A stretch of 64,000 nt of DNA from Squalus acanthias (taxonomy: Eukaryota), in contig CM059432.1 in NCBI GenBank assembly GCA_030390025.1, forward strand, positions 58,468,001 to 58,532,000. The letters run 5' to 3'. Numbering within the stretch: position 1 is the stretch's first letter; every line of letters starts with the position of its first letter. The notes beneath the pieces were generated by a model. That model saw only the letters and a program-made list of their open reading frames with translations. It had not been told where the DNA came from and searched no databases. Shown here piece after piece: positions 1 through 64,000 of the stretch. The translations under genes and the position numbers were made by a program.

Positions 1-2066
1 AGAATAAAACAAAAAGGGTGACTCAACCGTGGCTAACAAGGGAAATTAGGGATAGCATAAGATCCAAGGAGAGGGCATATAAATTGGCCAGAAAAAGCAG
101 TAACCCTGAGGATTGGGAGCAGTTTAGGATTCAACAAAGGAGGACAAATGGATTAATTAAGAAGGGGAAAATAGAATATGAAAGTAAGCTTGCAGGGAAC
201 ATAAAAACTGACTGTAAGAGCTTTTATAGATATGTGAAGAGAAAAAGATTAGTGGAATCAAGTGTAGGTCCCTTGCAGTCAGAAGCGGGGGAAGTTATAA
301 TGGGGAACAAAGAAATGGCAGACCAATTAAATGCATATTTTGGTTCTGTCTTCGCAAAGGAGGACACAAATAACCTCACAGAGATGTTGGAGAACATAGG
401 GTCTGATGAAAGGGAGGAACTGAAAGAAATCAGTATTTGCAGGGAAATGGTGTTAGGGAAATTGACGGGATTGAAGGCCGATAAATCCCCAGGGCCTGAT
501 AATCTACATCCTAGGGTACTTAAGGAAGTGGCCCTAGAAATAGTAGATGCATTGCTGATCATCTTCCAACATTTGATGGAATCTGGAACCGTACCCATGG
601 ATTGGAGGGTAGCTAATGTTACCCCACTATTCAAAAAGGGTGGTAGAGAGAAAGCGGGGAATTACAGACCGGTAAACCTGACATCGGTAGTGGGGAAAAT
701 GCTAGAGTCCATTATAAAGGATGTAATAGCTGAGCACTTGAAAAACAGTGACAGGATTGGACAAAGTCAACATGGATTTACAAAAGGTAAATCGTGCTTG
801 ACTAATCTACTGGAATTTTTTGAGGATGTAACTGGGAAAATAGATAAGGGAGAACCAGTAGATGTGGTGTATTTGGACTTTCAAAAGGCATTCGATAAGG
901 TCCCGCATAAGAGATTAGCGTGTAAAGTTAAGGCACATGGGATTGGGGGCAAGGTATTGACTTGGATAGAGAACTGGTTGACGGACAGAAAGCAGAGAGT
1001 AGGAATTAATGGGTCTTTTTCCGAGTGGCAGGCAGTGACTAGTGGGGTACCGCAGGGATCGGTCCTTGGACCCCAGCTATTCACAATATACATTAATGAT
1101 CTAGATAAGGGAACTAAATGTAATATCTCCAAGTTTGCAGATGACACAAAGCTGGGTGGGCGTGTGTGCTGCGAGGAGGATACCAAGAAACTCCAGGATG
1201 ATTTGGACAGGTTGGGTGAGTGGGCAGAAGCATGGCAGATGCAATATAACATGGATAAATGCGAGGTTATCCACTTTGGTGTCAAAAACAGAAAGGCAGA
1301 CTATTATCTGAATGGCAATAGATTGGGAGAAGGGGAAGTGCAACGAGACCTGGGTGTCCTTGTGCACCAGTCGCTGAAGGTAAGCATGCAGGTGCAGCAG
1401 GCGGTGAAGAAGGCAAATGGTATGTTGGCCTTCATAGCGAAAGGATTTGAGTATAGGAACAGGGATGTCCTGCTGCAGTTGTACAGGGCCTTGGTGAGAC
1501 CACACCTTGAGTACTGTGTGCAGTTTTGGTTGCCTTATCTGAGGAAGGATGTTCTTGCCATGGAAGGAGTTCAGCGAAGATTCACAAGGCTGATACCTGG
1601 GATGGCAGGAATGACATATGAGGAGAGATTGGGTCGATTGGGCTTATACTCGCTGGAGTATAGAAGAATGAGAGGGGATCTCATCGAAACATATAAAATT
1701 CTGACAGGTCTGGACAAACTAGATGCAGGAAGAATGTTCCCGATGGTCAGAGAGTCCAGAACCAGGGGTCATAATCTAAGGATAAGGGGTAAGCCATTTA
1801 GGACAGAAATGAGGAAGAATTTCTTCACCCAGAGAGTGGTGAACCTGTGGAATTCTCTACCACAGAAGGTAGTTGAGGCCAAGTCATTAAATATATTCAA
1901 GAATGAGTTAGATATATTTCTTAAAGCTAAAGGTATCAAGGGATATGGGGAGAAGGCAGGTACAGGGTACTGAGTTTGGATGATCAGCCATGATCTCATC
2001 GAATGGCGAAACAGGCTCGAGGGGCCGAATGGCCTACTCCTGCTCCTATCTTTTATGTTTCTATGT
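1..2066 (+). mobile_element. CR1-clade LINE (HER1-like), 3' portion; continues upstream of the window
   Basis: Uninterrupted RT ORF followed by a CR1 3' UTR (GATCAGCCATGAT...GGCCGAATGGCCTACTCCTGCTCCTAT) and a TATGTTTC-type tail. Confidence 0.95.
18..1973 (+). CDS. CR1 ORF2, reverse transcriptase and C-terminal region (open for 651 codons, 5' part outside the window)
   Basis: Motifs KSPGPD, NYRPVNLTS, YLDFQKAFDKV, GVPQGSVLGP, KFADD, RPHLEYCVQFW, RRMRGDLIETYK. Confidence 0.95.
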   Translation: MTQPWLTREIRDSIRSKERAYKLARKSSNPEDWEQFRIQQRRTNGLIKKGKIEYESKLAGNIKTDCKSFYRYVKRKRLVESSVGPLQSEAGEVIMGNKEMADQLNAYFGSVFAKEDTNNLTEMLENIGSDEREELKEISICREMVLGKLTGLKADKSPGPDNLHPRVLKEVALEIVDALLIIFQHLMESGTVPMDWRVANVTPLFKKGGREKAGNYRPVNLTSVVGKMLESIIKDVIAEHLKNSDRIGQSQHGFTKGKSCLTNLLEFFEDVTGKIDKGEPVDVVYLDFQKAFDKVPHKRLACKVKAHGIGGKVLTWIENWLTDRKQRVGINGSFSEWQAVTSGVPQGSVLGPQLFTIYINDLDKGTKCNISKFADDTKLGGRVCCEEDTKKLQDDLDRLGEWAEAWQMQYNMDKCEVIHFGVKNRKADYYLNGNRLGEGEVQRDLGVLVHQSLKVSMQVQQAVKKANGMLAFIAKGFEYRNRDVLLQLYRALVRPHLEYCVQFWLPYLRKDVLAMEGVQRRFTRLIPGMAGMTYEERLGRLGLYSLEYRRMRGDLIETYKILTGLDKLDAGRMFPMVRESRTRGHNLRIRGKPFRTEMRKNFFTQRVVNLWNSLPQKVVEAKSLNIFKNELDIFLKAKGIKGYGEKAGTGY

Positions 2067-2208
2067 TCATCTTTACCTTGGGTGTTAGAGGTCATGGAAT
2101 ATGCAAAATGAGTAGTCACGTGAGTAAAGGATTGAGTTTCTGAATAGAGCTTTATAAAGTAATTACCTCCTATGTTCCCTAATCCTTTCTGTCACCTTTT
2201 GAGATTAA

Positions 2209-3053
2209 GGGCTGGATTTTCTCAATGGAGACGTGTTGGAGGCGGGACTGCTGCTTGCCAGTTCTCAGTCCCGCCTCTATCAGCCTCTAGCCAACCAGTG
2301 GGATTTTCCCCTGATTGACCTTGTTAAGCCCACCCAGCGGGCTCAGCAGGCCAATTAGGGGGAAGTCACTGACAGAGCACGTCAACGTCTGACGTGCCAT
2401 CTGTCAAGATTTTTTGAAAGAAGAAATGTCAACATTTGACAGCTCTGTGAAGCTGTCAAACACTGACATTCTGTGTAATTTGATGAGTCCTTGCTTTCAG
2501 GACTCATCAAACCTTTCAACTTTGCAGAAATCTCCTGGCTGTTGGTTCGGAAGCTCCAACAGCCAGTCTGTGAAATCTACAATGAAGATGTCGGGACTCC
2601 AGATCCACAGCGGCTGAAGGCTGTAGGCAGAAACAAAGGTAAGTGAACATTTTATAACACTTAACACTCACCTTACATACTTACCACTCCACTCTTGCAC
2701 CCATCACTCACCTGTACATCTCACTTTCAGGCCCTTTCCACCCCCACAGACCTCCTCCACGTCTCCTACACCCCGGCGGGGTTCTCCGAGGTCGGGAAGC
2801 CTGCATTTGAAAAGGTAAAATGGGACTAATCCTTTTTTCTGCCTGTTAACTACCTGTAAACAGGTAGTTAATAGGATTTAATCCCTTTCCTGCCTCGAGG
2901 AGACGGGACCCAGGGCAGGAGGGCTTCCCGCCTCCTGGCAAAAGGGCGCGGAGGCGGGATGGGGGCGGGTTTGCCAGCCGCCCTCACATTCTGCAACTTT
3001 ACCGGCAATCCCGCCTCCATACCCGCCTCCTTGGGGCTGACAAAATCCAGCCC
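2209..3053. mobile_element. Non-autonomous PIF/Harbinger element (845 bp)
   Basis: Perfect 12-bp TIR GGGCTGGATTTT/AAAATCCAGCCC; TAA TSD at 2206-2208 and 3054-3056. Confidence 0.88.
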
Positions 3054-3506
3054 TAAGCCTCTGTCTTTGAGAGCTCTACCACCAGCTGATGGCGGTTCCA
3101 GCGCCGCACGCCATATCCGTCTTGCTGGTAGCGATGCCGCTAAACTTGATCGCCGGGGACATCGCAATCACAGAGATCATGATGTCAGTGTGCAGCACTC
3201 AACTTGATGCCCAATCTCCCAACTTCATTTTGGCCATTGAACTTACCGGCTGGAGAAAGCAACGACAGGTTGAGGTGGCGGCAGCAGCAGGAAGCAGGCT
3301 CCAGCGATGCTAGTTAAAGGGATCCTCACCAACCACTCGCACCTGACAGGGTTTTGCAGTTTGAGTGGCTGTCCGCCACTTCCAGCTACTGGAAGAGTTT
3401 TCTTTAGTTATTTCAAGATTATTTGGTACCAGGGAGTGTTCTGGCAAGTAAAAAAACTCCCTCATTATTTTTGAGATGCTTCAAACTACAACACTTGCTA
3501 ATAATC

Positions 3507-4707
3507 ATGGGGGCTGTACTAGCAGTGGACCTCGCCCTCCAGGATCTACGGCGGAGGGAACAGAGGCAGCGAGAAAGACTGGAACATGTGCACAGAGGGA
3601 GGAGGAGGACCATCAGGGCTCTCAACAGGAGGCCTTACCCTCCGAGGGTCTTCCGACATCACTTCTCCTATCTTCAATTAAGCGAGGAGCAGTGTATTAG
3701 GAGGCTTCGCTTCACCAAGGTGGTGGTCACAGAACTCTGCCACCTCCTGCAACCAGACCTCCAGCCTCACACCAGGGCAACACGGCTCTCTCAGTGGCAG
3801 TCAAGGTCACCGTGGCCCTCAATTTCATCACCAGCGGATCCTACCAGTCTGCAACAGGAGACGTAGCTAACATCTCCCAGTTCACCATCCATCGCTGCAT
3901 CCAAGAGGTCACAGAGGCTCTCTACAGTAGGAGAAGGGACTACATTGGCTTCCCGATCATCAGAGAGAAGCAGGACGAGCGTGCATGTGACTTTGCCAGG
4001 ATAGCGGGCTTCCCCGTGGTGCAGGGTGCCATCGACTGCACCCATGTGGCTTTGCGGGCACCGCATAACAATCCTGAGATCTTCTGTAACCGCAAAGGCT
4101 ACCATTCACTTAATGTGCAGTTGGTATGTGACCACACACAGCGAATCCTCAATGTCAATGCCCGCTATCCTGGCAGCAGCCATGATGTCTTCATCCTGTG
4201 CCAGACCGGTGTGCTACCACTCTTCCAGTCACCGCGTCAAGCTCGAGGGTGGCTGCTTGGAGACAAGGGTTATCCGCTCTCCGCCTGGCTCGTGACTCCC
4301 CTACGCAACCCCAACACTCATATAAAGAGAGCCATGATGCCACCAGGAAAATCATCGAGCAGACCATTGGCCTACTGAAGCAACAGTTCCGCTGCCTTAA
4401 TCACTCAGGAGGAGCCCTCCAGTACTCGGCTGAGCATGTGTCCCATTTTGTGGTGGTCTGTTGCATGCTCCACAACTTGGCCATCAAGAGGGTGCAACCC
4501 TTGCCACTAGGGATTGCAGGACAACCTCAGGAGGAGGACGAGGGAGAGGAGGATGAGGAGGAGGAGTACAAGGAGGAAGAGGAGGAGGAGGAAGAGGACG
4601 AGGAACAGGAGGGAGGAGGCAGCCAGACAATTGGCCTTCCAGACGGGCTGTTCGTGACCGGCTCATCAGATTCCGATTCGCATGAATTAAACCCCAGATT
4701 CCCGTAG
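3507..4707 (+). pseudogene. Harbinger (HARBI1-like DDE) transposase, frameshifted
   Basis: Split over ORFs 3423-3866, 3794-4378 and 4198-4707; [40 protein letters not shown] motifs; acidic tail. Confidence 0.92.
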
Positions 4708-4712
4708 CTCAC

Positions 4713-5531
4713 CACAGCCCCATCATACCATCCCTGTCTCACACCATATCACAGCCCCATCATACCATCCCTGTCTTACACCGTATCACAGTCCCATCAT
4801 ACCATCCCTGTCTCACACTGTATCACAGCCCCATCATACCATTCCTGTCTCACACTGTATCACAGCCCCATCATACCATCCCTGTCTCACACCGTATCAC
4901 AGCCCCATCATACCATCCCTGTCTTACACCGTATCACAGTCCCATCATACCATCCCTGTCTTACACCGTATCACAGTCCCATCATACCATCCCTGTCTCA
5001 CACCGTATCACAGCCCCATCATACCATCCCTGTCTCACACCGTATCACAGCCCCAGCATACCATCCCTGTCTCACACCGTATCACAGCCCCATCATACCA
5101 TCCCTGTCTCACACCGTATCACAGCCCCATCATACCATCCCTGTCTCACACCGTATCACAGCCCTATCATACCATCCCTGTCTCACACTGTATCACAGCC
5201 CCATCATACCATCCCTGTCTCACACCGTATCACAGCCCCATCATACCATCCCTGTCTCACACCGTATCACAGCCCCATCATACCATCCCTGTCTCACACC
5301 ATATCACAGCCCCATCATACCATCCCTGTCTCACATCATATCACAGCCCCATCATACCATTCCTGTCTCACACCGTATCACAGCCCCATCATACCATCCC
5401 TGTCTCACATCATATCACAGCCCCATCATACCATCCCTGTCTCACACCGTATCACAGCCCCATCATACCATCTCTCTCTCACTCCGTATCACAGTCCCAT
5501 CATACCATCCCTGTCTCACACCGTATCACAG
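4713..5531 (+). repeat. 37-bp minisatellite, 22 units (CACAGCCCCATCATACCATCCCTGTCTCACACCGTAT)
   Basis: Direct tandem units with period 37 from 4713 to 5527; no spacers. Confidence 0.97.
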
Positions 5532-5638
5532 CGTCCTCCTGGGCGCAAAGCTGAAATGAGAGAGACCACAAAATATTCCAAACATAATTAATAAATTTAT
5601 CTATGAACATATCACACATATTACATGAATACTATTAA

Positions 5639-7481
5639 CTAATCACCCTTGTGCAATCCCTTAGTGGCTGTTGTTTGTGTGCCTTTTCCTACTCTCGTGC
5701 TCCTGTGAAGTGTGCCCCCAGTGGCTGCAGCATGGCTGGTGGAAGGCTGCTGAGTTTCCATGGGGGAGACTTCAGATGGCCCTGCAGGACAACCTCGACT
5801 AGTTCTGGACCTAGAAGGCCCAGCTGTAGACTGCACCAACTCGGCATGTGCGGCAGCAGTCTGGGCTGGCTGGCTGACTGGCAGCTGCAAGGGCAATGGA
5901 AGAGTGGCAGTGGTGGGAGCAGGAATGCTGTCATCCAGAGAGAGGACAGCAGGTTCTTGCTCCACTGACCCACTGCCACTCCCCCGGGGCGGCTTCTCAG
6001 CATCCCTAGCAATTTGTTGGAGCACAGATTGCTGGCCTGCTGCGACACCGTGAAAGCCCCGGTCGACGGTGGTAGACCCAGCCACGATGACAGCAGTCAG
6101 AACTGGGGTGGCATCAAGCTGAGACTACATGAGAGCAATCTGAGCTTCCGCTACAGCACTAAGAGGTTGGGTGGCTTCCGCCTGTGCTGCAATGGAAGCT
6201 GCTACATCGCTCATCATGCACAACATCACGTCTGGGTCGTCAATGCCTCTCTGGGAGTGCACCGTCATTTCCAGACTGGAGATCTTGGGCTCCATGCTCT
6301 GCGCAGAGCCCCGTGCAATGGTGGAGGCGGACTTCTCCACACTCCTTGCCATTGCCAAGAGGCTCTCTGGCAGGCATGCCATTGCACCTATTATTTCCGT
6401 GTGCATGCCCATCACCCTTCTTCTGAAGGCCTCCCCATCGAGGTCTTCATCTAAGTCCTGTGCAGCAGAACTCGCATCCAAACTCACCCTCCGGGGAGCT
6501 GGCCCCCAAGCTACCCTTTCCCCCTGGCCTTGCTGCAGCCCACTTGTGCCCAGTGCCTCACTCTGTACAGATCCCGCTCCTACACTAGCCTCGAAAGAAC
6601 GAGTGACAGATACAGTGACACAGTGTCTTCTTCGTCCTCCTCTTCTCCCCCCTCACATTTGGGGACAGGTTGCTCGGGTGCTTGCTGATTATCTGAAAGC
6701 AGAAAGGCACAAGACTCTGGTTATGGTGAGGGGAGGGGGGCAGGAAGGCAGGAATGCATGCATACAGCATGATTAGCTGGAAAGTGAGAAAAGATTGTCG
6801 GCTGAGGGGGAAGTGGGATGTGAGAATAAGGATTAGGAATGAACATACCGTTGTTGTCCACAAGGGGGTCAACGTTGCCGGTGGCCACGGTGCTGACGAC
6901 CTGGCGCCCAATGATCTCCAGCAGTCTTGTCTTCAGCTGGCTCAGCTCTTCAATGTGGGCTTGGCCCCCACCTGTCCGCTCCTGCTCACGCTGGTTGTGA
7001 GCTATCTTGGCCTGCAAGAGAAAGGAAAGTGTGTGAGTGAGTGTGGTTCAATGTGTTTGGGTGATATACCTGCCATAGTTTAATAGCTGTCATTGTATGC
7101 AAGGTATGAGATGCGGGTGTGAGTGTTGACAGGTAGAGATTGTTGGTGGCTGAGTGCTGGGGGTGTGGTGCATTGAGCAGTGTGTGAAGCTTGTGGTACA
7201 GATGGTGGTATGTAGCATTTGTTGACGCCTTCACTCACTCTGACCACCTGTGTGAGGTTGTTAAACTTCTTCCTGCACTGGGTGTGGGACCTGAGGACCA
7301 CAGTGCTGCCCGTGACGTGGTGTGCCACCTCCCTCCACATTGTGCAGCAGACTTGTAGCAAGGGCCTCCTGTCAGTTGACAGGTACAGGACCGCCCACCT
7401 TCTCTCCACCACAAAAACCAATGCCTTCAGAGCTTCATCCGAGAATCTCCGAGCTCTCTCCCTGGGGCAACAATCTGCCAT
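5639..7481 (-). pseudogene. Harbinger Myb/SANT-like DNA-binding gene, 3 exons (7481-7239, 7011-6849, 6692-5639); exon 3 disrupted
   Basis: RARRFSDEAL...WREVA...QCRKKFNNL Myb/SANT motif; GTGAGT and GTATG donors, CAG acceptors; intron phases 0 and 1. Confidence 0.85.
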
Positions 7482-9730
7482 CAGGATTTGTTAACAACTC
7501 TTCCTTCTCCTTGTCCTTTTTCTTATGGTTGTTGGGGCAGCTGCACTAGCAAGAATGCTGAGAATGAAGTGCTGCAGCATCAATGAACCTCCCCTTTAAG
7601 TAGTGAAAAAAGCCTGTGGCAATCATTACTTGCAATTGGACTGTCCCCGATATTGGTCCAGCTTTTCAGTGTAATGCCGATGAGCTTTAGGTTTTAGACT
7701 AGAATTATAACTGCAATCATTTTAATGAGGAGTGAGGACGAATTTTGCATACATCCTAGATGATTTTCAGGTGGCGCAGCTGAACCTTTTCTAATCTAAA
7801 CATTGCCCATTTCTTAGCTATAACGAATTTCTAGCCCTATTTTTTTTTGTTGTGAAATGCTGCTAGCTGGCACATGACTTGAAACCCTGTCAGTTTACAA
7901 GCCTAACAGTTGGCATGTACATGTTCAGCTGCTCAGGTGTAATTATCATGTCTAAGCAGTGATTATTTTCATTTGTCACTGGCAGTTGCTGCTTATTAGA
8001 AAAAGCCACACTGCTGCATGAACAATAATTAAATGCATTTGATAACAAATAATGTATAAAGGGCTTAAATTTCGGTCATGTAGAAAGTCATCCCCTGAAA
8101 ACTTTCTCAAACTCTGAGAATTCTCTTTAATAAAACTGACACATGTATTGTCAGTTCACTTTGTCCACAATTTCCCAGTGAAATGTTACTCCGAATTTTT
8201 TAGAATTCTGTTTTTCTCCATGTTTCCATTTTCAGTGATTGTAGAATCTCAGGAGCCTGATTAAGATACATATCTTCCTGTTGCAGCAGATAATGCACAG
8301 CTCAGTCAGTGGATTTGAAAGTTATTCATTCTATGTGAAAAACTTTGAGACATTTCTGTGAAACATGGTGATAAGGTGCTATATCAATGGAAGTATTTCT
8401 TTTACAAGTTTATGCATGAAGGGGCTGTGCTGAGCGTCATGTTTCAAAAATATTATAAGTAAGATGCAAAAGATTTTCTCTGTAATCGATAGGAACAGTA
8501 TCTAAGTCCCAGTGTTGACATAATTCCTTTCATTAAACAACACATTATCTATATTCATTTAATTACTAGAAATATTCATTAACTGTTTCTATGGTCAGCA
8601 CATGCTATGATCAGTCATCCAGGCCTCCTTTGGTTGACATGATATTTTATTCCTGGTGAATAATGTAACTTAATGGCAAACTTGACCATTTTTCCCTCCG
8701 CCACCAGGGCAATACTTTTATTAGTTAAATGAGCTTCCGGGGGTTGGAGGGGCGTGTGGGGGGAAGGGGGCTCTGGGCTTTACACAGGACTATAATTCGA
8801 CACTGATATAATTTATCCATAATTTAAGAAAAAAAATATCATGGCAACTCATGCAAACTAAATTAGATAGTACCTCTGACCGAGGAGAAGTAAATGAGAA
8901 AAGATCACAATACTGTGTAGTCAGGAATGAGTAATATAATATCAGTAATGATATTACCCAGGTTTAGTTCTTTTTTAATTAGCTGTGATATATATATATA
9001 TATTTTATGGCTTGATTCCCATTCTCTAGTCCAGCTAATTTTGTTTCTGTACATTCGGTGAGGTAGGAATAGGCTGTAATCAGGCAACTGCAGTGAGGAC
9101 AAACATCTCATGAATTTGAGCATGGTTATTGCTAATATACTGTTCCAAAAAAATGAAACTTTTTAATTGATTACAATTGGGTTTTTTTATTTATATTTCT
9201 CAACAAGGACTCAGGTTTGTAATTGAACTGAGGCAGTCTGATAATTGCTTTTCCTGAATCTATCAGATTCCATCTCTAAATGACAAAATATGGAGCATCG
9301 AATAAAAACAAATTAACAGTTAAAGTGAAAATGGCCTCAAGAGCTGAGCTTCATGGGTGAATAGTCAAGGCTCCATGTCAGACCTATATGGAGTTAGTTG
9401 ATCTGGAGTGCTTATGCTGTTTTATATTTACACAAATGTGGAGTGTTTGAGAGGCATGTCTTCCAATAAAAGAATGAAAACTGACAATCAATGTCATATG
9501 AACATGTTCTTTTGGAAAAAAGTAATTGAAAATAATCTGGATAAATGTAACTTTCAAATGTCTGAAGAGAGGAGGGAGAGTGCAGCAGCCTGTCATGTAG
9601 TGTTATGTGGAGTCCCACTGTAGTCAACCAGTCACGTAATGTTCTGCTCACATTGTTATCTATAGATGCGCTAGAAATTTGAATTTCTAGTGCATCCTCT
9701 AGCAAGGTTCAGAAAGAAGAAGAGTGAGAA

Positions 9731-12009
9731 ATGGCTCAACAGGCCATAAAAATTACTCCAAGGTTCTCAGACGCAGCACAAGAGGCCTTAGTGCAGGGGA
9801 TGGAAAGGTGGAGACATGTACTCCATCTGAAGGGGGCCAGGAGGCCCTCCAGACACACACTGCAAAGGCTATGGCAGCAGGTAGCCGACGAGGTCAATGC
9901 CAGCAGTCTTGCCCCAAGGACATGGATGCAGTGCCAAAAGGAGTTCAGTAACCTCACACAAGTGGTCAAAGTCAGTGAATGCATCATCAAATGCCATATC
10001 CCACCAACTGCACCACTAACCTCACACACTGCTCAATGCACCACACCCCCAGCAGTCACCTACCAACAATATCTACCAATCACCACTCAGACCTCACATT
10101 CCTAGCTTCACCTCACCCTCACACACTTACCACTGCTGCAAGTCTCACACCCACATCTCACACCTTGCACACACTGCTAGCTATTCAACCATGACAGGCA
10201 CATCACCCAATCACATTGCACCAAACTCGCTGACACACATCACCCAATCACATTGCACCACACTCACTCACACACACATCACCCAATCACATTGCACCAC
10301 ACTCACTGACCCACATCACTCAATCACATTGCACCACACTCACTCACACACACATCACCCAATCACATTGCACCACACTCACTGACACACATCACCCAAT
10401 CACATTGCACCACATTCACTCACACACACATCACCCAATCACATTGCACCACACTCACTCACACACACATCACCCAATCACATTGCACCACACTCACGCA
10501 CACACACATCACCCAATCACATTGCACCACACTCACTGACACACATCACCCAATCATATTGCACCACACTCACTCACACACACATCACCCAATCACATTG
10601 CACCACACTCACTCACACACTTCCCTCTCTCGCAGTGCAAGGTGGCTCATAACCGCAGGCAGCAGCAGCTAACCGGCAGAGGACGGGCAAGACTGCACAT
10701 CCTGACCCAGCTGGAGGAGACCGTGCTCGACATTATTGGAGGGGCCGACACTGAGGCTGTGGTGATTGGCGAGGCTGAAACCATTGAAGATGACTGTATG
10801 CTTCTCCTTCTCGCATCCCACTTCCGCCTCATCCCACAATCTCTTCTCACTTACAAGCTGCTGACGGTGTAAGCATGCACATCTTGCTTCCCCTCCCCCC
10901 ACCCCCCACCTCCCCTCACCACAACCCTACCCTTGTGCCTTTCTCCTTTCAGATACCCAAGAGCTCCAACCTGGCCAGCCAGTGCAGGAAGAGCAAGAGG
11001 AGAGTGACGGAGAAGAAGAGACACCGTCAGTCGATCTCACACTCGCAGGCTCCAGCTCAGATAATGGCACTGCATGCACTTTAGAGGGTTGTATACAGGT
11101 GGGATCTGCACGTGGTGAGTCACCGGGGTCGAGTGGCCTGTAGCCAGGGCAGGGGGAAAGGGTTGCGCAGGTGCCAGCTCCCACGAGGGTGAGGTCACAC
11201 ATGAGATCTGTTGCAGAGGACTCAGATGAGGACTTCGATGGGGCGGCCTACAGAAGAAGGCTGATGGGCATGCATAGAGACATGCTTGATGCATTGGCAG
11301 GCCTGCGTGTTGTCACTGTCAAAGAGCATGGAGGAGTCCGGCACCAACCTTGCACAGGGCTTTGCACAGAACTTGGAGCTCATGATTTCCAGGATGAAAG
11401 TGATGGGCAACTCCATTATCGCACTTGTGGACCCAACCATGATGCAAGGTCTGATGGGCAATGTCTCAGCTTCCATTGCAGCACAAGCGGAAGCGACCCA
11501 ACATCTGAGTGCTGCAGTGGAAGCTCAGACTTCTGCCACACAATCTCAGACTGCTGCCATCGTGGCTGCATTTACCAGTGTTGAAAGGGGCTTTCAGGGT
11601 GTCATAGAAGTCCAGCAATCTGTCCTCCAGCCAATTAACTAGGATTGCTGAGGCGCCGTCCCAGGGGAGTGGCAGTAGCTCCATGGAATAAGAAGCTGCT
11701 GTCCTCTCTCAGGATGACAGCATTTATCCTCCCACCCCTGCCACTCCACTAGTGCCCTTGCTGTTGCCTGTTAGCCAGCCAGCCCAGACTGCTGTCGCCC
11801 ATGCCGAGATGGTACAGTCCTCTGATGGGCCTTCTAGGCCCAGAGCTGCTCGAGGTCATCCTGCAAGGCCATCTGCAATCTCCCCCACTGAAAGTCAGCA
11901 GCCTTCCACCAGCCATGATGCAGCCACTGGGGTAGCACTTTGTACGAGCACTAGGACAGGCAAATGCACACTGAAGACAGGCACTAAGGGAATGAACAAA
12001 GATGATTAG
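9731..12009 (+). pseudogene. Harbinger Myb/SANT-like gene, 3 exons (9731-9970, 10636-10795, 10953-12009); exon 3 disrupted
   Basis: PRFSDAAQEAL...WQQVA...WMQCQKEFSNL; 160-nt exon 2; homologous to the element A gene. Confidence 0.85.
10199..10620 (+). repeat. 37/39-bp minisatellite, 11 units (core CATCACCCAATCACATTGCACCACACTCAC), in Myb intron 1
   Basis: Core at 10201, 10238, 10277, 10314, 10353, 10390, 10429, 10468, 10507, 10544, 10583. Confidence 0.95.
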
Positions 12010-12178
12010 TTGAATTTGTTATGTAATATTGGACTGATTGATTTATAGATTTGGTTTGGAATATTTGTTTTGTGGTTGCTTTCATTTCAGTATTGTGGCC
12101 ACGAGGACACTGTGATGTTCCATGAGAGAGGGATGGTAAGGTGGGGAAGTGTTGAGCAACAGGGATCTTGTATTTCAT

Positions 12179-13307
12179 TCAGGGGGACCGGAGTCTGATG
12201 ATGCGCTCACAGACAGCCTGTCTGGAACGTGGATGTGCAGGCTGCCTCCTCCCTTTCTCTTCCTCCTCCTCCTCCTGCTCCTCCTGAATTGATCGCGTAA
12301 CTCGTGGTGGCAAGGGCTGCGCCCTCATGATAGCCAAGTTGTGGAGGATGCAGCAGACCACCATGAATTGGGACACCCGCTCCGGCAAGTACTGGAGGGC
12401 TCCTCCCAAGCGGTCAAGGCAGCAGAACCATTGCTTTAGCACCCCAATGGTCTGCACAATGACGTTCCTCGGGGCAGCATGGTTCTCATTATATGAGTGC
12501 TGCCCATGAGTAGTGGGGTTGCAGAGGGGAGTCATCGGCCAGGTGAAGAACGATAGCCCTGGTCACTGAGCAGCCACCTTCTGGTTCGACGTGGTGGCTG
12601 GAAGATTGATGGCACTGCGGACTGGCACAGGATAAATACATCATGACTGCTGCCAGGATAGCAGTCATTCACCATCCTGATGTACTGGGCATCGTCGAAC
12701 ACCAGCTGCACATTAAGTGAGTGGAAGCCTTTGTGGTTACAGTACATCTCACCATTGAGATGCGGTGCCCGCAAAACCATGAGTGTGCATTCGATGGCAC
12801 CCTGCACCATGGGGAAGTCCAATATCTTGGCAAATGTGCGTGCTCCTCCTGCTTCCCTCTGTTTAGAGAGAAGACAATGAAGTCCCCTCTCCTAGAGTAC
12901 AGAGCCTCTGAGATCTCCCGGTTGCAGCGATGGATTGGGAACGGCGAGATGTTTGCTACGTCACTTGTTCCAGTCTGGAAAGATCCGCTGCCGAAAAAAC
13001 TCAGGGCCACGGTCACATTGAGGGCCACTGGCAGTGCTATCGTTGCCCTGCTCTGAAGCTGTAGGTCTGGTTCCAAGAGGTGACAAAGTTCTGTGACCAC
13101 CTCCTTGGTAAAGTGGAGCCGCCGAACACAGTGCTCCTGGCTTAAGTGCAGGTAGGAGAAGTGCTCCCTGAAGACCCTAGGTGGGTAAGGCCTCCTGCTG
13201 ACAACCCTCCTCCTCCTCCATCTGTGAGCAACTTGTCTTCTTTGCTGCCTCTGCTCCGTCTCCCTGTCATGCTGCAGTGTAAGTGTGACTGCAAGTAGAG
13301 CCCCCAT
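12179..13307 (-). pseudogene. Harbinger transposase, frameshifted
   Basis: ORFs 12669-13319, 12532-12822, 12179-12535; [33 protein letters not shown], poly-E tail. Confidence 0.92.
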
Positions 13308-14032
13308 GATGGGGAGCAAGTGGTGTACTCAGAGGCCTTCCAGTAGCAGCCAACACCTTCCCAACTTCCAGCAGCACTCCCTGCACACCTTACGAACTTT
13401 TCAAATCTCATCCAGCAACCCAGTACTCCTACAAACTCTGCAAGAGCCAGAACATAGCAATAAGCACCTAAACTGCAAGTTGGATCAATCGCTTTAAGCA
13501 GTGCTGGTGAGGGGTGTCCCTCGTGCAGCACAACACATGTTCAGCTGCGTGTGTTTAGAGAGGGTGTTGAATGGAGCGACAAGGTTGAAAATGGCAGGAT
13601 GTGCATCAAATCAGTGTCATACGCTGACTGACGTCACGATCTGCCTACACTGCATACTGCCAGCGCATGCATGTACCACCTGCGTTATCGCCCTCACCAG
13701 GAAGGCGTTCAGCGCAGGCCGTGCCACAAGTGAGGCAGGCGCCATTTTACATTCAAAACCAGCCAAAACTACCGGCGCTACGGAGCCAAATTTCACGGCC
13801 AGCATGTCTATACTTGATTTGAGTGGCTTGGCTCCTCCCACAAGCAAACTGCCCAACTAATTGTGCAACATTGCATCGAGTTAAGCTAACACATGATTTC
13901 TGTGAACAAAACTGATTTTAACCCCATAAAAACTGACATAATTAAAGAAGCCACACACCTCTCCCCAACAAAATGCCATATCTTCAAATGTGTATACAGC
14001 ACTCTGATATAACAACTACACAAAGAGACAAT

Positions 14033-14794
14033 GGCCCAAAAATTCGGCCGAATACGGGAGAGTACCCGCGGCGTACTCACCCGTATTCGGTCCCAAAGTG
14101 CCGGTTTCCTGCATGCACTGCGCATGCGCGGGAAACCGGCACTTCCGGTATGGCGAAGGGGGCGGTTCCTAGGTGAACCGCGTGCACACTAGAGGCTGTG
14201 CGCACGCAGCACACTTAGGTTTTTTTTCAGGTTTGAACACGAAGGTAAGTATGGAAGATTTTACACATGAAAAAAGGAGGCGTAAGACCCCCTTTTAACA
14301 AGGTAAGTAGTTAATTAAGTATTATTTTAAATTTTTTTCAACAGGTTTATCTTTTTTAGAGACTTTAAAGAAAGGTAAGTTTATTTTTATAACTTTTAAA
14401 AAGAATTTAAAAAATTTCAAATTTAAATTTTTGTTTAAAGTGGTTAATTTATTTAACTATAGTTATTTTATAAATGTGATGGTTTTTTTTTAAATTTATT
14501 TGAGGTTTAGCTGTTCTTTTGGGGACAATTTGTATTCATAAATTTGACAGTTCTCCTGTCAAATCTATGAATGAAAGATGGTGTGCTGCCATTGGCTCTC
14601 CATGGCCCACGTGATGCCAGAGGTCGCATCGCACTAACTGCGCCCCTGGGACACGCACACACTGTGTGCCGGCACTATGGAGAGGCCCAGGACCCGAAGT
14701 TCGTGTGGGCCCGAAACACAACGGCAGACGCGGTAGGTAAGATCGCGCGCGATCCTTACCCCCGCGGCAAGCCTCCGAGTCAAATTTCTGGGCC
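14033..14794 (+). mobile_element. Harbinger-type MITE, AT-core family, copy 1
   Basis: TIR GGCCCAAAAATT/AATTTCTGGGCC; AAT TSD; homologous to 30226-30967 and 57453-58219. Confidence 0.9.
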
Positions 14795-14877
14795 AATATA
14801 CTAATACATGCTTCTGCAAATATCATGCAAATAATTTAAACAGTAACTCAATCAATTATTCTGAAAAGTGACTTCAC

Positions 14878-16783
14878 AATATCCTTTACAATGCATCCTC
14901 TGAAAGCAAGTCAGTTTAACGTCGGTGATGGGGAAACTTTTAGAAACAATAAGCCGGGAGAAAATTAACAGCCACTTGGACAAGCATGGACTAATAAAGG
15001 AGAGCCAGCATGGATTTGTTAAGGACAAATCGTGTTTGACTAACTTGAATGAGTTTTTGATGAGGTAACAGAGAGGGTGGGTGAGGGCAGTGCGGTTGAT
15101 GTTGTGTATATGGACTTTCAAAAGGCATTTGATAAAGTACCACAGACTAGGCTTGTTAGCAAAATTGAAGCCCATGGGATAAAAGGGGCAGTAGCAGCAT
15201 GGATACAACATTGGCTAAGGGATAGAAAACAGTGAGCTGTGGTGAATGGCTGTTTTTTGAACTGGAGGGAGGTGTGGCATTCCCCAACATTCAGTACTAG
15301 GACTACTGCTGTACATTAATGACTTGGACTTGGGGGTACAGGGCACAGTTTTGAAGTTTGCAGATGACACAAAACTTGAAAGTGTAGTAAACAGTGAGGA
15401 AGATAGTAATAGACTTCAAGAAGGCATAGACAGGCTGGTGGCATGGGCAGACACATGGCAGATGAAAATCAATGCAGAGAAGTGTGAGTTGATACATTTT
15501 AGTAGGAAAAATTAGGAGAGACCATATACAATGGTACAATTTTAAAGGGGGTGCAAGAACAGAGAGACCTGGGGATGTTTGTGCACAAATCTTTGAAGGT
15601 GACAGGACAGGTTAACAAAGCGGTTAAAAAAGCATATGGGATCCTGGGCTTTATGAATAGAGGCATAGAATACAAAAGCCAGGAATTTATGCTAAACCTT
15701 TATAAAACACTAGTTCGGCCCTAGTTGGAGTACTGAGTCCAATTCTTGGCACCACACTTTCAAAAGGGCGTGAAGGCTTTGGAGAGGGTACAGAAGAGAT
15801 TTACTAGAATGGTTCCAGAGTTGAAGGATTACAGTTACGTGGATAGACTGGAGAAGCTGGGGTTGTTGTCCTTGGAGCAGAGAAGGCTAAGAGGAGATTT
15901 GATAGAGGTGTTTAAAGTCATGAAGGGTTTAGATAGAGTAAATAGAGAGAAACTCTTTCCATGGCTGAAGGGTTGATAACCAGAGGACACAGAGTTAAGG
16001 TAATTGGCAAAAGAACCAGTGGCGACATGAGGTAAAACTTTTTACGCAGTGAGTGGTTGGGATTTGGAATGCACTGCCACAAACGGTGGTGGATACAGAT
16101 TCAATAGTGGTCTTCAAAAGGGAATTGGATAAATACTTGAAGGAGAAAAAATTGCAGCGATATGGGAAACGAGCAGGGGAGTGGGACTAACTGGATTGCT
16201 TTTTGAAAGAGCCGCGCAGACTCAAAGGGCCAAATGGTCTCCTTCTGTGCTGTACTATCCTATGATTCTATGAAGTCAGTAATCAAGGGAATGCAGTTCT
16301 TTGGTTGAATTACACAGCTGCAGGCAACCTTGTTGCTCTTCTGTTTCAGCTACTGAGTTGAAAGTCATTAACACAGGATCAAAGAACTGCAAGTCTGTAA
16401 GTAGGACAAGAAAATTGATACATTGTTAAGGGATTTATATCTATCACATTAATGAAGACATTTCTATGTTAACCTTTTTTTAAGTTAATGACCAGTCTTT
16501 TCCTCTGCCTTTAAATGATTGGCAATCCCTTACCATCATGACACGGCTGGTTTAAAGCATGACCTCCATTTTAAATTGTCGACAGCAGCTGAGGCCTCGA
16601 GAGTAACCTCAATCAGGGCAGACAGACAACATATTGTCAAATACCAAGGAAGTGTAACCTGAATTTTGAGTGAAGTAGATTATTGAGTCACAGTGATCTG
16701 TATAGCTGCAGATTATGCTTTCTCTTTTGACTGTCTGCAGAAGTTTGGAGAATCAAGTCACCTTTCCTAAGGCCCCACAACAC
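14878..16783 (+). repeat. Duplicated segment, copy 1, left part (interrupted by CR1 14916-16272); paralog of ~34422-35050
   Basis: 16350-16710 nearly identical to 34601-34965; flanks of the CR1 are contiguous in the paralog. Confidence 0.9.
14916..16272 (+). mobile_element. 5'-truncated, decayed CR1 LINE
   Basis: RT fragments (KFADDTKL, RRLRGDLIEVFK); CTATGATT tail; 8-bp TSD AAGTCAGT (14908-14915/16273-16280); empty site at ~34450. Confidence 0.93.
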
Positions 16784-17314
16784 TTAGGGGGCGGTTTTCC
16801 CAGCCCTGAGGAGGCGGGTTTGGAGTCGGGACAGTTCGTAAAATAGCAAAATGTGAGTGCGGGTTCGGAACCCGCCTCCAACCCTCCTCCGCGCAACGTT
16901 GCCGGAGGCAGGCTTCAGGAGTGCGATTCGGTCCCGCCTCCAAGAGGCGGGATAGGCAGTTAAGATCCTTAACAAGCCCCTAAGGGCCTCTGTAATCCTA
17001 TTTTGCCAGGCCTTTGTTATTTTTGCCACATTTTCAGCGTGTTGCACGCCGCTCCTAAATCACGCCAGCTAATCCTGGCGGGTTGACAAGTGGTTGGCCT
17101 CCTCACAGCTGCAGCTCGACCATAAAAACGAAGCTTTCAACAGGGATCAGTTGGAGGTGGCAGAACTTTTTCCCCACAGATCTTTGAGCACTTTTTCCAG
17201 GCCTACTGAAGTCGGAGGTGGTGCAGCTGAGATATATATACTTTGGGACCTCCTGGGAGAACCCTCTCCCTACTTAGACTGAGCGCTTCCCCAACGGAGG
17301 TATCTGCCAGCAGC

Positions 17315-18541
17315 ATGGGAAACATTTATTTCCTTTCATCATGGACCTCCGATTCGGACGAGGAGCAGCCACGGCAGCAGCAGAACCAGGCAGAACAGCA
17401 GCAACAGCAGCAGGAGCGCCAACCTGCTGCTCACCCACCTGATGCTGCACAGGGCAGAAGGCACCAGTGCATGGCAGCACGTCGCCGCAGGAGATACCCT
17501 CCTCTCAGGGTTTACAGACAGAGGATGGGCTTCCTCAACATGAGTGAGCAGCAGTGCCAAAGGAGGCTGAGACTTTCGCGAGAGGTTGTCGGAGACATCT
17601 GCGCAATGCTGCACCAAAACCTGGAGCTCAGAGGATCCGGTGGACACCCCTTACCAGTGGCTGTCAAAGTCACCACCGCAGTCAACTTTTTTGCTTCAGG
17701 CTCCTTCCAGGGATCATCAGCAGACATCAGCGGCATCTCCCAGTCGGCCGCCCACAGTTGCATCACGCAGTTTACCGATGCCCTCTTCAGAAAGGCGCAC
17801 AATTACATCAACTTTTCAACTGATGAAGCAAGTATAACCGTGCGTGCGGTTGGATTTGCAAATATGGCAGGCTTGCCAATGGTGCAGGGCGTCGTAGACT
17901 GCACACATGTGGCCCTTAGGGCACCTCATCACAACCCAGCTATTTTTGTCAACCGCAAGGGCTTCCACTCCCTCAATGTACAGCTGGTGTGTAACCACAA
18001 GAAGGAGATTTCGCATGTTTGCGCCAAGTACTGTGGCAGTTGCCATGACTCGTTCATCCTGCGGCAGTCTAGTGTGCCTCCGCTCTTCAATCCGCCAAAC
18101 CAACTAAACGGATGGCTCCTTGGAGACAAGGGCTACCCACTGAAGAAGTGGCTAATGACGCCGATAAGGAGGCCATCGAACGAAGCTGAGGAGCGCTACA
18201 ATGCCAGCCACATTTTGACCAGGTCCATCATCGAACAAACCATCGGCTTGCTGAAGATGCGATTCAGATGCCTTGACGGATCAGGTGGAGCCCTGCAGTA
18301 CTCAACAGCCAGGGTCTCCAGAATGGTCGTGGTCTGCTGTGCGCTGCACAACATCGCACAGCATCGTGGCTTGCAGCTTCCTGAGGAGCAAGTGGCTCAG
18401 TACATAGCCTCCTCAGATGAAGAGGAGGAGGAGGAGAATGATGACCGAGCGGAGGCGCATCAACTAGCAGCAGCAGCAGCACGCGAGCACATTGCTGGCC
18501 GGAATGCAAGGGATGCACTCATCTTGGCCAGATTTGCTTAG
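17315..18541 (+). CDS. Intact Harbinger (HARBI1-like) DDE transposase, 408 aa from the first ATG
   Basis: Single open frame with [56 protein letters not shown]-terminal poly-Q/Arg stretch and C-terminal acidic tract. Confidence 0.93.
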
Positions 18542-18796
18542 GCTGTCCATTCTAGCACATGTGCTTGGCTCCTTCTTAGCACAAGATAGACAGTGGACAT
18601 GACTCTCTGGCTTCCTCTCACTCTGACCACCAACCTGACCAAGCCAGTCTCGCTGAGGCCGCAATGTGGAGCTTCCAAAATCGAAATCACAGAGGCCATA
18701 ACGTCAACAGTTTGCCATCACCAGAGTTTAATACATTCACAAAGGGATGGCATTTAATCATTAAACACAAAAAAACCCAAGTGACTGCCCGTGTGA

Positions 18797-20727
18797 CTAC
18801 TTGTGCTTTATCTTCCTCTTATGCGTGCTCCTACGTGGTGCTTCCCCTGTGGCTTCAGCAGAAGTGGAGGCCCCTTGCTTACTTTCATGCTGCTCCTGCT
18901 TCAACACTTTTGGCGGGCGTCCTCTGGGTTTGCGAGCCTGTGAGGGCTCGCCAAAAGTCTGCTCCTCCTGCGGCTGTGCAGGGGCTGAGACGCCCATCTC
19001 CGTTGGGTGAGGACTCTGGTGGGACTCTGACCGAGGGCAATGCAGTGGCATGGAAGTGTGAGCGCTTGGAGAGGAGCCCCCACTTCCTTGTTCTCTGCCA
19101 CCAACATACCTCTCATGGGTCAGCCCCACCCAAATGGCTTGTGAGCACCTTGCTGCACATCAGGGGGGCCATGAGGACCCGTCTCTGCACTGGCAGTCCT
19201 ACTGCTGAGGACTTCCATGAAGCTCTGGTCTCTCTGATCAATAGCTGGCCATCGCTCCTCCAGAGATGTCAGTCTATTCTGAACATTGACCATGTTTTCA
19301 ACACTCTGGCGACTTATCTCCTCCATGGCCCTGGCCATCGTCTGCAGAGAGGCAGCCATCGATACCACAGAGGTAGCCAACCTTTCCGAGGAGATGCGCT
19401 CATGCGCCAATGACTCCACAAAGGCTCTGCTCATATTCAAGTTGGACTCTTCCATCCTCTCCACACACGCAGTGACCCTGTATACAAAACCTGCCAGAGA
19501 CCCCTGCACCTGTTCCTGGAGTTCCAGCACCGCTCTCCTTCTGGATGGACCCGGAGGGACAGGGTCCACGTGCAGCTGAGCCGAGCTAGGAGAGTCCTGC
19601 GACCTCCGACGAGGACTCTCCACTGCTGTCCCTGTCTCCACCACCTGCTGATGCTCACCTGTGAGCTGTGATACACCAGGTGACAACACTACTCTATGTC
19701 CCGAAGGTCCCACCGAGGTGTGCGTATCTGCGCTGGTGCTGGGTGCGCTTACATCTGCTGACGCTGCGCCCTCAGAGGTTGCAGGTTCCTCTGAGGAGTC
19801 TTCCGCCTCAGGCTCTTCCTCCTGGACAGTGGGGAGGGGGGCTGTCGATGGTCTTGTGGGGGAGTAAAGGAATGAGTTAGACATGTTACGGTAGTGTGGC
19901 ATGCACATGCAATAGCGCAGATGATCAATTGCCATTCTATAAATATACATCAGCAGCCATTTAAGTGACTCCTGCAATGTAAAAGAGAGAGATGCAAAAC
20001 TATTCTGTCACCAGCTTGCTCTGCTGTGCCCGTCTGACTGTCCCCCACTTCCACCTCCACCTCAGCGCCAACGATTTCCTGGGCCGCCTCTTCAGCATTG
20101 GTCAAATGGGCGAGGGAAGGTGGCCCTCCTCCAGTCTTCACCCTTTCCCTTTTATTGTGGGCTCTCTTTGCCTGCAATGAGGGAGACAAGTGGAGTTTGA
20201 GTGAGAATGATGGAGTGAGTGTAGAGAGTCCAGAGCATAGATGCTTAGAAGGAGACAAAGATGGAGTGAGGTTCTATTTCCAAGGGCCCTCCCTGTGTGT
20301 TGTTAGTCGTTGTCATTGCATAACATTGATAGGGAGTGTGAGGGCAGCATAGTCGAATAGTGAAGTGATTGTGTTCATAGAGTGAGAGGGATGGTTAAGG
20401 GTGCAAGGTTTGTAAGGGTAAAGTGGGATGAGTAGGAGGAGGTTGACAATGCAGAGTGCTGGTGATGAGAGGAGAAAGGGAGCAGAATGAGGGTCAAGCT
20501 GATGGTATACTCACTTTAGCTGATCTTACATTGAACCTCTTGCTGCACACAGATCTGGAGGTGTCATCCCGTGCCAGCTGCACCCGCACAGCCTTGGTTT
20601 GTGTGGGAGGCTTCTTCCTCCCAGATGAGGGGAAGAGCACCTCCTTGCTAGCTCTCACCCCCTCAACCAGAATACTCAGAGACTCACCTGAGAACCTCGG
20701 GGAGGCCTTGGCTCTCGAGTTGGCCAT
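18797..20727 (-). pseudogene. Harbinger Myb/SANT-like gene, 3 exons (20727-20515, 20171-20012, ~19853-18797), apparently defective
   Basis: SPRFSGESLSILVEGV...CSKRFN; 160-nt exon 2; exon 3 acceptor reads CCCACAA|GA versus CCCACAG|GC in element D. Confidence 0.8.
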
Positions 20728-21012
20728 CTCTTCTCAACGCAAAAGTTTCCAAGTTGTGCAGCATCCACAAAACAGCAGTGAAATGATCCAAGGCAGCAAG
20801 CAGCCCTTAAATGAAGCTGCATAAGTGATGTCAGCAGAGGCGCGTTTCAGTCCAAAAAGAGTCATTGGCCCAGGGGAACCCACATGCCCGGAGTTAATCG
20901 GGCAATTAGGGGAAAATCCCAACTTTTTCCCACCTGACAGTGAGAGGCAGGTTCGGCACCCGCCCACCCCCAAACCCGCTCCCAACCCGCCTCCAATGGG
21001 AAAATCATCCCC

Positions 21013-21287
21013 TTTGATAAGAATGCCAATGAGACTGTCCAGAGCTGCCAATATTGGATATGACACTCTAGCATAAAAGACTTCAATACAGGCAGTCATC
21101 CATTTTTATTTAAGTGAATATAAGGGCTAATTCACCAAGGGGGCATTAAACAGAGCATATTGTTGCAGTCTGGGAGCATATTTTACTAAATTGCATAAGT
21201 CGACCCAAGTACCCAATTGACAAAGCACGGAATTCAGAGAGTGAAACATTTTCGAACAATTTGGAGACCTCATACAGAGCATGCATG
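21013..21287 (+). repeat. Duplicated segment, copy 1, right part; paralog of 36469-36744
   Basis: Colinear similarity from ATGCCAATGAGA to CAGAGCATGCAT; visibly more diverged than the left part. Confidence 0.88.
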
Positions 21288-21417
21288 AGCCTTATTACAC
21301 TTCTTAAATCATTTAAGCATTAAACAGTACACATAAGTAGGCTTGTTTTAGTTAGTGTCACTCTGATGCAGCTGATTCACGCAACACAAATCAAATAAAT
21401 ATTCCTGTATTTTACAT

Positions 21418-23060
21418 TGCATTACATAAAATTACATAGGATATACGGCACAGAAACAGGCCATTCGGCCAAACCAGTTAATGCCGGCGTTTATGCTCCA
21501 CTCGAGACTCCTCCCGTCTTTCTTCATCTAAATCTATCAGCATAACCCTCTATTCCCTTCTCCCTCATATGCTTGTCTAGCCTCCCCTTAAATACTTTTC
21601 GCTTCAACCACTCCCTGTGGTAGCGACTTCCACATTCTCACCACTTTTTGGGTAAAGAAGTTTCTTCTGAATTCCCTTTTGGCCTCTAGTTATGCTCTTC
21701 CCCACAAGTGGAAACATTCTCTCTGTATCCACTCTATCAAAACCTCTCAGAATTTTAAAGACATCTAATAGGTCGCCCCTCAGCCTTCTTTTTTCAAGAG
21801 AAAAGAGACCCAGCCTGTTCATCCTTTCCTGATATGTATACCCTCGCATTTCTGGTATCATCCTTGTAAATCTTCTCTGCACCCTCTCCAGTGCCTCTAT
21901 ATCCTTTTTATAATATGGCGACCAGAACTGTACGCAGTACTCTAAGTGTGGTCTAACCAAGGTTCAATACAGGTTTAGCATAACTTCCCTACTTTTCAAT
22001 TCTATACCTCTAGAAATAAACCCTAGTGCTTGGTTTGCTTTTTTTATGGCCTTGCTAACCTGTGTCGCAACTTTTAGTGATTTGTGTATTTGTACTCCGA
22101 GATCCCTTTGTTCCTCTACCCCACCTAGACTCGCACCCTCCAAGTAATAGTGACCTCTCTATTCTTCCTACCAAAATGTAATACTCACATTTATCTGTGT
22201 TGAACTTCATTTGCCAATTACATGCCCATTCTGCAAGTTTATTAATGTCCTCCTGTAATTTGTTGCAGTTCTCCTCAGTATTAACTATCCCCCCCAATTT
22301 GGTGTCATCCACAAATTTAGAAATTGTGTTTTTGATTCCAAAGTCTAAATCGTTAATATAAATTGTGAACAACAGTGATCCCAGCAGTGATCCTTGTGGA
22401 ACACCACTACCCACCTTCTGCCATTGTGAATAGCTACCTTTTACCTCTACTCTCTGCTTTCTGTCTTGAAGCCAGCTAGCTATCCATTCTGCTCCTTGTC
22501 CCCTGACTCCACATTCTCTGACCTTGTTCATCAGTCTATTATGGGGTACCTTATCGAAGGCCTTTTGAAAATCTAGATAAATTACATCTACTGCATTACC
22601 ATTGTCTACTCTCTCTGTTACCTCTTCAAGAGATTCAATGAGGTTGGTCAAGCAAGACTTTCCCTTTTGAAATCCATGCTGACTATTCATTACTATGTTT
22701 TTGGTTTCTAGATGTTCTTCTATTTTCTCCTTTAGTAGGGGTTCCATTATTTTTCCTACCGCCGATGTTAAGCTGAGTGGTCTATAATTCCCTGGACATG
22801 TTCTATCCCCCTTCTTAAATATAGGTATTACGTCCTCTGGCACTACACCTTTTTCTAACGAATTATTAAATATGTGTAGTAATGCCTCTGCTATCTATTC
22901 CCTAAATTCTTTTAAAATGCGTGGGTGCAATCCATCCGGACCAGGGGTTTTATCCTCTTTGAGTTTGATTAGTTTATTTAATATATCCCCTCTTTTTATT
23001 TTAAATGCACTTATCTCATTACTAATCTCATCACCCAATGCCATGTCCACCTGTTCTATC
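21418..23060 (-). mobile_element. 5'-truncated CR1 LINE (second family; same 3' UTR type as 62858-63360)
   Basis: RT ORFs 22055-22843 and 21604-21960; 3' UTR and ATGTAA-type tail. Confidence 0.93.
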
Positions 23061-23307
23061 TATTTTATGCCTAGAAACATCTTAAGTTACAGGCAGACAT
23101 GTTGCTTGTTACAAAATCTATATAAAACTGCAGGTAACAATACACAACTCACTGGAAAGAGCGAATATAGCAGTTCAATATACAGAATTTAAAAAACAAC
23201 TTTTCAAGAAAATGATACTCGGTAATGTGTCCTGTAAATTATTAATCAAATTAAGCTGAGAACCAGTCTGCAAAGATAATTTCCTCCTTCGTAATCCTTT
23301 TTCACAG

Positions 23308-23520
23308 AGTCCATTGCCATGGCAATGGAGGGGAAAGTCAAAGGTAGGACAGCCTGTAGCTCTCAGACATCCCAGTATCAACAGCAATAAAGCTCAAATT
23401 GGATGTCTAGTTCTCAGTGCAGCCTGTGGGTCCTATGTTTGGTCTAGGTATCTTTCTCAATGGGATATTTGATACTATGGACTCAAATTCAGATGGCAGC
23501 ATTGCACCAATGGAACTGAG
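23308..23520 (+). CDS. Candidate host gene exons (23308-23343, 23448-23520) encoding an EF-hand
   Basis: TTTTTCACAG|36 nt|GTAGGA, 104-nt intron, TCTAG|73 nt|GTGGAG; phases compatible; spliced product xSIAMAMEGKVKGIFLNGIFDTMDSNSDGSIAPMELR with canonical D-x-N-x-D-G-x-I-x-x-x-E loop. Confidence 0.55.
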
Positions 23521-23808
23521 GTGGAGCAGGACTTCCACCAAACTCCAGGTCACGTCGTTGATCCAATTGCAAATTGTGGGGTCAGCTAATTTAAATGGTG
23601 TGAGGCATGCAGGCTTTCTAATTACAATCTGTAACACCTCAAACACATGCGGTAGGGAAGGTTGGAAAATAGTCCAGGTAAGGGTTAGGCACTAAATGAG
23701 TTATGGGGGGAGGGGAACGAGGGGGCAGTGCAGTGCAGAGAGGAGTGGGGATGGTAGAGGGAGAGGCAAAGACCTGGTGCAGTAGCAGGATATAAAAGCT
23801 ACCGCTGC

Positions 23809-24780
23809 TTAAAGGGTCAATAGCAGCAGGAGGAAGCAGGCAATGTAAGCAGCCAGATTGAAGAAAATAATGGCAAATTTTAGTGAGCTGTACCTGCATG
23901 TATTCATAATGGAGATACAGAGCAGGTTGAATTGTCTGTTTGGGGTCATGGGCCAGAGACCTGCTGAAAATCCATTACGCAATTTTTGGAGAGCGATTTT
24001 GGTGGCAGTGAATACCTCCTCATTGAACTCTAAGGGGGATGAATTGGGTTGGCTTGAGCCTCTCGTTAGCGTCCCCGGGGGGCACTAATGGGGCGCAAAT
24101 CCCCTAGGACCTGGGCGCAGCACCGCTAACGCCTCCTGCAAAATTCAGCGGGAGGTTAGTGGCGGTGGTAGCCGGTAGCGGCCCGCGGCGCTACTCCGCC
24201 ACCGATGACGTCATTGCCGAGCAACACAACCCCTTAGCACCCCGCCACGGCCCCTTACTGCCCCGCGGCAGAAATTCGGCTGCACCCCGCGAAGCTGCCG
24301 TGGGCGATGTCAGCGACAGCCTCGTGGGTCACGAACTGGGCTGACCTCCGCTCGCGAGGCTGTAATTAAAGGGGAAGCCCGGCTGCATCCCGCACCGCCA
24401 TTTTATTGTTTTGGCCGACCTCCAGGTCAGCCCCTCATGGCCTGCAGAATGCGCAGCGTCCCTCCCCTTTAACGGAAGGGGAGGGGCGATGAAATGCGTC
24501 AGCGCTACGCGGAGCAGTTGCATAGTGCTCCAGCACTACCAAGCTTTGTGCCCCAGACACCACCCAGAGAGGAAGTGGAGAGCCCGAGATAGCACTCCGC
24601 TTCCTTGCTGGGGCGGTAAGCCCAATTTAACGGCCAGGGCAGTCCTCCCCTGCTGGGCGCTAAATGGCTGGCGCTAATTCGGTTACCGCCCCCAAACGGG
24701 GCGTAACTGAATTTCTCCCCCTAGGACTCTTTTGCCATGCAGGAAGAAGATTGATGGTCTCAGCACAGCAGACAAGGTAA
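23809..24780 (+). pseudogene. Decayed Harbinger Myb/SANT exon 1 interrupted by a MITE
   Basis: Removing 24034-24721 restores ANFSELYL...FWRAILVAVNTSSLNSRTLLPCRKK...K|GTAAGC. Confidence 0.7.
24034..24721 (+). mobile_element. Harbinger-type MITE, GC-rich family
   Basis: TIR GGGGGATGAATT/AATTTCTCCCCC; TAA/TAG TSD; subterminal CGTTAGCG...CTAATGGGGCG shared with 45596 and 51053. Confidence 0.88.
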
Positions 24781-25660
24781 GCTACCTGCTCCCCTGACCC
24801 TTCCTTATAATCGCTCCATATGTGTGGCATTCCTTCATTCATTACCCTCACTGTGTCAGTTGAGTTAGAGGTGAAAGTTGGATCTGACATTAGAGCGTGG
24901 AAGATCCGCAGAAGTCCAACCCCGGCTCCCGATCCTGCAGACTCAGACCTCTGGGGTCCTGCTACAAACAGAGGTTGCTGGATGTGCATCAGACTCGCAT
25001 AGAGTTACTGAAGATCATATCAGAGGAACTGAGACAGATAGTGGGGGTAACAGTGAGGTTCAATGCCATCTCAGTATCAATATCTGAGAAGCATTCAACA
25101 CAATGCAGCGCTACCTGTAATGGGCGATGGCACCAAAAACATCTGCGTCCATCCCAGGTGATTAAGAGGGCTCCAAAACAGTTAGTGCATTCAAAGTGGA
25201 TGCTTTGACCATTGGCCTTGAGGCTTTGTGTGACCATTTAGAGAATGATGGAAAGCAAATTCTGAGAGCTTCGGAGTGACATCTCTCAGGGTCTGCAAGA
25301 TCTAACCAATACCATCAGATTTGCCTTTCCACTGATAAGTAGGAACACTGATCCTAGGCCCAGCAAAAATGGAGTGGTGCATGCTCATGTAGATGTCAGG
25401 ATAATAGACCAGGCTGCCTATGCACCTGCAGGGACAACATAGCCTGTTGAAACGTCCTCCCAGGATTCAGAAGCCCTGAGGCATGAGTCACCTCATTCCG
25501 AAGAGGCTCATGATGAAACAGCACTATATAGGAACGCCCATAGTGAACCACATAGTAAGGGCTCCATGACAGAAATGTTGGAAGAAAAAGCCTTCCCTGC
25601 CTGAAACTGCTGAAATGCAGCTTGCAGAATCCGTTCTTAGCAGCACATCTGAAAATAGTT

Positions 25661-25822
25661 GGGGGTAATTTTCACTTTCAGCCGTGGGAAAAATACTGGT
25701 CAGTGTGGATCGGCTGCCCGTTACACACTCTGTCTGGAAAGGAACATTGTGCAGGGTATCTTATGGGCGACCGATCCGCAATCGTCAGTTTGCTGCCCGC
25801 ACCGGAAGTGAAAATTACCCCC
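25661..25822. mobile_element. 162-bp MITE with Harbinger-like ends
   Basis: Perfect 17-bp TIR GGGGGTAATTTTCACTT/AAGTGAAAATTACCCCC; no clean TSD (GTT/GAC). Confidence 0.75.
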
Positions 25823-26092
25823 GACTTTTCTAATTGCTTCAGTCAAAGTTGATGTTTTAGACAAAGTTTGTGGCCATTCAAAGCCTGAGAACTTTACCAA
25901 TTCCTGGTGCAGTGGTGCCCAATACCAACACCCCCACCCCATCTTGAAAGAGTCCCCCCTCCTCTGAGCTAAAATAGCCCCCCACTAGCCCACCAATGTC
26001 TATAGGACTAAATTAACATAAAACAGTCATTATGCTAAGCTTTTATATTACTAGAAGTAGCAAAAGCAGATTAAAAAGACAATAGATGTTGA

Positions 26093-27966
26093 TCAGCAAA
26101 TCAGCAGGTTCTTTCTCATTGGACTTGTCAATGCAGAACTTGATATAATGTCATTGTTTGTAACTGATCCTAAAATATCACTTTCACAGGATTTGATAGC
26201 CATGTATCTGACGTGATCAACATTACCTTGTTTTTTATAATAGCGATATGGCTGATGGTGCGTTCTACAACAACACTCATTACTGCAATCAAACACAAAA
26301 TTGAACACAGAGCTAATAAGTTTGGAGATCCTGAAAGTTGACTGACAGGCCTGAGTAGTTTGATAAACCCATAACCAATCCATCTTGAGAATGAAATATC
26401 AATTTCTGTTTCTTCTGTATCATCCTCCTGTTCTTGGTCTGTTTTTGACATTTTGATGGTAAGATCTTCAATTTAGATACTTGTGTGAGTTACAGCATAC
26501 ATTTCTTTGAAGGTGGATAGCTCCTGAACGACCAGAGAAGAGGTGATGTTGTAATATTCACACAGCTTACAGACATCAGGCTCCAACAGTGTCTCTTTAT
26601 TTTGTAGCAGATTGTTTGAGGCTACGAAGCCCATTTCTCTGAATATAGACAGAGAATGATCAGAAAAGCGATCATTTAGTTGCGTTTATAAGCAGGTCGA
26701 TTGATAGAAAATGCACTTCAATTTTTAGTCCCCGACATTCATTGGTGATCGGTGTATCAACACCAAGCTCATTGAAAAATCACTTTTGTTTTCTGCTTCT
26801 CGTTGAAGCCGGAACTTCAATGTCGTGTTTGTGTGTAAAATCGTGGATTTCTGCTTCTACAACTCTCCAGGACCCTTGAAGGTTTTGAAGCTGCTCGCTA
26901 TTACTGATGAGACCAGAAACAACCCAATAATCAACATTGTTCCATGTTAGCAAATCATGACTGGAGATAACAGTGTGGATAGCTTTTTGCAGATGATTAT
27001 CGCTGCGATTAGTTCCGTCTCTGAGAGACATTTTTTCAAGCTATTAGTGCCTTTAACTGTTTCAGGGTTCACTCTTTTCTCTTCTGCAAGAACATCGAAG
27101 TGTCACAATGAGTTCCTCCAATGCTGCAGAATCATTGTTAGTGCATGCGCTTTGCTGCTCCAACTTGTTTGGACTCACTTTAGTCATCTGCTTGCGTTTG
27201 GCTTGCTTAAGCTTTCGGTTAATTTGTGATGCCATTCTTGACCAGACATATAACTGTTCTAGAACATCAAAAAGATCTTTGAGAAGTGGACAGACTTCAA
27301 TACGACTGAAGCAAAGCGATGCGAAGAACATCAGACGTACAGAGATGTCTTGAATTCTGACAACATCAAAGATTTCAGACTCTTGTACTTGCCCTGCATG
27401 TTTCCTGAACTATCCATGCCATGTCCAATGAGGTTATTCAGGTCAATTGCATGATGCTGCATAGTTTTCCTGACTTCTTCATTTATATTCTCGCCACTTG
27501 TGTCACCACAAGTCAATGCTTCAATTAAACGTTCCACAGGCTTAACAACTTGTTGATTGAATGAATCAATGTAACGAATAATCAAAGTTACTATCTCTTA
27601 CTGACATCTTGGCTGGAATCCAAAATCATTGAAAACCTGCCATTCTTTTTTACAACGGTGACTATTTTAAAGGACACTAATTTGCTCATACATTTGATCA
27701 ATGCAAATACGTTCCTATAGGTTAAAAAAACGGAGTCATGTTTCTTCTTCTCCAAATCTGCTTTATCAGTTGTATTCATATATGACTGAGCTGCCAGGCT
27801 GTGTTTTGAAAAAGCTCAGAATAAACATGGTAACTTGCCGTTTAATTTCTGATTTCTTATGAAAGTTATTACTTCTCTGCTCAAATATTGGCAGCAATCG
27901 ATTAACACAGAAAAAAACCTGAATAGTGTTTTCTGTCTTGAATTGGCCATGATTACTTTGCAACAT
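26093..27966 (-). pseudogene. Decayed hAT-superfamily transposase (ZMYM1/DUF4371-like)
   Basis: Colinear fragments FSMILDSSQDVSKR, IIRYID...PVERL, IGHGMDSSGNMQGKYKSLK; many stops and frameshifts; termini not established. Confidence 0.75.
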
Positions 27967-28189
27967 TTTGTGCCTTGCACACTGGCTCGAAACTAAACCA
28001 GCAAAGCCAGGTGAAGCCCAGCAGGCTTGCCCCGGCTTGGCACAGGACTGTTTTAACGCTATCGGGACTCAGCCGCTAATGGCGGATGCATTGCACGGGC
28101 TGCTGCAATGTTTGAACAATGTTCGATTACTGGGTTTACCTCACGTTTACTTAAATATCCGACAACTGTGCATTTGATCTGTGTGCATT

Positions 28190-28830
28190 AGCAGGGCCCC
28201 CCATGATGGGCAGGAAAGGGGGGGGGGGGGATGGTTAAATCAGCAAATCTGCGAAACCTGACTCCAACCTGCTGCGAACGCGCCTACTTCCATTTTAACC
28301 TCGGTGGGTTTCGAGGTGTCCAACTAACCCGCTCTGGGGGAGGGGGGTTCTGTAATTATAATATTTAAATGAGCCTTTGTTTCTGACATTTTGGCATTGA
28401 TTTGAATTGAACACCTCCTTCACGGGTATCCTAGAGCTCTGGAAACCTGGCAGGTAAAGGGAAGCGGGAGCAGCCAGGTCCAGCAGTTAAGTGCTTTTTA
28501 TAGCACTGCTTGTGGGCCAAGGAAAGCAAGCTTATTCCCCCGCTGGCCCCTCAAACAAATCTTCTGTCACAATCGGCTGACCAACTCCCCACCCCCGCAA
28601 TCTTACCTGGTCCCCACCCCTCCCTCCTGATTCCAGTCTGACGACCCCCCTTACTAACCCGGTGCAGCCCTCCCTCCCAATTGCAGATCCAATATCCCCC
28701 ACCAACCCACAATGTTTCCCGGGAAATGGAATTAAAAAAATAATGAGGTCCTCTGCATTCCCGACATTTCCAGGTTTACCCCGCAAACATGCTCCCCCTC
28801 TACCTCTCCGCCTCCTTGTAAATATCTGGT
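28190..28830. mobile_element. Degraded non-autonomous Harbinger-like element
   Basis: Subterminal similarity to 46633-47640 (CCAACC...ACTT.C.TTTTAAC...GGG) and a C-rich interior; ends unclear. Confidence 0.4.
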
Positions 28831-28956
28831 CCAATGATGTTGATCTCTCACTGAGCCACTGATGTTGACTGCAATACAAAACTTGAATGGAAAAGCTGAG
28901 AAGCAAAGTAGAGAGAAACGATGAAAGATAGCTGACGGTATGCTGAAAGGCATAAC

Positions 28957-31486
28957 GGGGGAAAAAATTGGGCTGGTTTGTGCCTCTCGTTAGCGCCCCC
29001 GGTGGCGGGTCGGGTGGGAAAGTTGTTAATTTTGACAGCGGGTCCCGAGCCGCTGTCATCCCGCCCCACGTGCCTTTCCCCAGGCGTGTCTGTCATCGTG
29101 GAGCCAACCGAACCGGCAGCGGCGGGCGACCCAATTGAGGTGATTAACAGCTAGTTGTCAGACCCTTAACAGGTTTTTTTAACTTACTTTTTAAATTTAA
29201 TTGCATGGCCATGGTAACCAAGCTGCTCTGGAAGCACGTCTGTCAACCTGAGGCGGGAGTTCAGTGGCCATTGCTCCAGCTGATTGGCTGACAGCATCAA
29301 ATGTACAGTAAAAGCTCCCACCTGTCAGATGATCACTTTCCTCAGGCAGAAGCTGTTGCTCAGTCCATTTCCAGCACAGATTCTGCAGGCTGCAAGTCTT
29401 TCCAGCAAAGTCTCCATCCAGTTTCACCTCATTGGAAGAACTCTCTCACCACTGACAGATCGCTTCTGTCATCTGTACTTCACCTGCCATCTATTCCATC
29501 AACAGGGGTGCCGTTTATACTGTCTGACCTTGGTCCTCAGAATTGGACCACAATGAGCCCCAACGCCAGCAGCACCAACAACAACAACACCAACCTTCTC
29601 CGCAATCACCTGATGCTGCACAGGACACAGAACATCAGCACCCGAGCACATTGCTGCCCAGGAGACCAGGGATGGCCTCATCACGGACAGATTTACTTCA
29701 CTTTACACTGTACACCCACATGGCTGCCACATGATGCGCCAGGTTGGCACCATCCCACACAATGACCAAGCCATTCCTTTCACGCTCATCACTATTGCGG
29801 GGAGGGGGGGGGAGTGGGGGCGGTACCGTTATGTCTCACCATTCACTGCAACTCACTAAGCCACTTCCAAAGGTGCACACAAATCTGTCCAAGAATGGAA
29901 AGTGTTGAAAATAAAGATTTCAATGTTTGACACCACATTAATAGAAACTTTGCATAAACATTGCACAAAACACCCAAGTGCCTACCCTTGTGTGTTGTTA
30001 GTTGGTATGATTGCACTAGGCTGAGGGTGAGTGTGAGGGGTGGTTAGTCAGATGGGGATGTGATAATGTAGATAGAGAGAGAGGGATGGGTGGAGGTGCA
30101 AGGTAAGTTGGTGTGAGTAAGGATATGCAGGAGTAGGGTAGGGAAGGCAGAGTGATGGGAATGTGATGAGAGGCACAGCAGGATGAGGTTGAGTGTTGCT
30201 TTATACTAACATTTCCTGATTTATTGGCCCAGAAATTAAACACTGAGCGTTCCTGCGGGGGTAAGGCTTCCCCGCGATATCTCACTGCGCGCCTACCTTT
30301 TCCCTCCGGGCCCACACGAACTTTAGTTTCAAGGCTGCAGCTGTGCAGTGCTTGCGTGACCCACAGACGCAGTTAGTTCGTGCGAGCTCTGGGATCACGT
30401 GATTCAGTTAGAGCCAATGGCAGCACACCATCTTTCATTCATAGTTTTGACAGGAGAACTGTCAAAGCTATGAATACAACTTACCCCCAAAAGAACAGCT
30501 AAACCTCAATTAAATTTTTTTTAAAACCATCACATTAATAAAATAAGTATAGTTAAATAAATTAACCACTTTAAACAAAAATTTTAATTTTTGAAAAAAT
30601 TTAAAATCTTTTTAAAAGTTATAAAAATAAACTTACCTTTCTTTAAAGTCTCTAAAAAAGATAAACCTGTTGAAAAAATTTAAAATAATACTTAATTAAC
30701 TACTTACCTTGTTAAAAGAGGGTCTTACGCCTCCTTTCTTTATGTGTAAAATCTTCCATGCTTACCTGCGCGTTCAAAGCACTAAGTGCACTGCGTGCGC
30801 GCAGCCTGTAGCGCGCACGCGGTTCACTTAGGAACCGCCCCCTTTTGAGTTCACGAAGTGCCGGTTTCCCGCGCATGCGCAGTGCATGCTGGAAACCGGC
30901 AATTGGAGACCTAAAACGCGAGAGTACACAGTGCGTACTCTCGCGTATTAGGTCTAATTTTCGGGCCAATGAGATAATTGAAACGTTTGCAGCACTGCGC
31001 CCAGGTCCTCCTGACAACAGCCCTGCTTGTGACCTCCTCTGCAATCTGTAACCAGGCTGTCTTGGTCTCCTGGGGTGGTCTCTTCCACCCATCGGAAGGG
31101 GAGAGGCCCTCCCTGCGTGCTCTGACTCACTTCATAAGCATATGGACGGAGTCATTGGAGAACCTGGGTGTAGCCCTCTGCCTCTGTGCAGTGATTGTCA
31201 GTGTTTGCAGCACTCCAATGCTGTAGTGCACTGACAGCACTATGTTAGATTAAACGTCAAACCTAATGTGGCCATGGTCCCTTTAAAGATCCCGGCTGAA
31301 AACGTGTCATGAATGACATCACCAGACCCACTTCATTTAATTGGGCCGGGTAACGCACTGGGCGGGCTTAATAGGCCCTACTAACGTAAGTTCGTTTTCA
31401 GCAGCGGGATGGAGCCAGCAGCGGGGTCGCAACCTGCCACAGACACCGCCCACACCGGACCCGCCCAGGTAGGCAAAGTTCCGGCC
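28957..31486. mobile_element. Internally deleted Harbinger derivative (transposase 5' remnant ~29510-29670; Myb exon 1 remnant on minus strand) containing a MITE
   Basis: Left GGGGGAAAAAATT, right AAAGTTCCGGCC; poly-Q...PDAAQ remnant like element C; QCCKRFNYL...K|GTTAGT. Confidence 0.7.
30226..30967 (-). mobile_element. Harbinger-type MITE, AT-core family, copy 2 (inverted)
   Basis: TIR GGCCCAGAAATT/AATTTTCGGGCC; ATT/AAT TSD; reverse-complement homolog of 14033-14794. Confidence 0.9.
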
Positions 31487-31559
31487 TTTGTACATATTCA
31501 TGGACTACTGTAAGTAGTGATACTGGTTGCATTAAATATATCTAACAACAGCATTTTTC

Positions 31560-31700
31560 TTAGAATTACAATGCAGTAACAGGCCATTTGACCCAAACAT
31601 TCCGTGTTTATCCTTCACATGAGCAGCGGTCCTAATCACATGCCCTGTTCCCATATCCCTTTGTTCCCCTTTCTTTCAACCACCTATCTAATCTAACTTT
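31560..31700 (-). mobile_element. Old CR1 3' tail fragment
   Basis: CAGGCCATTTGACCC...CCCATATCCC resembles the reverse complement of CR1 3' UTRs. Confidence 0.45.
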
Positions 31701-32689
31701 ATGCCTTAATCCCATCAGTGCTTACTTTTGAAAAGGGATATATCATTACAGAGACCATAGTTTGAAGAGCCAACCACTGCATTAATCAGAGACATCATGA
31801 AAAACCTTTGGAGATGTCATGGATCTAGGAGTCGGAGCAAGCTCTGAAAACAAATGCTGGCAAGCTGAAATTAATCCTTCAGCAACAGTCATCACCATCA
31901 TCTGCTCCTCTAAGAAAACAAGTAAGTCAAAGGTGTGTCAGTCTTCTCACTGGCAATCAGCTCTTTGTACAGACTCTGTAAATATTCATAATAATATACA
32001 GCACCTGTTTACAACTTTAAAATAAAGAAGACTACTGCTGGAAAAATAAACAGAATATGTAGGCTGAAGCCATCTGTGTAGATGACAGAGTTTATTATGT
32101 GAGAGCTGAGATAATTAAAGTAGAATTCATTTTCCAGCCTAGAGGTATATAAAATAAATGTTGACAGTATAGAGGCAGCTGCGGACCTAGAGATCTCTTT
32201 GAAGGCCCCTGAGCACTAGCTGCATATACTACCACATGAAAAATCAATAGCAGTTTTGCTTTCCATGTGACACTACACTGACAGTTCCCTTATCTTAGCT
32301 TAATCTTAAGTCGGGTTAAATGCGTCACTACTCTGACATATGCAACAATTGATCTAAGTTTACTATATTCATATTTCTCCATTGACAGTCCTATTCTGTT
32401 CAATAAACAACACCATCCATCTTAATTATATTCCATTCCTTTGCAATAAAACGTGTGGTGTGCCCAGCATTTTATTGTGTTATTTTGGGAGTGTGAGAGT
32501 TTGTTAATATATCTGAATAATTCTCTGCATAATATTAAATTACTGAAAGATGGAAATATATAATAATGAATATACTCATTCACAATTTCCTTTTAGAGAA
32601 GTTTATTAGTAGCACTCTAATACAGATTCACTGTAATCGATTGAATTGTCTCTTATTCCCATACATAGATTTATCCTTGATTAATTTTC

Positions 32690-34120
32690 TTTTTATTCGT
32701 TGACGGATGTGGGCGTCGCTGGCAAGGCTGGCATTTATTGCCCATCCCTAATTGCCCTCAAGAAAGTGGTGGTGAGCCGCCTTCTTCAACTGCTGCAGTC
32801 CGTGAGTGGCTGAGTGGCTTGCTGGGCTATTTCAGAGCTAATTGTCAACCACATTGCTGTGGGTCTTTTATTTATTCATTCCTGGGATCTGAGCGTCGCT
32901 GGCAATGCCAGCATTTATTGCCCATCCCTAATTGCCCTGAGAAGGTGGTGGTGAGCCGGCTTCTTGAACCGCTGCAGTCTGTGTGGTGAAGGTACTCCCA
33001 CAGTGCTGTTAGGGAGGGAGTTCCAGGATTTTGACCCAGCGACGATGAAGGAACAGCGATATACTTCCAAGTCAGGATGGTTTGTAACTTGGGAGGGAAC
33101 TTGGAGGTGATGGTGTTCCTATGTGCCTGCTGCCCTTGTCCTTCTAGGTAGTAGAGGTCGTGGGTTTGGGAGGTGCTGTCGAAGAAGTCTTGGCGAGTTG
33201 CTAAAGTGCATTTTGCAGATGGTACACACTGCAGCCATGGTGCGTCGGTGGTGGAGGGAGTGAATGTTTAAGGTGATGGATGGGGTGCCGATCAAGCGGG
33301 CTGCTTTGTCCTGGATGGTGTCGAGCTCCTTGAGTGTTGTTGGAGCTGCAAGTGGAGAGTATTCCATCACACTCCTTACTTGTGCCTTGTAGATGGTGGA
33401 AATGCTTTGGGGAGTCAGGAGGTGAGACACTCGCCGCAGAATACCCAGCCTCTGACCTGCTCTTGTGGCCACAGTATTTATATGGCTGGTCCAGTTAAGT
33501 TTCTGGTCAATGGTAACCCCCCAGGATGTTGATGGTAGGGGATTCGGCGATGGTAATGCTGATGAATGTCAAGGGGAGGTGGTTAGACTCTCACTTGTTG
33601 GAGATAGTCGTTGCCTGGCACTTGTGTGGTGCGAAAGTTACTTGCCACTTATCAGCCCAAGCCTGAATGTTGTCCAGGTCTTGCTGCATGCAGGCATGGA
33701 TTGCTTCATTATCTGGGGAGTTGCGAATGAAACTGAACACTGTGCAGTCATTAGCGAACATCCCCACTTCTGACCTTATGATGGAGGGAAGGTCATTGAT
33801 GAAGCAGCTGAAGATGGTTGGGCCTAGGACACTGTCCTGAGGAACTCCTGCAGCGATGTCCTGGGGCTGAGATGGTTGATCTCCAACAACCACAACCATC
33901 TGGAGTCACATGTAGGCCAGACTGGTTAAGGATGGCAGATTTCCTTCCCTGAAGGACATTAGTGAACCAGAGGGGTTTTTCTGACAATCCGGTAGTTTCA
34001 TGGTCACCATTACTGATACTAACTTTTTTTAAATTCCAGATTTGAACTCACGTCTCCAGATAATTACTCCAGGTCTCTGGAATACCAGTCCAATAACATA
34101 ACCACTATGCTACCGTTCCC
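32690..34120 (-). mobile_element. tRNA-derived SINE (MER131/Meta-SINE-like core) split by a LINE insertion
   Basis: Head GGGAACGGTAGCATAGTGG (A box) ... GAGTTCAAATC (B box); core GGTTCACTAATGTCCTTCAGGGAAGGAAATCTGCC...GTGACTCCAGA|CCCACAGCAATGTGGTTGAC; tail 32690-32800 shared with the LINE. Family name recalled, not searched. Confidence 0.75.
32866..33898 (-). mobile_element. 5'-truncated CR1-group LINE, distinct from the HER1-like family
   Basis: GVPQDSVLGP, MFAND, ATRAGQRLGILRR...KAQVRSVMEY; 3' UTR GGGATGGGCAATAAATGCTGG. Confidence 0.88.
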
Positions 34121-34421
34121 GGCATCTAGTCACATGGTCGAAAAATGTCAGGGCCTATAATTCTGACAAACAACCATGGTGTCTGTCCAGCATAATTATG
34201 AATTGAAATGTTCTGAATTTATTTTGCTATGAAAATGGACCAAAATTAAAGAGGCTTCCTGAGAAGATGGGCCTGACCAGGATAACTGCATGCATGGATT
34301 TTATTGTTTGTTATTTTCCCTGATAATAATGTTAATAGTAATTGTGTTTTGTAATACCACAGACTTTTTGAAAATGGGCTTCTCCAATGCTCATTGACTT
34401 AGTGATTATCAACACCTCAAA

Positions 34422-35050
34422 GCATCCTTTGCAATGCATCCTCTGAAGGCAAGACAGTAATCAAGGGAATGTAGTTCTTTGGTTGCATTACACAGCTGCG
34501 GGCAACCTTGTTACTCTTCTGTTTCTAACTTTCTTTAGGGTAGGTTCCAAAAGACAATAATAACTCAAAAAGTATTTTCTGCTCCTGACTCAGCCAGGAG
34601 CTACTGAGTTGAAAGTCATTAACACAGGATCAAAGAACTGCGAGTCTGTAAGTAGGACAAGAAAATAGATACATTGTTAAGGGATTTATATCTATCACAT
34701 TAATGAAGACATTTCTATGTTAACCTTTTTTTAAGTTAATGACCAGTCTTTTCCTCTGCCTTTAAACGATTGGCAATCCCTTACCATCATGACAAGGCTG
34801 GTTTAAAGCATGACCTCCATTTTAAATTGTCGACAGCAGCTGAGGCCTCGAGAGTAACCTCAATCAGGGCAGACAGACAACATATTGTCAAATACCAAGG
34901 AAGTGTAACCTGAATTTTGAGTGAAGTAGATTATTGAGTCACAGTGATCTGTATAGCTGCAGATTACTCTTTCGACTGTCTGAAGATATATTTCAATGAG
35001 AAAGGATCCGTAAGTTTGGAGAATCAAGTCACCTTTCCTAAAGCCCCACA
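34422..35050 (+). repeat. Duplicated segment, copy 2, left part
   Basis: Paralog of 14878-14915 plus 16273-16783; has an extra 73 bp (34526-34598). Confidence 0.9.
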
Positions 35051-35052
35051 AC

Positions 35053-36468
35053 AGATAAAATTCGGTATCGCCCCGGTTGGGGCGCTAACTTTTGAGAAGT
35101 TGGAAGTTCAACGCCAGGCGCTAATCAATCTCGCTGCCCGCTAAATTCAGTCTCAGCGCTCAAAGAATGCAGGGGAGTGCTAAATCAGGCGCTGATGGCA
35201 TAAGTGAGTGGTGTTAGGCTCCAATGATATCATTGACCAGAAACTTAACTGGACCAGCCACATAAATACTGTGGCAACAAGAGCAGGTCAGAGGCTAGGT
35301 ATTCTGTGGCGAGTGTCTCACCTCCTGACTCCCCAAAGCCTTTCCACCAACTACAAGGCACTAATCAGGAGTGTGATGGAATACTCTCCACTTGCCTGGA
35401 TGAGTGCAGCTCCAACAACACTCAAGAAGCTCGACACCACCCAAGACAATGCGCCCGCTTGATTAGCACCCCATCCACCACCTTAAACATTCACTCCCTC
35501 CACCACTGGCGTACCATGGCTGCACTGTGTACCATCTACAAGATGTACTACAGCAACTTGCCAAGGCTTCTTTGGCAGCACCTCCCAAATATGAGACCTT
35601 TACCACCTAGAAGGACAAGGGCAGCAGACGCATGGGAACACCACCACCTCCAAGTTCCCCTCCAAGTCACACACCATCCTGACTTGGAATTATATCGTGT
35701 TCCTTCATCGTCGCTGGGTCAAAATCCTGGAACTCCCTCCCTAACAGCACTGTGGGAGTACCTTCACCACACAGACTGCAGTGGTTCAAGAAGGCGACTC
35801 ACCACCACCTTCTCAAGGGCAACTGGGATGGGTAATAAATGCTGGCCTTGCCAGTGACGTCCACATCCCATGAACGAATATTAAAAAAATACCGAATATC
35901 AAGTGTTGTGTAATCGGGAGTGAGCATTGGCGAAGGTGCCTTGCAGCCATTAAAGGGGAAGGTCACTGGAGTCTGCACACCAGCCCCCAATGATTCGGGG
36001 AGAGTAGAACGGCGATATGTTGAGGGATGAAATCAAAGTCCTTTGACGACCCGCAACACTCCGGGGACTAAGCAGCCTTTATTTGGCTGCAGATACATCC
36101 TGCGCTCTCTGCCACTCATCTCTGACCTTTGGAACAGAAGTTCCTTGACAGCTGGGGTGCATCCCTTTAAGTAGCGCCCCGCCAGCCGGCTGGTTCACAC
36201 CTCCGCTCCCTGACGCTGTCGGCGCGAGGCGGTAAGGCGGGGGGGGCGCTACTGAAGTTTGCAGATCGGGCTCCCAGCAAGCTCGCTGACGTCATGATCT
36301 GCATGGTGAAATGTGCTGAGGCACTAACTGTTATCGTTGGCGCTACAGGGCCGGTGAATTTGCCAAGCGGCGTGGGATTTGCCCCGCCACGGCACTACTG
36401 CCTGAACGCCCCATTCGCGCCCCCACCAGGTGCTAACTGGGGGCGCTATCATGACAAATTTCTCCCCC
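35053..36468 (-). mobile_element. GC-rich Harbinger-type MITE (left terminal G-run lost) containing a LINE fragment
   Basis: Left AAAATTCGGTATCGCCCC matches the reverse complement of the 46484 end; right AAATTTCTCCCCC followed by TTA. Confidence 0.8.
35226..35889 (+). mobile_element. 3' fragment of the same LINE family as 32866-33898
   Basis: IDQKLNWTSHINTVATRAGQRLGIL; same 3' UTR; A-rich tail. Confidence 0.88.
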
Positions 36469-36744
36469 TTAGATACAGGATGCCAATGAGATTGTCCACA
36501 GTAGCCAATATTGGATATCACACTCTAACGTAAAAGGTTTCAATACAGACAGTCATCCATTTTTATATGAGCGAATATATATGACTAATTCAGCAATGGA
36601 ACGTTAAACAGAGTATACTGTTGCATTCTGGGAGCATACTTCATGAACCTGGGTAAGTAGACTCAAGTGCCCAATTGACAATACACGGAATTCAGAGAGT
36701 GAAACATTTTCTAACATTTTGCAGACCTCATACAGAGCATGCAT
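36469..36744 (+). repeat. Duplicated segment, copy 2, right part
   Basis: Paralog of 21013-21287. Confidence 0.88.
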
Positions 36745-36984
36745 TCCGTCCACTGTTTTTATATTGGACCCATGCTGAATTCAATGATATTTATCATTTG
36801 TTCCCTGTCTCAGCACTGCTTGCCCATTTATAACAGGAACTGCTGGGATTTTCTGGTCTGGTCTTCAGAAGTTTGATTCTTAAAGGTGCGATTGGCAGTT
36901 TAGTATAGTGTTTAAAGTTCTCTTTCCATTTTTCGAGCGCATGTTCGTGTGTGTGTGTTTTCTCTCCCCCTTCACTTTGTTCTG

Positions 36985-37150
36985 TTACTTTTTAAATGTT
37001 GTTCATCTATACCTTCCAGTTCTGATGAGCAGTCTGCACCTGAAACATTGGCCTGTCTGTTCTCTCCACCGATGCTGCCTGACCTCCTGAATGTTACCAG
37101 TATTTTCTATTTTTGTTTCAGATCTCCAGCATCTGCCGTTTTTTTTATTC
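36985..37150 (+). mobile_element. Penelope-like element terminal (pLTR) fragment
   Basis: CAGTTCTGATGA...CCTGAAAC...GATGCTGCCTGACC...CCAGCATCTGC; related sequence at 43830-43950. Confidence 0.6.
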
Positions 37151-38194
37151 TGTCTCCTGAACAGTTGCGAATAATTTTGGATTTGAAGAAAACTGGAATG
37201 GATGTAACACTGCACACCTATTCCAATGTGTCAGCGCAATCATAAAAAGCCCTTATTTTTATGGAGCTATTCACAGAAACGTGTGATTATCCTGCAATCA
37301 CAGGTTTCCCTTCTCTTGGGTGTAAAACACCAAATGAGTGCACTCAATTGTTAACTTCACATCGTGATCTAATGCTGCAATCTGCCCTAACGTTGATACC
37401 TACAGATTGTTTCTCTTTCCTTATTTGTCAATATTTTTTTTTTTGCTGTACTATACTGTAGCATTTAAGCAGATAATCAAGTGTACTTTCCGTGTCAGCA
37501 GCCTCTTGTCTTTTTCATGAACATAGCTGTCTACATCACCGTGTCTTTTGCCTTTTAGTAAAGGGATGTTTTTAACTCTTTAATGCTGCCATTCATATTT
37601 GGCAGTACATTTGTCACTTCTGCTGGATCCCATTACAATTAATGCACACATTTGGCAAACAAACCTGAAATACAAAATTCCGTTATGGGAGCTGGCTGAC
37701 ATTGTGGATCAGGTAACTGAAGAAAACCCCTTAAGTGATGTCCACATTTTTTCATTAAATTCTTAACAGATAGAAGCAGTATAGACAATCAGCCCAAATC
37801 TCAAATTAATTTTAATAAAGGAGGAGGGAAGGGAATATTTTTATTATCATTGAAACATCCTCTACATTAAGAAATTCTTCTATTTCCATCTCCTAATGCA
37901 GTAGGTCTGAATACATTCAACCCACACCTCAGTAGCTATTATTAATGCTTGGATTGCAATCCCCAAGAGCAAATTAGAAATCATGAATCCGTGCCTAATC
38001 CTCTTTCTAATTGAAAAAGAAGGAAAATGGAACTATTCATAATGATTGGTGTAAGGGAGGTGCAATATAACGTTCTACTCCATTGGATGAAGTTATTTTG
38101 GACCAAAACCACTCTCACTCAGCCCTGTCAAATGCTTTCTCTACATCCAATGATAGTGCCGTTGCAGTGGTTGTAAGGCTGCCATTTATAGATC

Positions 38195-38290
38195 AAAAGA
38201 CTTGCATTTATATCTTTCAGGATCATTGCAAAGTAGTTCATGTAATTACTTTGAAGTGCAGTGACTACTACAATGTAGGCAACACAACCG
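38195..38290 (-). mobile_element. DeuSINE (AmnSINE1/SacSINE1-like) 3' fragment
   Basis: ACTTGCATTTATAT...TACTTTGAAGTGCAGTGACTACTACAATGTAGG. Confidence 0.55.
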
Positions 38291-38319
38291 ATATCAGTTT
38301 CTGTACAGTTTCATACGTA

Positions 38320-38635
38320 GCTACAACCCTACGAGATCTCTGCGCTCCTCCAATTCTGGCCTCTTGCGCATCCCTTATTTTAATCACGCCACCACTGGTG
38401 GCCGTGCCTTCTGTTGCCTAGGCCCTAAGCTCTGGAATGCCTTCCCTAAACCTCTCCGCCTCTCTACCCCTCTCTCCTACATTAAGATGCTCCTTAAAAC
38501 CTACCTTTTGTCCCATCTGTTCTAATATCTCCTTATGTGGCTCGGTGTCAAATTTTGTTTGATAACACTCCTGTGAAGCGCCTTGGGACGTTTTACTATA
38601 TTAAGGGCTCTATATAAATTCAAGTTGTTGTTGTA
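38320..38635 (+). mobile_element. L2 LINE 3' end
   Basis: Encodes GGRAF...PKLWNAFP-like terminus; TGTGAAGCGCCTTGGGACG...TATATAAATTCAAG followed by (TTG)n. Confidence 0.75.
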
Positions 38636-39389
38636 GCTAGCGGACTTCTTTTACATTCCTGATCACACTGAGCTCAGCAAAAAAGGAGTGTGGGGAGTCT
38701 GGGCATGGATGCTTAGACACGAGCACAAAGATTCGCTTCCAGGTAGATAATTTTTAATATTATGGGTGGGTGGGGGAGAGCACCTTATGACATTAAAAGG
38801 TACATTACTAAGTTTGTAAAATGTCCAGAAGATCCAATGCATTGCCTCGACACTTTTAAAATGTAGCTTTGCATCAGACTGAAGTTATACTGCACTCAGC
38901 AAAAAGCCAATTCAGTGTGAGCCTAGATTCTGACAACCAAATAGAACCTTATTATTACAGCTAAGGATTCCATTCAGGCATTTCACACTAATTGCATTTT
39001 TAAGTTAATTTTTTTTTAGATTTTAGAAAGAAAGAATGAAGAAAGAACTTGTATTTATATAGCATCTTTCATCACCTCAGTTTGTCCCAAAGCACTTCAT
39101 AGCTATTGAAGTACTTTAGAAATGTAGGCCAGAATTTTTACCTGCCGACGTGCAGGTAGCGAGGGAGCCCTGGATCGCGTGGGGAACCCGGAGGTTTCAA
39201 CGGCGTGTTTGGCTTTTTAACAAAGCCACTGCATTTGCATCTGACTTCTGGGTTTCCCAACCAATTAATGATAGCGGGCTTGATGACATCCCGTATGGGT
39301 CCAATTCAGCTCAGGTATTTAAAGAAGCAATGCAAAGATGACAGTTGAAGGTTTGTGGAGGTTGGAGAGACCTTGCTGGGAAAGACAAA

Positions 39390-41086
39390 AAAATACAGTC
39401 CCAATGTACAAAAGCTGCCCCTCACTTCAGTGATGCCTCCTTGAAACTCCTGCTTCAACGAGTCAGGGCCCACAGGGAGGTCCTATTCCCTGCTGATAGG
39501 AGGAAGAGGCCAGCTGCAGACACCAAGCTGGAGATAGCGGTGGAGGTGAGCAGCAGGAGTGTGATGGCGAGATCCTGGGATTCAATGCAGGAAGAGATTT
39601 AATGACCTCATGAGGTCAGGAAAGGTGAGTACAATGCCACATTCAACTACATTCTGATGTTCGTGTCACCCCAACCCCCCCTCACTCTGCTTTCCCAAGC
39701 CTACTCCTGCACATCACTCCTTACACCAACCTACCTTGCAGGTGCCCCATCCCTCTCTGTCTATGCACTTCCTCACATCCCCACCTGACCATCCACCACT
39801 GACACTCACCCTCATCTTAATGTAATGTCACGCCTCTCCCTCAGTCACGCTCTACAGATGTTGCCCATGCATCCGTTCAACTCATTCCATGACTTTCACT
39901 CAAAGGTCTCTTGCTTCCTTCCTTGCAGGAGAAGAGAGCACAGAACACCAGGGAGAGGCAGGGAACCAGAGGTGGCCCTCCAGTCATCTCCACGCTGATT
40001 GCTGCAGAGGAGAAGGCACTGGAGCTAACTGGAATATCGGCGTTGATGGCGGTGGGAGATGGAGAGATGGGAAGCTCCCAGCTACCTGGTGATAGAATTA
40101 AATATCACACAGCCACATGGCATACAACACTCACTCATGTTGACTTGATGTCAGCAGCCAGTGAAATATGATCATGTGCATAATGTTCATTTAAAATATT
40201 CTTACCATGACAGTTCCAATTCATGTTTCTCCCACAGGCCCATCAAGTGTCCAACAGCCAGTGGAGCCAGAGGAGGAAGAAGACTCCTCAGAGGAGGTCA
40301 CTAATTCTGAGCGTGCACCGTCACAGGACGCATGTACAACAAGCACCAGCGCAGATACACACACACCGGTGGGACCATTAAGTCAGATGGTGTCACCTGG
40401 TGTCTCACGGATCACATATGAGCAAGAGCGGATGGTGTAGACAAGGACAGCAATGGGGAGTCCTCGTCTGAGGGCGCAGGACGCTCCAAGCTCTGCTCAG
40501 CTGGACGCAGATGCTGAACCTCTGGGGTCGTCGACAAAGAGGATGACTGGCATGATGTCGCAGGCTATGGCTATGATGTTCATCCAAAGGATGGCCACCT
40601 GCATGGAGCATCAAACGTGGCAGTCAAACAAGTGCATGCTTGCCCTCACCAACAGCTTGCACACTCTGAATGCCACTTTAACAAGGATGGATAAAAACCT
40701 AGACTTGGCTGTTCATCGCCCCACTGATGGGCAACAAAGTGCTCTCCAGCTCATTGCTAGCAGGGAAGTGCGGGTGGGGCATGAGAGGGGTAATGGTGAG
40801 CGGGGACATAGAAGTGGGGACTCTGCTCAAAGCGCTTCCACTTCTCACCCATTGCCGCCCCCCCACGTCAGAGCCCCACATGCTGCCTCCTGTCCCGATG
40901 GCCGAGTCTACCCCTGCACAGGGGCAGGAGGAGCAGTCTTCACGGGCTCCAAAACCCAGAGGACATCGGCCAAGTGCATCTTAGCAGTCAGAGCAGGAAA
41001 GTGAGCATCCTGCCTCTACCTTTGCTGAAGCCACGAGGGTTGCACATTGTAGAAGTAGTAGGAAGAGGAAGATGAAAGAATTCTAG
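39390..41086 (+). pseudogene. Harbinger Myb/SANT-like gene, 3 exons (~39390-39624, 39929-40088, 40238-~41086), disrupted
   Basis: APHFSDASLKLLL...EVLFP; AAG|GTGAGT donor; 160-nt exon 2 EKRAQNTRERQGTRGGPP. Confidence 0.82.
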
Positions 41087-41375
41087 TTACACAAGGGTAT
41101 GCACATGGGTATGTTAGGCAATGTTGTACTGTGAAGGTTATGTTGAAATTTGGAGGAACGTAAAATTATTTCATTGTACCACTTTCCCGTCTTGCTGAAT
41201 TTTGTCTGTTGCCTGGCGCGTGGCCTTGTCACTTGTAATGAATAGTAAGACACGACTTAACTGCGAGCAATGGATGTCTATGAAAGGAATGGTTTGGTCA
41301 TTGTAGGACTGCTTTGTGGTTGGGAGGGGAAAGTGGGTCCAGCATCTGAGTGCCAGATCGGTGCACTGGTGCAAC

Positions 41376-42561
41376 CTAACTAAATCGGGCCATTATGGGG
41401 CCATCCTGGACATCCCTGGCAGCAATGTGCGCTGCTGCTGGTGCTATGTTCACATCAACTTCCTCCTCCTCCTCCTCTGAAGAGGCTGTGTGCTCTGCAC
41501 CTTGCTCCTCCTGCAGCTCCAATCCTCGTTGCTGCACTATGTTGTGCAGCGCACAGCATACCACGATCATTCTGGCTGGTGTGTATTGAAGGGATCCTCC
41601 AGATCTGTCCAGGCATCTGAAGCCCATCTTCAGCATCCCGATTGCTTGCTCCATTACACATCTCATTGTCATTTGGCTTTGATTGTAGCACTCTTTGGCC
41701 TCATTGCTTGGCCTTCTCAAGGATATCATCAGCCACATCTTCAGTGGATAGCCCTTGTCTCCAAGTATCCAGCCAGTAAGTCTGGTCGGAGGTGCGAAGA
41801 GCTGAGGGAGAGTGGACTGGCGCAGGATGAATGCATCATGACAGCTGCCTGGGAATCTGGCGCACACATGCACGATGATCTTTTTGTGGTTACAGACGAG
41901 CTGCACATTGATGCAGTGGAAGTCCTTGCAGTTCACAAACACTCCTGGGTGATCTGGGGGTGCCTTGATTGCCACATGTGTGCAGTCGATGATGCCCTGC
42001 ACCTGTGGGAAGCCAGCCAGAGCCGCAAACCTGAGCGCCTCCTCACTCTGACTGGCTTCATCGGTGACAAATGTGTACATAACTGCCTGCCCTGGTGGAC
42101 ATGGCATCAGTCACCTGGGTGATGCATTTGTGGGCGGCCAACTGCGAGATCCTGCAAATATCTCCTGCAGATCCCTGGAAGGATCCTGAGGTGAAGAAGT
42201 TGAGGGCAGTGGACACTTTGACAGCCACTGATAAAGCGTGGCCACCAGGTCCACTTGGCAGCAGGTCTTGTCCCAGCAGGCTGCAAATGTCTGCCACGAC
42301 CTGACGTGGTACTCTGAGCCTCCTGAGGCTCTGCTGTTCAGACATGTCCTGGAAGCTGATCCTCTGCCTGTGTACCCGGTGTTGGGGGTATCGCCTCCTG
42401 CGAGGTGCACCCCTGTGCTCATCCCCTCTCTCCTGTGGAGCAGCAGGTCGGTGAGGAGAACACTGCTGCTGCTTCTGCTGGTGTTGCTGGTGTTGTTGCT
42501 GCTGGTGCTCATTCTGGCCCCCATCTGAGGTCCAAGGTGAAACAGCATAAGCGGCACCCAT
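41376..42561 (-). pseudogene. Harbinger transposase, one evident frameshift near 42105
   Basis: GIIDCTH, GSCHD, ILGDKGY, MEQAIG, CCALHN; poly-Q N-terminus and poly-E C-terminus. Confidence 0.92.
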
Positions 42562-43354
42562 GCTGATCTGATATATGACAGAGTGGAGTTCAGACACACA
42601 GTCCTCCAATGTAGTGAGAGTGACCTCCAAAGTTGTAGAATTCACTAGCAAAGTACTGATAGCAAACTCTGAGAACAAGTGCTGTGAGCAAAAGCCTTTC
42701 CCTTAGGCAAGGAAGCAGCTGTGAGGTCTCAGTACTTATCGGATTTTTTGCCTGTCATTTGTTCTACCCCCTCAATTGCCATTGTGCTCTCGCCTTGCTT
42801 TCACTGATGAGGTCTAGGAAGCCTACGAATCCCGTGCACATACAGTAAAATTTGAAACCCCATGTAAAAAGCCGCTTAACGAGCCGCTTAATTAGCTGCT
42901 TAACTAGCTCTAAATTGCTTTAACTTTCTAACCAGCCTCTCCTCAGGGGGTTTCTCGCTCACAGCCGAACGCGCTCGAGTTAAATGCGGAAGCCGGCGGG
43001 TTGAAGCCAGCTTCCCGACGCGCAGTCAATTTCAAAGCATTTAACCACCCACCCACTCCCAAACACACTCACTCTTTCCTGTTAAAATCCCGGCAGTAGT
43101 CACTGTTGTAATGTAGGGATTTTGAAAACCATGTGCACTTTGTTCGCATGGGCCGCCACATGATTCTTCTCTCTTCAAGAAGCAGATCGAATATGTACAT
43201 ATTCTGGATAAGACTCAGGCTCTGAACCAACAAATGGTTTTAGTTAAATAAAACATGACTGAACAATATGCTGCATAAAACAGTGATTCATACACTTCTT
43301 TATTCTCCTCAATCCATAAACTAACAGATGGCACTTATACTCTTTCTAAACATA

Positions 43355-45493
43355 GGGCTACAAATTCGTGGCCTTAGCGCAACTCCGTAGCACCAATAAA
43401 TGGCACTAAAACGGCGGCCGCCACTTTTTCACCAGCTGCTGGCGGTTCCTGCGGCGGCCGCCGTTTTCGTCCTTACTTTTGCACTGCCGGTAACTGGCAG
43501 CACCGTGCTGGACAAAATGGCGACGTTGTAACGTAAATCAGCGTGCAACGCCGACTTTATGTCACAAGCGTGAACTTCGATCCTAGCTGGGTCCTAAGCA
43601 CGCCAGGTGAACAGTGACAGTGACTGACAGTGGCGATGTCTGGACCTGTTAAAGGGACATACACATCATTCAGGTAAGTTTGAATTTAAGGGTTTGGACT
43701 GGGTTTTTTTGATTTTATTGAAGTGGTTGCTTGCTGCAATAGATGTGAAAAGTTTTTTAAGTGTGTAGGGAGTATTGCTGGATGTTTGCAATGACTCGGA
43801 TAGTAAATGAAGGCCTTTGAGAAGACAGAACATCAGGCAACATCCGTGGAGAGAAAAACAGAATTCACGTCTCAGGTCGAGATGCTGCCTGACCAGCTGA
43901 GTATTTCCAGCATTTTATGCTGTCTTATCACATTTACAGCATCTGCTTGCAGAGGGAAGAGGAAGACACAGAAGAGGAGGAATCAGAAGAGGAGGAATCA
44001 GACGGAAGGATGCAACCCAGACAGCCCCTTTGTGGCCGGGATATCCGGGATGGAATCATCCGCCTGCGGTCCCAGTGACCACAACCCCAATTCCCCTTTC
44101 AACATTAGTCCCACACCTTACCTTCCATCTGTTACTGATCATCACAGTGACCTCTTGGCCACAATGCTGAAATAAAAGGCACCACAAAGCAAACTTTCCA
44201 ATCCACCTATATACGTCTATCCATCCAATGTGACATCAAGGAATCAACTCATCACCCGTATGCATTCTCTTAGTGACTGTCTTGTGTGTGCCTTTGCCTA
44301 TCTTACTGATGTCACGCAGTGCTACCCCAGTGGCTGCACCATGGCTGGGGAAAGGCTGCTGACTTTCAATGGGGGACACTGCAAATGTCCCTGCTGATTG
44401 AACTTGAGGAGCTGGTGGCTGGGAGTGTGAAATCAATCGTCTTCTGTTCTTGTTCTTCTTCACTCTCCTCTCCCTCTTCTTGTCACCTACTGGCTGGGCA
44501 GGCTGCATTTCTTGGGTGTGTGAAATGAGGAAGGCACAAGTGTGGAGTTGTGCTGACGGGAGGGTGGGAAAGCAAGAGGCGCATGCAAGAAGGAGGATAA
44601 TGTACGAGGATACCAGCATCTTGTATCCTTTCAGCCCTGCCGCTGGCCAAGGACTCAGCCATGATCCTGCCAAGAATGGCCAACATTGTCTCCTCCGAGG
44701 GGATGAGGTGAGGCTAGGAATCGGAGATGTGCCTCGTCATTGGTGCTGATAGTTGGTAGGTGAGTGATTGGGGGTCGTGCATTGAGCAGTGTGTGAGGCT
44801 AGTGGTGCAGTTGGTCGGAGATGGCTTTTGAAGATACATTCACTGACCTTGACCAATGGTCTGAGGTCATGAAGCTTCTTTGGGCACTGGAGCCAGGTCA
44901 TGGGGGCAACACTGCTGGCAGTGACAGCCTCAGTGATGTGGTCCCACATCCTTCTTTCTGGAGGGCCTCCTGCCCCTTGTAGGTAGAGAGCCTGTGTTGC
45001 AGTGTTGACTCCTGCACAGAGCTAGAGTGCTGCATGCGAGACCCTGGGTGCCCCTTCCCTGGCTTGCTGAGCCATTTGTGTTAGTGCTGATGCAGTTTTC
45101 CCATTTGCTGAGGTTAGGAAGGTAATTCAGCTTTAAGAGCTGAATATTCACATTTGGAACTTCTTTTAAATGTTGAAAAAAAAATTTATAAGGCAGAAAG
45201 GGCTGAAAAATGTATTGATTCACTTCATTTTATTTAGTATTGCTTCAGTGTGCATGGCCCCTTTAATTCTCAGACCTATTCATTGCCCACAATTCCTTGC
45301 GAGCTCCACAGTTTCGCTCACAGAGGCTGTAGGAAGCTGCAATGCCGGACCTGGACAGGAACTTCATCCCGGATCACTCCAGCAATGCCACCAGGACGGC
45401 GTTGCACGGAAGGTGAGCGCTGGGCCACCTATCTCCATGTCCCCCAGGCCAATTTCACCGGCAACTTTGCTGATGAACACGAATTTTTACTCC
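43355..45493. mobile_element. Internally deleted Harbinger derivative (Myb remnant on minus strand ~45074-44236; transposase reduced to its acidic 3' end)
   Basis: TIR GGGCTACAAATTCGTG/CACGAATTTTTACTCC (13/16); ATA/ACA TSD; WDHITEAV...TWLQCPKKLHDL Myb motif. Confidence 0.8.
43830..43947. mobile_element. Inverted pair of Penelope-like terminal fragments
   Basis: TCAGGCAACATC...GAGAGAAAAACAGA...TCAGGTCGA (reverse) abuts GATGCTGCCTGACC...CCAGCATTTT (forward). Confidence 0.55.
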
Positions 45494-45595
45494 ACAGTCT
45501 TTAAAACCTTAGTACATTTCTTAAAATCATGGAATAGCTGCAGTTAAAAATTTTCCCAATTTCTCTGTGAGCTGGCAGAGCCTTTAAAACACAGA

Positions 45596-46484
45596 GGGGG
45601 AAAAATTCGGTTGCTTTGCGCCTCCCGTTAGCGCCCTAAGAGGGCGCTAATGGGGCGCAAAGCAACTAGCGCCTGTGTACGGCGATGTTTGCGCCACTCG
45701 CAAAATTGACCAGACATTTTGCAGCGGTGCTAAACACTACTGCCACGATCTCCTGCGCCCGCAGATCGTGACGTCAGTCAAGTGTGCAACGCCCCGGTAG
45801 CGCCCCAGACCAGATATTGAGTGGCACCCCCTGCCTTTCCGCCTGCCGCTAGCAATGACAGGTTGAGGGGAACGTTTTGCAGTCGGGAAGGGACTGGGGA
45901 GCGCTATTTAAAGGTGACCGCTTCCTGCCTTTTTTGTTGCCGACATTTTTGCACCACGCATTCTGAGAGAGAGAGAGAGACTGCAGAAGATATTCAACGC
46001 TGTGTGAAGGAGTTTTGGGTACTGAGCAGCACTTTGCAGGTTCATTTTAATTTGACCTTCCTTGCATCAATTTAGAAGAGACTGTGGGAGCTGCACTCTG
46101 AGCTCTTTCCCTGGGCCTCTTCATTATTCTTTCCAGCAGATTTGATGTACAGGTCTCTCCAGGCCGAGATTCAAGCTGCAATGAGCAGGGTGTGGATGGA
46201 GGGCAAGATCGACCCTTCCCTTTAAGAACTGGCCGGGGCCATTGTGTCTGTGTTCCATTGCTGACTGACATTACATGAGCTTCGCCCGCGCTCTGAGGTA
46301 GTGCCTCGCTCCTCGGCGTTAGCGCCTTAAGAGAGGTGTGTAGCGCCTGATTTAGCGCTCCAATCACCTCCAGGGGCGATAGAAGCCAAGTTTACAGTCG
46401 GAGGAAATAATTAGTGCCAGGCGCTAAACTTTGCGCCCGGCCAATAATTGCGCCCCAAACGGGGCGATACCGAATTTCTCCCCC
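45596..46484 (+). mobile_element. Harbinger-type MITE, GC-rich family
   Basis: TIR GGGGGAAAAATTCGGT/ACCGAATTTCTCCCCC; AGA TSD. Confidence 0.92.
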
Positions 46485-46632
46485 AGAGCTCTTCAGCTGC
46501 TTACTCACAGAAATATAATGTAATCCCCTTTGAGGTTATACTAAAACAAAAGGCAATGCGTCACTGCATCTTTCATAATTACATCAGATCAACCGCCATC
46601 CACAAAAGTCTTCACTTCAACACCGAAGGGAT

Positions 46633-47640
46633 GGGGCGAATTTTAACCCAAAAGAACGGGCGCGTTGGAGTCGGGTGGGAGGTTCAAGTGTTAAAAAACT
46701 GAATCTCGACCCCAACCCACCTCCAACTCGCCCACTTTCGGTTTTAACGGAGGCGGGGCGGGCAGCTCACCCACTCCCAGGAGGCGGGTCGTCCATTATA
46801 ATGAGGCTGGCGTGCCTCATGGTGATCCCCATTTCAAATTTAACGGAGCTGGTCGGGTTTCCCGGGCCACGTCGACCCACCAGCTAAAGTAAGGCCTTTA
46901 TACTTAGCTCCTGGATCCAGCGTCCCTGCTTCACCACCCCCCGCGATCAGACACCTCCCCCGAGGCCTCCGATCCCCCCGCGATCAGACACCTCCCCCCG
47001 AGGCCTCCGATCCCCCCGCGATCAGACACCTCCCCCGAGGCCTCCGATCCCCCCGCGATCAGACACCTCCCCCCGAGGCCTCCGATCCCCCCGCGATCAG
47101 ACACCTCCCCCCGAGGCCTCCGATCCCCCCCCACAAGGCCTCTGGTCACTTTCCTGGCCTCCCTCCTCCAGCCCCAATGCTCAAGCCCCGATCCTTCTCC
47201 CGCAACCTGCAAATGCTCCTCTGGCCCTGATCCTCCCCCGCCCACCGATGCTCCTCTGACCCTGATCCTCCCCCCCGCCACTATGCTTCTCCGGCCCTGA
47301 TACTCCGACCCCAATTCACCACCCCCCCCCCCCCGCCCCCGCACCAGCCCAATGTTCCTCTGGCCCCGATCCTCTGGCCCCGATCCTCCTCCGGCCCCTG
47401 ACCACCCCGTACTCGATCCTGCCCTCCCTCCTCTCTGCAGCCCAGTGCCACAGGCCAACCCGCCTGCAGCCAGCCAGCCTCTCCATCTGACTGGCTGCGG
47501 ACAGGAAACAGAGCTTTGAAACACTAATAAGGCCCTGCCGTTAAATTCAGCAAGGCATGGAGGAAACCCGTTCTCCTGGGTTTCCCGACTGCTTTCTAGT
47601 GCCCCCGCTCCCAGCCCGCCTCCAGATTAAAATTCCGGCC
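46633..47640. mobile_element. Non-autonomous Harbinger element containing a minisatellite
   Basis: TIR GGGGCGAATTTTAA/TTAAAATTCCGGCC; GAT TSD. Confidence 0.87.
46937..47131 (+). repeat. 37/38-bp C-rich minisatellite, 5 units
   Basis: GCGATCAGACACCTCCCCCGAGGCCTCCGATCCCCCC at 46943, 46980, 47018, 47055, 47093. Confidence 0.93.
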
Positions 47641-47814
47641 GATGTCCAACCTTTGACAATCATAGAATTATAGAATCATAGAATGGTTACAGCACGGAAG
47701 AAGGCTATTCAGCCCGTCGAGCCCGTGACGACTTTCTGCAAGAGCATTTCAGCTAGTCCCACTCCCCCGCCCTTTCCCCGTAGCCCTGCAAATTTTTTTC
47801 CGTCAGGTACTTAT

Positions 47815-49467
47815 TGTAGAATTCGCAATATATCGCGATTTTATTAATAAGGAGAAAACACAGAGTTTCGTTCAAACAGCTTTTATTTCAGCAGAATGCT
47901 GCCAGGTTTTTCAAAGTGGACACAAGCAGCCTGTAAAATGGCCGCCGCACCTCGTGACAGAACATTCTAGACTTTTCGACAGGCAGACAAGATGGCGTTC
48001 CAATAAACATTTTTGCAAGATCGATTAAGATTCAGCACAGTGAAGATAATACACGAGACATTATGGGTTTGCAGTATACACATAAATACTGAAATCGGTC
48101 TCCCAGGTACGAATGAAAGCTATTGTACCGAGTAATCAAGGGCCCATCCAAAAGACATTAATATGTAAAATCCCAACGACTCTACGATGAGAGAGCCGTT
48201 AGCAGGTAGTTATACAAAACACTTGGAAGCCCCAAAACCCCTCCAGGGAGAACACCGACCGATTTAACAATGGGAGAAATATTAACAGGTACTCAGACAT
48301 TTACGAGTAGCCCCGAAACCCATTAAGAACGGAGATCACCCATACAAGACATTTGAGCGCCAGACCCAAACAAAAGAAAGGACATTAAGGTTGGGCGGGA
48401 AACGGAAGATTTTGTACTATAATTACAAGCTCCAACCGTCCATCTTTCTCTTATTCTCTTATCCGATCGACTCGTAACCTCGTGGCTGCTCCTGTGTTTT
48501 GACTCGTAGTCTGGTTCCTGCTTGCCTGGTGCCTCTTTGAAAAAGACTGTTGAACTTTCTGATCCGTTCGGATCTACCTCGTGTCGCGTAACGAAGACCT
48601 ATGTTGGTAACTGGCAGCGGAACCAAAGGCCCGAGATGAGATGAGATGAGATGAGATGAGATGAGATGAGAAGAGAGGAAGACCATACTCATCGCCACGG
48701 TCAGTAAATCCCGACCGCGCCTGTAGGTCGAATAGCCAAGTTTTCCTTGCCAGGAAGACTTCTTTGAACTTGCAAGAACGGTTCATCACCGATGATATTG
48801 ACTGGGCTGTGAAACCTGCTCGGAAAAGTACCTGTTAAACCAACCAACACAGATCTTCATCACAGCAGACGGTCCAGCCTGCTAGCCGGAGCAGAAGCAA
48901 GTAAACAAGTGGGACCAGGAGATCTCCTGACCGACACGTGGGTGCTGCGGTGAAAAACATCCGATCAGCTATTCGGAATTTCTCCGAGTTATCACGAGTG
49001 GTGAGCATGAGTCTCGAAATCCTACGAATCTAGCTAGGACAGATATTGATAGGGGAGGGTTTAAGTATTAAGGATACTTGTAATGTGTGCCCCTATTTAC
49101 GGTGTGTCGTTCGTTCCTCGTTTCCCTAGGATCAGCTATATAACTGCTTGTAAGATTGTACTGTCATTAATCTGTGCTTATGACATGTATTTCGTAATCT
49201 TAAATATCATGCAATAAAGATTTTCCATTTCGTACCATTCAACCGAGTCTACATGAGTTTCATCTCCATTACTGCTCTCGCATCTAAGTCCAGTGTCTAG
49301 AACCGTAAGGGCGAGTGATTCGAACCACTCACAGGTGTGTCTAGTGCTCCCAGACTGGCTGGAGACCAGAACAGGCAACAAGGCCTAAACCCGCACTGAC
49401 ATACAGGCTGCACAGAGCCGCGTGAATCTCACAGGCTGCGAGACACGCAGGGCCAGAATCCCTTACA
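47815..49467. mobile_element. Probable solo LTR (1653 bp; Gypsy/ERV type)
   Basis: TGTA...TACA termini; 4-bp TSD TTAT/TTTT; cleanly interrupts the CR1; TATAA ~48418, AATAAA ~49213; no recognisable coding sequence. Confidence 0.75.
48633..48670 (+). repeat. (GAGAT)n pentanucleotide microsatellite
   Basis: About 7 perfect units. Confidence 0.95.
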
Positions 49468-51052
49468 TTTTCCAATTCCCATTTGAAAGCCACAATTGAA
49501 TCTTTCAGGCAGTGCATTCCAGATCCTAACCACTCGCTGCGTAAAAAAGTTTTTCCTGATGTCGCCTTTGGTTCTTCTGCCAATCACCGTAAATCTGTGT
49601 CCCCTGGTTCTCGACCCGTCTGCCAATGGGAACAGTTTTGCTCTATCTACTCTGTCCAGACTCCTCATGATTTTGAACACCTCTATCAAATCTCCTTTCA
49701 ATTTTCTCTGCTCTAAGGAGAACAACCCCAGCTGCTCCAGCCTATCCACGTAACTGAAGTCCCTCATCTCTGGAATCAATCTCGTAAATCTTTTCTGCAC
49801 CCTCTCTAAGGCCTTCGCATCCTTCCTAAGGTGCGGTGCCCAGAATTGGACACAATAATCCAGTTGAGGCCGAACCAGTGTTTTATACAGGTTCATCATA
49901 ATTTCCATGCTTTTGTACTCTATACCTCTATTCGTGAAGCCCAGGTTCCTGTAAGCCATTTTAAATGCTTTCTCAACATGCCCTGCCACCTTCAACGATT
50001 TGTGCACATATACCCCAGGTCACTCTGTTCATGCACCCCCTTTAGGATTGTACCCTTTAGTTTATAATTCCTCTCTTCATTTTATCTACCAAAATGTATC
50101 ACTTCACACTTTTCTGCATTAAATTTCATCTGCCATGTGTCCGCCCATTCCACCAGCCTGTGTGTGTGCTCTTGAAGTCTATCACTATCCTCCTCACTGT
50201 TCACTATACTTCCAAGTTTTGATATTGTTCCCTGTACACCCACATCCAAGTCATTAATATATATCAAGAAAAGCAGTGGTCCTAGAACCGACTCCTGGGG
50301 AACACTACTGTATACCTTCCTCCAGTCTGAAAAACAACCGTTGACCACTACTCTCTGTTTCCTGTCACTAAGCCAATTTCGTATTCCATGGGCTTCAACT
50401 TTGCTGGCAAGCCTATTATGTGGCACTTTGTTGAATGCCTTTTGGAAATCCATGTACACCACATCAACCGCATTGCCCTCATCAACCCTCTCTGTTACCT
50501 CATCAAAAAACTCGATCAAGTTGGTTAAACACGACAATGGGAAGGAAGCTTGTGATTGAATTCACTGCCTCCGGTCATTCAAACAATTGAAATCTAAAAC
50601 ATCCCACTGTTCTTGTCTTAGCCTTGTGAAATGCAGTACAGACACCCTGGTCTGGTCTCTGAGCTGATGGCTTTTCTTTGAGAAATACTCCGTGTGACCT
50701 TGGGTTTTAATCTCCTACATGCTGTTTCTAGCAATAAATAATACAAGATAAAAAATCAACACAGAGAAAAATCAATTTTGTTACAACAGGTAACGGTTAC
50801 TTCTATCAAACTATACTTCAATTAAAAATATATTAGTTGCATAACTGTGTCAGAATGTGCAGACCGTTTCTATAAATCTTGTTCTATAGTAATTAGATGG
50901 TTCATTACGTATGTATCTTGTCCGTGTAGACAGCTCACCCTGAAGTTTCTACGGGCAGTTTTCATATGAGAAGCAAAATCAAAAATACTTCAGATTTATT
51001 CTATAAAACAGCATCTTGTCAGGGAAATATTTACAGGCATGTGTAACTCCTT

Positions 51053-51825
51053 GGGGGAAAAATTCAGCTGCTTGCGCCTCCCGTTAGCGCCTTAAATGGG
51101 CGCTAATGGGGCGTAAAGCAGCTAACGCCCGGGCGCAGCGCCGCCCACGCCTCCCGAAAAATTTAGTGGGAGGTTAGCGGCGGCGGCAGCCGGTAGCGCC
51201 CTGTGGCGCTGCGCCGCCGGCGATGACGTCATCGCCGTGCGCAGCGCCCCGCTCGCGCCCCGGCCGTGATCTTCAGTCGCGCCCCCTGATTTACCGCCAG
51301 ACGCTATGTCCGACGGGTTCAGGGGGGCGTACGTGCGGCCGGGGCGGCGATATTTAAAGGGGAGGTGGCAGGCGGCCATTTTTGTTGCTGGCCGCCTGCC
51401 AGCACCTGCCCCCGTTGCTGTCCCCGGCCCCCGTGAAGCCCCCCCACCGTGAAGTGCCGGCTGCGCTCCAAGAGCCCGGCACTTCTCTTGAGTGCCGGGC
51501 TCTTTTGCCGGCACTCCCGATCCCTGGGAGCCCAGCTGGGCCCCGGTTCGCGCTGCGCAAGGCCCCTCCCCTTTAAGAAGGGGAGGAAGGCCTGCAATAC
51601 CGCGGCGCGACGTGCCGCAGCGCGTGGCGCTGCGGCACGTAGCGCCAGGATATTCACTCGCAGCGCCCCAAGAGGGATGCGGGGTGCTTCCAGTTGCGCC
51701 CCGCTTCCCTCTTGGGGCGCAACCACTGAAGTTCCGGCGCGGGGCCGCTAATTTTTTCGGGGCGCTAAAAGTCGCGCCCCGGCGAGGTTAGCGCCCCAAA
51801 TGGGGCGCGACTCAATTTTTACCCC
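51053..51825 (+). mobile_element. Harbinger-type MITE, GC-rich family, CpG-rich
   Basis: TIR GGGGGAAAAATT/AATTTTTACCCC; CTT TSD. Confidence 0.9.
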
Positions 51826-52629
51826 CTTTAGTTTTGACATTCCCATACTAACCTAAATTCAGAACTGTATACAAATCCAGAATTAATCCCCAATCATCTT
51901 TATACTTTATATATTTTTTATTTTCAAAAAAGCTATGTAACCTTGAGCACAAGACCAAATGTGTATGCCCCATGTTTCCTTATCACAAATTAGAGAGTTA
52001 TTTTTCATCCTGTCATATTGACCTATAAGTAAATAAAAATAGCAATGAATAAAAACCTTACTTAACCTTAAGACATCTAAAATATGCCAAACTTCAGCAG
52101 TTTGTCCTCTAAAAATTAACACAGCAGGAATAAGATCATTTTGTAAGTATTATTGCCAAGGGTGCTTTCATTTCTTGAAAACATAGTGACAGCAACATAA
52201 GATAATACATACTGTGCATAACATTTCCTTATAATGAACAGTATGTTCTTTTTCTGTAAACTCGCAAGAACGACATGAAAGTGCCCCACTTTGAGTGTCC
52301 TGCTGCACTGATCTTATTTGTCAGATTAGCAGAAAAACCCACAAGGGACGAGAAAAGTGATACCTCAAAACTATAACTTGACAAAAAAAATTACAATGTC
52401 AAATTTTAAAGACGCTCTTGAGGGGACAAGAGCCACAAGAACTTCCTATACACAGCAACTGGCAGCTTCAGAAATACAACTTATTAATGGCATAGAACTT
52501 TGTCCTTGAATGAGAAGTCTACATAAGAACAAAGTTTCTAAAATGTATTCTTTAAGATTAAAAGGAGTTGAAACCTAAAATTGAATCTCAGAATTTTTAA
52601 TATTACCTAACCATCTCCTCGCAACTAGA

Positions 52630-53326
52630 TTATAGAATCATAGAATCATAGAAGATAGGAGCAGGAGTAGGCCATTCGGCCCCTCTAGCCTGCTCCGCCA
52701 TTCAATGCGATCATGGCTGATCATCCAAATTCAGTACCCTGTCCCTGCTTTCTCCCCATATCCCTTGATCCCTTTAGCCTTAAGAAATATATCCAACTCC
52801 TTCTTGAATCTATTTAATGAATTGGCCGTCTACTGCCTTCTGTGGCAGAGAATTCCACAGGTTCACCACCCTCTGGGTGAAGAAATTCCTCCTCATTTCT
52901 GTCCTAAATGGCTTACCCCTTATCCTTAGACTGTGACCCCTGGTTCTGGACTCCCCGACCATCAGGAACATCCTTCCTGCATCTAGTTTGTCCTGTCCTG
53001 TCAGAATTTTATAAGTTTCAATGAGATCCCCTCTCATTCTTCTAAACTCCAGCGAGTATAAGCCCAATCGACCCAATCTCTCTTCATACGTCATTCCTGC
53101 CATCCCAGGTATCAGCCTTGTGAATCTGCGCTGAACTCCTTCCATGGCAAGAACATCCTTCCTCAGATAAGGCGACCAAAACTGCACACAGTACTCAAGG
53201 TGTGGTCTCACCAAGGCCCTGTATAACTGCAGCAAGATATCCTTGTTCCTGTACTCAAACCCTCTCGCTATGTAGGCCAACATACCATTTGCCTTCTTAA
53301 CCGCCTGCTGCACCTGCATGCTTACT
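52630..53326 (-). mobile_element. 5'-truncated CR1 (same family as 1-2066)
   Basis: QVSMQVQQAVKKANGMLA...; highly similar 3' UTR; (CTATGATT) tail. Confidence 0.93.
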
Positions 53327-53865
53327 TGAAATAATCCCTTGCTATAATAATACAACTTTCTGAGAGGAACATGGGAACATAGGAACAGGAGTAGGCCATT
53401 CAGCCCCTCGAGCCTGCTCTGCCATTCAATGAGATCATGGCTGATCTGCGATCTAACTCCAAATACCCGCCTTTGGCCCATATCCCTTAATACCTTTGGT
53501 TAACAGAAAGCTATCAATCTCAGATTTAAAATTAACAATTGATCTAGCATCAATTGCATTTGCAGAAGAGAGTTCCAAACTTCTACCACCCTTTGTGTGT
53601 AGAAGTGTTTCCCAATTTCACTCCTGAAAGGTCTGGCTCTAATTTTTAGACTATGCCCCCTAGTCCTAGACTCCCCAACCAGTGGAAATAGTTTCTCTCT
53701 ATCTACCCTATCTGTTCCCCTTAATAACCTGAAACCTTCGATCAGATCGCGCCTTAACCTTCTAAATTCTAGGGAATACAACCCTAATTTGTGCAATCTC
53801 TCCTCGAAACCCTTGATGTCCGGGTATCATTCTGGTAAACCTACGCTGCACTCCCTCCAAGGCCA

Positions 53866-56220
53866 CGGACATTTAAGGAGATATTTCATAACTCTCAACA
53901 AAAATATATTCCAGTGAGAAAGAAAGATTTTAAGAGAAGGGAGCACCATCCGTGGCTAACTAAGGAAGTAAAGGATGGTATCAAATTGAAAACGAAGGCA
54001 TACAATGTTGCCAAGATTGGTGGGAGACCAGAGGATTGGGAAATTTTTAAAAACCAGCAAAGGATGACTAAAAAAAAATAAAGAGAGAGAAGATGAATTA
54101 TGAGAGTAAGCTGGCAAGAAACATTAAAACAGATAGTAAGAGCTTCTACAGGTATATAAAAAGGAAGAGGGTAGCTCAAGTAAACATTGGTCCCTTAGAG
54201 GATGAGACTGGGGAATTAATAATGGGGAACGGGGAAATGGCAGAGACTCTGAACAAATATTTTGTATCTGTCTTCACTGTAGAAGACACTAACAACATCC
54301 CAATAATGGATAATCAAGGGGCCACAGGGAGTGGGGAACTAAAGACAATCACTATCACTAAGGAAATAGTACTCGGTAAAATAATAGGACTAAAAGACGA
54401 CAAGTCCCCTGGACCAGATGGCCTGCATCCCAGGGTCTTAAAAGAAGTGGCTGCAGAGATAGTGGATGCATTATACCAAAATTCCCTGGACTCTGGAGAG
54501 GTCCCAACGGATTGGAAAACCGCTAATGTAACACCCCTATTTAAGAAAGGAGGGAGACAGAAAGCAGGAAACTATAGACCAATTAGCCTAACATCTGTTG
54601 TTGGGAAAATGCTGGAGTCCTTCATTAAGGAAGCAGTAGCAGGGCATTTAGAAAAACATACTGCAGTGAAACACAGTCAGCATGGTTTTAGGAAAGGGAA
54701 ATCATGTTTAACAAATTTGCTGGACTGTCTGTGTGGAGTTTGCACATTCTCCCCGTGTCTGCGTGGGTTTCCTCCGGGTGCTCTGGTTTCCTCCCACAGT
54801 CCAAAGATGTGCGGGTTAGGTTGATTTGGCTATGATAAATTGACCCTTAGTGTTAGGGGGGATTAAATACGTGGGGTTATGGGGATAGGGTGGGATATGT
54901 GTCGGTGCAGGCTCGATGGGCCGAAATGGCCTCTATCTGCACTGTGGGGGTTCTGTGATTCTGTGATTCTGTGATTCTTTGAGGATGTAACAAGCAGGGT
55001 GCACAAGGGTGAGCCAGTGGATGTGGTGTATTTGGATTTCCAGAAGGCATTCGATAAGGTGCCACATAAAAGGTTACTGCATAAGATAAGAGCTCACGGA
55101 GTTGGGGGTAATATATTAGCATGGATAGAGAATTGGCTAACTAACAGAAAGCAGAAAGTCGGGATAAATGGGTTATTTTCTGGTTGGCAAATGGTAACTA
55201 GTGGGGTGCCACAAGGATCGGTGCTGGGGCCCCAACTATTTACAATCTACATTAATGACTTGGATGAAGAGATCGAGTGTAATGTAGCCAAGTTTGCAGA
55301 TGATACAAAGATGGGTGGGAAAGCAAGTTGTGCAGAGGACTCAAAGAATCTGCAAAGGGATATAGACAGGCTAGGTGAGTGGGCAAACATTTGGCAGATG
55401 GAGTATAATGTGGGAAAGTGTGAGGTTATCCACTTTGGCAGGAAAAATAAAAAAGCAATCTATTATTTAAATGGAGAGAGATTACAAAATGCTACAGTTC
55501 AGAGGGACCTGGGGGTCCTTGTGCATGAAACACAAAAAGCTAGCATGCAGGTACAGCAAGTAATTAAAAAGGCAAATGGAATGTTGGCCTTTATTTCAAG
55601 GGGGTTGGAGTATAAAAGCAGGGAAGTCCTGCTACAACTGTACAAGGTATTGGTGAGACCACACCTTGAGTACTGCATACAGTTTTGGTCTCCTTATTTA
55701 AGGAAGGATATACTTGCATTGGAGGCAGTTCAGAGACGATTCACTAGGTTAATTCCAGAGATCAGGGGGTTGACTTATGAGGAAAGGTTGAGCAGGCTGG
55801 GCCTATACTCATTGGAATTTAGAAGAATGAGAGGTGATCTTATCGAAACATATAAGATACTGAGGGGGCTCGACAGAGTAGATGCAGAGAGGATGTTTCC
55901 CTTCATGGGGAAATCTAGAACGCGGGGGCACAGCCTCAGAATAAAGGGTCGCCCTTTTAGAACTGAGATAAGGAGGAACTTCTTCTCTCAGAGGGTCATA
56001 AATTTGTGGAATTCTCTGCCCCAGAGAGTTGTGGAGGCTGGGTCATTAAATACATTTAAAGTGGAGATAGACAAATTTTTGTAAGATAACGGAATGAAAG
56101 GTTAGGGGGAGTGGGCTGGGAAGTGGCTTTGAGCCCACGATCAGCCATGATCTTGTTGAATGGCGGAGCAGGCTCGAGGGGCCAAGTGGCCTATTCCTGC
56201 TCCTATTTCTTATGTTCTTA
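53866..56220 (+). mobile_element. 5'-truncated CR1 LINE nested in the opposite-strand CR1
   Basis: RT ORFs 54093-54724 and 54999-56084; 3' UTR; TATGTTCT tail. Confidence 0.93.
54725..54974 (+). mobile_element. 5'-truncated V-SINE (HE1-like)
   Basis: V-domain CTGTGTGGAGTTTGCACATTCTCCCCGTGTCTGCGTGGGTTTCCTCCGGGTGCTC; CR1-like tail GGGCCGAAATGGCCT...(GATTCTGT)n; splits the LLE/FFED codons. Confidence 0.88.
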
Positions 56221-57452
56221 ATATATCCTTCCTAAGGTGTGGTGCCCAGAACCACTCACAGTACTCCAGGTGTGGTCTAACCAGGGTTTTGTACAGCTGA
56301 AGCATAACTTCTACCCCCTTGTATTCTATTCCTCTAGATATAAAGGCCAGCATTCCATTAGCCTTTTTGATTATTTTCTGCACCTGTCATGACATTTTTA
56401 CAATCTATGTACCTGGACCACTTTAGCCTTTCACCATTTAGAAAGTATCCTGTTCTATCCTTTTTAGGTTCAAAGTAGATGACCTCACATTTGCTTACAT
56501 TGAAATGCATTTGCCACAGTTTTGTCCATTCATTTAATCTGTCGATATCCCTTTGTAATTTTATGCTTCCATCTACACTGCCTACAATGCCACCTATCTT
56601 TGTGTCATCGGCAAATTTGGATATATGGCTTTCTATGCCATCATCTAAGTCGTTAATAGATACTGTGAATAGTTGAGGCCCCAACACAGATCCCTGCGGG
56701 ACACCACTAGTCACTTTCTGGCAATTTGAGTACCTACCCATTATCCCTACTCTCTGTCTCCTGCCGCTAAGCCAATTTCCTAACCAGGTCAATAATTTGC
56801 TCTCAATTCCATGGGCTTCTACCTTAGTTAACAGTCTCTTATGAGGGACTTTATCAAATGCTTTCTGGAAGTCCATGTAAATAACATCCATAGACATTCC
56901 CCTGTCCACTACTTTAGTCACCTGCTCAAAAAATTCAATCAGGTTTGTCAGGCATGACCTACCTTTCACAAATCCATGCTGGCTCTCTGATCAACTGAAA
57001 ATTTTCGAGGAGTTCTGTCACCTTATCCTTAATTATCGACTCTAGTAATTTCCCAACAACAGATGTTAGACTAACTGGTCTACAATTCCCTGGCTTCCCT
57101 CTCTCACCATTTTTAAATAGCGGAGTGACATGCGCAATTTTCCAATCTAAAGGAAAGGTTCCTGAATCGAGAGAACTTTGGAAAATTATAGTTAAGGCAT
57201 CTGCAATGTGCTCACCTACTTCCTCTAAAACCCTGGGATGGAAACCATTGGCCCTGGGGATTTGTCACTCTTTAGTGCCATTATTTTCTTCATTACTGTT
57301 ATTTTACTTACGTTAATTTTATTGAGTCCCTGTCCCTGATTCAATATTAGTTTCCTTGGGATTTCTGGCACGTTATCCTCTTCCTTTACTGTAAATACTG
57401 ATGCAAAGTAATTATTCAACATGTCCGCCATTTCCTTTTTATCATTGATTAT

Positions 57453-58219
57453 GGGGCAGAAATTAGGCTCGCCACGGGTGAGTACGCACTATGTACTCAC
57501 CCGTGGACGGAACGAAAGTGTCGGTTTCTTGCATGCACTGCACATGCGCGGGAAACCGGCACTTCCGTTCCCCTGAAGGAAGGGGTTCAGAGATCGAACG
57601 CGCACGCCGGAGGGCCAGCGCGTTCACCTCGCACTTCGGGTTTTTTTTACAGGTTCCTCCGTGAGGGTAAGCACGGAGAAGATGCACATTGAAAAAGGAG
57701 GCGCAAGGCCTTCTTTTAACAAGGTAAGTGTTGATTTTATTAAAATTTAAACATTTTTTTCACAGATTTATCTTTTTTAATTACTTTAAAGAAAGGTAAG
57801 TTTAGTTTTAGCCCCGTTAAAAAGTGTAATTAATTTTTTCAAAAATTTAAATTTTTGTTTAAAATAGTTAATTAATGTAATTTATAGTTATTTTAAAAAT
57901 GCGATGTTTTTAAAAAAAATTATTTGTAGTTTTAGGGATGTTTTGGGGCTGATCTGTATTCATAGATTTGACAGGTCTTCCTGTCAAATCTATGAATGAA
58001 AGATGGTCTGCTGCCATTGGCTCTCCATGTCCCACGTGATCCCAGGGGACGCATCGCACTAACTACGCCCCTGGGATACGCAAGCACTGCGCGCCGGCAG
58101 TTGGAGGAGGCCCAGGAGCCGAATTCCCCGCGGGCCCAGGGGTCAACGGCAGGCGCGGTAGGTAAGTGCACGCGCGATCCTTGCACCCGTGGGAAGTCAG
58201 GGAGCCGAATTTCTGGCCC
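57453..58219 (+). mobile_element. Harbinger-type MITE, AT-core family, copy 3, inserted in CR1 ORF2
   Basis: TIR GGGGCAGAAATT/AATTTCTGGCCC; TAT/AAT TSD. Confidence 0.9.
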
Positions 58220-59219
58220 AATATCACCGCTTTCAGTTTTCAAGGGGCCAACATTGCTCCTGACCACCCTCTTTTCCTAATATAATTGTAAAAAAAATTG
58301 TGTTGATTTTGATATCCCTTGCAAGTTTCCTTTCATACTCCCTTTTTGTAGCACTTACTATCTGTTCTGTGACCCTTTACTGTTCTTTGTACCTTTCCCA
58401 TTCGCCAGGATCTGTGCTATTTTTTGCATTTTTGTATGCTTTTTCTTTTAGTTTAATGCTGTCCCTTACCTCTTTAGCCATCCATGACTGTTTTTTTGTC
58501 AAGTCGAGCTCTTGCCCCTCAGGGGTATGAACTGGTTCTGTATCACCTTAAATTCTTATTTGAACATCTCCCACTGATCTTCTGTTGTTTTACCTATTAA
58601 CAGATTTGCCCAGTTTACTGTGGACAGTCTCTGCCTCATCCCTTTGAAGTCGGCTTTACCCAAATCGAGAATCTTAGTAGCTGTTTCACGTTTCTCCCTT
58701 TCAAATACTACGTTGAACTCGATCATGATTGCTATTGGATAAATGTTCATGCACAGTTAAGCTGTTAACTAAATCTGGCTCATTACTTGTTACTATATCT
58801 AATATGGCTTGCCCCCTTGTTGCCTCTAGGACATATTGTTGTAGAAAACTATTCCGGACACACTCAAGAAATTCACTACCTTTCTGACAGGTGCTAATCT
58901 GCTTATCCCAATCTATGTGAAAGTTAAAATCCCCCATTAAAACCACTCTGCCTTTACTACATGCTTGTCTAATCTCTGCATTTATACAATCTAGTACTTT
59001 ACAGCTGCTACCAGGAGGCCTAAACACAACTCCCACTACAGTCTTAGATCCTTTCCTATTTCTTAATTCTACCTATAAAGTCTCCACTGCCTGCTTACCT
59101 CTCATTATATCCTCTCTTATCATTGAAGTGAAGTGATTTCATCCTAATCACTAAGGCTACTCCTCCCCCTCTGCCATTTTCCCTATCTTTCCTGTAGACC
59201 TTATAACCTGGTATATTTA

Positions 59220-59364
59220 CATAAGAACATAAGAAATAGGAGCAGGAGTAGGCTATTTGGCCCCTTGAGCCTGCTCTGCCATTCAATAAGATCATGGCTG
59301 ATCTTCTACCTCATCTCCACTTTCCTACACTATCCCCATATCCCTTGATTCCCCTAATATCCAA
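59220..59364 (-). mobile_element. Short CR1 3' tail inserted in the endonuclease region
   Basis: Removal restores GQDWEL-NIPGYKVYRKD. Confidence 0.85.
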
Positions 59365-59693
59365 TAGTTCCCAGTCCTGACCGTCTTGCAGCCATGTCTT
59401 AGTAATGGTTACCATGTCATACCTTCCAATTTGAATTTGCGCCTGCAGTTCATTCAATTTATTCTTTATGCTCCGTGCGTTTGTATAAAGAACGCTTATT
59501 TGGGCCACACACCCGTGCCTGTCCTTCGGCTCTGATGTTTTTCTCATCTGGTTTAATCACTTTACATCTTTTAGTTTTCCCTTTACCTGTAGTGCCTAAA
59601 GCACAATTTCTGACTGTTACTCTACTCTCTTCCCTTTCGTTTGTTTTTGAACTATTTTTACTACTATTTCCCCCTGAGCCCTCCCCCCATTTA

Positions 59694-60635
59694 CTAGTTT
59701 AAAGTCCTTGTGACCGCCCTATTTATCCTTTCCGCTAGGGTCCTGGTCCCAGTCTGGTTCAGGTGGCGCTCGTCCCAATGGTACAGTTCCTTCCTCTCCC
59801 GATACTGGTGCCAGTGCCCCATGAAATGGAACCCCTCTTTCCCACACCACTCCTTTAGCCACATGTTTGCTTCCCTAATCAGCTTATCCCTACGCCAATT
59901 TGCATGTGGCTCAGGTAGTAATCCAGAGATTATAACCCTTGAGGTCCTGTTCTTTAATTTAGCTCCTAGTTCCTGGTACTCCCCAAACAGGACCTCTTGC
60001 CTACTCTTCCCTATGTTGTTGGTCCCAACATGGACCACAACCACTGGATCCTCCTCCTCCCTCTCCAGTATCCTTTCAAGCCAGTTCAAGATGTCCCTCA
60101 CCCTGGCACCAGGTAGGCAACATACCATGTGGGACTCTCGATCCTGCCTACAAAGGATGCTATCTGTCTCCCTAATTATAGAATCCCCTACAACTACCAC
60201 ATTGCGCTTCCTCTTCTCGTCCTCCTCCCCCCTTAGGACAGCCTTCTGTTCCAAAGTGCCATGGTCCCCATTCTGGCTGTCCTTCCGACAGTCTTTATCC
60301 TAATCCTCACAGGTAGCAAGTACATTGTACCTGTTGGATAGGATCAGTTTCTGTGGATCCTCTTTCTCTTTCTTACCTGGGTTCCCCTTACTCTGCACAC
60401 TATCGGTCACACCAACCCCATTCTGATCCTGCACCTCTCTACGAGGTGTGACCGAGGTCTGGAGCAAACTGTCCAGATACTCCTCCCCCTCCCTTATGTG
60501 TCGGAGTGTCTCCAACTCGCACTCCAGCTCAATGATTCTGAGCCGGTGAGATTCGAAATGGAGACCTCTACTGCAAATGTGTTCACTTGGGACAGTCTTG
60601 CTGTCCACAAACGCCCAAAAAAGAGAGAGTTCCAC
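59694..60635 (-). pseudogene. CR1 ORF1 with SGNH/GDSL esterase domain (59694-60254) and upstream coiled-coil region
   Basis: VVVVGDSIIR, CCLPGARV, VVVHVGTNN, D..HLN..G motifs; LRIIELECELETLR heptads; stop codon near 60300. Confidence 0.88.
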
Positions 60636-60954
60636 ATTTATCTTTAGTGGTTCTACTTTAAATTATGCAATATGCTAATATGATATTAAGTGTTTATTAT
60701 ATGCTCAGTTTCAGAAGGTAACTCCAGAAATACATACTATTAATGGTAAATACCTAAGTAAATACTGTTAATATTAAATTCTTAATCTCAAGTATGCATT
60801 GTTAATCATTGTTAATATGGCAAAATAAGCATTATTAATGGAAAGTATTTATTCATAAGTAGTTACAATTAATATTGTGAGTTAACTCTACGTAAACACT
60901 GCTAATGATAAATGTTACTCTTAAGTCAATGGTAAGCAATTATTCCCACATAAT

Positions 60955-62790
60955 TACAATCATGATAGAATTCTTCATTAAGATGGAAAGTGAAGAAGTC
61001 CAATCCGAAATTAGGGTCCTAAATCTAAACAAAGGAAACTATGAAGGTATGAGGAGTGAGTTGGCTATGATAGATTGGGGAGCTTCATTAAAAAGCATGA
61101 CTGTGGATACCTGGGATGGCAGGAATGACGTATGAGGAGAGATTGGGTCAATTGGGCTTATACTCGCTGGAGTTTAGAAGAATGAGAGGGGATCTCATTG
61201 AAACTTATAAAATTCTGAAAGGACTGGACAGACTAGATGCAGGAAGGATGTTCCCGATGGTCGGGGAGTCCAGAACCAGGGGTCACAGTCTAAGGATAAG
61301 GGGTAAGCCATTTAGGACAGAAATGAGGAGGAATTTCTTCACCCAGAGAGTGGTGAACCTGTGGAATTCTCTGCCACAGAAGGCAGTAGAGGCCAATTCA
61401 TTAAATATATTCAAGAAGGAGTTGGATATATTTCTTAAGGCTAAAGGGATCAAGGAATATGGGAGAAAGCAGGGACAGGGTTCTGAATTTGGATGATCAG
61501 CCATGATCGCATTGAATGGCAGAGCAGGCTAGAGGGGCCGAATGGCCTACTCCTGCTCCTATCTTCTATGTTTCTAGGCAATGGCTAACATTTAAGGAAC
61601 GAATGCATGAATTGCAACAGTTATACATTCCTTTCTGGTGCAAAAACACAAAAGGAAAAGCGGCCCAACCATGGCGAACAAAAGAAATTAAGGATAGTAT
61701 TAGATCCAAAGAGGAGTCATATAAAGTTGCCAGAAAAAGTAGCAAGCCTGAGGATTGGGAGCAGTTTAGAGTTCAGCAAAAAAGGACCAATAGATTGATT
61801 AAGAGGGGAAAAATAGAGTATGAGGGTAAACTTGCAAGGAATATAAAAGCGGATTGTAAAAGCTTCTACAAGTATGTAAAAAGAAAAAGATTAGTGAAGA
61901 CAAATGTAGGTCCCTTACAGTCAGAAACGGGAGAATTTATAATGGGGAACAAGGAAATGGCAGGGCAATTAAACAAATACTTTGGTTCTGTCTTCACGGA
62001 AAAACAGAAAGGCAGAGTATTATTTAAATGGTGATATATTGGGAAATGTTGATGTACAGAGGGACCTGGGTGTCCTTGTACACCAGTCAATGAAAGCAAA
62101 CATGCAGGTGCAGCAAGCAGTTAGGAAGGCAAATGGTATGTTGGCCTTCATTGCAAGAGGATTTGAGTACAGGAGCAAGGATGTCTTACTACAGTTATAC
62201 AGGGCCTTGATGAGACCACACCTGGAGTACTGTGTGCAGTTTTGGTCTCCTTACCTAAGAAAGGATATACTTGCCAAAGAGGGAGTGCAGCAAAGGTTCA
62301 CCAGACTAATTCCTGGGATGGCAGGACTGTCGTATGAGGAGAGATTGGGTCGACTAGGCCTGTATTCACTAGAGTTTAGAAGAATGAGAGGGGATCTCAT
62401 TGAAACGTATAAAATTCTGACAGGGCTAGACAGACTGGATGCAGGGAGGATGTTTCCCCTGGCTGGGGGGTCTAGAACGAGGGGTCACAGTCTCAGGATA
62501 CGGGGTAGAACATTTAGGACTGAGATGAGGAGAAATTTCTTCACTCAGAGGGTGGTGAACCTGTGGAGTTCTCTACCACAAAAGGCTGTGGAGGCCAAAT
62601 CACTGAATATATTTAAGAAGGAGATAGATAGATTTCTAGACACAAAAGGCATCAAGGGGTATGGGGAGAGAGCGGGAATATGGTATTGAGATAGAGGATC
62701 AGCCATGATCATATTGAATGGCGGAGCAGGCTTGAAGGGCCGAATGGCCTACTCCTGCTCCTATTTTTCTATGTTTCTATGTTTCTATGT
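60955..62790 (+). mobile_element. CR1 LINE fragment with internal RT deletion (~62000) and a nested CR1 3' fragment
   Basis: FGSVFTE joined directly to KNRKAEYYLNG; intact C-terminus, 3' UTR and (TATGTTTC)n tail. Confidence 0.88.
61110..61576 (+). mobile_element. CR1 3' fragment (family of 1-2066) nested in another CR1
   Basis: Removal restores MTVD-RQWLTFKE; has its own 3' UTR and tail. Confidence 0.88.
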
Positions 62791-62857
62791 AATTAATTGG
62801 AATTATTTATTCCTAGATCCTGCCCGTGGTAATTATTTACTCTTTCTTTACTTATCT

Positions 62858-63360
62858 GCACTGGAGAGGGTGCCGAGAAGATTTACAAGGATGATACCAG
62901 AAATGCGAGGGTATACATATCAGGAAAGGATGAACAGGCTGAGTCTCTTTTCTCTTGAAAAAAGAAGGCTGAGGGGTGACCTAATAGAGGTCTTTAAAAT
63001 TATGAAAAATTTTGATAGAGTGGATACGGAGAGAATGTTTCCACTTGTGGGGAAGATCATAACTAGAGGCCGTCAATATAAGATAGTCACCAAGAAATCC
63101 AATAGGGAATTCAAAAGAAACTTCTTTACGCAAAAGAGTGGTGAGAATGTGGAACTCGCTACCACAGGGAGTGGTTGAAGTGAATAGTATAGATGCATTT
63201 AAGGGGAGGCTAGACAAGCATATGAGGGAAAAGGGAATAGAGGGTTATGCTGATCGAGTTAGATGAGGAAAGATGGGAGGAGGCTCGTGTGGAGCATAAA
63301 CGCCGGCATGGACTGGTTGGGCCGAATGGCCTGTTTCTGTGCCTTTTATCCTATGTAATC
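62858..63360 (+). mobile_element. CR1 3' fragment (family of 21418-23060)
   Basis: ALERVPRRFTRMIPEMRGYTYQERM; shared 3' UTR. Confidence 0.9.
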
Positions 63361-63614
63361 CTTATTGTTACCTGGCCCCATTTGCTGCCCAGGAGAACTT
63401 TCTGCACTTCCTTATCACTAATAGTGGCTCAAAATAAATTGTGTTCAACACCACCAGGACACTGGGTGTGGGGGGGTGGGTGGGCGGTGGAGGGGCGGCG
63501 GCGGGGCGAGGGGGAGATCACTGTAATGCTGCTAATGGGAAAAAGGACCACAATGGTAAGTAGGCAGACTTACCACAAAGACTAACCTGTTACCACCCAC
63601 ATAAAAACTCTTAA

Positions 63615-64000
63615 GGCCTAGAAATTGGATATAGCCATGAAACAGGCAATGTTAATGCCTAATGATGCGCCACCTTAAAATGGTTTAGGTAGCACATGAA
63701 ACTCCTCATTAACATAATTATAGTCATTATTTCAGCGCTAAAACTGCTGTTCATTGGCTTAATGCTCAACAGGTGGGCTAATATCAGGGCCAGTCTAATT
63801 CCCAGTCATGTGTGGCACAGGCTTTTTCCACTACTTAAAGGGGAGGTACATTGATGCTACAGCACTTCATTGTCAAGACAGTTCCAACTGCAGGAAGAAG
63901 AAAGAAGAAGAAGAAGAAGAAAGAAGAAAGAAGAAAGAAGAAAGAAGAAAGAAGAAAAAGCCAAAGCCAAAGCCAAAGCCAAAGCCATGGCAGAGCGTCC
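63615..64000 (+). mobile_element. Start of another Harbinger (Myb end); probable Myb ATG at ~63987; runs out of the window
   Basis: TAA|GGCCTAGAAATT; 63830-63875 is homologous to the reverse complement of 7560-7603. Confidence 0.75.
63893..63986 (+). repeat. Compound (GAA)/(AAAGAAG)/(AAAGCC) microsatellite in the putative Myb 5' UTR
   Basis: Read directly from the sequence. Confidence 0.92.

What the first reader, a model, noticed from the sequence alone, without database searches (positions are those of the whole stretch)
2200..58230. Harbinger target preference appears to lie in the flanks, not in the 3-bp TSD
Seen: clean TSDs vary (TAA, AAT, GTA, AGA, GAT, CTT; imperfect TTA/TTT, TAA/TAG, ATA/ACA). 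At 12 two-ended insertions, the base 5' of the TSD is a pyrimidine in 10 and the base 3' is a purine in 10 (G in 8). Examples: TAAAC-ATA-GTCTTT, AAACAC-AGA-GCTCTT, CAACAC-TTA-GATA, GAAAT-GTA-GTCAC. Established: plant PIF elements favour TWA, and zebrafish Harbinger3_DR favours AAACAC-CWG-GTCTTT. Inference: a semi-palindromic target with a free centre, shared by several families.
Basis: partly seen in the sequence, partly recalled or inferred. Interest (0 to 1): 0.7.

Follow-up and report, generated by a model that had tools for sequence, protein, structure and literature searches.

The report
Harbinger landing motif, donor-marked target duplications
Cut-and-paste jumping genes in this shark-like genome land in a mirror-symmetric motif whose flanks matter more than the three duplicated bases, a variant of a preference known from zebrafish and plants, and in one group about a quarter of the duplications disagree at the middle base, likely because the element brings bases along from its previous site.

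Summary
In my 12 two-ended window elements, -1 is a pyrimidine in 10, +1 a purine in 10 and G in 8. Genome-wide, 2283 of 2900 ends of one young family have R at +1 and T at +4, against about 15% by chance. The target is about (A)RASWY-nnn-RWSTY(T), close to zebrafish Harbinger3_DR's flanks. The centre is not free: four families take A/T-rich triplets (flanks 6.25 bits, centre 0.95), two take mostly AWT (3.59 versus 2.87). Extended targets are a textbook PIF/Harbinger trait, and this scan found the motif before on other pieces of this genome.

The added result concerns the 'imperfect' TSDs. In the AWT families 22 of 89 AWT/AWT pairs in loci, and 15 of 48 pairs from genome-wide listings, are AAT on one side and ATT on the other. 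Central A<>T differences number 23 against 1.3 expected, do not rise with age, and one side matches the empty site in 18 of 21 testable cases. Best reading: the element carries a 3-nt donor overhang that is sometimes kept, as shown for mPing and piggyBac (inferred, about 0.7). New variant of a known kind.

The parts
2209..3053 (+). E1, 845-bp non-autonomous Harbinger-type element, TSD TAA|TAA, A/T-rich-centre group
14033..14794 (+). E2, 762-bp non-autonomous element, TSD AAT|AAT, AWT group; 1163 exact right ends genome-wide
16787..21012 (+). E3, 4.2-kb autonomous-type element, TSD TTA|TTT
17243..18541 (+). E3 transposase, open 432-codon frame, Pfam DDE_Tnp_4 E=2.4e-36
20500..20727 (-). E3 second gene, first exon. 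No Pfam hit in this copy, which lacks 9 residues; the same exon of family copy L241 hits Myb_DNA-bind_5 at E=4.3e-10
24034..24721 (+). E4, non-autonomous element related to E10/E12, TSD TAA|TAG
   Evidence: sequence, self-BLAST
25661..25822 (+). E5, 162-bp TIR element with non-matching triplets GTT|GAC; no other copy found at E<=1e-15
30226..30967 (-). E7, relative of E2 (82%), centre-swapped TSD ATT|AAT
35054..36468 (-). E6, element with E10-like ends at the same site as E3 in a locally duplicated segment; left end damaged, right triplet TTA
39127..43095 (-). E8, decayed autonomous-type element (transposase 55-64% identical to E3's), TSD GTA|GTA
43355..45493 (.). E9, internally deleted element, TSD ATA|ACA
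45596..46484 (+). E10, 889-bp non-autonomous element, TSD AGA|AGA
46633..47640 (+). E11, old 1-kb element, TSD GAT|GAT
51053..51825 (+). E12, 773-bp element of a very young family (40 of 40 scored copies 100% identical; 2900 exact right ends), TSD CTT|CTT
57453..58219 (+). E13, 767-bp element, AWT group, TSD TAT|AAT

Best explanation
These Harbinger-type transposons insert into a roughly 15-bp semi-palindrome whose conserved part is the two flanks and whose duplicated centre is A/T-rich or AWT depending on the family, and their excision likely cuts through the old duplication so that the element carries a 3-base overhang from its previous site, which is sometimes kept at one junction. Shown: the logos, the family difference in the centre, the excess of centre-swapped duplications, and that one side equals the empty site. 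Inferred: a two-fold symmetric transpososome reads each half-site (strongest at positions 4 and 1 from the triplet). The centre is selected for bending or opening rather than read base by base. A donor triplet that differs from the target triplet makes a mismatch at each junction, which host repair settles either way. If donor and target differ in half of AWT insertions and each junction is settled at random, 25% of AWT/AWT pairs would be swapped; 25-31% are. The confidence given is for this donor-overhang step; the flank preference itself is beyond reasonable doubt.
For: Flank motif: 182 distinct sites give flanks 6.25 bits and centre 0.95; 128 sites give 3.59 and 2.87; 310 control sites give 0. 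Genome-wide 2283 of 2900; 52 new copies give -1 Y 47, +1 R 47, -4 A 47, +4 T 45. Swaps: 22 swapped against 67 matched AWT pairs among 134 elements; A<>T differences 28 at the centre against 6 and 3 at the outer positions (P=1.7e-7); E2 family 23 against 1.26 expected, E13 5 against 0.21; 15 of 48 pairs from coordinates. No rise with divergence: E2 tertiles 17/37, 11/35, 9/34; E12 5/57, 7/64, 5/65, the youngest class against 0.39 expected. One side equals the paralogous empty triplet in 18 of 21 mismatched elements (left 8, right 10). Precedent: staggered cleavage of mPing TSDs (PMC4561436); donor TTA/TAA arriving with mPing (PMC11254759); asymmetric piggyBac TSD explained by repair (PMC8717057).
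Against: Under a conservative nearest-neighbour expectation the older A/T-rich families show no overall excess of mismatched TSDs (E1 8 vs 6.0, E10 4 vs 7.8, E3 7 vs 4.4), and 52 new E12 copies alone gave 3 vs 2.0 (P=0.33). Six of 17 E12 substitution cases put G or C next to the terminal G/C run, which suggests a second, slippage-like process. No donor copy could be matched to a foreign triplet, and no orthologous empty allele was read. In yeast only 1 of 46 insertions of a TCA-flanked mPing showed TCA (PMC4561436), so frequent retention is not general. In 3 of 21 cases neither side matched the paralogue majority. The partner transposase of the AWT families is not identified.
Confidence: 0.7

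Rival explanations
1. Same flank preference, but mismatched duplications come from error-prone filling of the 3-base gaps at insertion (the polymerase copies a neighbouring base), with no donor bases involved.
For: In AWT triplets a centre swap always equals a neighbouring base. It would be age-independent and keep one side equal to the empty site. Six E12 cases extend the terminal G/C run, and 1-base slips occur (4 of 186 E12 copies).
Against: It needs an error rate near 25% per insertion at one base. Next-base copying predicts only the ATT|AAT class plus G next to the TIR, but both classes occur (12 AAT|ATT and 7 ATT|AAT among 108 E2 copies; 8 and 7), and no left AWG appears among those 108. 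Some foreign bases match no neighbour (AAA to ATA, TCT to TAT twice, TTG to TAA).
Confidence: 0.13
2. Centre swaps arise later by quasi-palindrome correction or conversion between the element's two ends or between copies: a swapped AWT extends the terminal inverted repeat.
For: AAT|ATT and ATT|AAT are exactly the forms that lengthen the stem. 8 of 108 E2 copies have a homogenised TIR position 7.
Against: Fixed left/right TIR differences are not homogenised in E12 (0 of 134) or E13 (0 of 28). Only 2 of the 8 E2 copies are swapped, and several of them cluster as a subfamily. Flanks of swapped elements are no more complementary than those of matched ones (+-1 10/22 vs 36/68; +-2 2/22 vs 27/68). 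No rise with age.
Confidence: 0.08
4. The flank motif is an artefact of a few repeats (CR1 tails) being hit many times, or of A/T-rich context.
For: Several sites in repeats are hit repeatedly.
Against: Collapsing same-site insertions leaves 182 of 199 and 128 of 136 sites with the same logo, and control sites from the same flanks are flat.
Confidence: 0.02

Closest known systems
Harbinger3_DR of zebrafish (15-bp palindromic target as quoted in PMC3016246, passages; the primary paper, Sinzelle et al. 2008, was not held)
   Same: DDE transposase plus Myb/SANT gene, 3-bp TSD, 15-bp semi-palindromic target. 27% of half-sites of the A/T-rich group match 5 or 6 of its 6 flank bases, against 1% of controls.
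   Different: The centre is A/T-rich (62% WWW, 22 of 32 triplet classes) or AWT; CWG is 1% and 0%.
mPing/Ping/Pong and maize PIF (PMC2836001 passages; PMC4561436 parts 1-3 of 5; PMC11254759 passages)
   Same: Preference beyond the TSD; proposed staggered cut through the TSD; donor triplet travels with the element.
   Different: 9-bp target with a TWA centre (TWA is 15% and 0% here). Donor carry-over was shown at Cas9 cuts, and was rare or absent in free insertions in yeast (1 of 46).
piggyBac (PMC7351741 and PMC8717057 passages; Li et al. 2013 seen only as cited)
   Same: The overhang from the donor TSD gives asymmetric TSDs at non-matching targets.
   Different: Another superfamily; 4-bp TTAA; about 2% non-canonical insertions, against 25-31% swapped AWT pairs here.
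PHIS groups Pangu (ANT), NuwaI (CWG), NuwaII (C|TNA|G) (PMC4482050, passages)
   Same: E2/E13 share Pangu's A-N-T duplication; the C...G at +-1 of the A/T-rich group recalls NuwaII.
   Different: The A/T-rich group fits none of the TSD-defined groups; no transposase tree was built.

Membership tests
PHIS / PIF-Harbinger superfamily | DDE transposase of the DDE_Tnp_4 type | tested here: met
   E3 ORF, E=2.4e-36; related pieces in E8 and two other window elements
PHIS / PIF-Harbinger superfamily | Second gene with Myb/SANT domain | tested here: met
   Family copy L241 E=4.3e-10; the window's own two exons gave no hit
PHIS / PIF-Harbinger superfamily | TIRs starting with G and a true 3-bp duplication | tested here: met
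   empty paralogues hold one triplet; 117 of 134 E12 copies have matching triplets
PHIS / PIF-Harbinger superfamily | Target preference beyond the TSD | tested here: met
PIF/Harbinger group in the narrow sense (Han et al. 2015) | TWA duplication | tested here: not met
   15% in the A/T-rich group, 0% in the AWT group
NuwaI (includes the CWG type) | CWG duplication | tested here: not met
   1% and 0%
NuwaII | C|TNA|G target | tested here: not met
   C and G at +-1 are common (66%), but TNA is a minority of centres
Pangu (for E2/E7/E13 only) | ANT duplication | tested here: met
   AWT 76% of 256 triplets
Pangu (for E2/E7/E13 only) | Transposase in the Pangu clade | not tested
   Autonomous partner not identified (part 3); not filed as Pangu
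TSD-cleaving, overhang-carrying excision (mPing, piggyBac type) | Excised ends bear the donor triplet; the donor site closes precisely | not testable with these tools
   Only the genomic signature was measured

The most novel reading that the evidence does not exclude
In these vertebrate Harbingers the 'target-site duplication' is often not a duplication. The excised element carries its old triplet, and in the AWT families host repair settles each junction almost at random, so about a quarter of insertions are mosaic and a further share would have both copies overwritten by the donor. The flanks, not the TSD, are the conserved recognition site across Harbinger lineages, and thousands of genomic copies record the strand geometry of excision (13213 AAT-type against 12227 ATT-type ends).
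Probability: 0.65. Interest if true: 0.55.

Novelty: new variant of a known kind. Interest (0 to 1): 0.42.

Why it matters
The flank motif alone is a modest extension of a known trait. It does show that TSD-based grouping of PHIS elements (TWA, CWG, ANT, TNA) rests on the least conserved part of the target, and that annotation demanding TWA or perfectly matching TSDs will miss many copies here. If the swapped duplications are donor overhangs, a natural genome supplies family-scale evidence that vertebrate Harbingers excise by cutting through their TSD, so far modelled for plant mPing. That predicts footprint-free excision and makes the very young E12 family and the open E3 transposase frame candidates for a direct assay. 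It also means TSD mismatch cannot be used to date these insertions.

Tried and rejected
Reading an orthologous empty allele from other samples: laying four runs on L094 was swamped by tens of thousands of contigs from other family copies; no joint across the element was among those shown, so nothing follows, and no window element was tested this way. Tracing a donor by lineage: the two marked E12 copies (L214, L165) had no relative sharing their indel among the 39-40 copies returned, and their nearest copies bear unrelated triplets; uninformative with 186 of about 2900 sampled. E8 (2 of 30 loci with both ends intact), E11 (6 of 8) and E5 (1 copy) gave too few sites for family logos; E4, E7 and E9 were not searched. 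A first expectation from difference to the family majority over-counts inherited variants; the nearest-neighbour expectation was used instead and is still conservative. Both-side overwriting is only hinted at: 10 of 42 matched TSDs differ from the paralogue majority, including TTA|TTA twice at a site where 40 of 40 and 65 of 65 paralogue hits read TTG, but host-repeat variation and CpG decay explain some. The end asymmetry is significant (P=7e-10) but could include unequal capture of left and right ends; I do not use it to name an overhang polarity. Searching 13 one-ended or long loci for a partner transposase gave one hit (L374) of unknown linkage.
Full report
Setting. The window is G000:C8:58468001-58532000 of a 3.7-Gb assembly, packed with LINE-like repeats and TIR elements. 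'Shark-like' and 'CR1' are my inference from size and repeat content, not a call result. E3 (16787-21012) holds an open 432-codon frame that hits DDE_Tnp_4 at E=2.4e-36. Its second gene is Myb/SANT-type in a better-kept family copy though not detectably in the window copy. These are PHIS/Harbinger elements.

Observation. Twelve two-ended elements were delimited from the sequence. Six have matching triplets and six do not.

Data set. Copies were fetched per family and kept if both terminal GG were intact and they were not duplicates: E1 24 of 30, E10 26 of 30, E2 29 of 30, E13 28 of 30, E3 15 of 30, E11 6 of 8, E8 2 of 30, E12 134 of 142 ends. I added 79 E2 copies of 90 ends taken by position on C1/C2 and 52 of 57 further E12 loci. 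The DNA searches return the copies closest to the query; the pattern-based sets are the first places on C1/C2 with an exact right end.

The target. After collapsing insertions at the same site of a repeat, E1+E10+E12+E3 give 182 sites with the half-site -6 A 59%, -5 R 83%, -4 A 85%, -3 S 69%, -2 W 87%, -1 C 66%/T 25%. The flanks carry 6.25 bits and the centre 0.95; each of the four families shows the same split. E2+E13 give 128 sites with a weaker version of the same flanks (-4 A 64%, -2 A 66%, -1 T 62%/C 32%; 3.59 bits) and an AWT centre (76%; 2.87 bits). 310 pseudo-sites from the same flanks are flat. Genome-wide, of 2900 exact E12 right ends, 2283 have R at +1 and T at +4 (control 15%) and 1886 have an all-A/T triplet (control 19%). 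So two flank positions alone are enriched about 5-fold and the whole centre about 3.4-fold. The centre is relaxed (22 of 32 triplet classes) but not free. A within-window illustration: E3 and the different element E6 sit at the same position of a locally duplicated segment.

What is known. PMC2836001 (passages) states that PIF/Harbinger elements have an extended preference, 9 bp in plants and 15 bp in vertebrates. PMC3016246 (passages) gives the zebrafish palindrome; 27% of half-sites here match 5-6 of its 6 flank bases against 1% of controls, while its CWG centre is nearly absent. PMC4482050 (passages) defines PHIS groups by TSD, with fixed flanking bases in NuwaII and ISL2EU. Sinzelle et al. 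2008 was not held. A search for shark + Harbinger + target site + TIR listed five papers; of these I read passages of two, and PMC9179366 reports no Harbinger in elephant shark. No supplements were read; family tables in PMC4482050's supplements may bear on the grouping. This scan's earlier notes describe the same motif on other pieces of this genome.

The imperfect TSDs. Among 134 AWT-group elements, 22 read AAT on one side and ATT on the other, against 67 matched AWT. A<>T differences number 28 at the centre and 6 and 3 at the outer positions (P=1.7e-7). Using each copy's distance to its nearest sampled relative as an upper bound on change since insertion, the E2 family has 23 central A<>T differences against 1.26 expected, and E13 5 against 0.21 (two long copies left out). 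Pairing the first 100 listed places by coordinate gives 15 swapped among 48 pairs (a few matched pairs overlap the loci set). The rate does not rise with divergence (17/37, 11/35, 9/34). In E12, 17 of 186 copies have substitution-type mismatches (7.4 expected) and 4 have 1-base slips; the youngest 57 have 5 against 0.39. Against this, E1, E10 and E3 show no overall excess under the same expectation, and the 52 added E12 copies alone are not significant.

Empty sites. Where a flank lies in a repeat, the two flanks are contiguous in paralogues for 22 of 44 mismatched and 78 of 137 matched elements, so mismatches are not mainly exchanged flanks. In 18 of 21 mismatched elements with at least three empty paralogues one side equals the empty triplet (left 8, right 10), and the other side is foreign. 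One repeat site (empty AAC) was hit three times independently, and each time the right copy has T at the centre (L086, L333, L323).

Mechanism. Gilbert et al. (PMC4561436, parts 1-3 of 5) propose that mPing is excised by a staggered cut through its TSDs. Liu et al. (PMC11254759, passages) see the donor TTA/TAA arrive with mPing and describe 3-nt overhangs. For piggyBac the same geometry gives asymmetric TSDs at non-canonical sites (PMC8717057, PMC7351741, passages). I infer the same here. An AWT overhang meets an AWT gap of the other sense half of the time, pairs at both outer bases, is ligated with a central mismatch and is repaired either way, which predicts 25% swaps. Less similar triplets would more often be trimmed, which fits the lower rate in E12. 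The rivals are fill-in error (it fits six E12 cases that extend the terminal G/C run, but poorly fits two swap classes and non-neighbour bases), palindrome correction (TIR differences are not homogenised, 0 of 134 and 0 of 28; flanks are not more complementary) and later mutation. One published result weighs against generality: 45 of 46 insertions of a TCA-flanked mPing in yeast read TTA/TAA. Searches for mismatched, non-matching or asymmetric TSDs with Harbinger listed no paper whose title or abstract start reports this in a natural animal genome; most subscription journals are not covered. Two earlier notes of this scan raised the centre swap with 3 and 11 copies and reached opposite readings.

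Verdict. Observation confirmed; interpretation partly supported (flank-dominated target yes, free centre no, novelty limited). The part worth following is the donor-marked duplication, supported statistically for the AWT families but not shown directly. New variant of a known kind; interest 0.42.

Noticed in passing
window 51053-51825: Very recent burst: 40 of 40 scored copies are 100% identical over 773 bp, and there are 2900 exact right ends genome-wide. Its autonomous partner may be active or recently active and was not found.
   Followed up: partly
window 17243-18541: Uninterrupted Harbinger transposase frame; 6 of 23 family loci examined keep a stop-free frame over 400 codons.
   Followed up: partly
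window 16273-16782 and 21009-21286 versus 34451-35053 and 36465-36744: Local duplication (85-93% identical) in which two different Harbinger families occupy the same site. The second copy's right triplet TTA suggests that E3's right TTT is the foreign one.
   Followed up: yes
L092, L094, L133, L461, L178, L210: In E12 the TSD base next to the terminal G/C run is G (left) or C (right) in 6 of 17 substitution-type mismatches; possibly slippage at the junction.
   Followed up: partly
L208, L219 versus L165, L436, L467: One repeat site is hit at least five times by E12. Two copies read TTA|TTA although all empty paralogue hits read TTG: possible overwriting of both sides.
   Followed up: partly
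L096, L127, L131, L159, L450, L473, L477; L105, L135, L197: Repeated insertions into the 8-bp tandem tails of LINE-like repeats, which spell the target motif; noted before by e1-9902586.
   Followed up: no
window 4713-5532 and 10199-10639: Tandem arrays (37/74-bp and 37-39-bp units) inside two decayed, oppositely oriented autonomous-type Harbingers of one family.
   Followed up: no
window 25661-25822: 162-bp element with perfect 16-bp TIRs but wholly different triplets (GTT|GAC) and near-palindromic flanks; no second copy at E<=1e-15.
   Followed up: partly
L131/L132 (G000:C1:18.895 Mb): Two E12 copies about 11 bp apart in successive units of one LINE tail.
   Followed up: no

What the first reader, a model, noticed from the sequence alone, without database searches (positions are those of the whole stretch)
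3314..63842. Paired inward-facing TTAAAGGG boxes: candidate shared core promoter kept in gene-less MITEs
Seen: TTAAAGGG lies upstream of Harbinger genes in their sense orientation at 3314(+), 7592(-), 23809(+), 31279(-), 43649(+), 45259(-) and 63835(+), with variants near 13492 and 20804. All four GC-rich MITEs keep a convergent pair: 24366/24465, 35950/36163, 45908 (TTAAAGGT)/46218, 51354/51569. Inference: a TATA-like box driving the two convergent genes. In MITEs it could give overlapping sense/antisense RNA (dsRNA or small-RNA self-regulation) or act as a portable promoter. It could instead be a Myb-protein binding site.
Basis: partly seen in the sequence, partly recalled or inferred. Interest (0 to 1): 0.72.

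Follow-up and report, generated by a model that had tools for sequence, protein, structure and literature searches.

The report
Promoter box in Harbinger transposon ends
A short AT-rich word sits once inside each end of many jumping genes in this stretch of fish-like DNA and most likely marks where their two genes start to be read; the small gene-less copies probably keep it simply because they are made of the two ends.

Summary
The word is real: 15 TTAAAGGG against 2.86 expected; 14 lie in Harbinger-type ends, all facing inward. The best reading is a TATA-like core-promoter word. A TATA-like word lies 179-197 nt before the transposase start in 5 of 5 leaders. A CCAAT box lies 57-58 nt before it in 4 of 7 Myb ends whose upstream DNA is otherwise unalignable (1 of 20,000 rotations). 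A CRE-like 8-mer lies 124-160 nt before it in 6 of 7 transposase-type ends of one clade. It is not one shared promoter: the two ends have different upstream elements, and 3 of 5 transposase ends use another word. The four MITEs are internal deletions keeping both ends; 6 other MITE-like elements lack the pair. No start site, small RNA or binding was shown; only contigs were available. The dsRNA and Myb-site ideas are unsupported. A Kolobok-end reading was tested and rejected. Still open: all 8 MITE halves keep the box at 59-71% mutual identity, while none of the 4 Myb-side halves keeps the CCAAT intact.

The parts
3054..7837 (.). H1: decayed two-gene Harbinger-type element (transposase +, start 3507; Myb-like -, start 7481); left TIR not found, M1 abuts it
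   Evidence: DDE_Tnp_4 1e-19; Myb_DNA-bind_5 1e-4
3314..3321 (+). TTAAAGGG box, 193 nt before H1 transposase start; CRE-like 8-mer at 3180
7592..7599 (-). TTAAAGGG box, 118 nt before H1 Myb start; CCAAT 57 and 40 nt upstream
7652..7656 (-). CCAAT box, 57 nt before the H1 Myb-side box
9666..13800 (.). H2: decayed two-gene element (Myb + at 9731, upstream end deleted; transposase - at 13307); left limit approximate
13490..13497 (-). variant box TTAAAGCG, 190 nt before H2 transposase start; CRE 139 nt upstream (13629)
16787..21012 (.). H3: two-gene element with open transposase frame (17315-18541, 408 aa) and Myb-like gene (-, start 20727); TIRs and TTA/TTT flanks
   Evidence: DDE_Tnp_4 2e-36
17121..17128 (+). 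CATAAAAA, 194 nt before H3 transposase start (one mismatch to TATAWAWR), in place of TTAAAGGG
20803..20810 (-). variant box (TTAAGGG), 83 nt before H3 Myb start; CCAAT 58 nt upstream (20864-20868)
23791..23816 (+). H0 Myb-like gene remnant (start 23870): perfect TATAAAAG at 23791 and TTAAAGGG at 23809
   Evidence: Myb_DNA-bind_5 E 0.056, below cut-off
24034..24721 (.). M3: family-A MITE inserted in the H0 Myb exon; TAA/TAG flanks; CRE at 24206; boxes 24366-24373 (+) and 24465-24472 (-)
28957..31486 (.). H4: decayed, probably composite element with MITE M8 (30226-30967) inside; AGTAAAAG at 29307, 197 nt before the mutated transposase start; TTAAAGGG 31279-31286 (-) with CCAAT 58 nt upstream
35050..36468 (.). 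M4: family-A MITE in reverse orientation, left TIR damaged, LINE piece at 35228-35890; boxes 35950-35957 (+, Myb side) and 36163-36170 (-, transposase side); CRE at 36287
39127..43095 (.). H5: decayed two-gene element (Myb +, transposase - at 42561); TATTTAAAG at 39316 with CCAAT 58 nt before its TTAAAG; GATAAGTA at 42733-42740 (-), 179 nt before the transposase start
43355..45462 (.). H6: deleted, probably composite element; boxes 43649-43656 (+, followed by a consensus splice-donor word 25 nt on) and 45259-45266 (-, 191 nt before the Myb start at 45075)
45596..46484 (.). M5: family-A MITE, AGA/AGA flanks; CRE at 45769; boxes 45908-45915 (+, TTAAAGGT) and 46218-46225 (-); keeps a Myb start-like stretch at 46124
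51053..51826 (.). M7: family-A MITE; CRE at 51224; boxes 51354-51361 (+) and 51569-51576 (-)
63615..64000 (+). H7: Myb end of an H1-like element cut by the window edge; box 63835-63842, Myb start 63987
15542..15549 (+). TTAAAGGG inside a CR1-like LINE fragment; taken as a chance match

Best explanation
The box, extended consensus about TA(C/T)TTAAAGGG(A/G), is the TATA-like core word of the two internal promoters of Harbinger-type transposons whose transposase and Myb-like genes face each other. Shown: its position, direction, conservation and spacing to other motifs. Inferred: TBP/TFIID binds it and RNA starts about 27-28 nt past the first T of TTAAAG, helped on the Myb side by NF-Y at a CCAAT box about 85 nt before the start, and on the transposase side of one clade by an ATF/CREB-type site. 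The promoters are two different ones that share a word. The four family-A MITEs are internal deletions joining a transposase-side end to a Myb-side end, so they inherit one inward box per half; any convergent RNA would be a by-product.
For: 14 of 14 boxes in elements face inward and are sense to the gene. A TATA-like word lies 194, 191, 194, 197 and 179 nt before the transposase start in 5 of 5 leaders, and in H3 it is CATAAAAA; H1 and H2 are close kin, and the H3-H5 words were picked after alignment. CCAAT lies 57-58 nt before the box in 4 of 7 gene-bearing Myb ends whose 190 upstream nt are 50-54% alike against 50-55% for shuffles; 1 of 20,000 rotations does as well; window-wide, 4 of 22 CCAAT-to-box distances fall on 57-58. 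In human cells the TATA element is positioned about +50 from CCAAT and NF-Y peaks at -40 to -100 (PMC3730095, passages). TTAAA is listed as a TATA-like pentamer 20-40 bp before starts in zebrafish (bioRxiv 10.1101/2019.12.27.884890, passages); TATTTAAA is a working core element in yeast (PMC4457894, passages). A CRE-like 8-mer lies 124-160 nt before the box in 6 of 7 clade-I transposase-type ends. H1 and H7 Myb ends match at 55 of 60 positions from -18 to +42 against 139 of 220 further out (Fisher p 7e-6). The box is the longest invariant run in both end alignments (p 3.5e-4 and under 5e-5). MITE transposase-side halves match H1's end (z 7.7, 7.1, 4.9 for M4, M5, M7; 1.5 for M3), and M5 keeps a stretch like the H1 Myb start.
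Against: No start site was observed. The match to TATAWAWR is loose: 1 mismatch in 3, 2 in 12, 3 in 3 of 18 boxes, and a better word lies elsewhere in 5 of 20 ends, including a perfect one 18 nt before the H0 box. No initiator peak at +26 to +29 (CA in 9 of 18, no more than other windows). Box-to-start distance on the Myb side ranges from 61 to 191 nt. In H6 a consensus donor lies 25 nt past the box, before the predicted start; H1 and H2 lack it. 3 of 7 Myb ends lack an intact CCAAT at -57/-58. Contigs of 3 of 3 runs guessed to be RNA bridge the H3 Myb-side box (records 6, 18, 26); these are diverged copies that may be DNA or passive intronic RNA, so this weighs little. Myb-side homology of MITE halves to H1/H7 is weak (z at most 2.2 upstream, 3.2 downstream). 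All 8 MITE halves keep the box at 59-71% mutual identity while 0 of 4 Myb-side halves keep the CCAAT intact, which plain inheritance does not obviously predict.
Confidence: 0.62

Rival explanations
1. The box is also, or mainly, a cis-element selected in non-autonomous copies for mobilisation: a host factor such as TBP bends or opens DNA 200-330 nt inside each end and aids pairing of the ends.
For: Kept in 8 of 8 family-A halves at 59-71% identity, with unrelated interiors (z at most 2.3). Only 13-34% of uniformly placed breakpoints would keep both boxes in each MITE. Myb-side CCAAT intact in 0 of 4.
Against: 4 MITE-like elements have no TTAAAG and 3 more lack the pair. Subterminal repeats run almost up to the box, so needing them would carry the box along. 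The four MITEs may descend from separate autonomous parents that each kept the box for expression. Single contigs hint at H3-type derivatives keeping only about 40 nt per end (joints 16825-20973 and 16831-20975; short sides, weak).
Confidence: 0.13
2. The box is a CHR-like site for DREAM/MuvB that, with CCAAT boxes, ties expression of the transposon genes to S/G2/M.
For: TTTAAA is a functional CHR and binds DREAM as strongly as the canonical word (PMC4176359, passages). CCAAT and TTAAA/TTTAA are enriched in S/G2/M promoters of zebrafish. M1 has TTTGAA about 62 nt after its CCAAT.
Against: Only 4 of 18 boxes contain TTTAAA; CTTAAA does not occur in that paper's main text (supplements not read). 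CHRs are reversed in about 45% of genes, whereas 14 of 14 boxes face one way. The conserved G-run is not explained.
Confidence: 0.07
3. The box is the binding site of the element's own Myb-like protein.
For: One copy at a similar depth in each end; the zebrafish Harbinger Myb-like protein binds element ends (PMC2836001, passages); a fish Harbinger-derived protein binds its own promoter region (PMC11893794, passages).
Against: Better candidates exist: multi-copy GC-rich words that differ by family (GGCGCTA 3-7 times in family A; CCGCCTC 4-6 times in M1 and H3). The box is single and shared by families with different repeats. The primary binding paper (Sinzelle 2008) was not available.
Confidence: 0.06
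4. The paired boxes drive convergent RNA in MITEs, and the double-stranded overlap is a selected source of small RNAs that regulate the family.
For: Geometry allows overlaps of 53, 167, 264 and 169 nt between predicted starts. MITEs are CpG-rich (o/e 0.74-1.02 against 0.45 for the window) and hold 4 of the 5 perfect CREs.
Against: No RNA strand, start or small-RNA data. The overlaps are interiors unrelated between MITEs, so they give no common target. The Myb-side halves lack the CCAAT.
Confidence: 0.05
5. The box is a 3' splice site (TTAAAG|G) that traps host transcripts to express the transposon genes.
For: Pyrimidine-rich upstream flank in some Myb-side boxes (13-17 of 20 in H1, H7, H3, M3, M7).
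Against: The two bases before AG are AA in 17 of 18 boxes, where acceptors are free or prefer C/T (consensus recalled); transposase-side boxes mostly have 6-11 pyrimidines of 20; the CCAAT spacing is not explained.
Confidence: 0.04
6. The pairs are the TTAA target duplication plus AGGRR ends of nested Kolobok/T2-MITE elements.
For: T2-MITEs are defined by TTAA and terminal AGGRR (PMC6004289, passages); 13 of 14 boxes fit. Gapped similarity of paired interiors exceeds permuted pairs (p 0.01-0.04).
Against: Ungapped p 0.51-0.74. Past the G-run 0 of 6 pairs beat shuffles (p 0.067-0.71). The pairs enclose Harbinger genes, true TIRs with 3-bp flanks lie 200-330 nt outside, and similarity to H1 runs through the box.
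Confidence: 0.03

Closest known systems
PIF/Harbinger (PHIS) elements of vertebrates, e.g. zebrafish Harbinger3_DR and the Nuwa groups (PMC4482050, PMC9179366, PMC2836001, PMC3016246; passages read)
   Same: Two genes (DDE_Tnp_4 transposase, Myb/SANT-like protein), TIRs starting with GG, 3-bp flanking duplications, about 4 kb, with non-autonomous derivatives.
   Different: The passages read describe no promoter motifs (the word 'promoter' does not occur in PMC9179366). Flanking triplets here vary (TAA, AAT, AGA, GAT, GTA), so no PHIS subgroup is assigned.
Promoters in the ends of other DNA transposons: hobo (TATA plus CAAT box), Hsmar1, Sleeping Beauty (PMC6446368, passages)
   Same: A promoter between the terminal repeat and the gene, with TATA and CAAT motifs in hobo.
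   Different: Those have one gene and measured activity; here there are two inward promoters and no measurement.
CCAAT plus TATA-like vertebrate Pol II promoters (PMC3730095; bioRxiv 10.1101/2019.12.27.884890; passages)
   Same: CCAAT about 50-55 nt before a TATA-like word; TTAAA is among the listed TATA-like pentamers.
   Different: The fixed G-run after the word and its presence on both ends of a transposon; no start site mapped here.
T2-MITE / Kolobok ends (PMC6004289, passages)
   Same: The letters TTAA + AGGRR in inward-facing pairs.
   Different: No terminal inverted repeat beyond the word; Harbinger genes inside and Harbinger ends outside.

Membership tests
PIF/Harbinger (PHIS) transposon | DDE transposase of the DDE_Tnp_4 family | tested here: met
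   H3 2e-36, H5 6e-32, H1 1e-19; the H2 N-terminal piece had no hit (3 of 4 transposase pieces)
PIF/Harbinger (PHIS) transposon | second gene with Myb/SANT-like domain | tested here: met
   H2 1e-10, H1 1e-4; H0 E 0.056 below cut-off and H3 first exon no hit (2 of 4)
PIF/Harbinger (PHIS) transposon | short TIRs starting with GG and 3-bp target duplication | tested here: met
   identical triplets in 5 of 11 elements listed (M1, M2, H5, M5, M6), one mismatch in 5, two in 1
PIF/Harbinger (PHIS) transposon | subgroup-specific target (TWA, CWG, C|TNA|G, ANT) | tested here: inconclusive
   triplets vary; no phylogeny made
Harbinger-type MITE by internal deletion | both ends of an autonomous family, no intact gene | tested here: met
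   M4, M5, M7 match the H1 transposase end (z 4.9-7.7); Myb side weaker; no exact parent in the window, though H4's first 45 nt share the family-A end
TATA-like core promoter element | at most two mismatches to TATAWAWR (PMC4457894) | tested here: met
   15 of 18 boxes; 3 of 18 have three mismatches
TATA-like core promoter element | one orientation, upstream of the gene, fixed spacing to upstream factors | tested here: met
   14 of 14 inward; CCAAT at 57-58 in 4 of 7 Myb ends
TATA-like core promoter element | transcription start 25-30 nt downstream | not testable with these tools
   only contigs could be laid; no initiator peak in sequence
TATA-like core promoter element | TBP binding and loss of activity on mutation | not testable with these tools
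   needs a bench assay
Kolobok / T2-MITE end | TTAA plus terminal AGGRR | tested here: met
   13 of 14
Kolobok / T2-MITE end | terminal inverted repeat continuing past AGGRR | tested here: not met
   0 of 6 pairs beat shuffles past the G-run
CHR element (DREAM/MuvB) | TTTGAA, TTTAAA or another validated hexamer | tested here: inconclusive
   TTTAAA in 4 of 18; the full list of 10 validated words is in a figure not seen
CHR element (DREAM/MuvB) | works in either orientation | tested here: not met
   14 of 14 in one orientation against about 45% reversed in human genes

The most novel reading that the evidence does not exclude
Gene-less Harbinger MITEs are under selection to keep both core-promoter words because host transcription machinery bound there (TBP, or DREAM/MuvB with NF-Y in the parent elements) licenses or times cut-and-paste mobilisation, for instance to S/G2 or the germ line; thousands of CpG-rich copies would then be portable, inward-facing promoter pairs.
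Probability: 0.15. Interest if true: 0.65.

Novelty: new member of a known kind. Interest (0 to 1): 0.33.

Why it matters
A two-gene transposon needs promoters in its ends, and deletion derivatives keep ends, so the basic picture is expected. What is added is a concrete, testable promoter grammar for vertebrate Harbinger elements (CCAAT, about 55 nt, TATA-like word on the Myb side; CRE-like site and TATA-like word on the transposase side), which was not found in the held literature (searches; listings and passages only; most subscription papers and Repbase reports are not held). If MITEs are truly selected to keep the word, it would be a host-factor requirement for Harbinger mobility or a large supply of portable promoters.

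Tried and rejected
No whole genome is held, so family-wide counts were impossible. Sequencing runs for 16300-25600: no RNA holder listed; 9 of 15 runs were only guessed to be RNA, all were contigs. Laying 4 of the 15 on 16600-25300 gave no start, strand or level; no pile-up of ends; only 15 of 603 joints, 24 of 7661 loose ends and 40 of 1061 differences were shown, none informative at the boxes. A family-A end pattern found 0 matches in metagenome contigs. 41 distant transposase relatives from metagenomes (28-56% identity, 132 kb) show no enrichment of TTAAAGGG (8 against 6.1 expected) and no fixed position in the 15 with enough upstream DNA, so the word seems lineage-specific. Viral contigs: 0 of 40 candidates. 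Rfam: 0 matches. Initiator positioning: no peak. Hairpin as a general feature: 2 of 5 box regions fold better than shuffles (M3 and M7 Myb sides, z -3.0 and -2.3). Kolobok ends rejected. Poly(A) words between the convergent genes were found on both strands only in H3 (1 of 5). The primary Harbinger3_DR paper was not held; PMC13566119 was seen only in a search listing. No supplements were read; those of PMC4176359 may list further CHR words. Look-ups in earlier notes by place, sequence and words found none on this box.

Full report
Setting. The window is eukaryotic DNA full of CR1-like LINE pieces (RVT_1 2e-21 for one frame) and Harbinger-type elements; no whole genome is held. That it is cartilaginous fish is my recalled reading of the repeat types and agrees with earlier unchecked notes; it was not tested. 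I mapped 8 gene-bearing elements or remnants (H0-H7) and 11 MITE-like elements from TIRs, flanking triplets and translations. H3 (16787-21012) has an open 408-aa transposase (DDE_Tnp_4, 2e-36); H1 and H2 give Myb_DNA-bind_5 hits. Where both genes remain, they face each other.

Observation. TTAAAGGG occurs 15 times against 2.86 expected. 14 are in element ends and all face inward; 1 is in a LINE. But the four MITEs are one family (A: M3, M4, M5, M7). M1, M6, X and a piece near 28190-28830 have no TTAAAG, and M2, M8, M9 lack the pair. The copies are related, so the count overstates independence.

What the word is. Over 18 boxes picked by TTAA(A/G)G, T stands at -3 in 13, A at -2 in 10, and G at +6 and +7 in 16 and 15. 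Read from -3 this is a TATA-like word with 1-3 mismatches to TATAWAWR (3, 12 and 3 boxes); it is the best or tied-best such word in 15 of 20 ends, and the sole best in 7. On the transposase side a TATA-like word lies 179-197 nt before the start in 5 of 5 leaders. In H1 and H2 it is TTAAAG; in H3, H4 and H5 the aligned place reads CATAAAAA, AGTAAAAG and GATAAGTA. A CRE-like 8-mer precedes the box by 124-160 nt in 6 of 7 clade-I transposase-type ends. On the Myb side CCAAT precedes the box by 57, 58, 58 and 58 nt in H1, H3, H4 and H5, although their upstream 190 nt are no more alike than shuffles; H7 and M4 have a one-letter variant there, H6 and H0 nothing. One of 20,000 rotations matched this. 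This was noticed in the data and then tested, so the figure is post hoc. It fits published spacing: TATA about +50 from CCAAT, NF-Y at -40 to -100 (PMC3730095, passages), and TTAAA as a TATA-like pentamer in zebrafish (bioRxiv 10.1101/2019.12.27.884890, passages). The H1 and H7 Myb ends are 55 of 60 identical from -18 to +42, against 139 of 220 further out. The factor names NF-Y, ATF/CREB and TBP are inferred from motifs.

Against this reading. No initiator peak appears at the predicted start. Myb-side leader lengths vary from 61 to 191 nt. H0 has a perfect TATA 18 nt before its box. H6 has a consensus donor 25 nt past the box and a possible acceptor 95 nt later, which would put the start upstream of the predicted place; H1 and H2 share the acceptor-like word but not the donor. 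Contigs from three runs guessed to be RNA bridge the H3 Myb-side box, but this family is very abundant in a related genome and contigs cannot show starts.

Why MITEs have a pair. Their CRE-bearing halves match H1's transposase end upstream of the box (z 7.7, 7.1, 4.9; M3 1.5, with an insertion); H6's leader matches H2's (69% over 106 nt, 2e-12). Their other halves resemble the H1/H7 Myb end around the box, more weakly, and M5 keeps a stretch like the H1 Myb start. So they are internal deletions. The halves are only 59-71% alike and the interiors unrelated, yet the box is the longest invariant run in both alignments (the second alignment includes a piece cut around the box). This may reflect separate parents that each needed the promoter, or selection in the MITEs themselves; the window cannot tell. 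That 0 of 4 Myb-side halves keep an intact CCAAT while 4 of 4 keep the box is the main loose end.

Rivals. Kolobok/T2 ends have the same letters (PMC6004289, passages; 13 of 14 fit), but no inverted repeat continues past the G-run (0 of 6 pairs), although a gapped test that included the G-run gave p 0.01-0.04. A CHR reading (PMC4176359, passages) fits 4 of 18 boxes and not the strict orientation. A Myb site is less likely than the family-specific multi-copy repeats; the zebrafish binding motif could not be checked because the primary paper is not held. The dsRNA idea is geometrically possible (53-264 nt overlaps) but has no data behind it. Distant relatives show no enrichment (8 against 6.1 in 41 loci).

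Verdict. A real, conserved, directional motif, most likely the TATA-like word of the two promoters of Harbinger-type elements, carried into one MITE family by deletion. Expected in kind; the specific grammar was not found in the held papers. Function is inferred from sequence alone. Interest 0.33.

Noticed in passing
window 16348-16787 and 21013-21100 versus 34599-35050 and 36469-36560: A duplicated host stretch (left flanks 99% alike over 300 nt, right flanks clearly homologous) carries a different Harbinger-type element at nearly the same site in each copy: H3 in one, MITE M4 in the other.
   Followed up: partly
window 23479-25300: H0 is a low-copy Myb-like gene remnant split by MITE M3; a contig of a related organism runs from the flank into M3, so the insertion is shared (record 15).
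   Followed up: partly
   Followed up: no
window 43673-43768: Intron-like 95 nt in the H6 transposase-side leader, starting 25 nt past the box; the acceptor-like word is shared with H1 and H2.
   Followed up: partly
window 24455-24490 and 51560-51590: The Myb-side boxes of M3 and M7 lie in a local 9-10 bp inverted repeat, giving a rough outward-facing copy on the other strand.
   Followed up: partly
window 28957-29005: H4 begins with a family-A end (82-85% over 40-48 nt) but continues as an H3/H5-type transposase leader, suggesting end swapping between families.
   Followed up: no
window 4602-5678, 10144-10715, 46930-47130: Tandem arrays of 37-39 nt units inside H1, inside the H2 Myb intron and inside M6.
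   Followed up: no
window 25661-25822: A 162-nt MITE with GGGGGTAATTTTCAC-type ends and no box.
   Followed up: partly
window 26170-27410: Short frames that by eye recall a hAT-type transposase tail (recalled resemblance); Pfam gave no hit for either piece.
   Followed up: partly
window 47820-49330: A CpG-rich stretch with a 5-nt microsatellite that looks like a solo LTR or another repeat; not analysed.
   Followed up: no
window 9660-9700: A small fold-back of two TIR-like halves directly before the H2 Myb gene, where its upstream end should be.
   Followed up: no

Follow-up and report, generated by a model that had tools for sequence, protein, structure and literature searches.

Different Harbinger-type elements at the same target triplet in two paralogous segments of a shark genomic window

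The stretch of shark DNA analysed here, a repeat-rich window of 64 kb, holds a short segment in two directly repeated copies, recognised by self-comparison and pairwise alignment, and each copy carries a different insert at what appears to be the same TTA triplet. How did two dissimilar transposable elements (hereafter element C, in copy 1, and element M, in copy 2) come to occupy one position? The initial annotation of the locus favoured independent insertion at the same nucleotide, which was taken to imply strong target specificity, and named excision followed by reinsertion and gap-repair replacement as the alternatives.

The alignment of the flanks bears out the view of two paralogous segments with different inserts at the same TTA, the left flanks pairing over 16273-16782 and 34451-35053 and the right flanks over 21013-21286 and 36469-36744 (Table 1). 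In copy 1 the left flank is interrupted by a LINE-like insertion (about 14917-16272), upstream of which the paralogy picks up again for 45 nt (14871-14915 with 34414-34458); outside 14871-21286 and 34414-36744 no paralogy was found in the 19 unique stretches tested. The divergence between the copies is uneven, amounting to 40 mismatches in 271 columns on the right (14.8%; 16% corrected) versus 4 in 368 (1.1%) in the left block 16348-16715, with 5/75 and 3/61 mismatches in the remaining parts of the left flank. The idea that the segment is a high-copy repeat found no support, since each of four sequencing runs yielded one or two contigs of it. An Rfam search of 34300-36900 for an RNA gene gave no match at E<=1, and the longest six-frame peptide of the segment, checked as a candidate coding exon, has 63 aa.

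Table 1. Coordinates of the duplicated segment, its two inserts and the target triplets within the window
Feature	Position	Strand	Remarks
Copy-1 upstream left-flank piece	14871..14915	+	84% to 34414-34458
Copy-1 left flank	16273..16783	+	ends in AACAC; block 16348-16715 99% identical to 34599-34966
Left target triplet TTA of element C	16784..16786	+	read from the sequence
Element C	16787..21012	+	4226 bp, two-gene PHIS/Harbinger; imperfect TIRs with GGGG start; subterminal motifs GGAGGCGGG
Transposase ORF of element C	17315..18541	+	open, 408 aa; PF13359 DDE_Tnp_4, E 2e-36
Second gene of element C	19120..20727	-	multi-exon; first exon appears decayed (translation)
Right triplet TTT of element C (mutated TSD)	21013..21015	+	read from the sequence
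Copy-1 right flank	21016..21286	+	40 mismatches in 271 columns against copy 2
Copy-2 left flank	34414..35053	+	lacks the final C and the left TTA
Element M	35054..36468		non-autonomous; right TIR GGGGGAGAAATT; left end short by about 3 Gs
LINE-like 3' fragment inside element M	35228..35893	+	88% to 32862-33515
Right target triplet TTA of element M	36469..36471	+	read from the sequence
Copy-2 right flank	36472..36744	+	pairwise alignment to copy 1

By its predicted transposase and its ends, element C belongs to the PIF/Harbinger superfamily (PHIS). The D, D and E motifs of the transposase lie at residues 194, 270 and 305, and the two ends of the element, whose TIRs are short and begin with G, align with each other at z 6.1 against 200 shuffles. 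Two pieces of the second gene were searched in Pfam and neither matched; from its Myb likeness it is probably the Myb/SANT-type partner. The family is high-copy in all four sequencing runs examined, with thousands of contigs compared to one or two per run for the host segment.

Element M is a member of a different family, with three relatives within the window: its arms match 24034-24721, 45596-46484 and 51053-51826 at 60-69% (E 1e-5 to 1e-16), and its own two ends pair at z 3.9 against 200 shuffles. It is non-coding, has TIRs and belongs to a dispersed family (the three window relatives), features by which Harbinger/Tourist-like MITEs are recognised. The initial description of a MITE that had lost its left G-run thus stands as regards its non-autonomous nature and the loss of about three Gs, and needs amending as regards its make-up, which is about 750 bp of element plus a nested LINE-like piece of 666 bp. 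The latter differs from 32862-33515 at 60 of 651 columns (9.2%), with 6 gaps; a Pfam search of 35228-35893 gave no match, and from its translation the piece is presumably a LINE.

When the two inserts were compared with each other, the best blastn hit had an E value of 0.17 (39 nt, 69%) and the best tblastx hit one of 0.10, and the four pairings of an element C end with an element M end scored z 1.3, -1.0, -0.2 and 0.4 against 200 shuffles. The arms of element M had no match in element C, a terminal run of 4-5 Gs being all that the two have in common. The inserts therefore do differ in TIR, subterminal sequence and content, as first described, and the derivation of element M from element C by deletion is refuted, there being neither terminal nor internal homology and the arms fitting other elements of the neighbourhood. 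With no homology between the inserts and with the arms of one of them placed in another family, two integration events are the simplest reading, and on these sequence comparisons it is likely that two separate integrations took place at one triplet.

The case for a shared position depends on the junctions. Copy 1 reads AACAC-TTA, element C (16787-21012) and TTT-GATAAG, and copy 2 reads AACA, element M (35054-36468) and TTA-GATACAG. In the alignment the right breakpoints fall on the same nucleotide, TIR|TTT GATAAG in copy 1 and TIR|TTA GATACAG in copy 2. Neither insert retains an intact TSD pair. The 4.2-kb element between TTA and TTT was correctly described, with the qualification that its TSD is imperfect (the paralogous copy reads TTA at this place, and perfect 3-bp TSDs flank 5 of 9 other local elements). 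In element M the left triplet is gone: judging by alignment to the ends of its relatives, the left junction lacks about 7 nt, comprising the C of the host, the TTA on the left side and some three Gs. Because this junction is damaged, the left breakpoint of element M is placed by its relatives and is not directly visible, so that the claim of equal breakpoints holds exactly on the right side and by reconstruction on the left. The same-site claim rests on the right junctions and is thus unaffected by the uncertain history of the copy-2 left flank. The GATAA at the left end of element M, which also matches the right host flank, was considered as an excision footprint and set aside, as it would need an extra duplication.

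Whether the position is a preferred one was examined in the 785-nt copy-1 segment emptied of its insert, by ranking 770 positions with symmetric target matrices built from 9 other window elements with both ends visible. Two insertions would share a site with a chance of 1 in 770 (0.13%) without preference, or 1 in 41 if limited to the 41 TWA triplets of the segment; same-triplet occupancy thus exceeds chance under no preference. Among these TWA triplets, only the used one has an AACWC half-site. It reads C|TTA|G, being one of four CTNAG sites in the segment, and is the sole best match (8/9) within the TWA set to the maize PIF target consensus, which is a 9-mer. AACWC directly adjoins the TSD in all three complete relatives of element M, the shared site having AACAC; among 200000 random triples, sharing of this order occurred twice, a figure to be read knowing that the motif was spotted after inspection and in three elements. 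The half-site touches the opposite end of element M compared with its relatives, and is absent from three C-like elements.

The matrices give a more sober picture. The 9 other elements have a purine after the triplet in 9/9 cases, a pyrimidine before it in 8/9, A at -4 in 8/9 and T at +4 in 3/9. With the matrix of all nine, the site ranks 55th of 770 when the triplet is scored and 127th when it is not; the matrix of the three element M relatives places it 30th with the triplet and lower without, and that of the three C-like elements 102nd and 227th, respectively. Under such matrices two insertions would coincide with a chance of about 1-9%, against the uniform 0.13%. The TSDs of the element M relatives are TAA/TAG, AGA/AGA and CTT/TTT (element M itself keeping the right TTA only), and the left triplet is TAA or TTA in just 2 of the 9 local elements, the others having AGA, GAT, GTA, AAT and so on; given this variety, TTA by itself is not a family rule, and C|TNA|G fits one of the nine. 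The zebrafish Harbinger3_DR 15-mer explains the choice of site poorly, with a fit of 7/15 that is equalled at 97 of the 770 positions. A sequence-specific (homing) transposon was rejected, the 9 other local elements sitting in 9 unrelated flanks and the contigs of element C numbering thousands against one or two of the segment. Moreover, 14 Harbinger-like elements or element ends span about 28.5 of the 64 kb (hand-drawn boundaries), and at this density and a coincidence rate of a few percent such an event may well be unremarkable genome-wide. One coincident pair with a chance of 1-9% does not show strong specificity; the inference originally drawn from independent insertion is thereby partly supported, in that two elements do sit at one nucleotide in a site that fits preferred PHIS targets, and what the ranks of 55-127 convey is preference, not proven strong specificity.

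The order of events was approached through sequencing runs labelled with various organisms. Parts of the left flank were present in 16 of 19 runs among those listed, labelled with at least 7 organisms, and contigs, which show presence and not absence, were inspected in detail for four runs. Element C is found at the flank junction also in two other organisms: contigs run from the flank 38 letters into the element in organism A, about 37 in organism C, and 27 in organism D, the last under the 31-letter rule. Over 20982-21430 organism A matches the window without a difference; it may be the same species, and is hence not independent. In organism D, 20 of 466 letters differ over block 16348-16715 and its neighbour. 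Right flanks of the copy-2 type were found in organisms A and D. The presence elsewhere of both the flank-element C junction and the copy-2-type flank indicates that the duplication and element C are both older than a split of about 4%. Among 15 of the 302 joints listed none was an empty-site allele, and among 24 of 6873 listed there were no loose contig ends at element termini. When neutral decay was simulated, the 1227-nt ORF of element C survived substitutions alone in 3.5% of runs at 7.5% divergence, and in below 0.1% once frameshifts were allowed, whereas at 2% divergence 5-41% of runs kept it open; as it so rarely survives 7.5%, element C likely arrived after the segment had duplicated. 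In block 16348-16715 the two copies resemble each other more than the species do (4/368 between the window copies versus 20/466 in organism D), which disfavours selection as the cause of the 99% identity and points to a recent conversion, probably gene conversion.

The explanation that we favour, with some reservation, is that two unrelated Harbinger-type elements inserted separately, each at the favoured triplet, in the two segments that an old local duplication had produced. The segment would have duplicated first (right flanks 16% apart), after which element C would have entered copy 1 at a time when the organisms sharing it had not yet separated (about 4% flank divergence), and element M would have entered copy 2 at an undated time, with a later loss of 7 nt from its left junction and the gain of the LINE-like piece. 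The 370-bp left block would have been homogenised recently, probably by gene conversion. As with mPing and Harbinger3_DR, the two proteins encoded by the element would determine the choice of target. Copy 1 may never have been occupied by element M, or may have been freed of it by precise excision. The latter possibility leads to the main competing history, unlikely in our judgement and still deserving attention, in which element M or another element predated the duplication and was excised precisely from copy 1, element C then using the restored triplet. PIF/Harbinger elements are reported to excise precisely as a rule (in yeast, 109 of 110 mPing events; PMC2836001), Stowaway elements are described as re-entering a vacated site (PMC1925063), and element M looks old, with a damaged left junction and a nested piece 9.2% and 6 gaps away from another copy. 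This distance, however, caps the age of that piece and sets no minimum age for element M; the junctions of element C hold no relic or footprint of element M, although precise excision leaves none anyway; and one additional event is required. Even so there would be two integrations at one site, so that a target preference is needed there too. A further reading, improbable in our view, would have an unrelated Harbinger family preferentially take over a site that another has left, the excision break or the restored target recruiting the new integration and gene conversion reaching the junction, so that elements would turn over serially at fixed vertebrate loci.

Replacement by gap repair supposes a single ancestral insertion, the gap after excision having been repaired from a different element, or one insert having been derived from the other by deletion. 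The G-runs opening both TIRs, the scarred left junction of element M and the near-identical left tract, a sign of recombination near the site, are in keeping with it, but beyond 4-5 Gs the inserts have no terminal or internal homology, the two ends of each match one another, and the derivation of element M from element C is excluded; this proposal of the initial annotation is thus largely refuted and very improbable. Lower still we would place the possibility that chimerism in the assembly, or else a recent rearrangement at the 99% block, has produced the paired arrangement. It would account for the finding that in four runs block 16348-16715 appears in one contig at a time, joined to element C where traceable, that contigs over this region carry the copy-2 alleles at 16308 and 16391, and that organism A holds 0.56-0.57 of the copy-2 left-flank words, a share close to the 0.555 that the block by itself would give and short of the 0.76-0.86 predicted if the upstream part were included. 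Against it, run X2 has both right flanks (the copy-1 type, identical over 449 nt, and the copy-2 type), run X8 has the copy-2 type, and the right junctions that carry the same-site claim are not affected.

Separate insertion at one favoured triplet would be a further example of known behaviour. PIF is reported to have come to light when it inserted six times independently at precisely the same site of the maize r gene (PMC4565680), and these insertions involved two distinct PIF elements (Walker et al. 1997, as cited in PMC1925063), so that same-site insertion of two distinct elements founded the family. The present case resembles the r locus in having two distinct elements of the superfamily at one site, and differs in concerning paralogous copies in one genome, ancient events and families with unrelated ends. 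As described in PMC1925063, divergent Stowaway elements in intron 4 of the Triticeae beta-amylase gene also share one site, with repeated gain and loss, but belong to the Tc1/mariner superfamily, target TA and leave footprints. A literature search for shark Harbinger target sites found nothing on the subject. What the locus offers is a clean vertebrate case of insertion homoplasy: a Harbinger-type element at the same nucleotide is not proof of common descent, which matters for the use of these insertions as markers in phylogeny. The case would become weightier only if vacated sites were refilled above the rate predicted by sequence preference.

The target preference of the superfamily is given as 9-15 bp (PMC2836001), and the locus adds one more data point to those of PIF, mPing and Harbinger3_DR. 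The zebrafish element, with the target AAACACCWGGTCTTT (PMC3016246), is like element C in its two genes, its TIRs starting with GGG and the AACAC half-site beside the triplet. It differs in its triplet, CWG versus TTA here, the right half of its target being unmatched beyond G; NuwaI/Harbinger3_DR are recognised by a CWG TSD and a 15-bp target, for which TTA and 7/15 were found. The NuwaII group of PHIS, whose target is given as C|TNA|G (PMC4482050), agrees in this target, in GG-starting TIRs, in a length of about 4.2-4.7 kb and in a DDE transposase accompanied by a second ORF; this is a likeness by target and description, not phylogeny, and the local relatives here use AGA, GTA and GAT.

The left flanks of the two paralogous copies of the short duplicated segment share a 370-bp block (16348-16715 in copy 1, 34599-34966 in copy 2) with 99% identity, against 85% in their right flanks. 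In other sequencing runs a single contig was seen for this block, with the copy-2 alleles linked there to element C, the two-gene PHIS/Harbinger element of copy 1. A recent gene conversion or rearrangement is the likely cause of such identity. The left flank also carries exon-like pieces (34542-34604 and 16348-16394) with acceptor and GTAAGT donor signals, a stretch of which copy 1 lacks 73 bp.

Because an imperfect inverted repeat, ATGCAT-C/G-CTCTG-A/T-A, lies close to both its ends (34433-34446 and 36731-36744), the duplicated segment might itself be an old non-autonomous element; homology between the copies extends about 20 nt leftward beyond 34433-34446.

Target triplets repeated on either side of other local elements (TSDs) are listed below, TWA being the class that includes TTA and TAA.

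Target triplets of other elements in the window
Element	Position	Triplet
Element	39127-43095	GTA, perfect, non-TWA
Element	45596-46484	AGA, perfect, non-TWA
Element	46633-47640	GAT, perfect, non-TWA
C-like, non-autonomous	2209-3053	TAA, perfect
Third non-autonomous family (TIR GGCCC..AAATT)	14033-14794, 30226-30967, 57453-58219	AAT/ATT-type

The C-like element adjoins another Harbinger element (about 3054-7832), and one third-family copy is nested inside the element at 28958-31488. In its triplets this family resembles Pangu, for which an ANT TSD is described.

Two Harbinger elements contain tandem arrays (4713-5532, unit about 37 bp; 10199-10639, unit about 38 bp). A stretch of about 1.6 kb (47816-49400) is a possible solo LTR, since it contains a polyadenylation signal and its termini are TG...CA-like. 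A 164-bp element (25661-25824), with no clear-cut TSD, has inverted ends of 15 bp.
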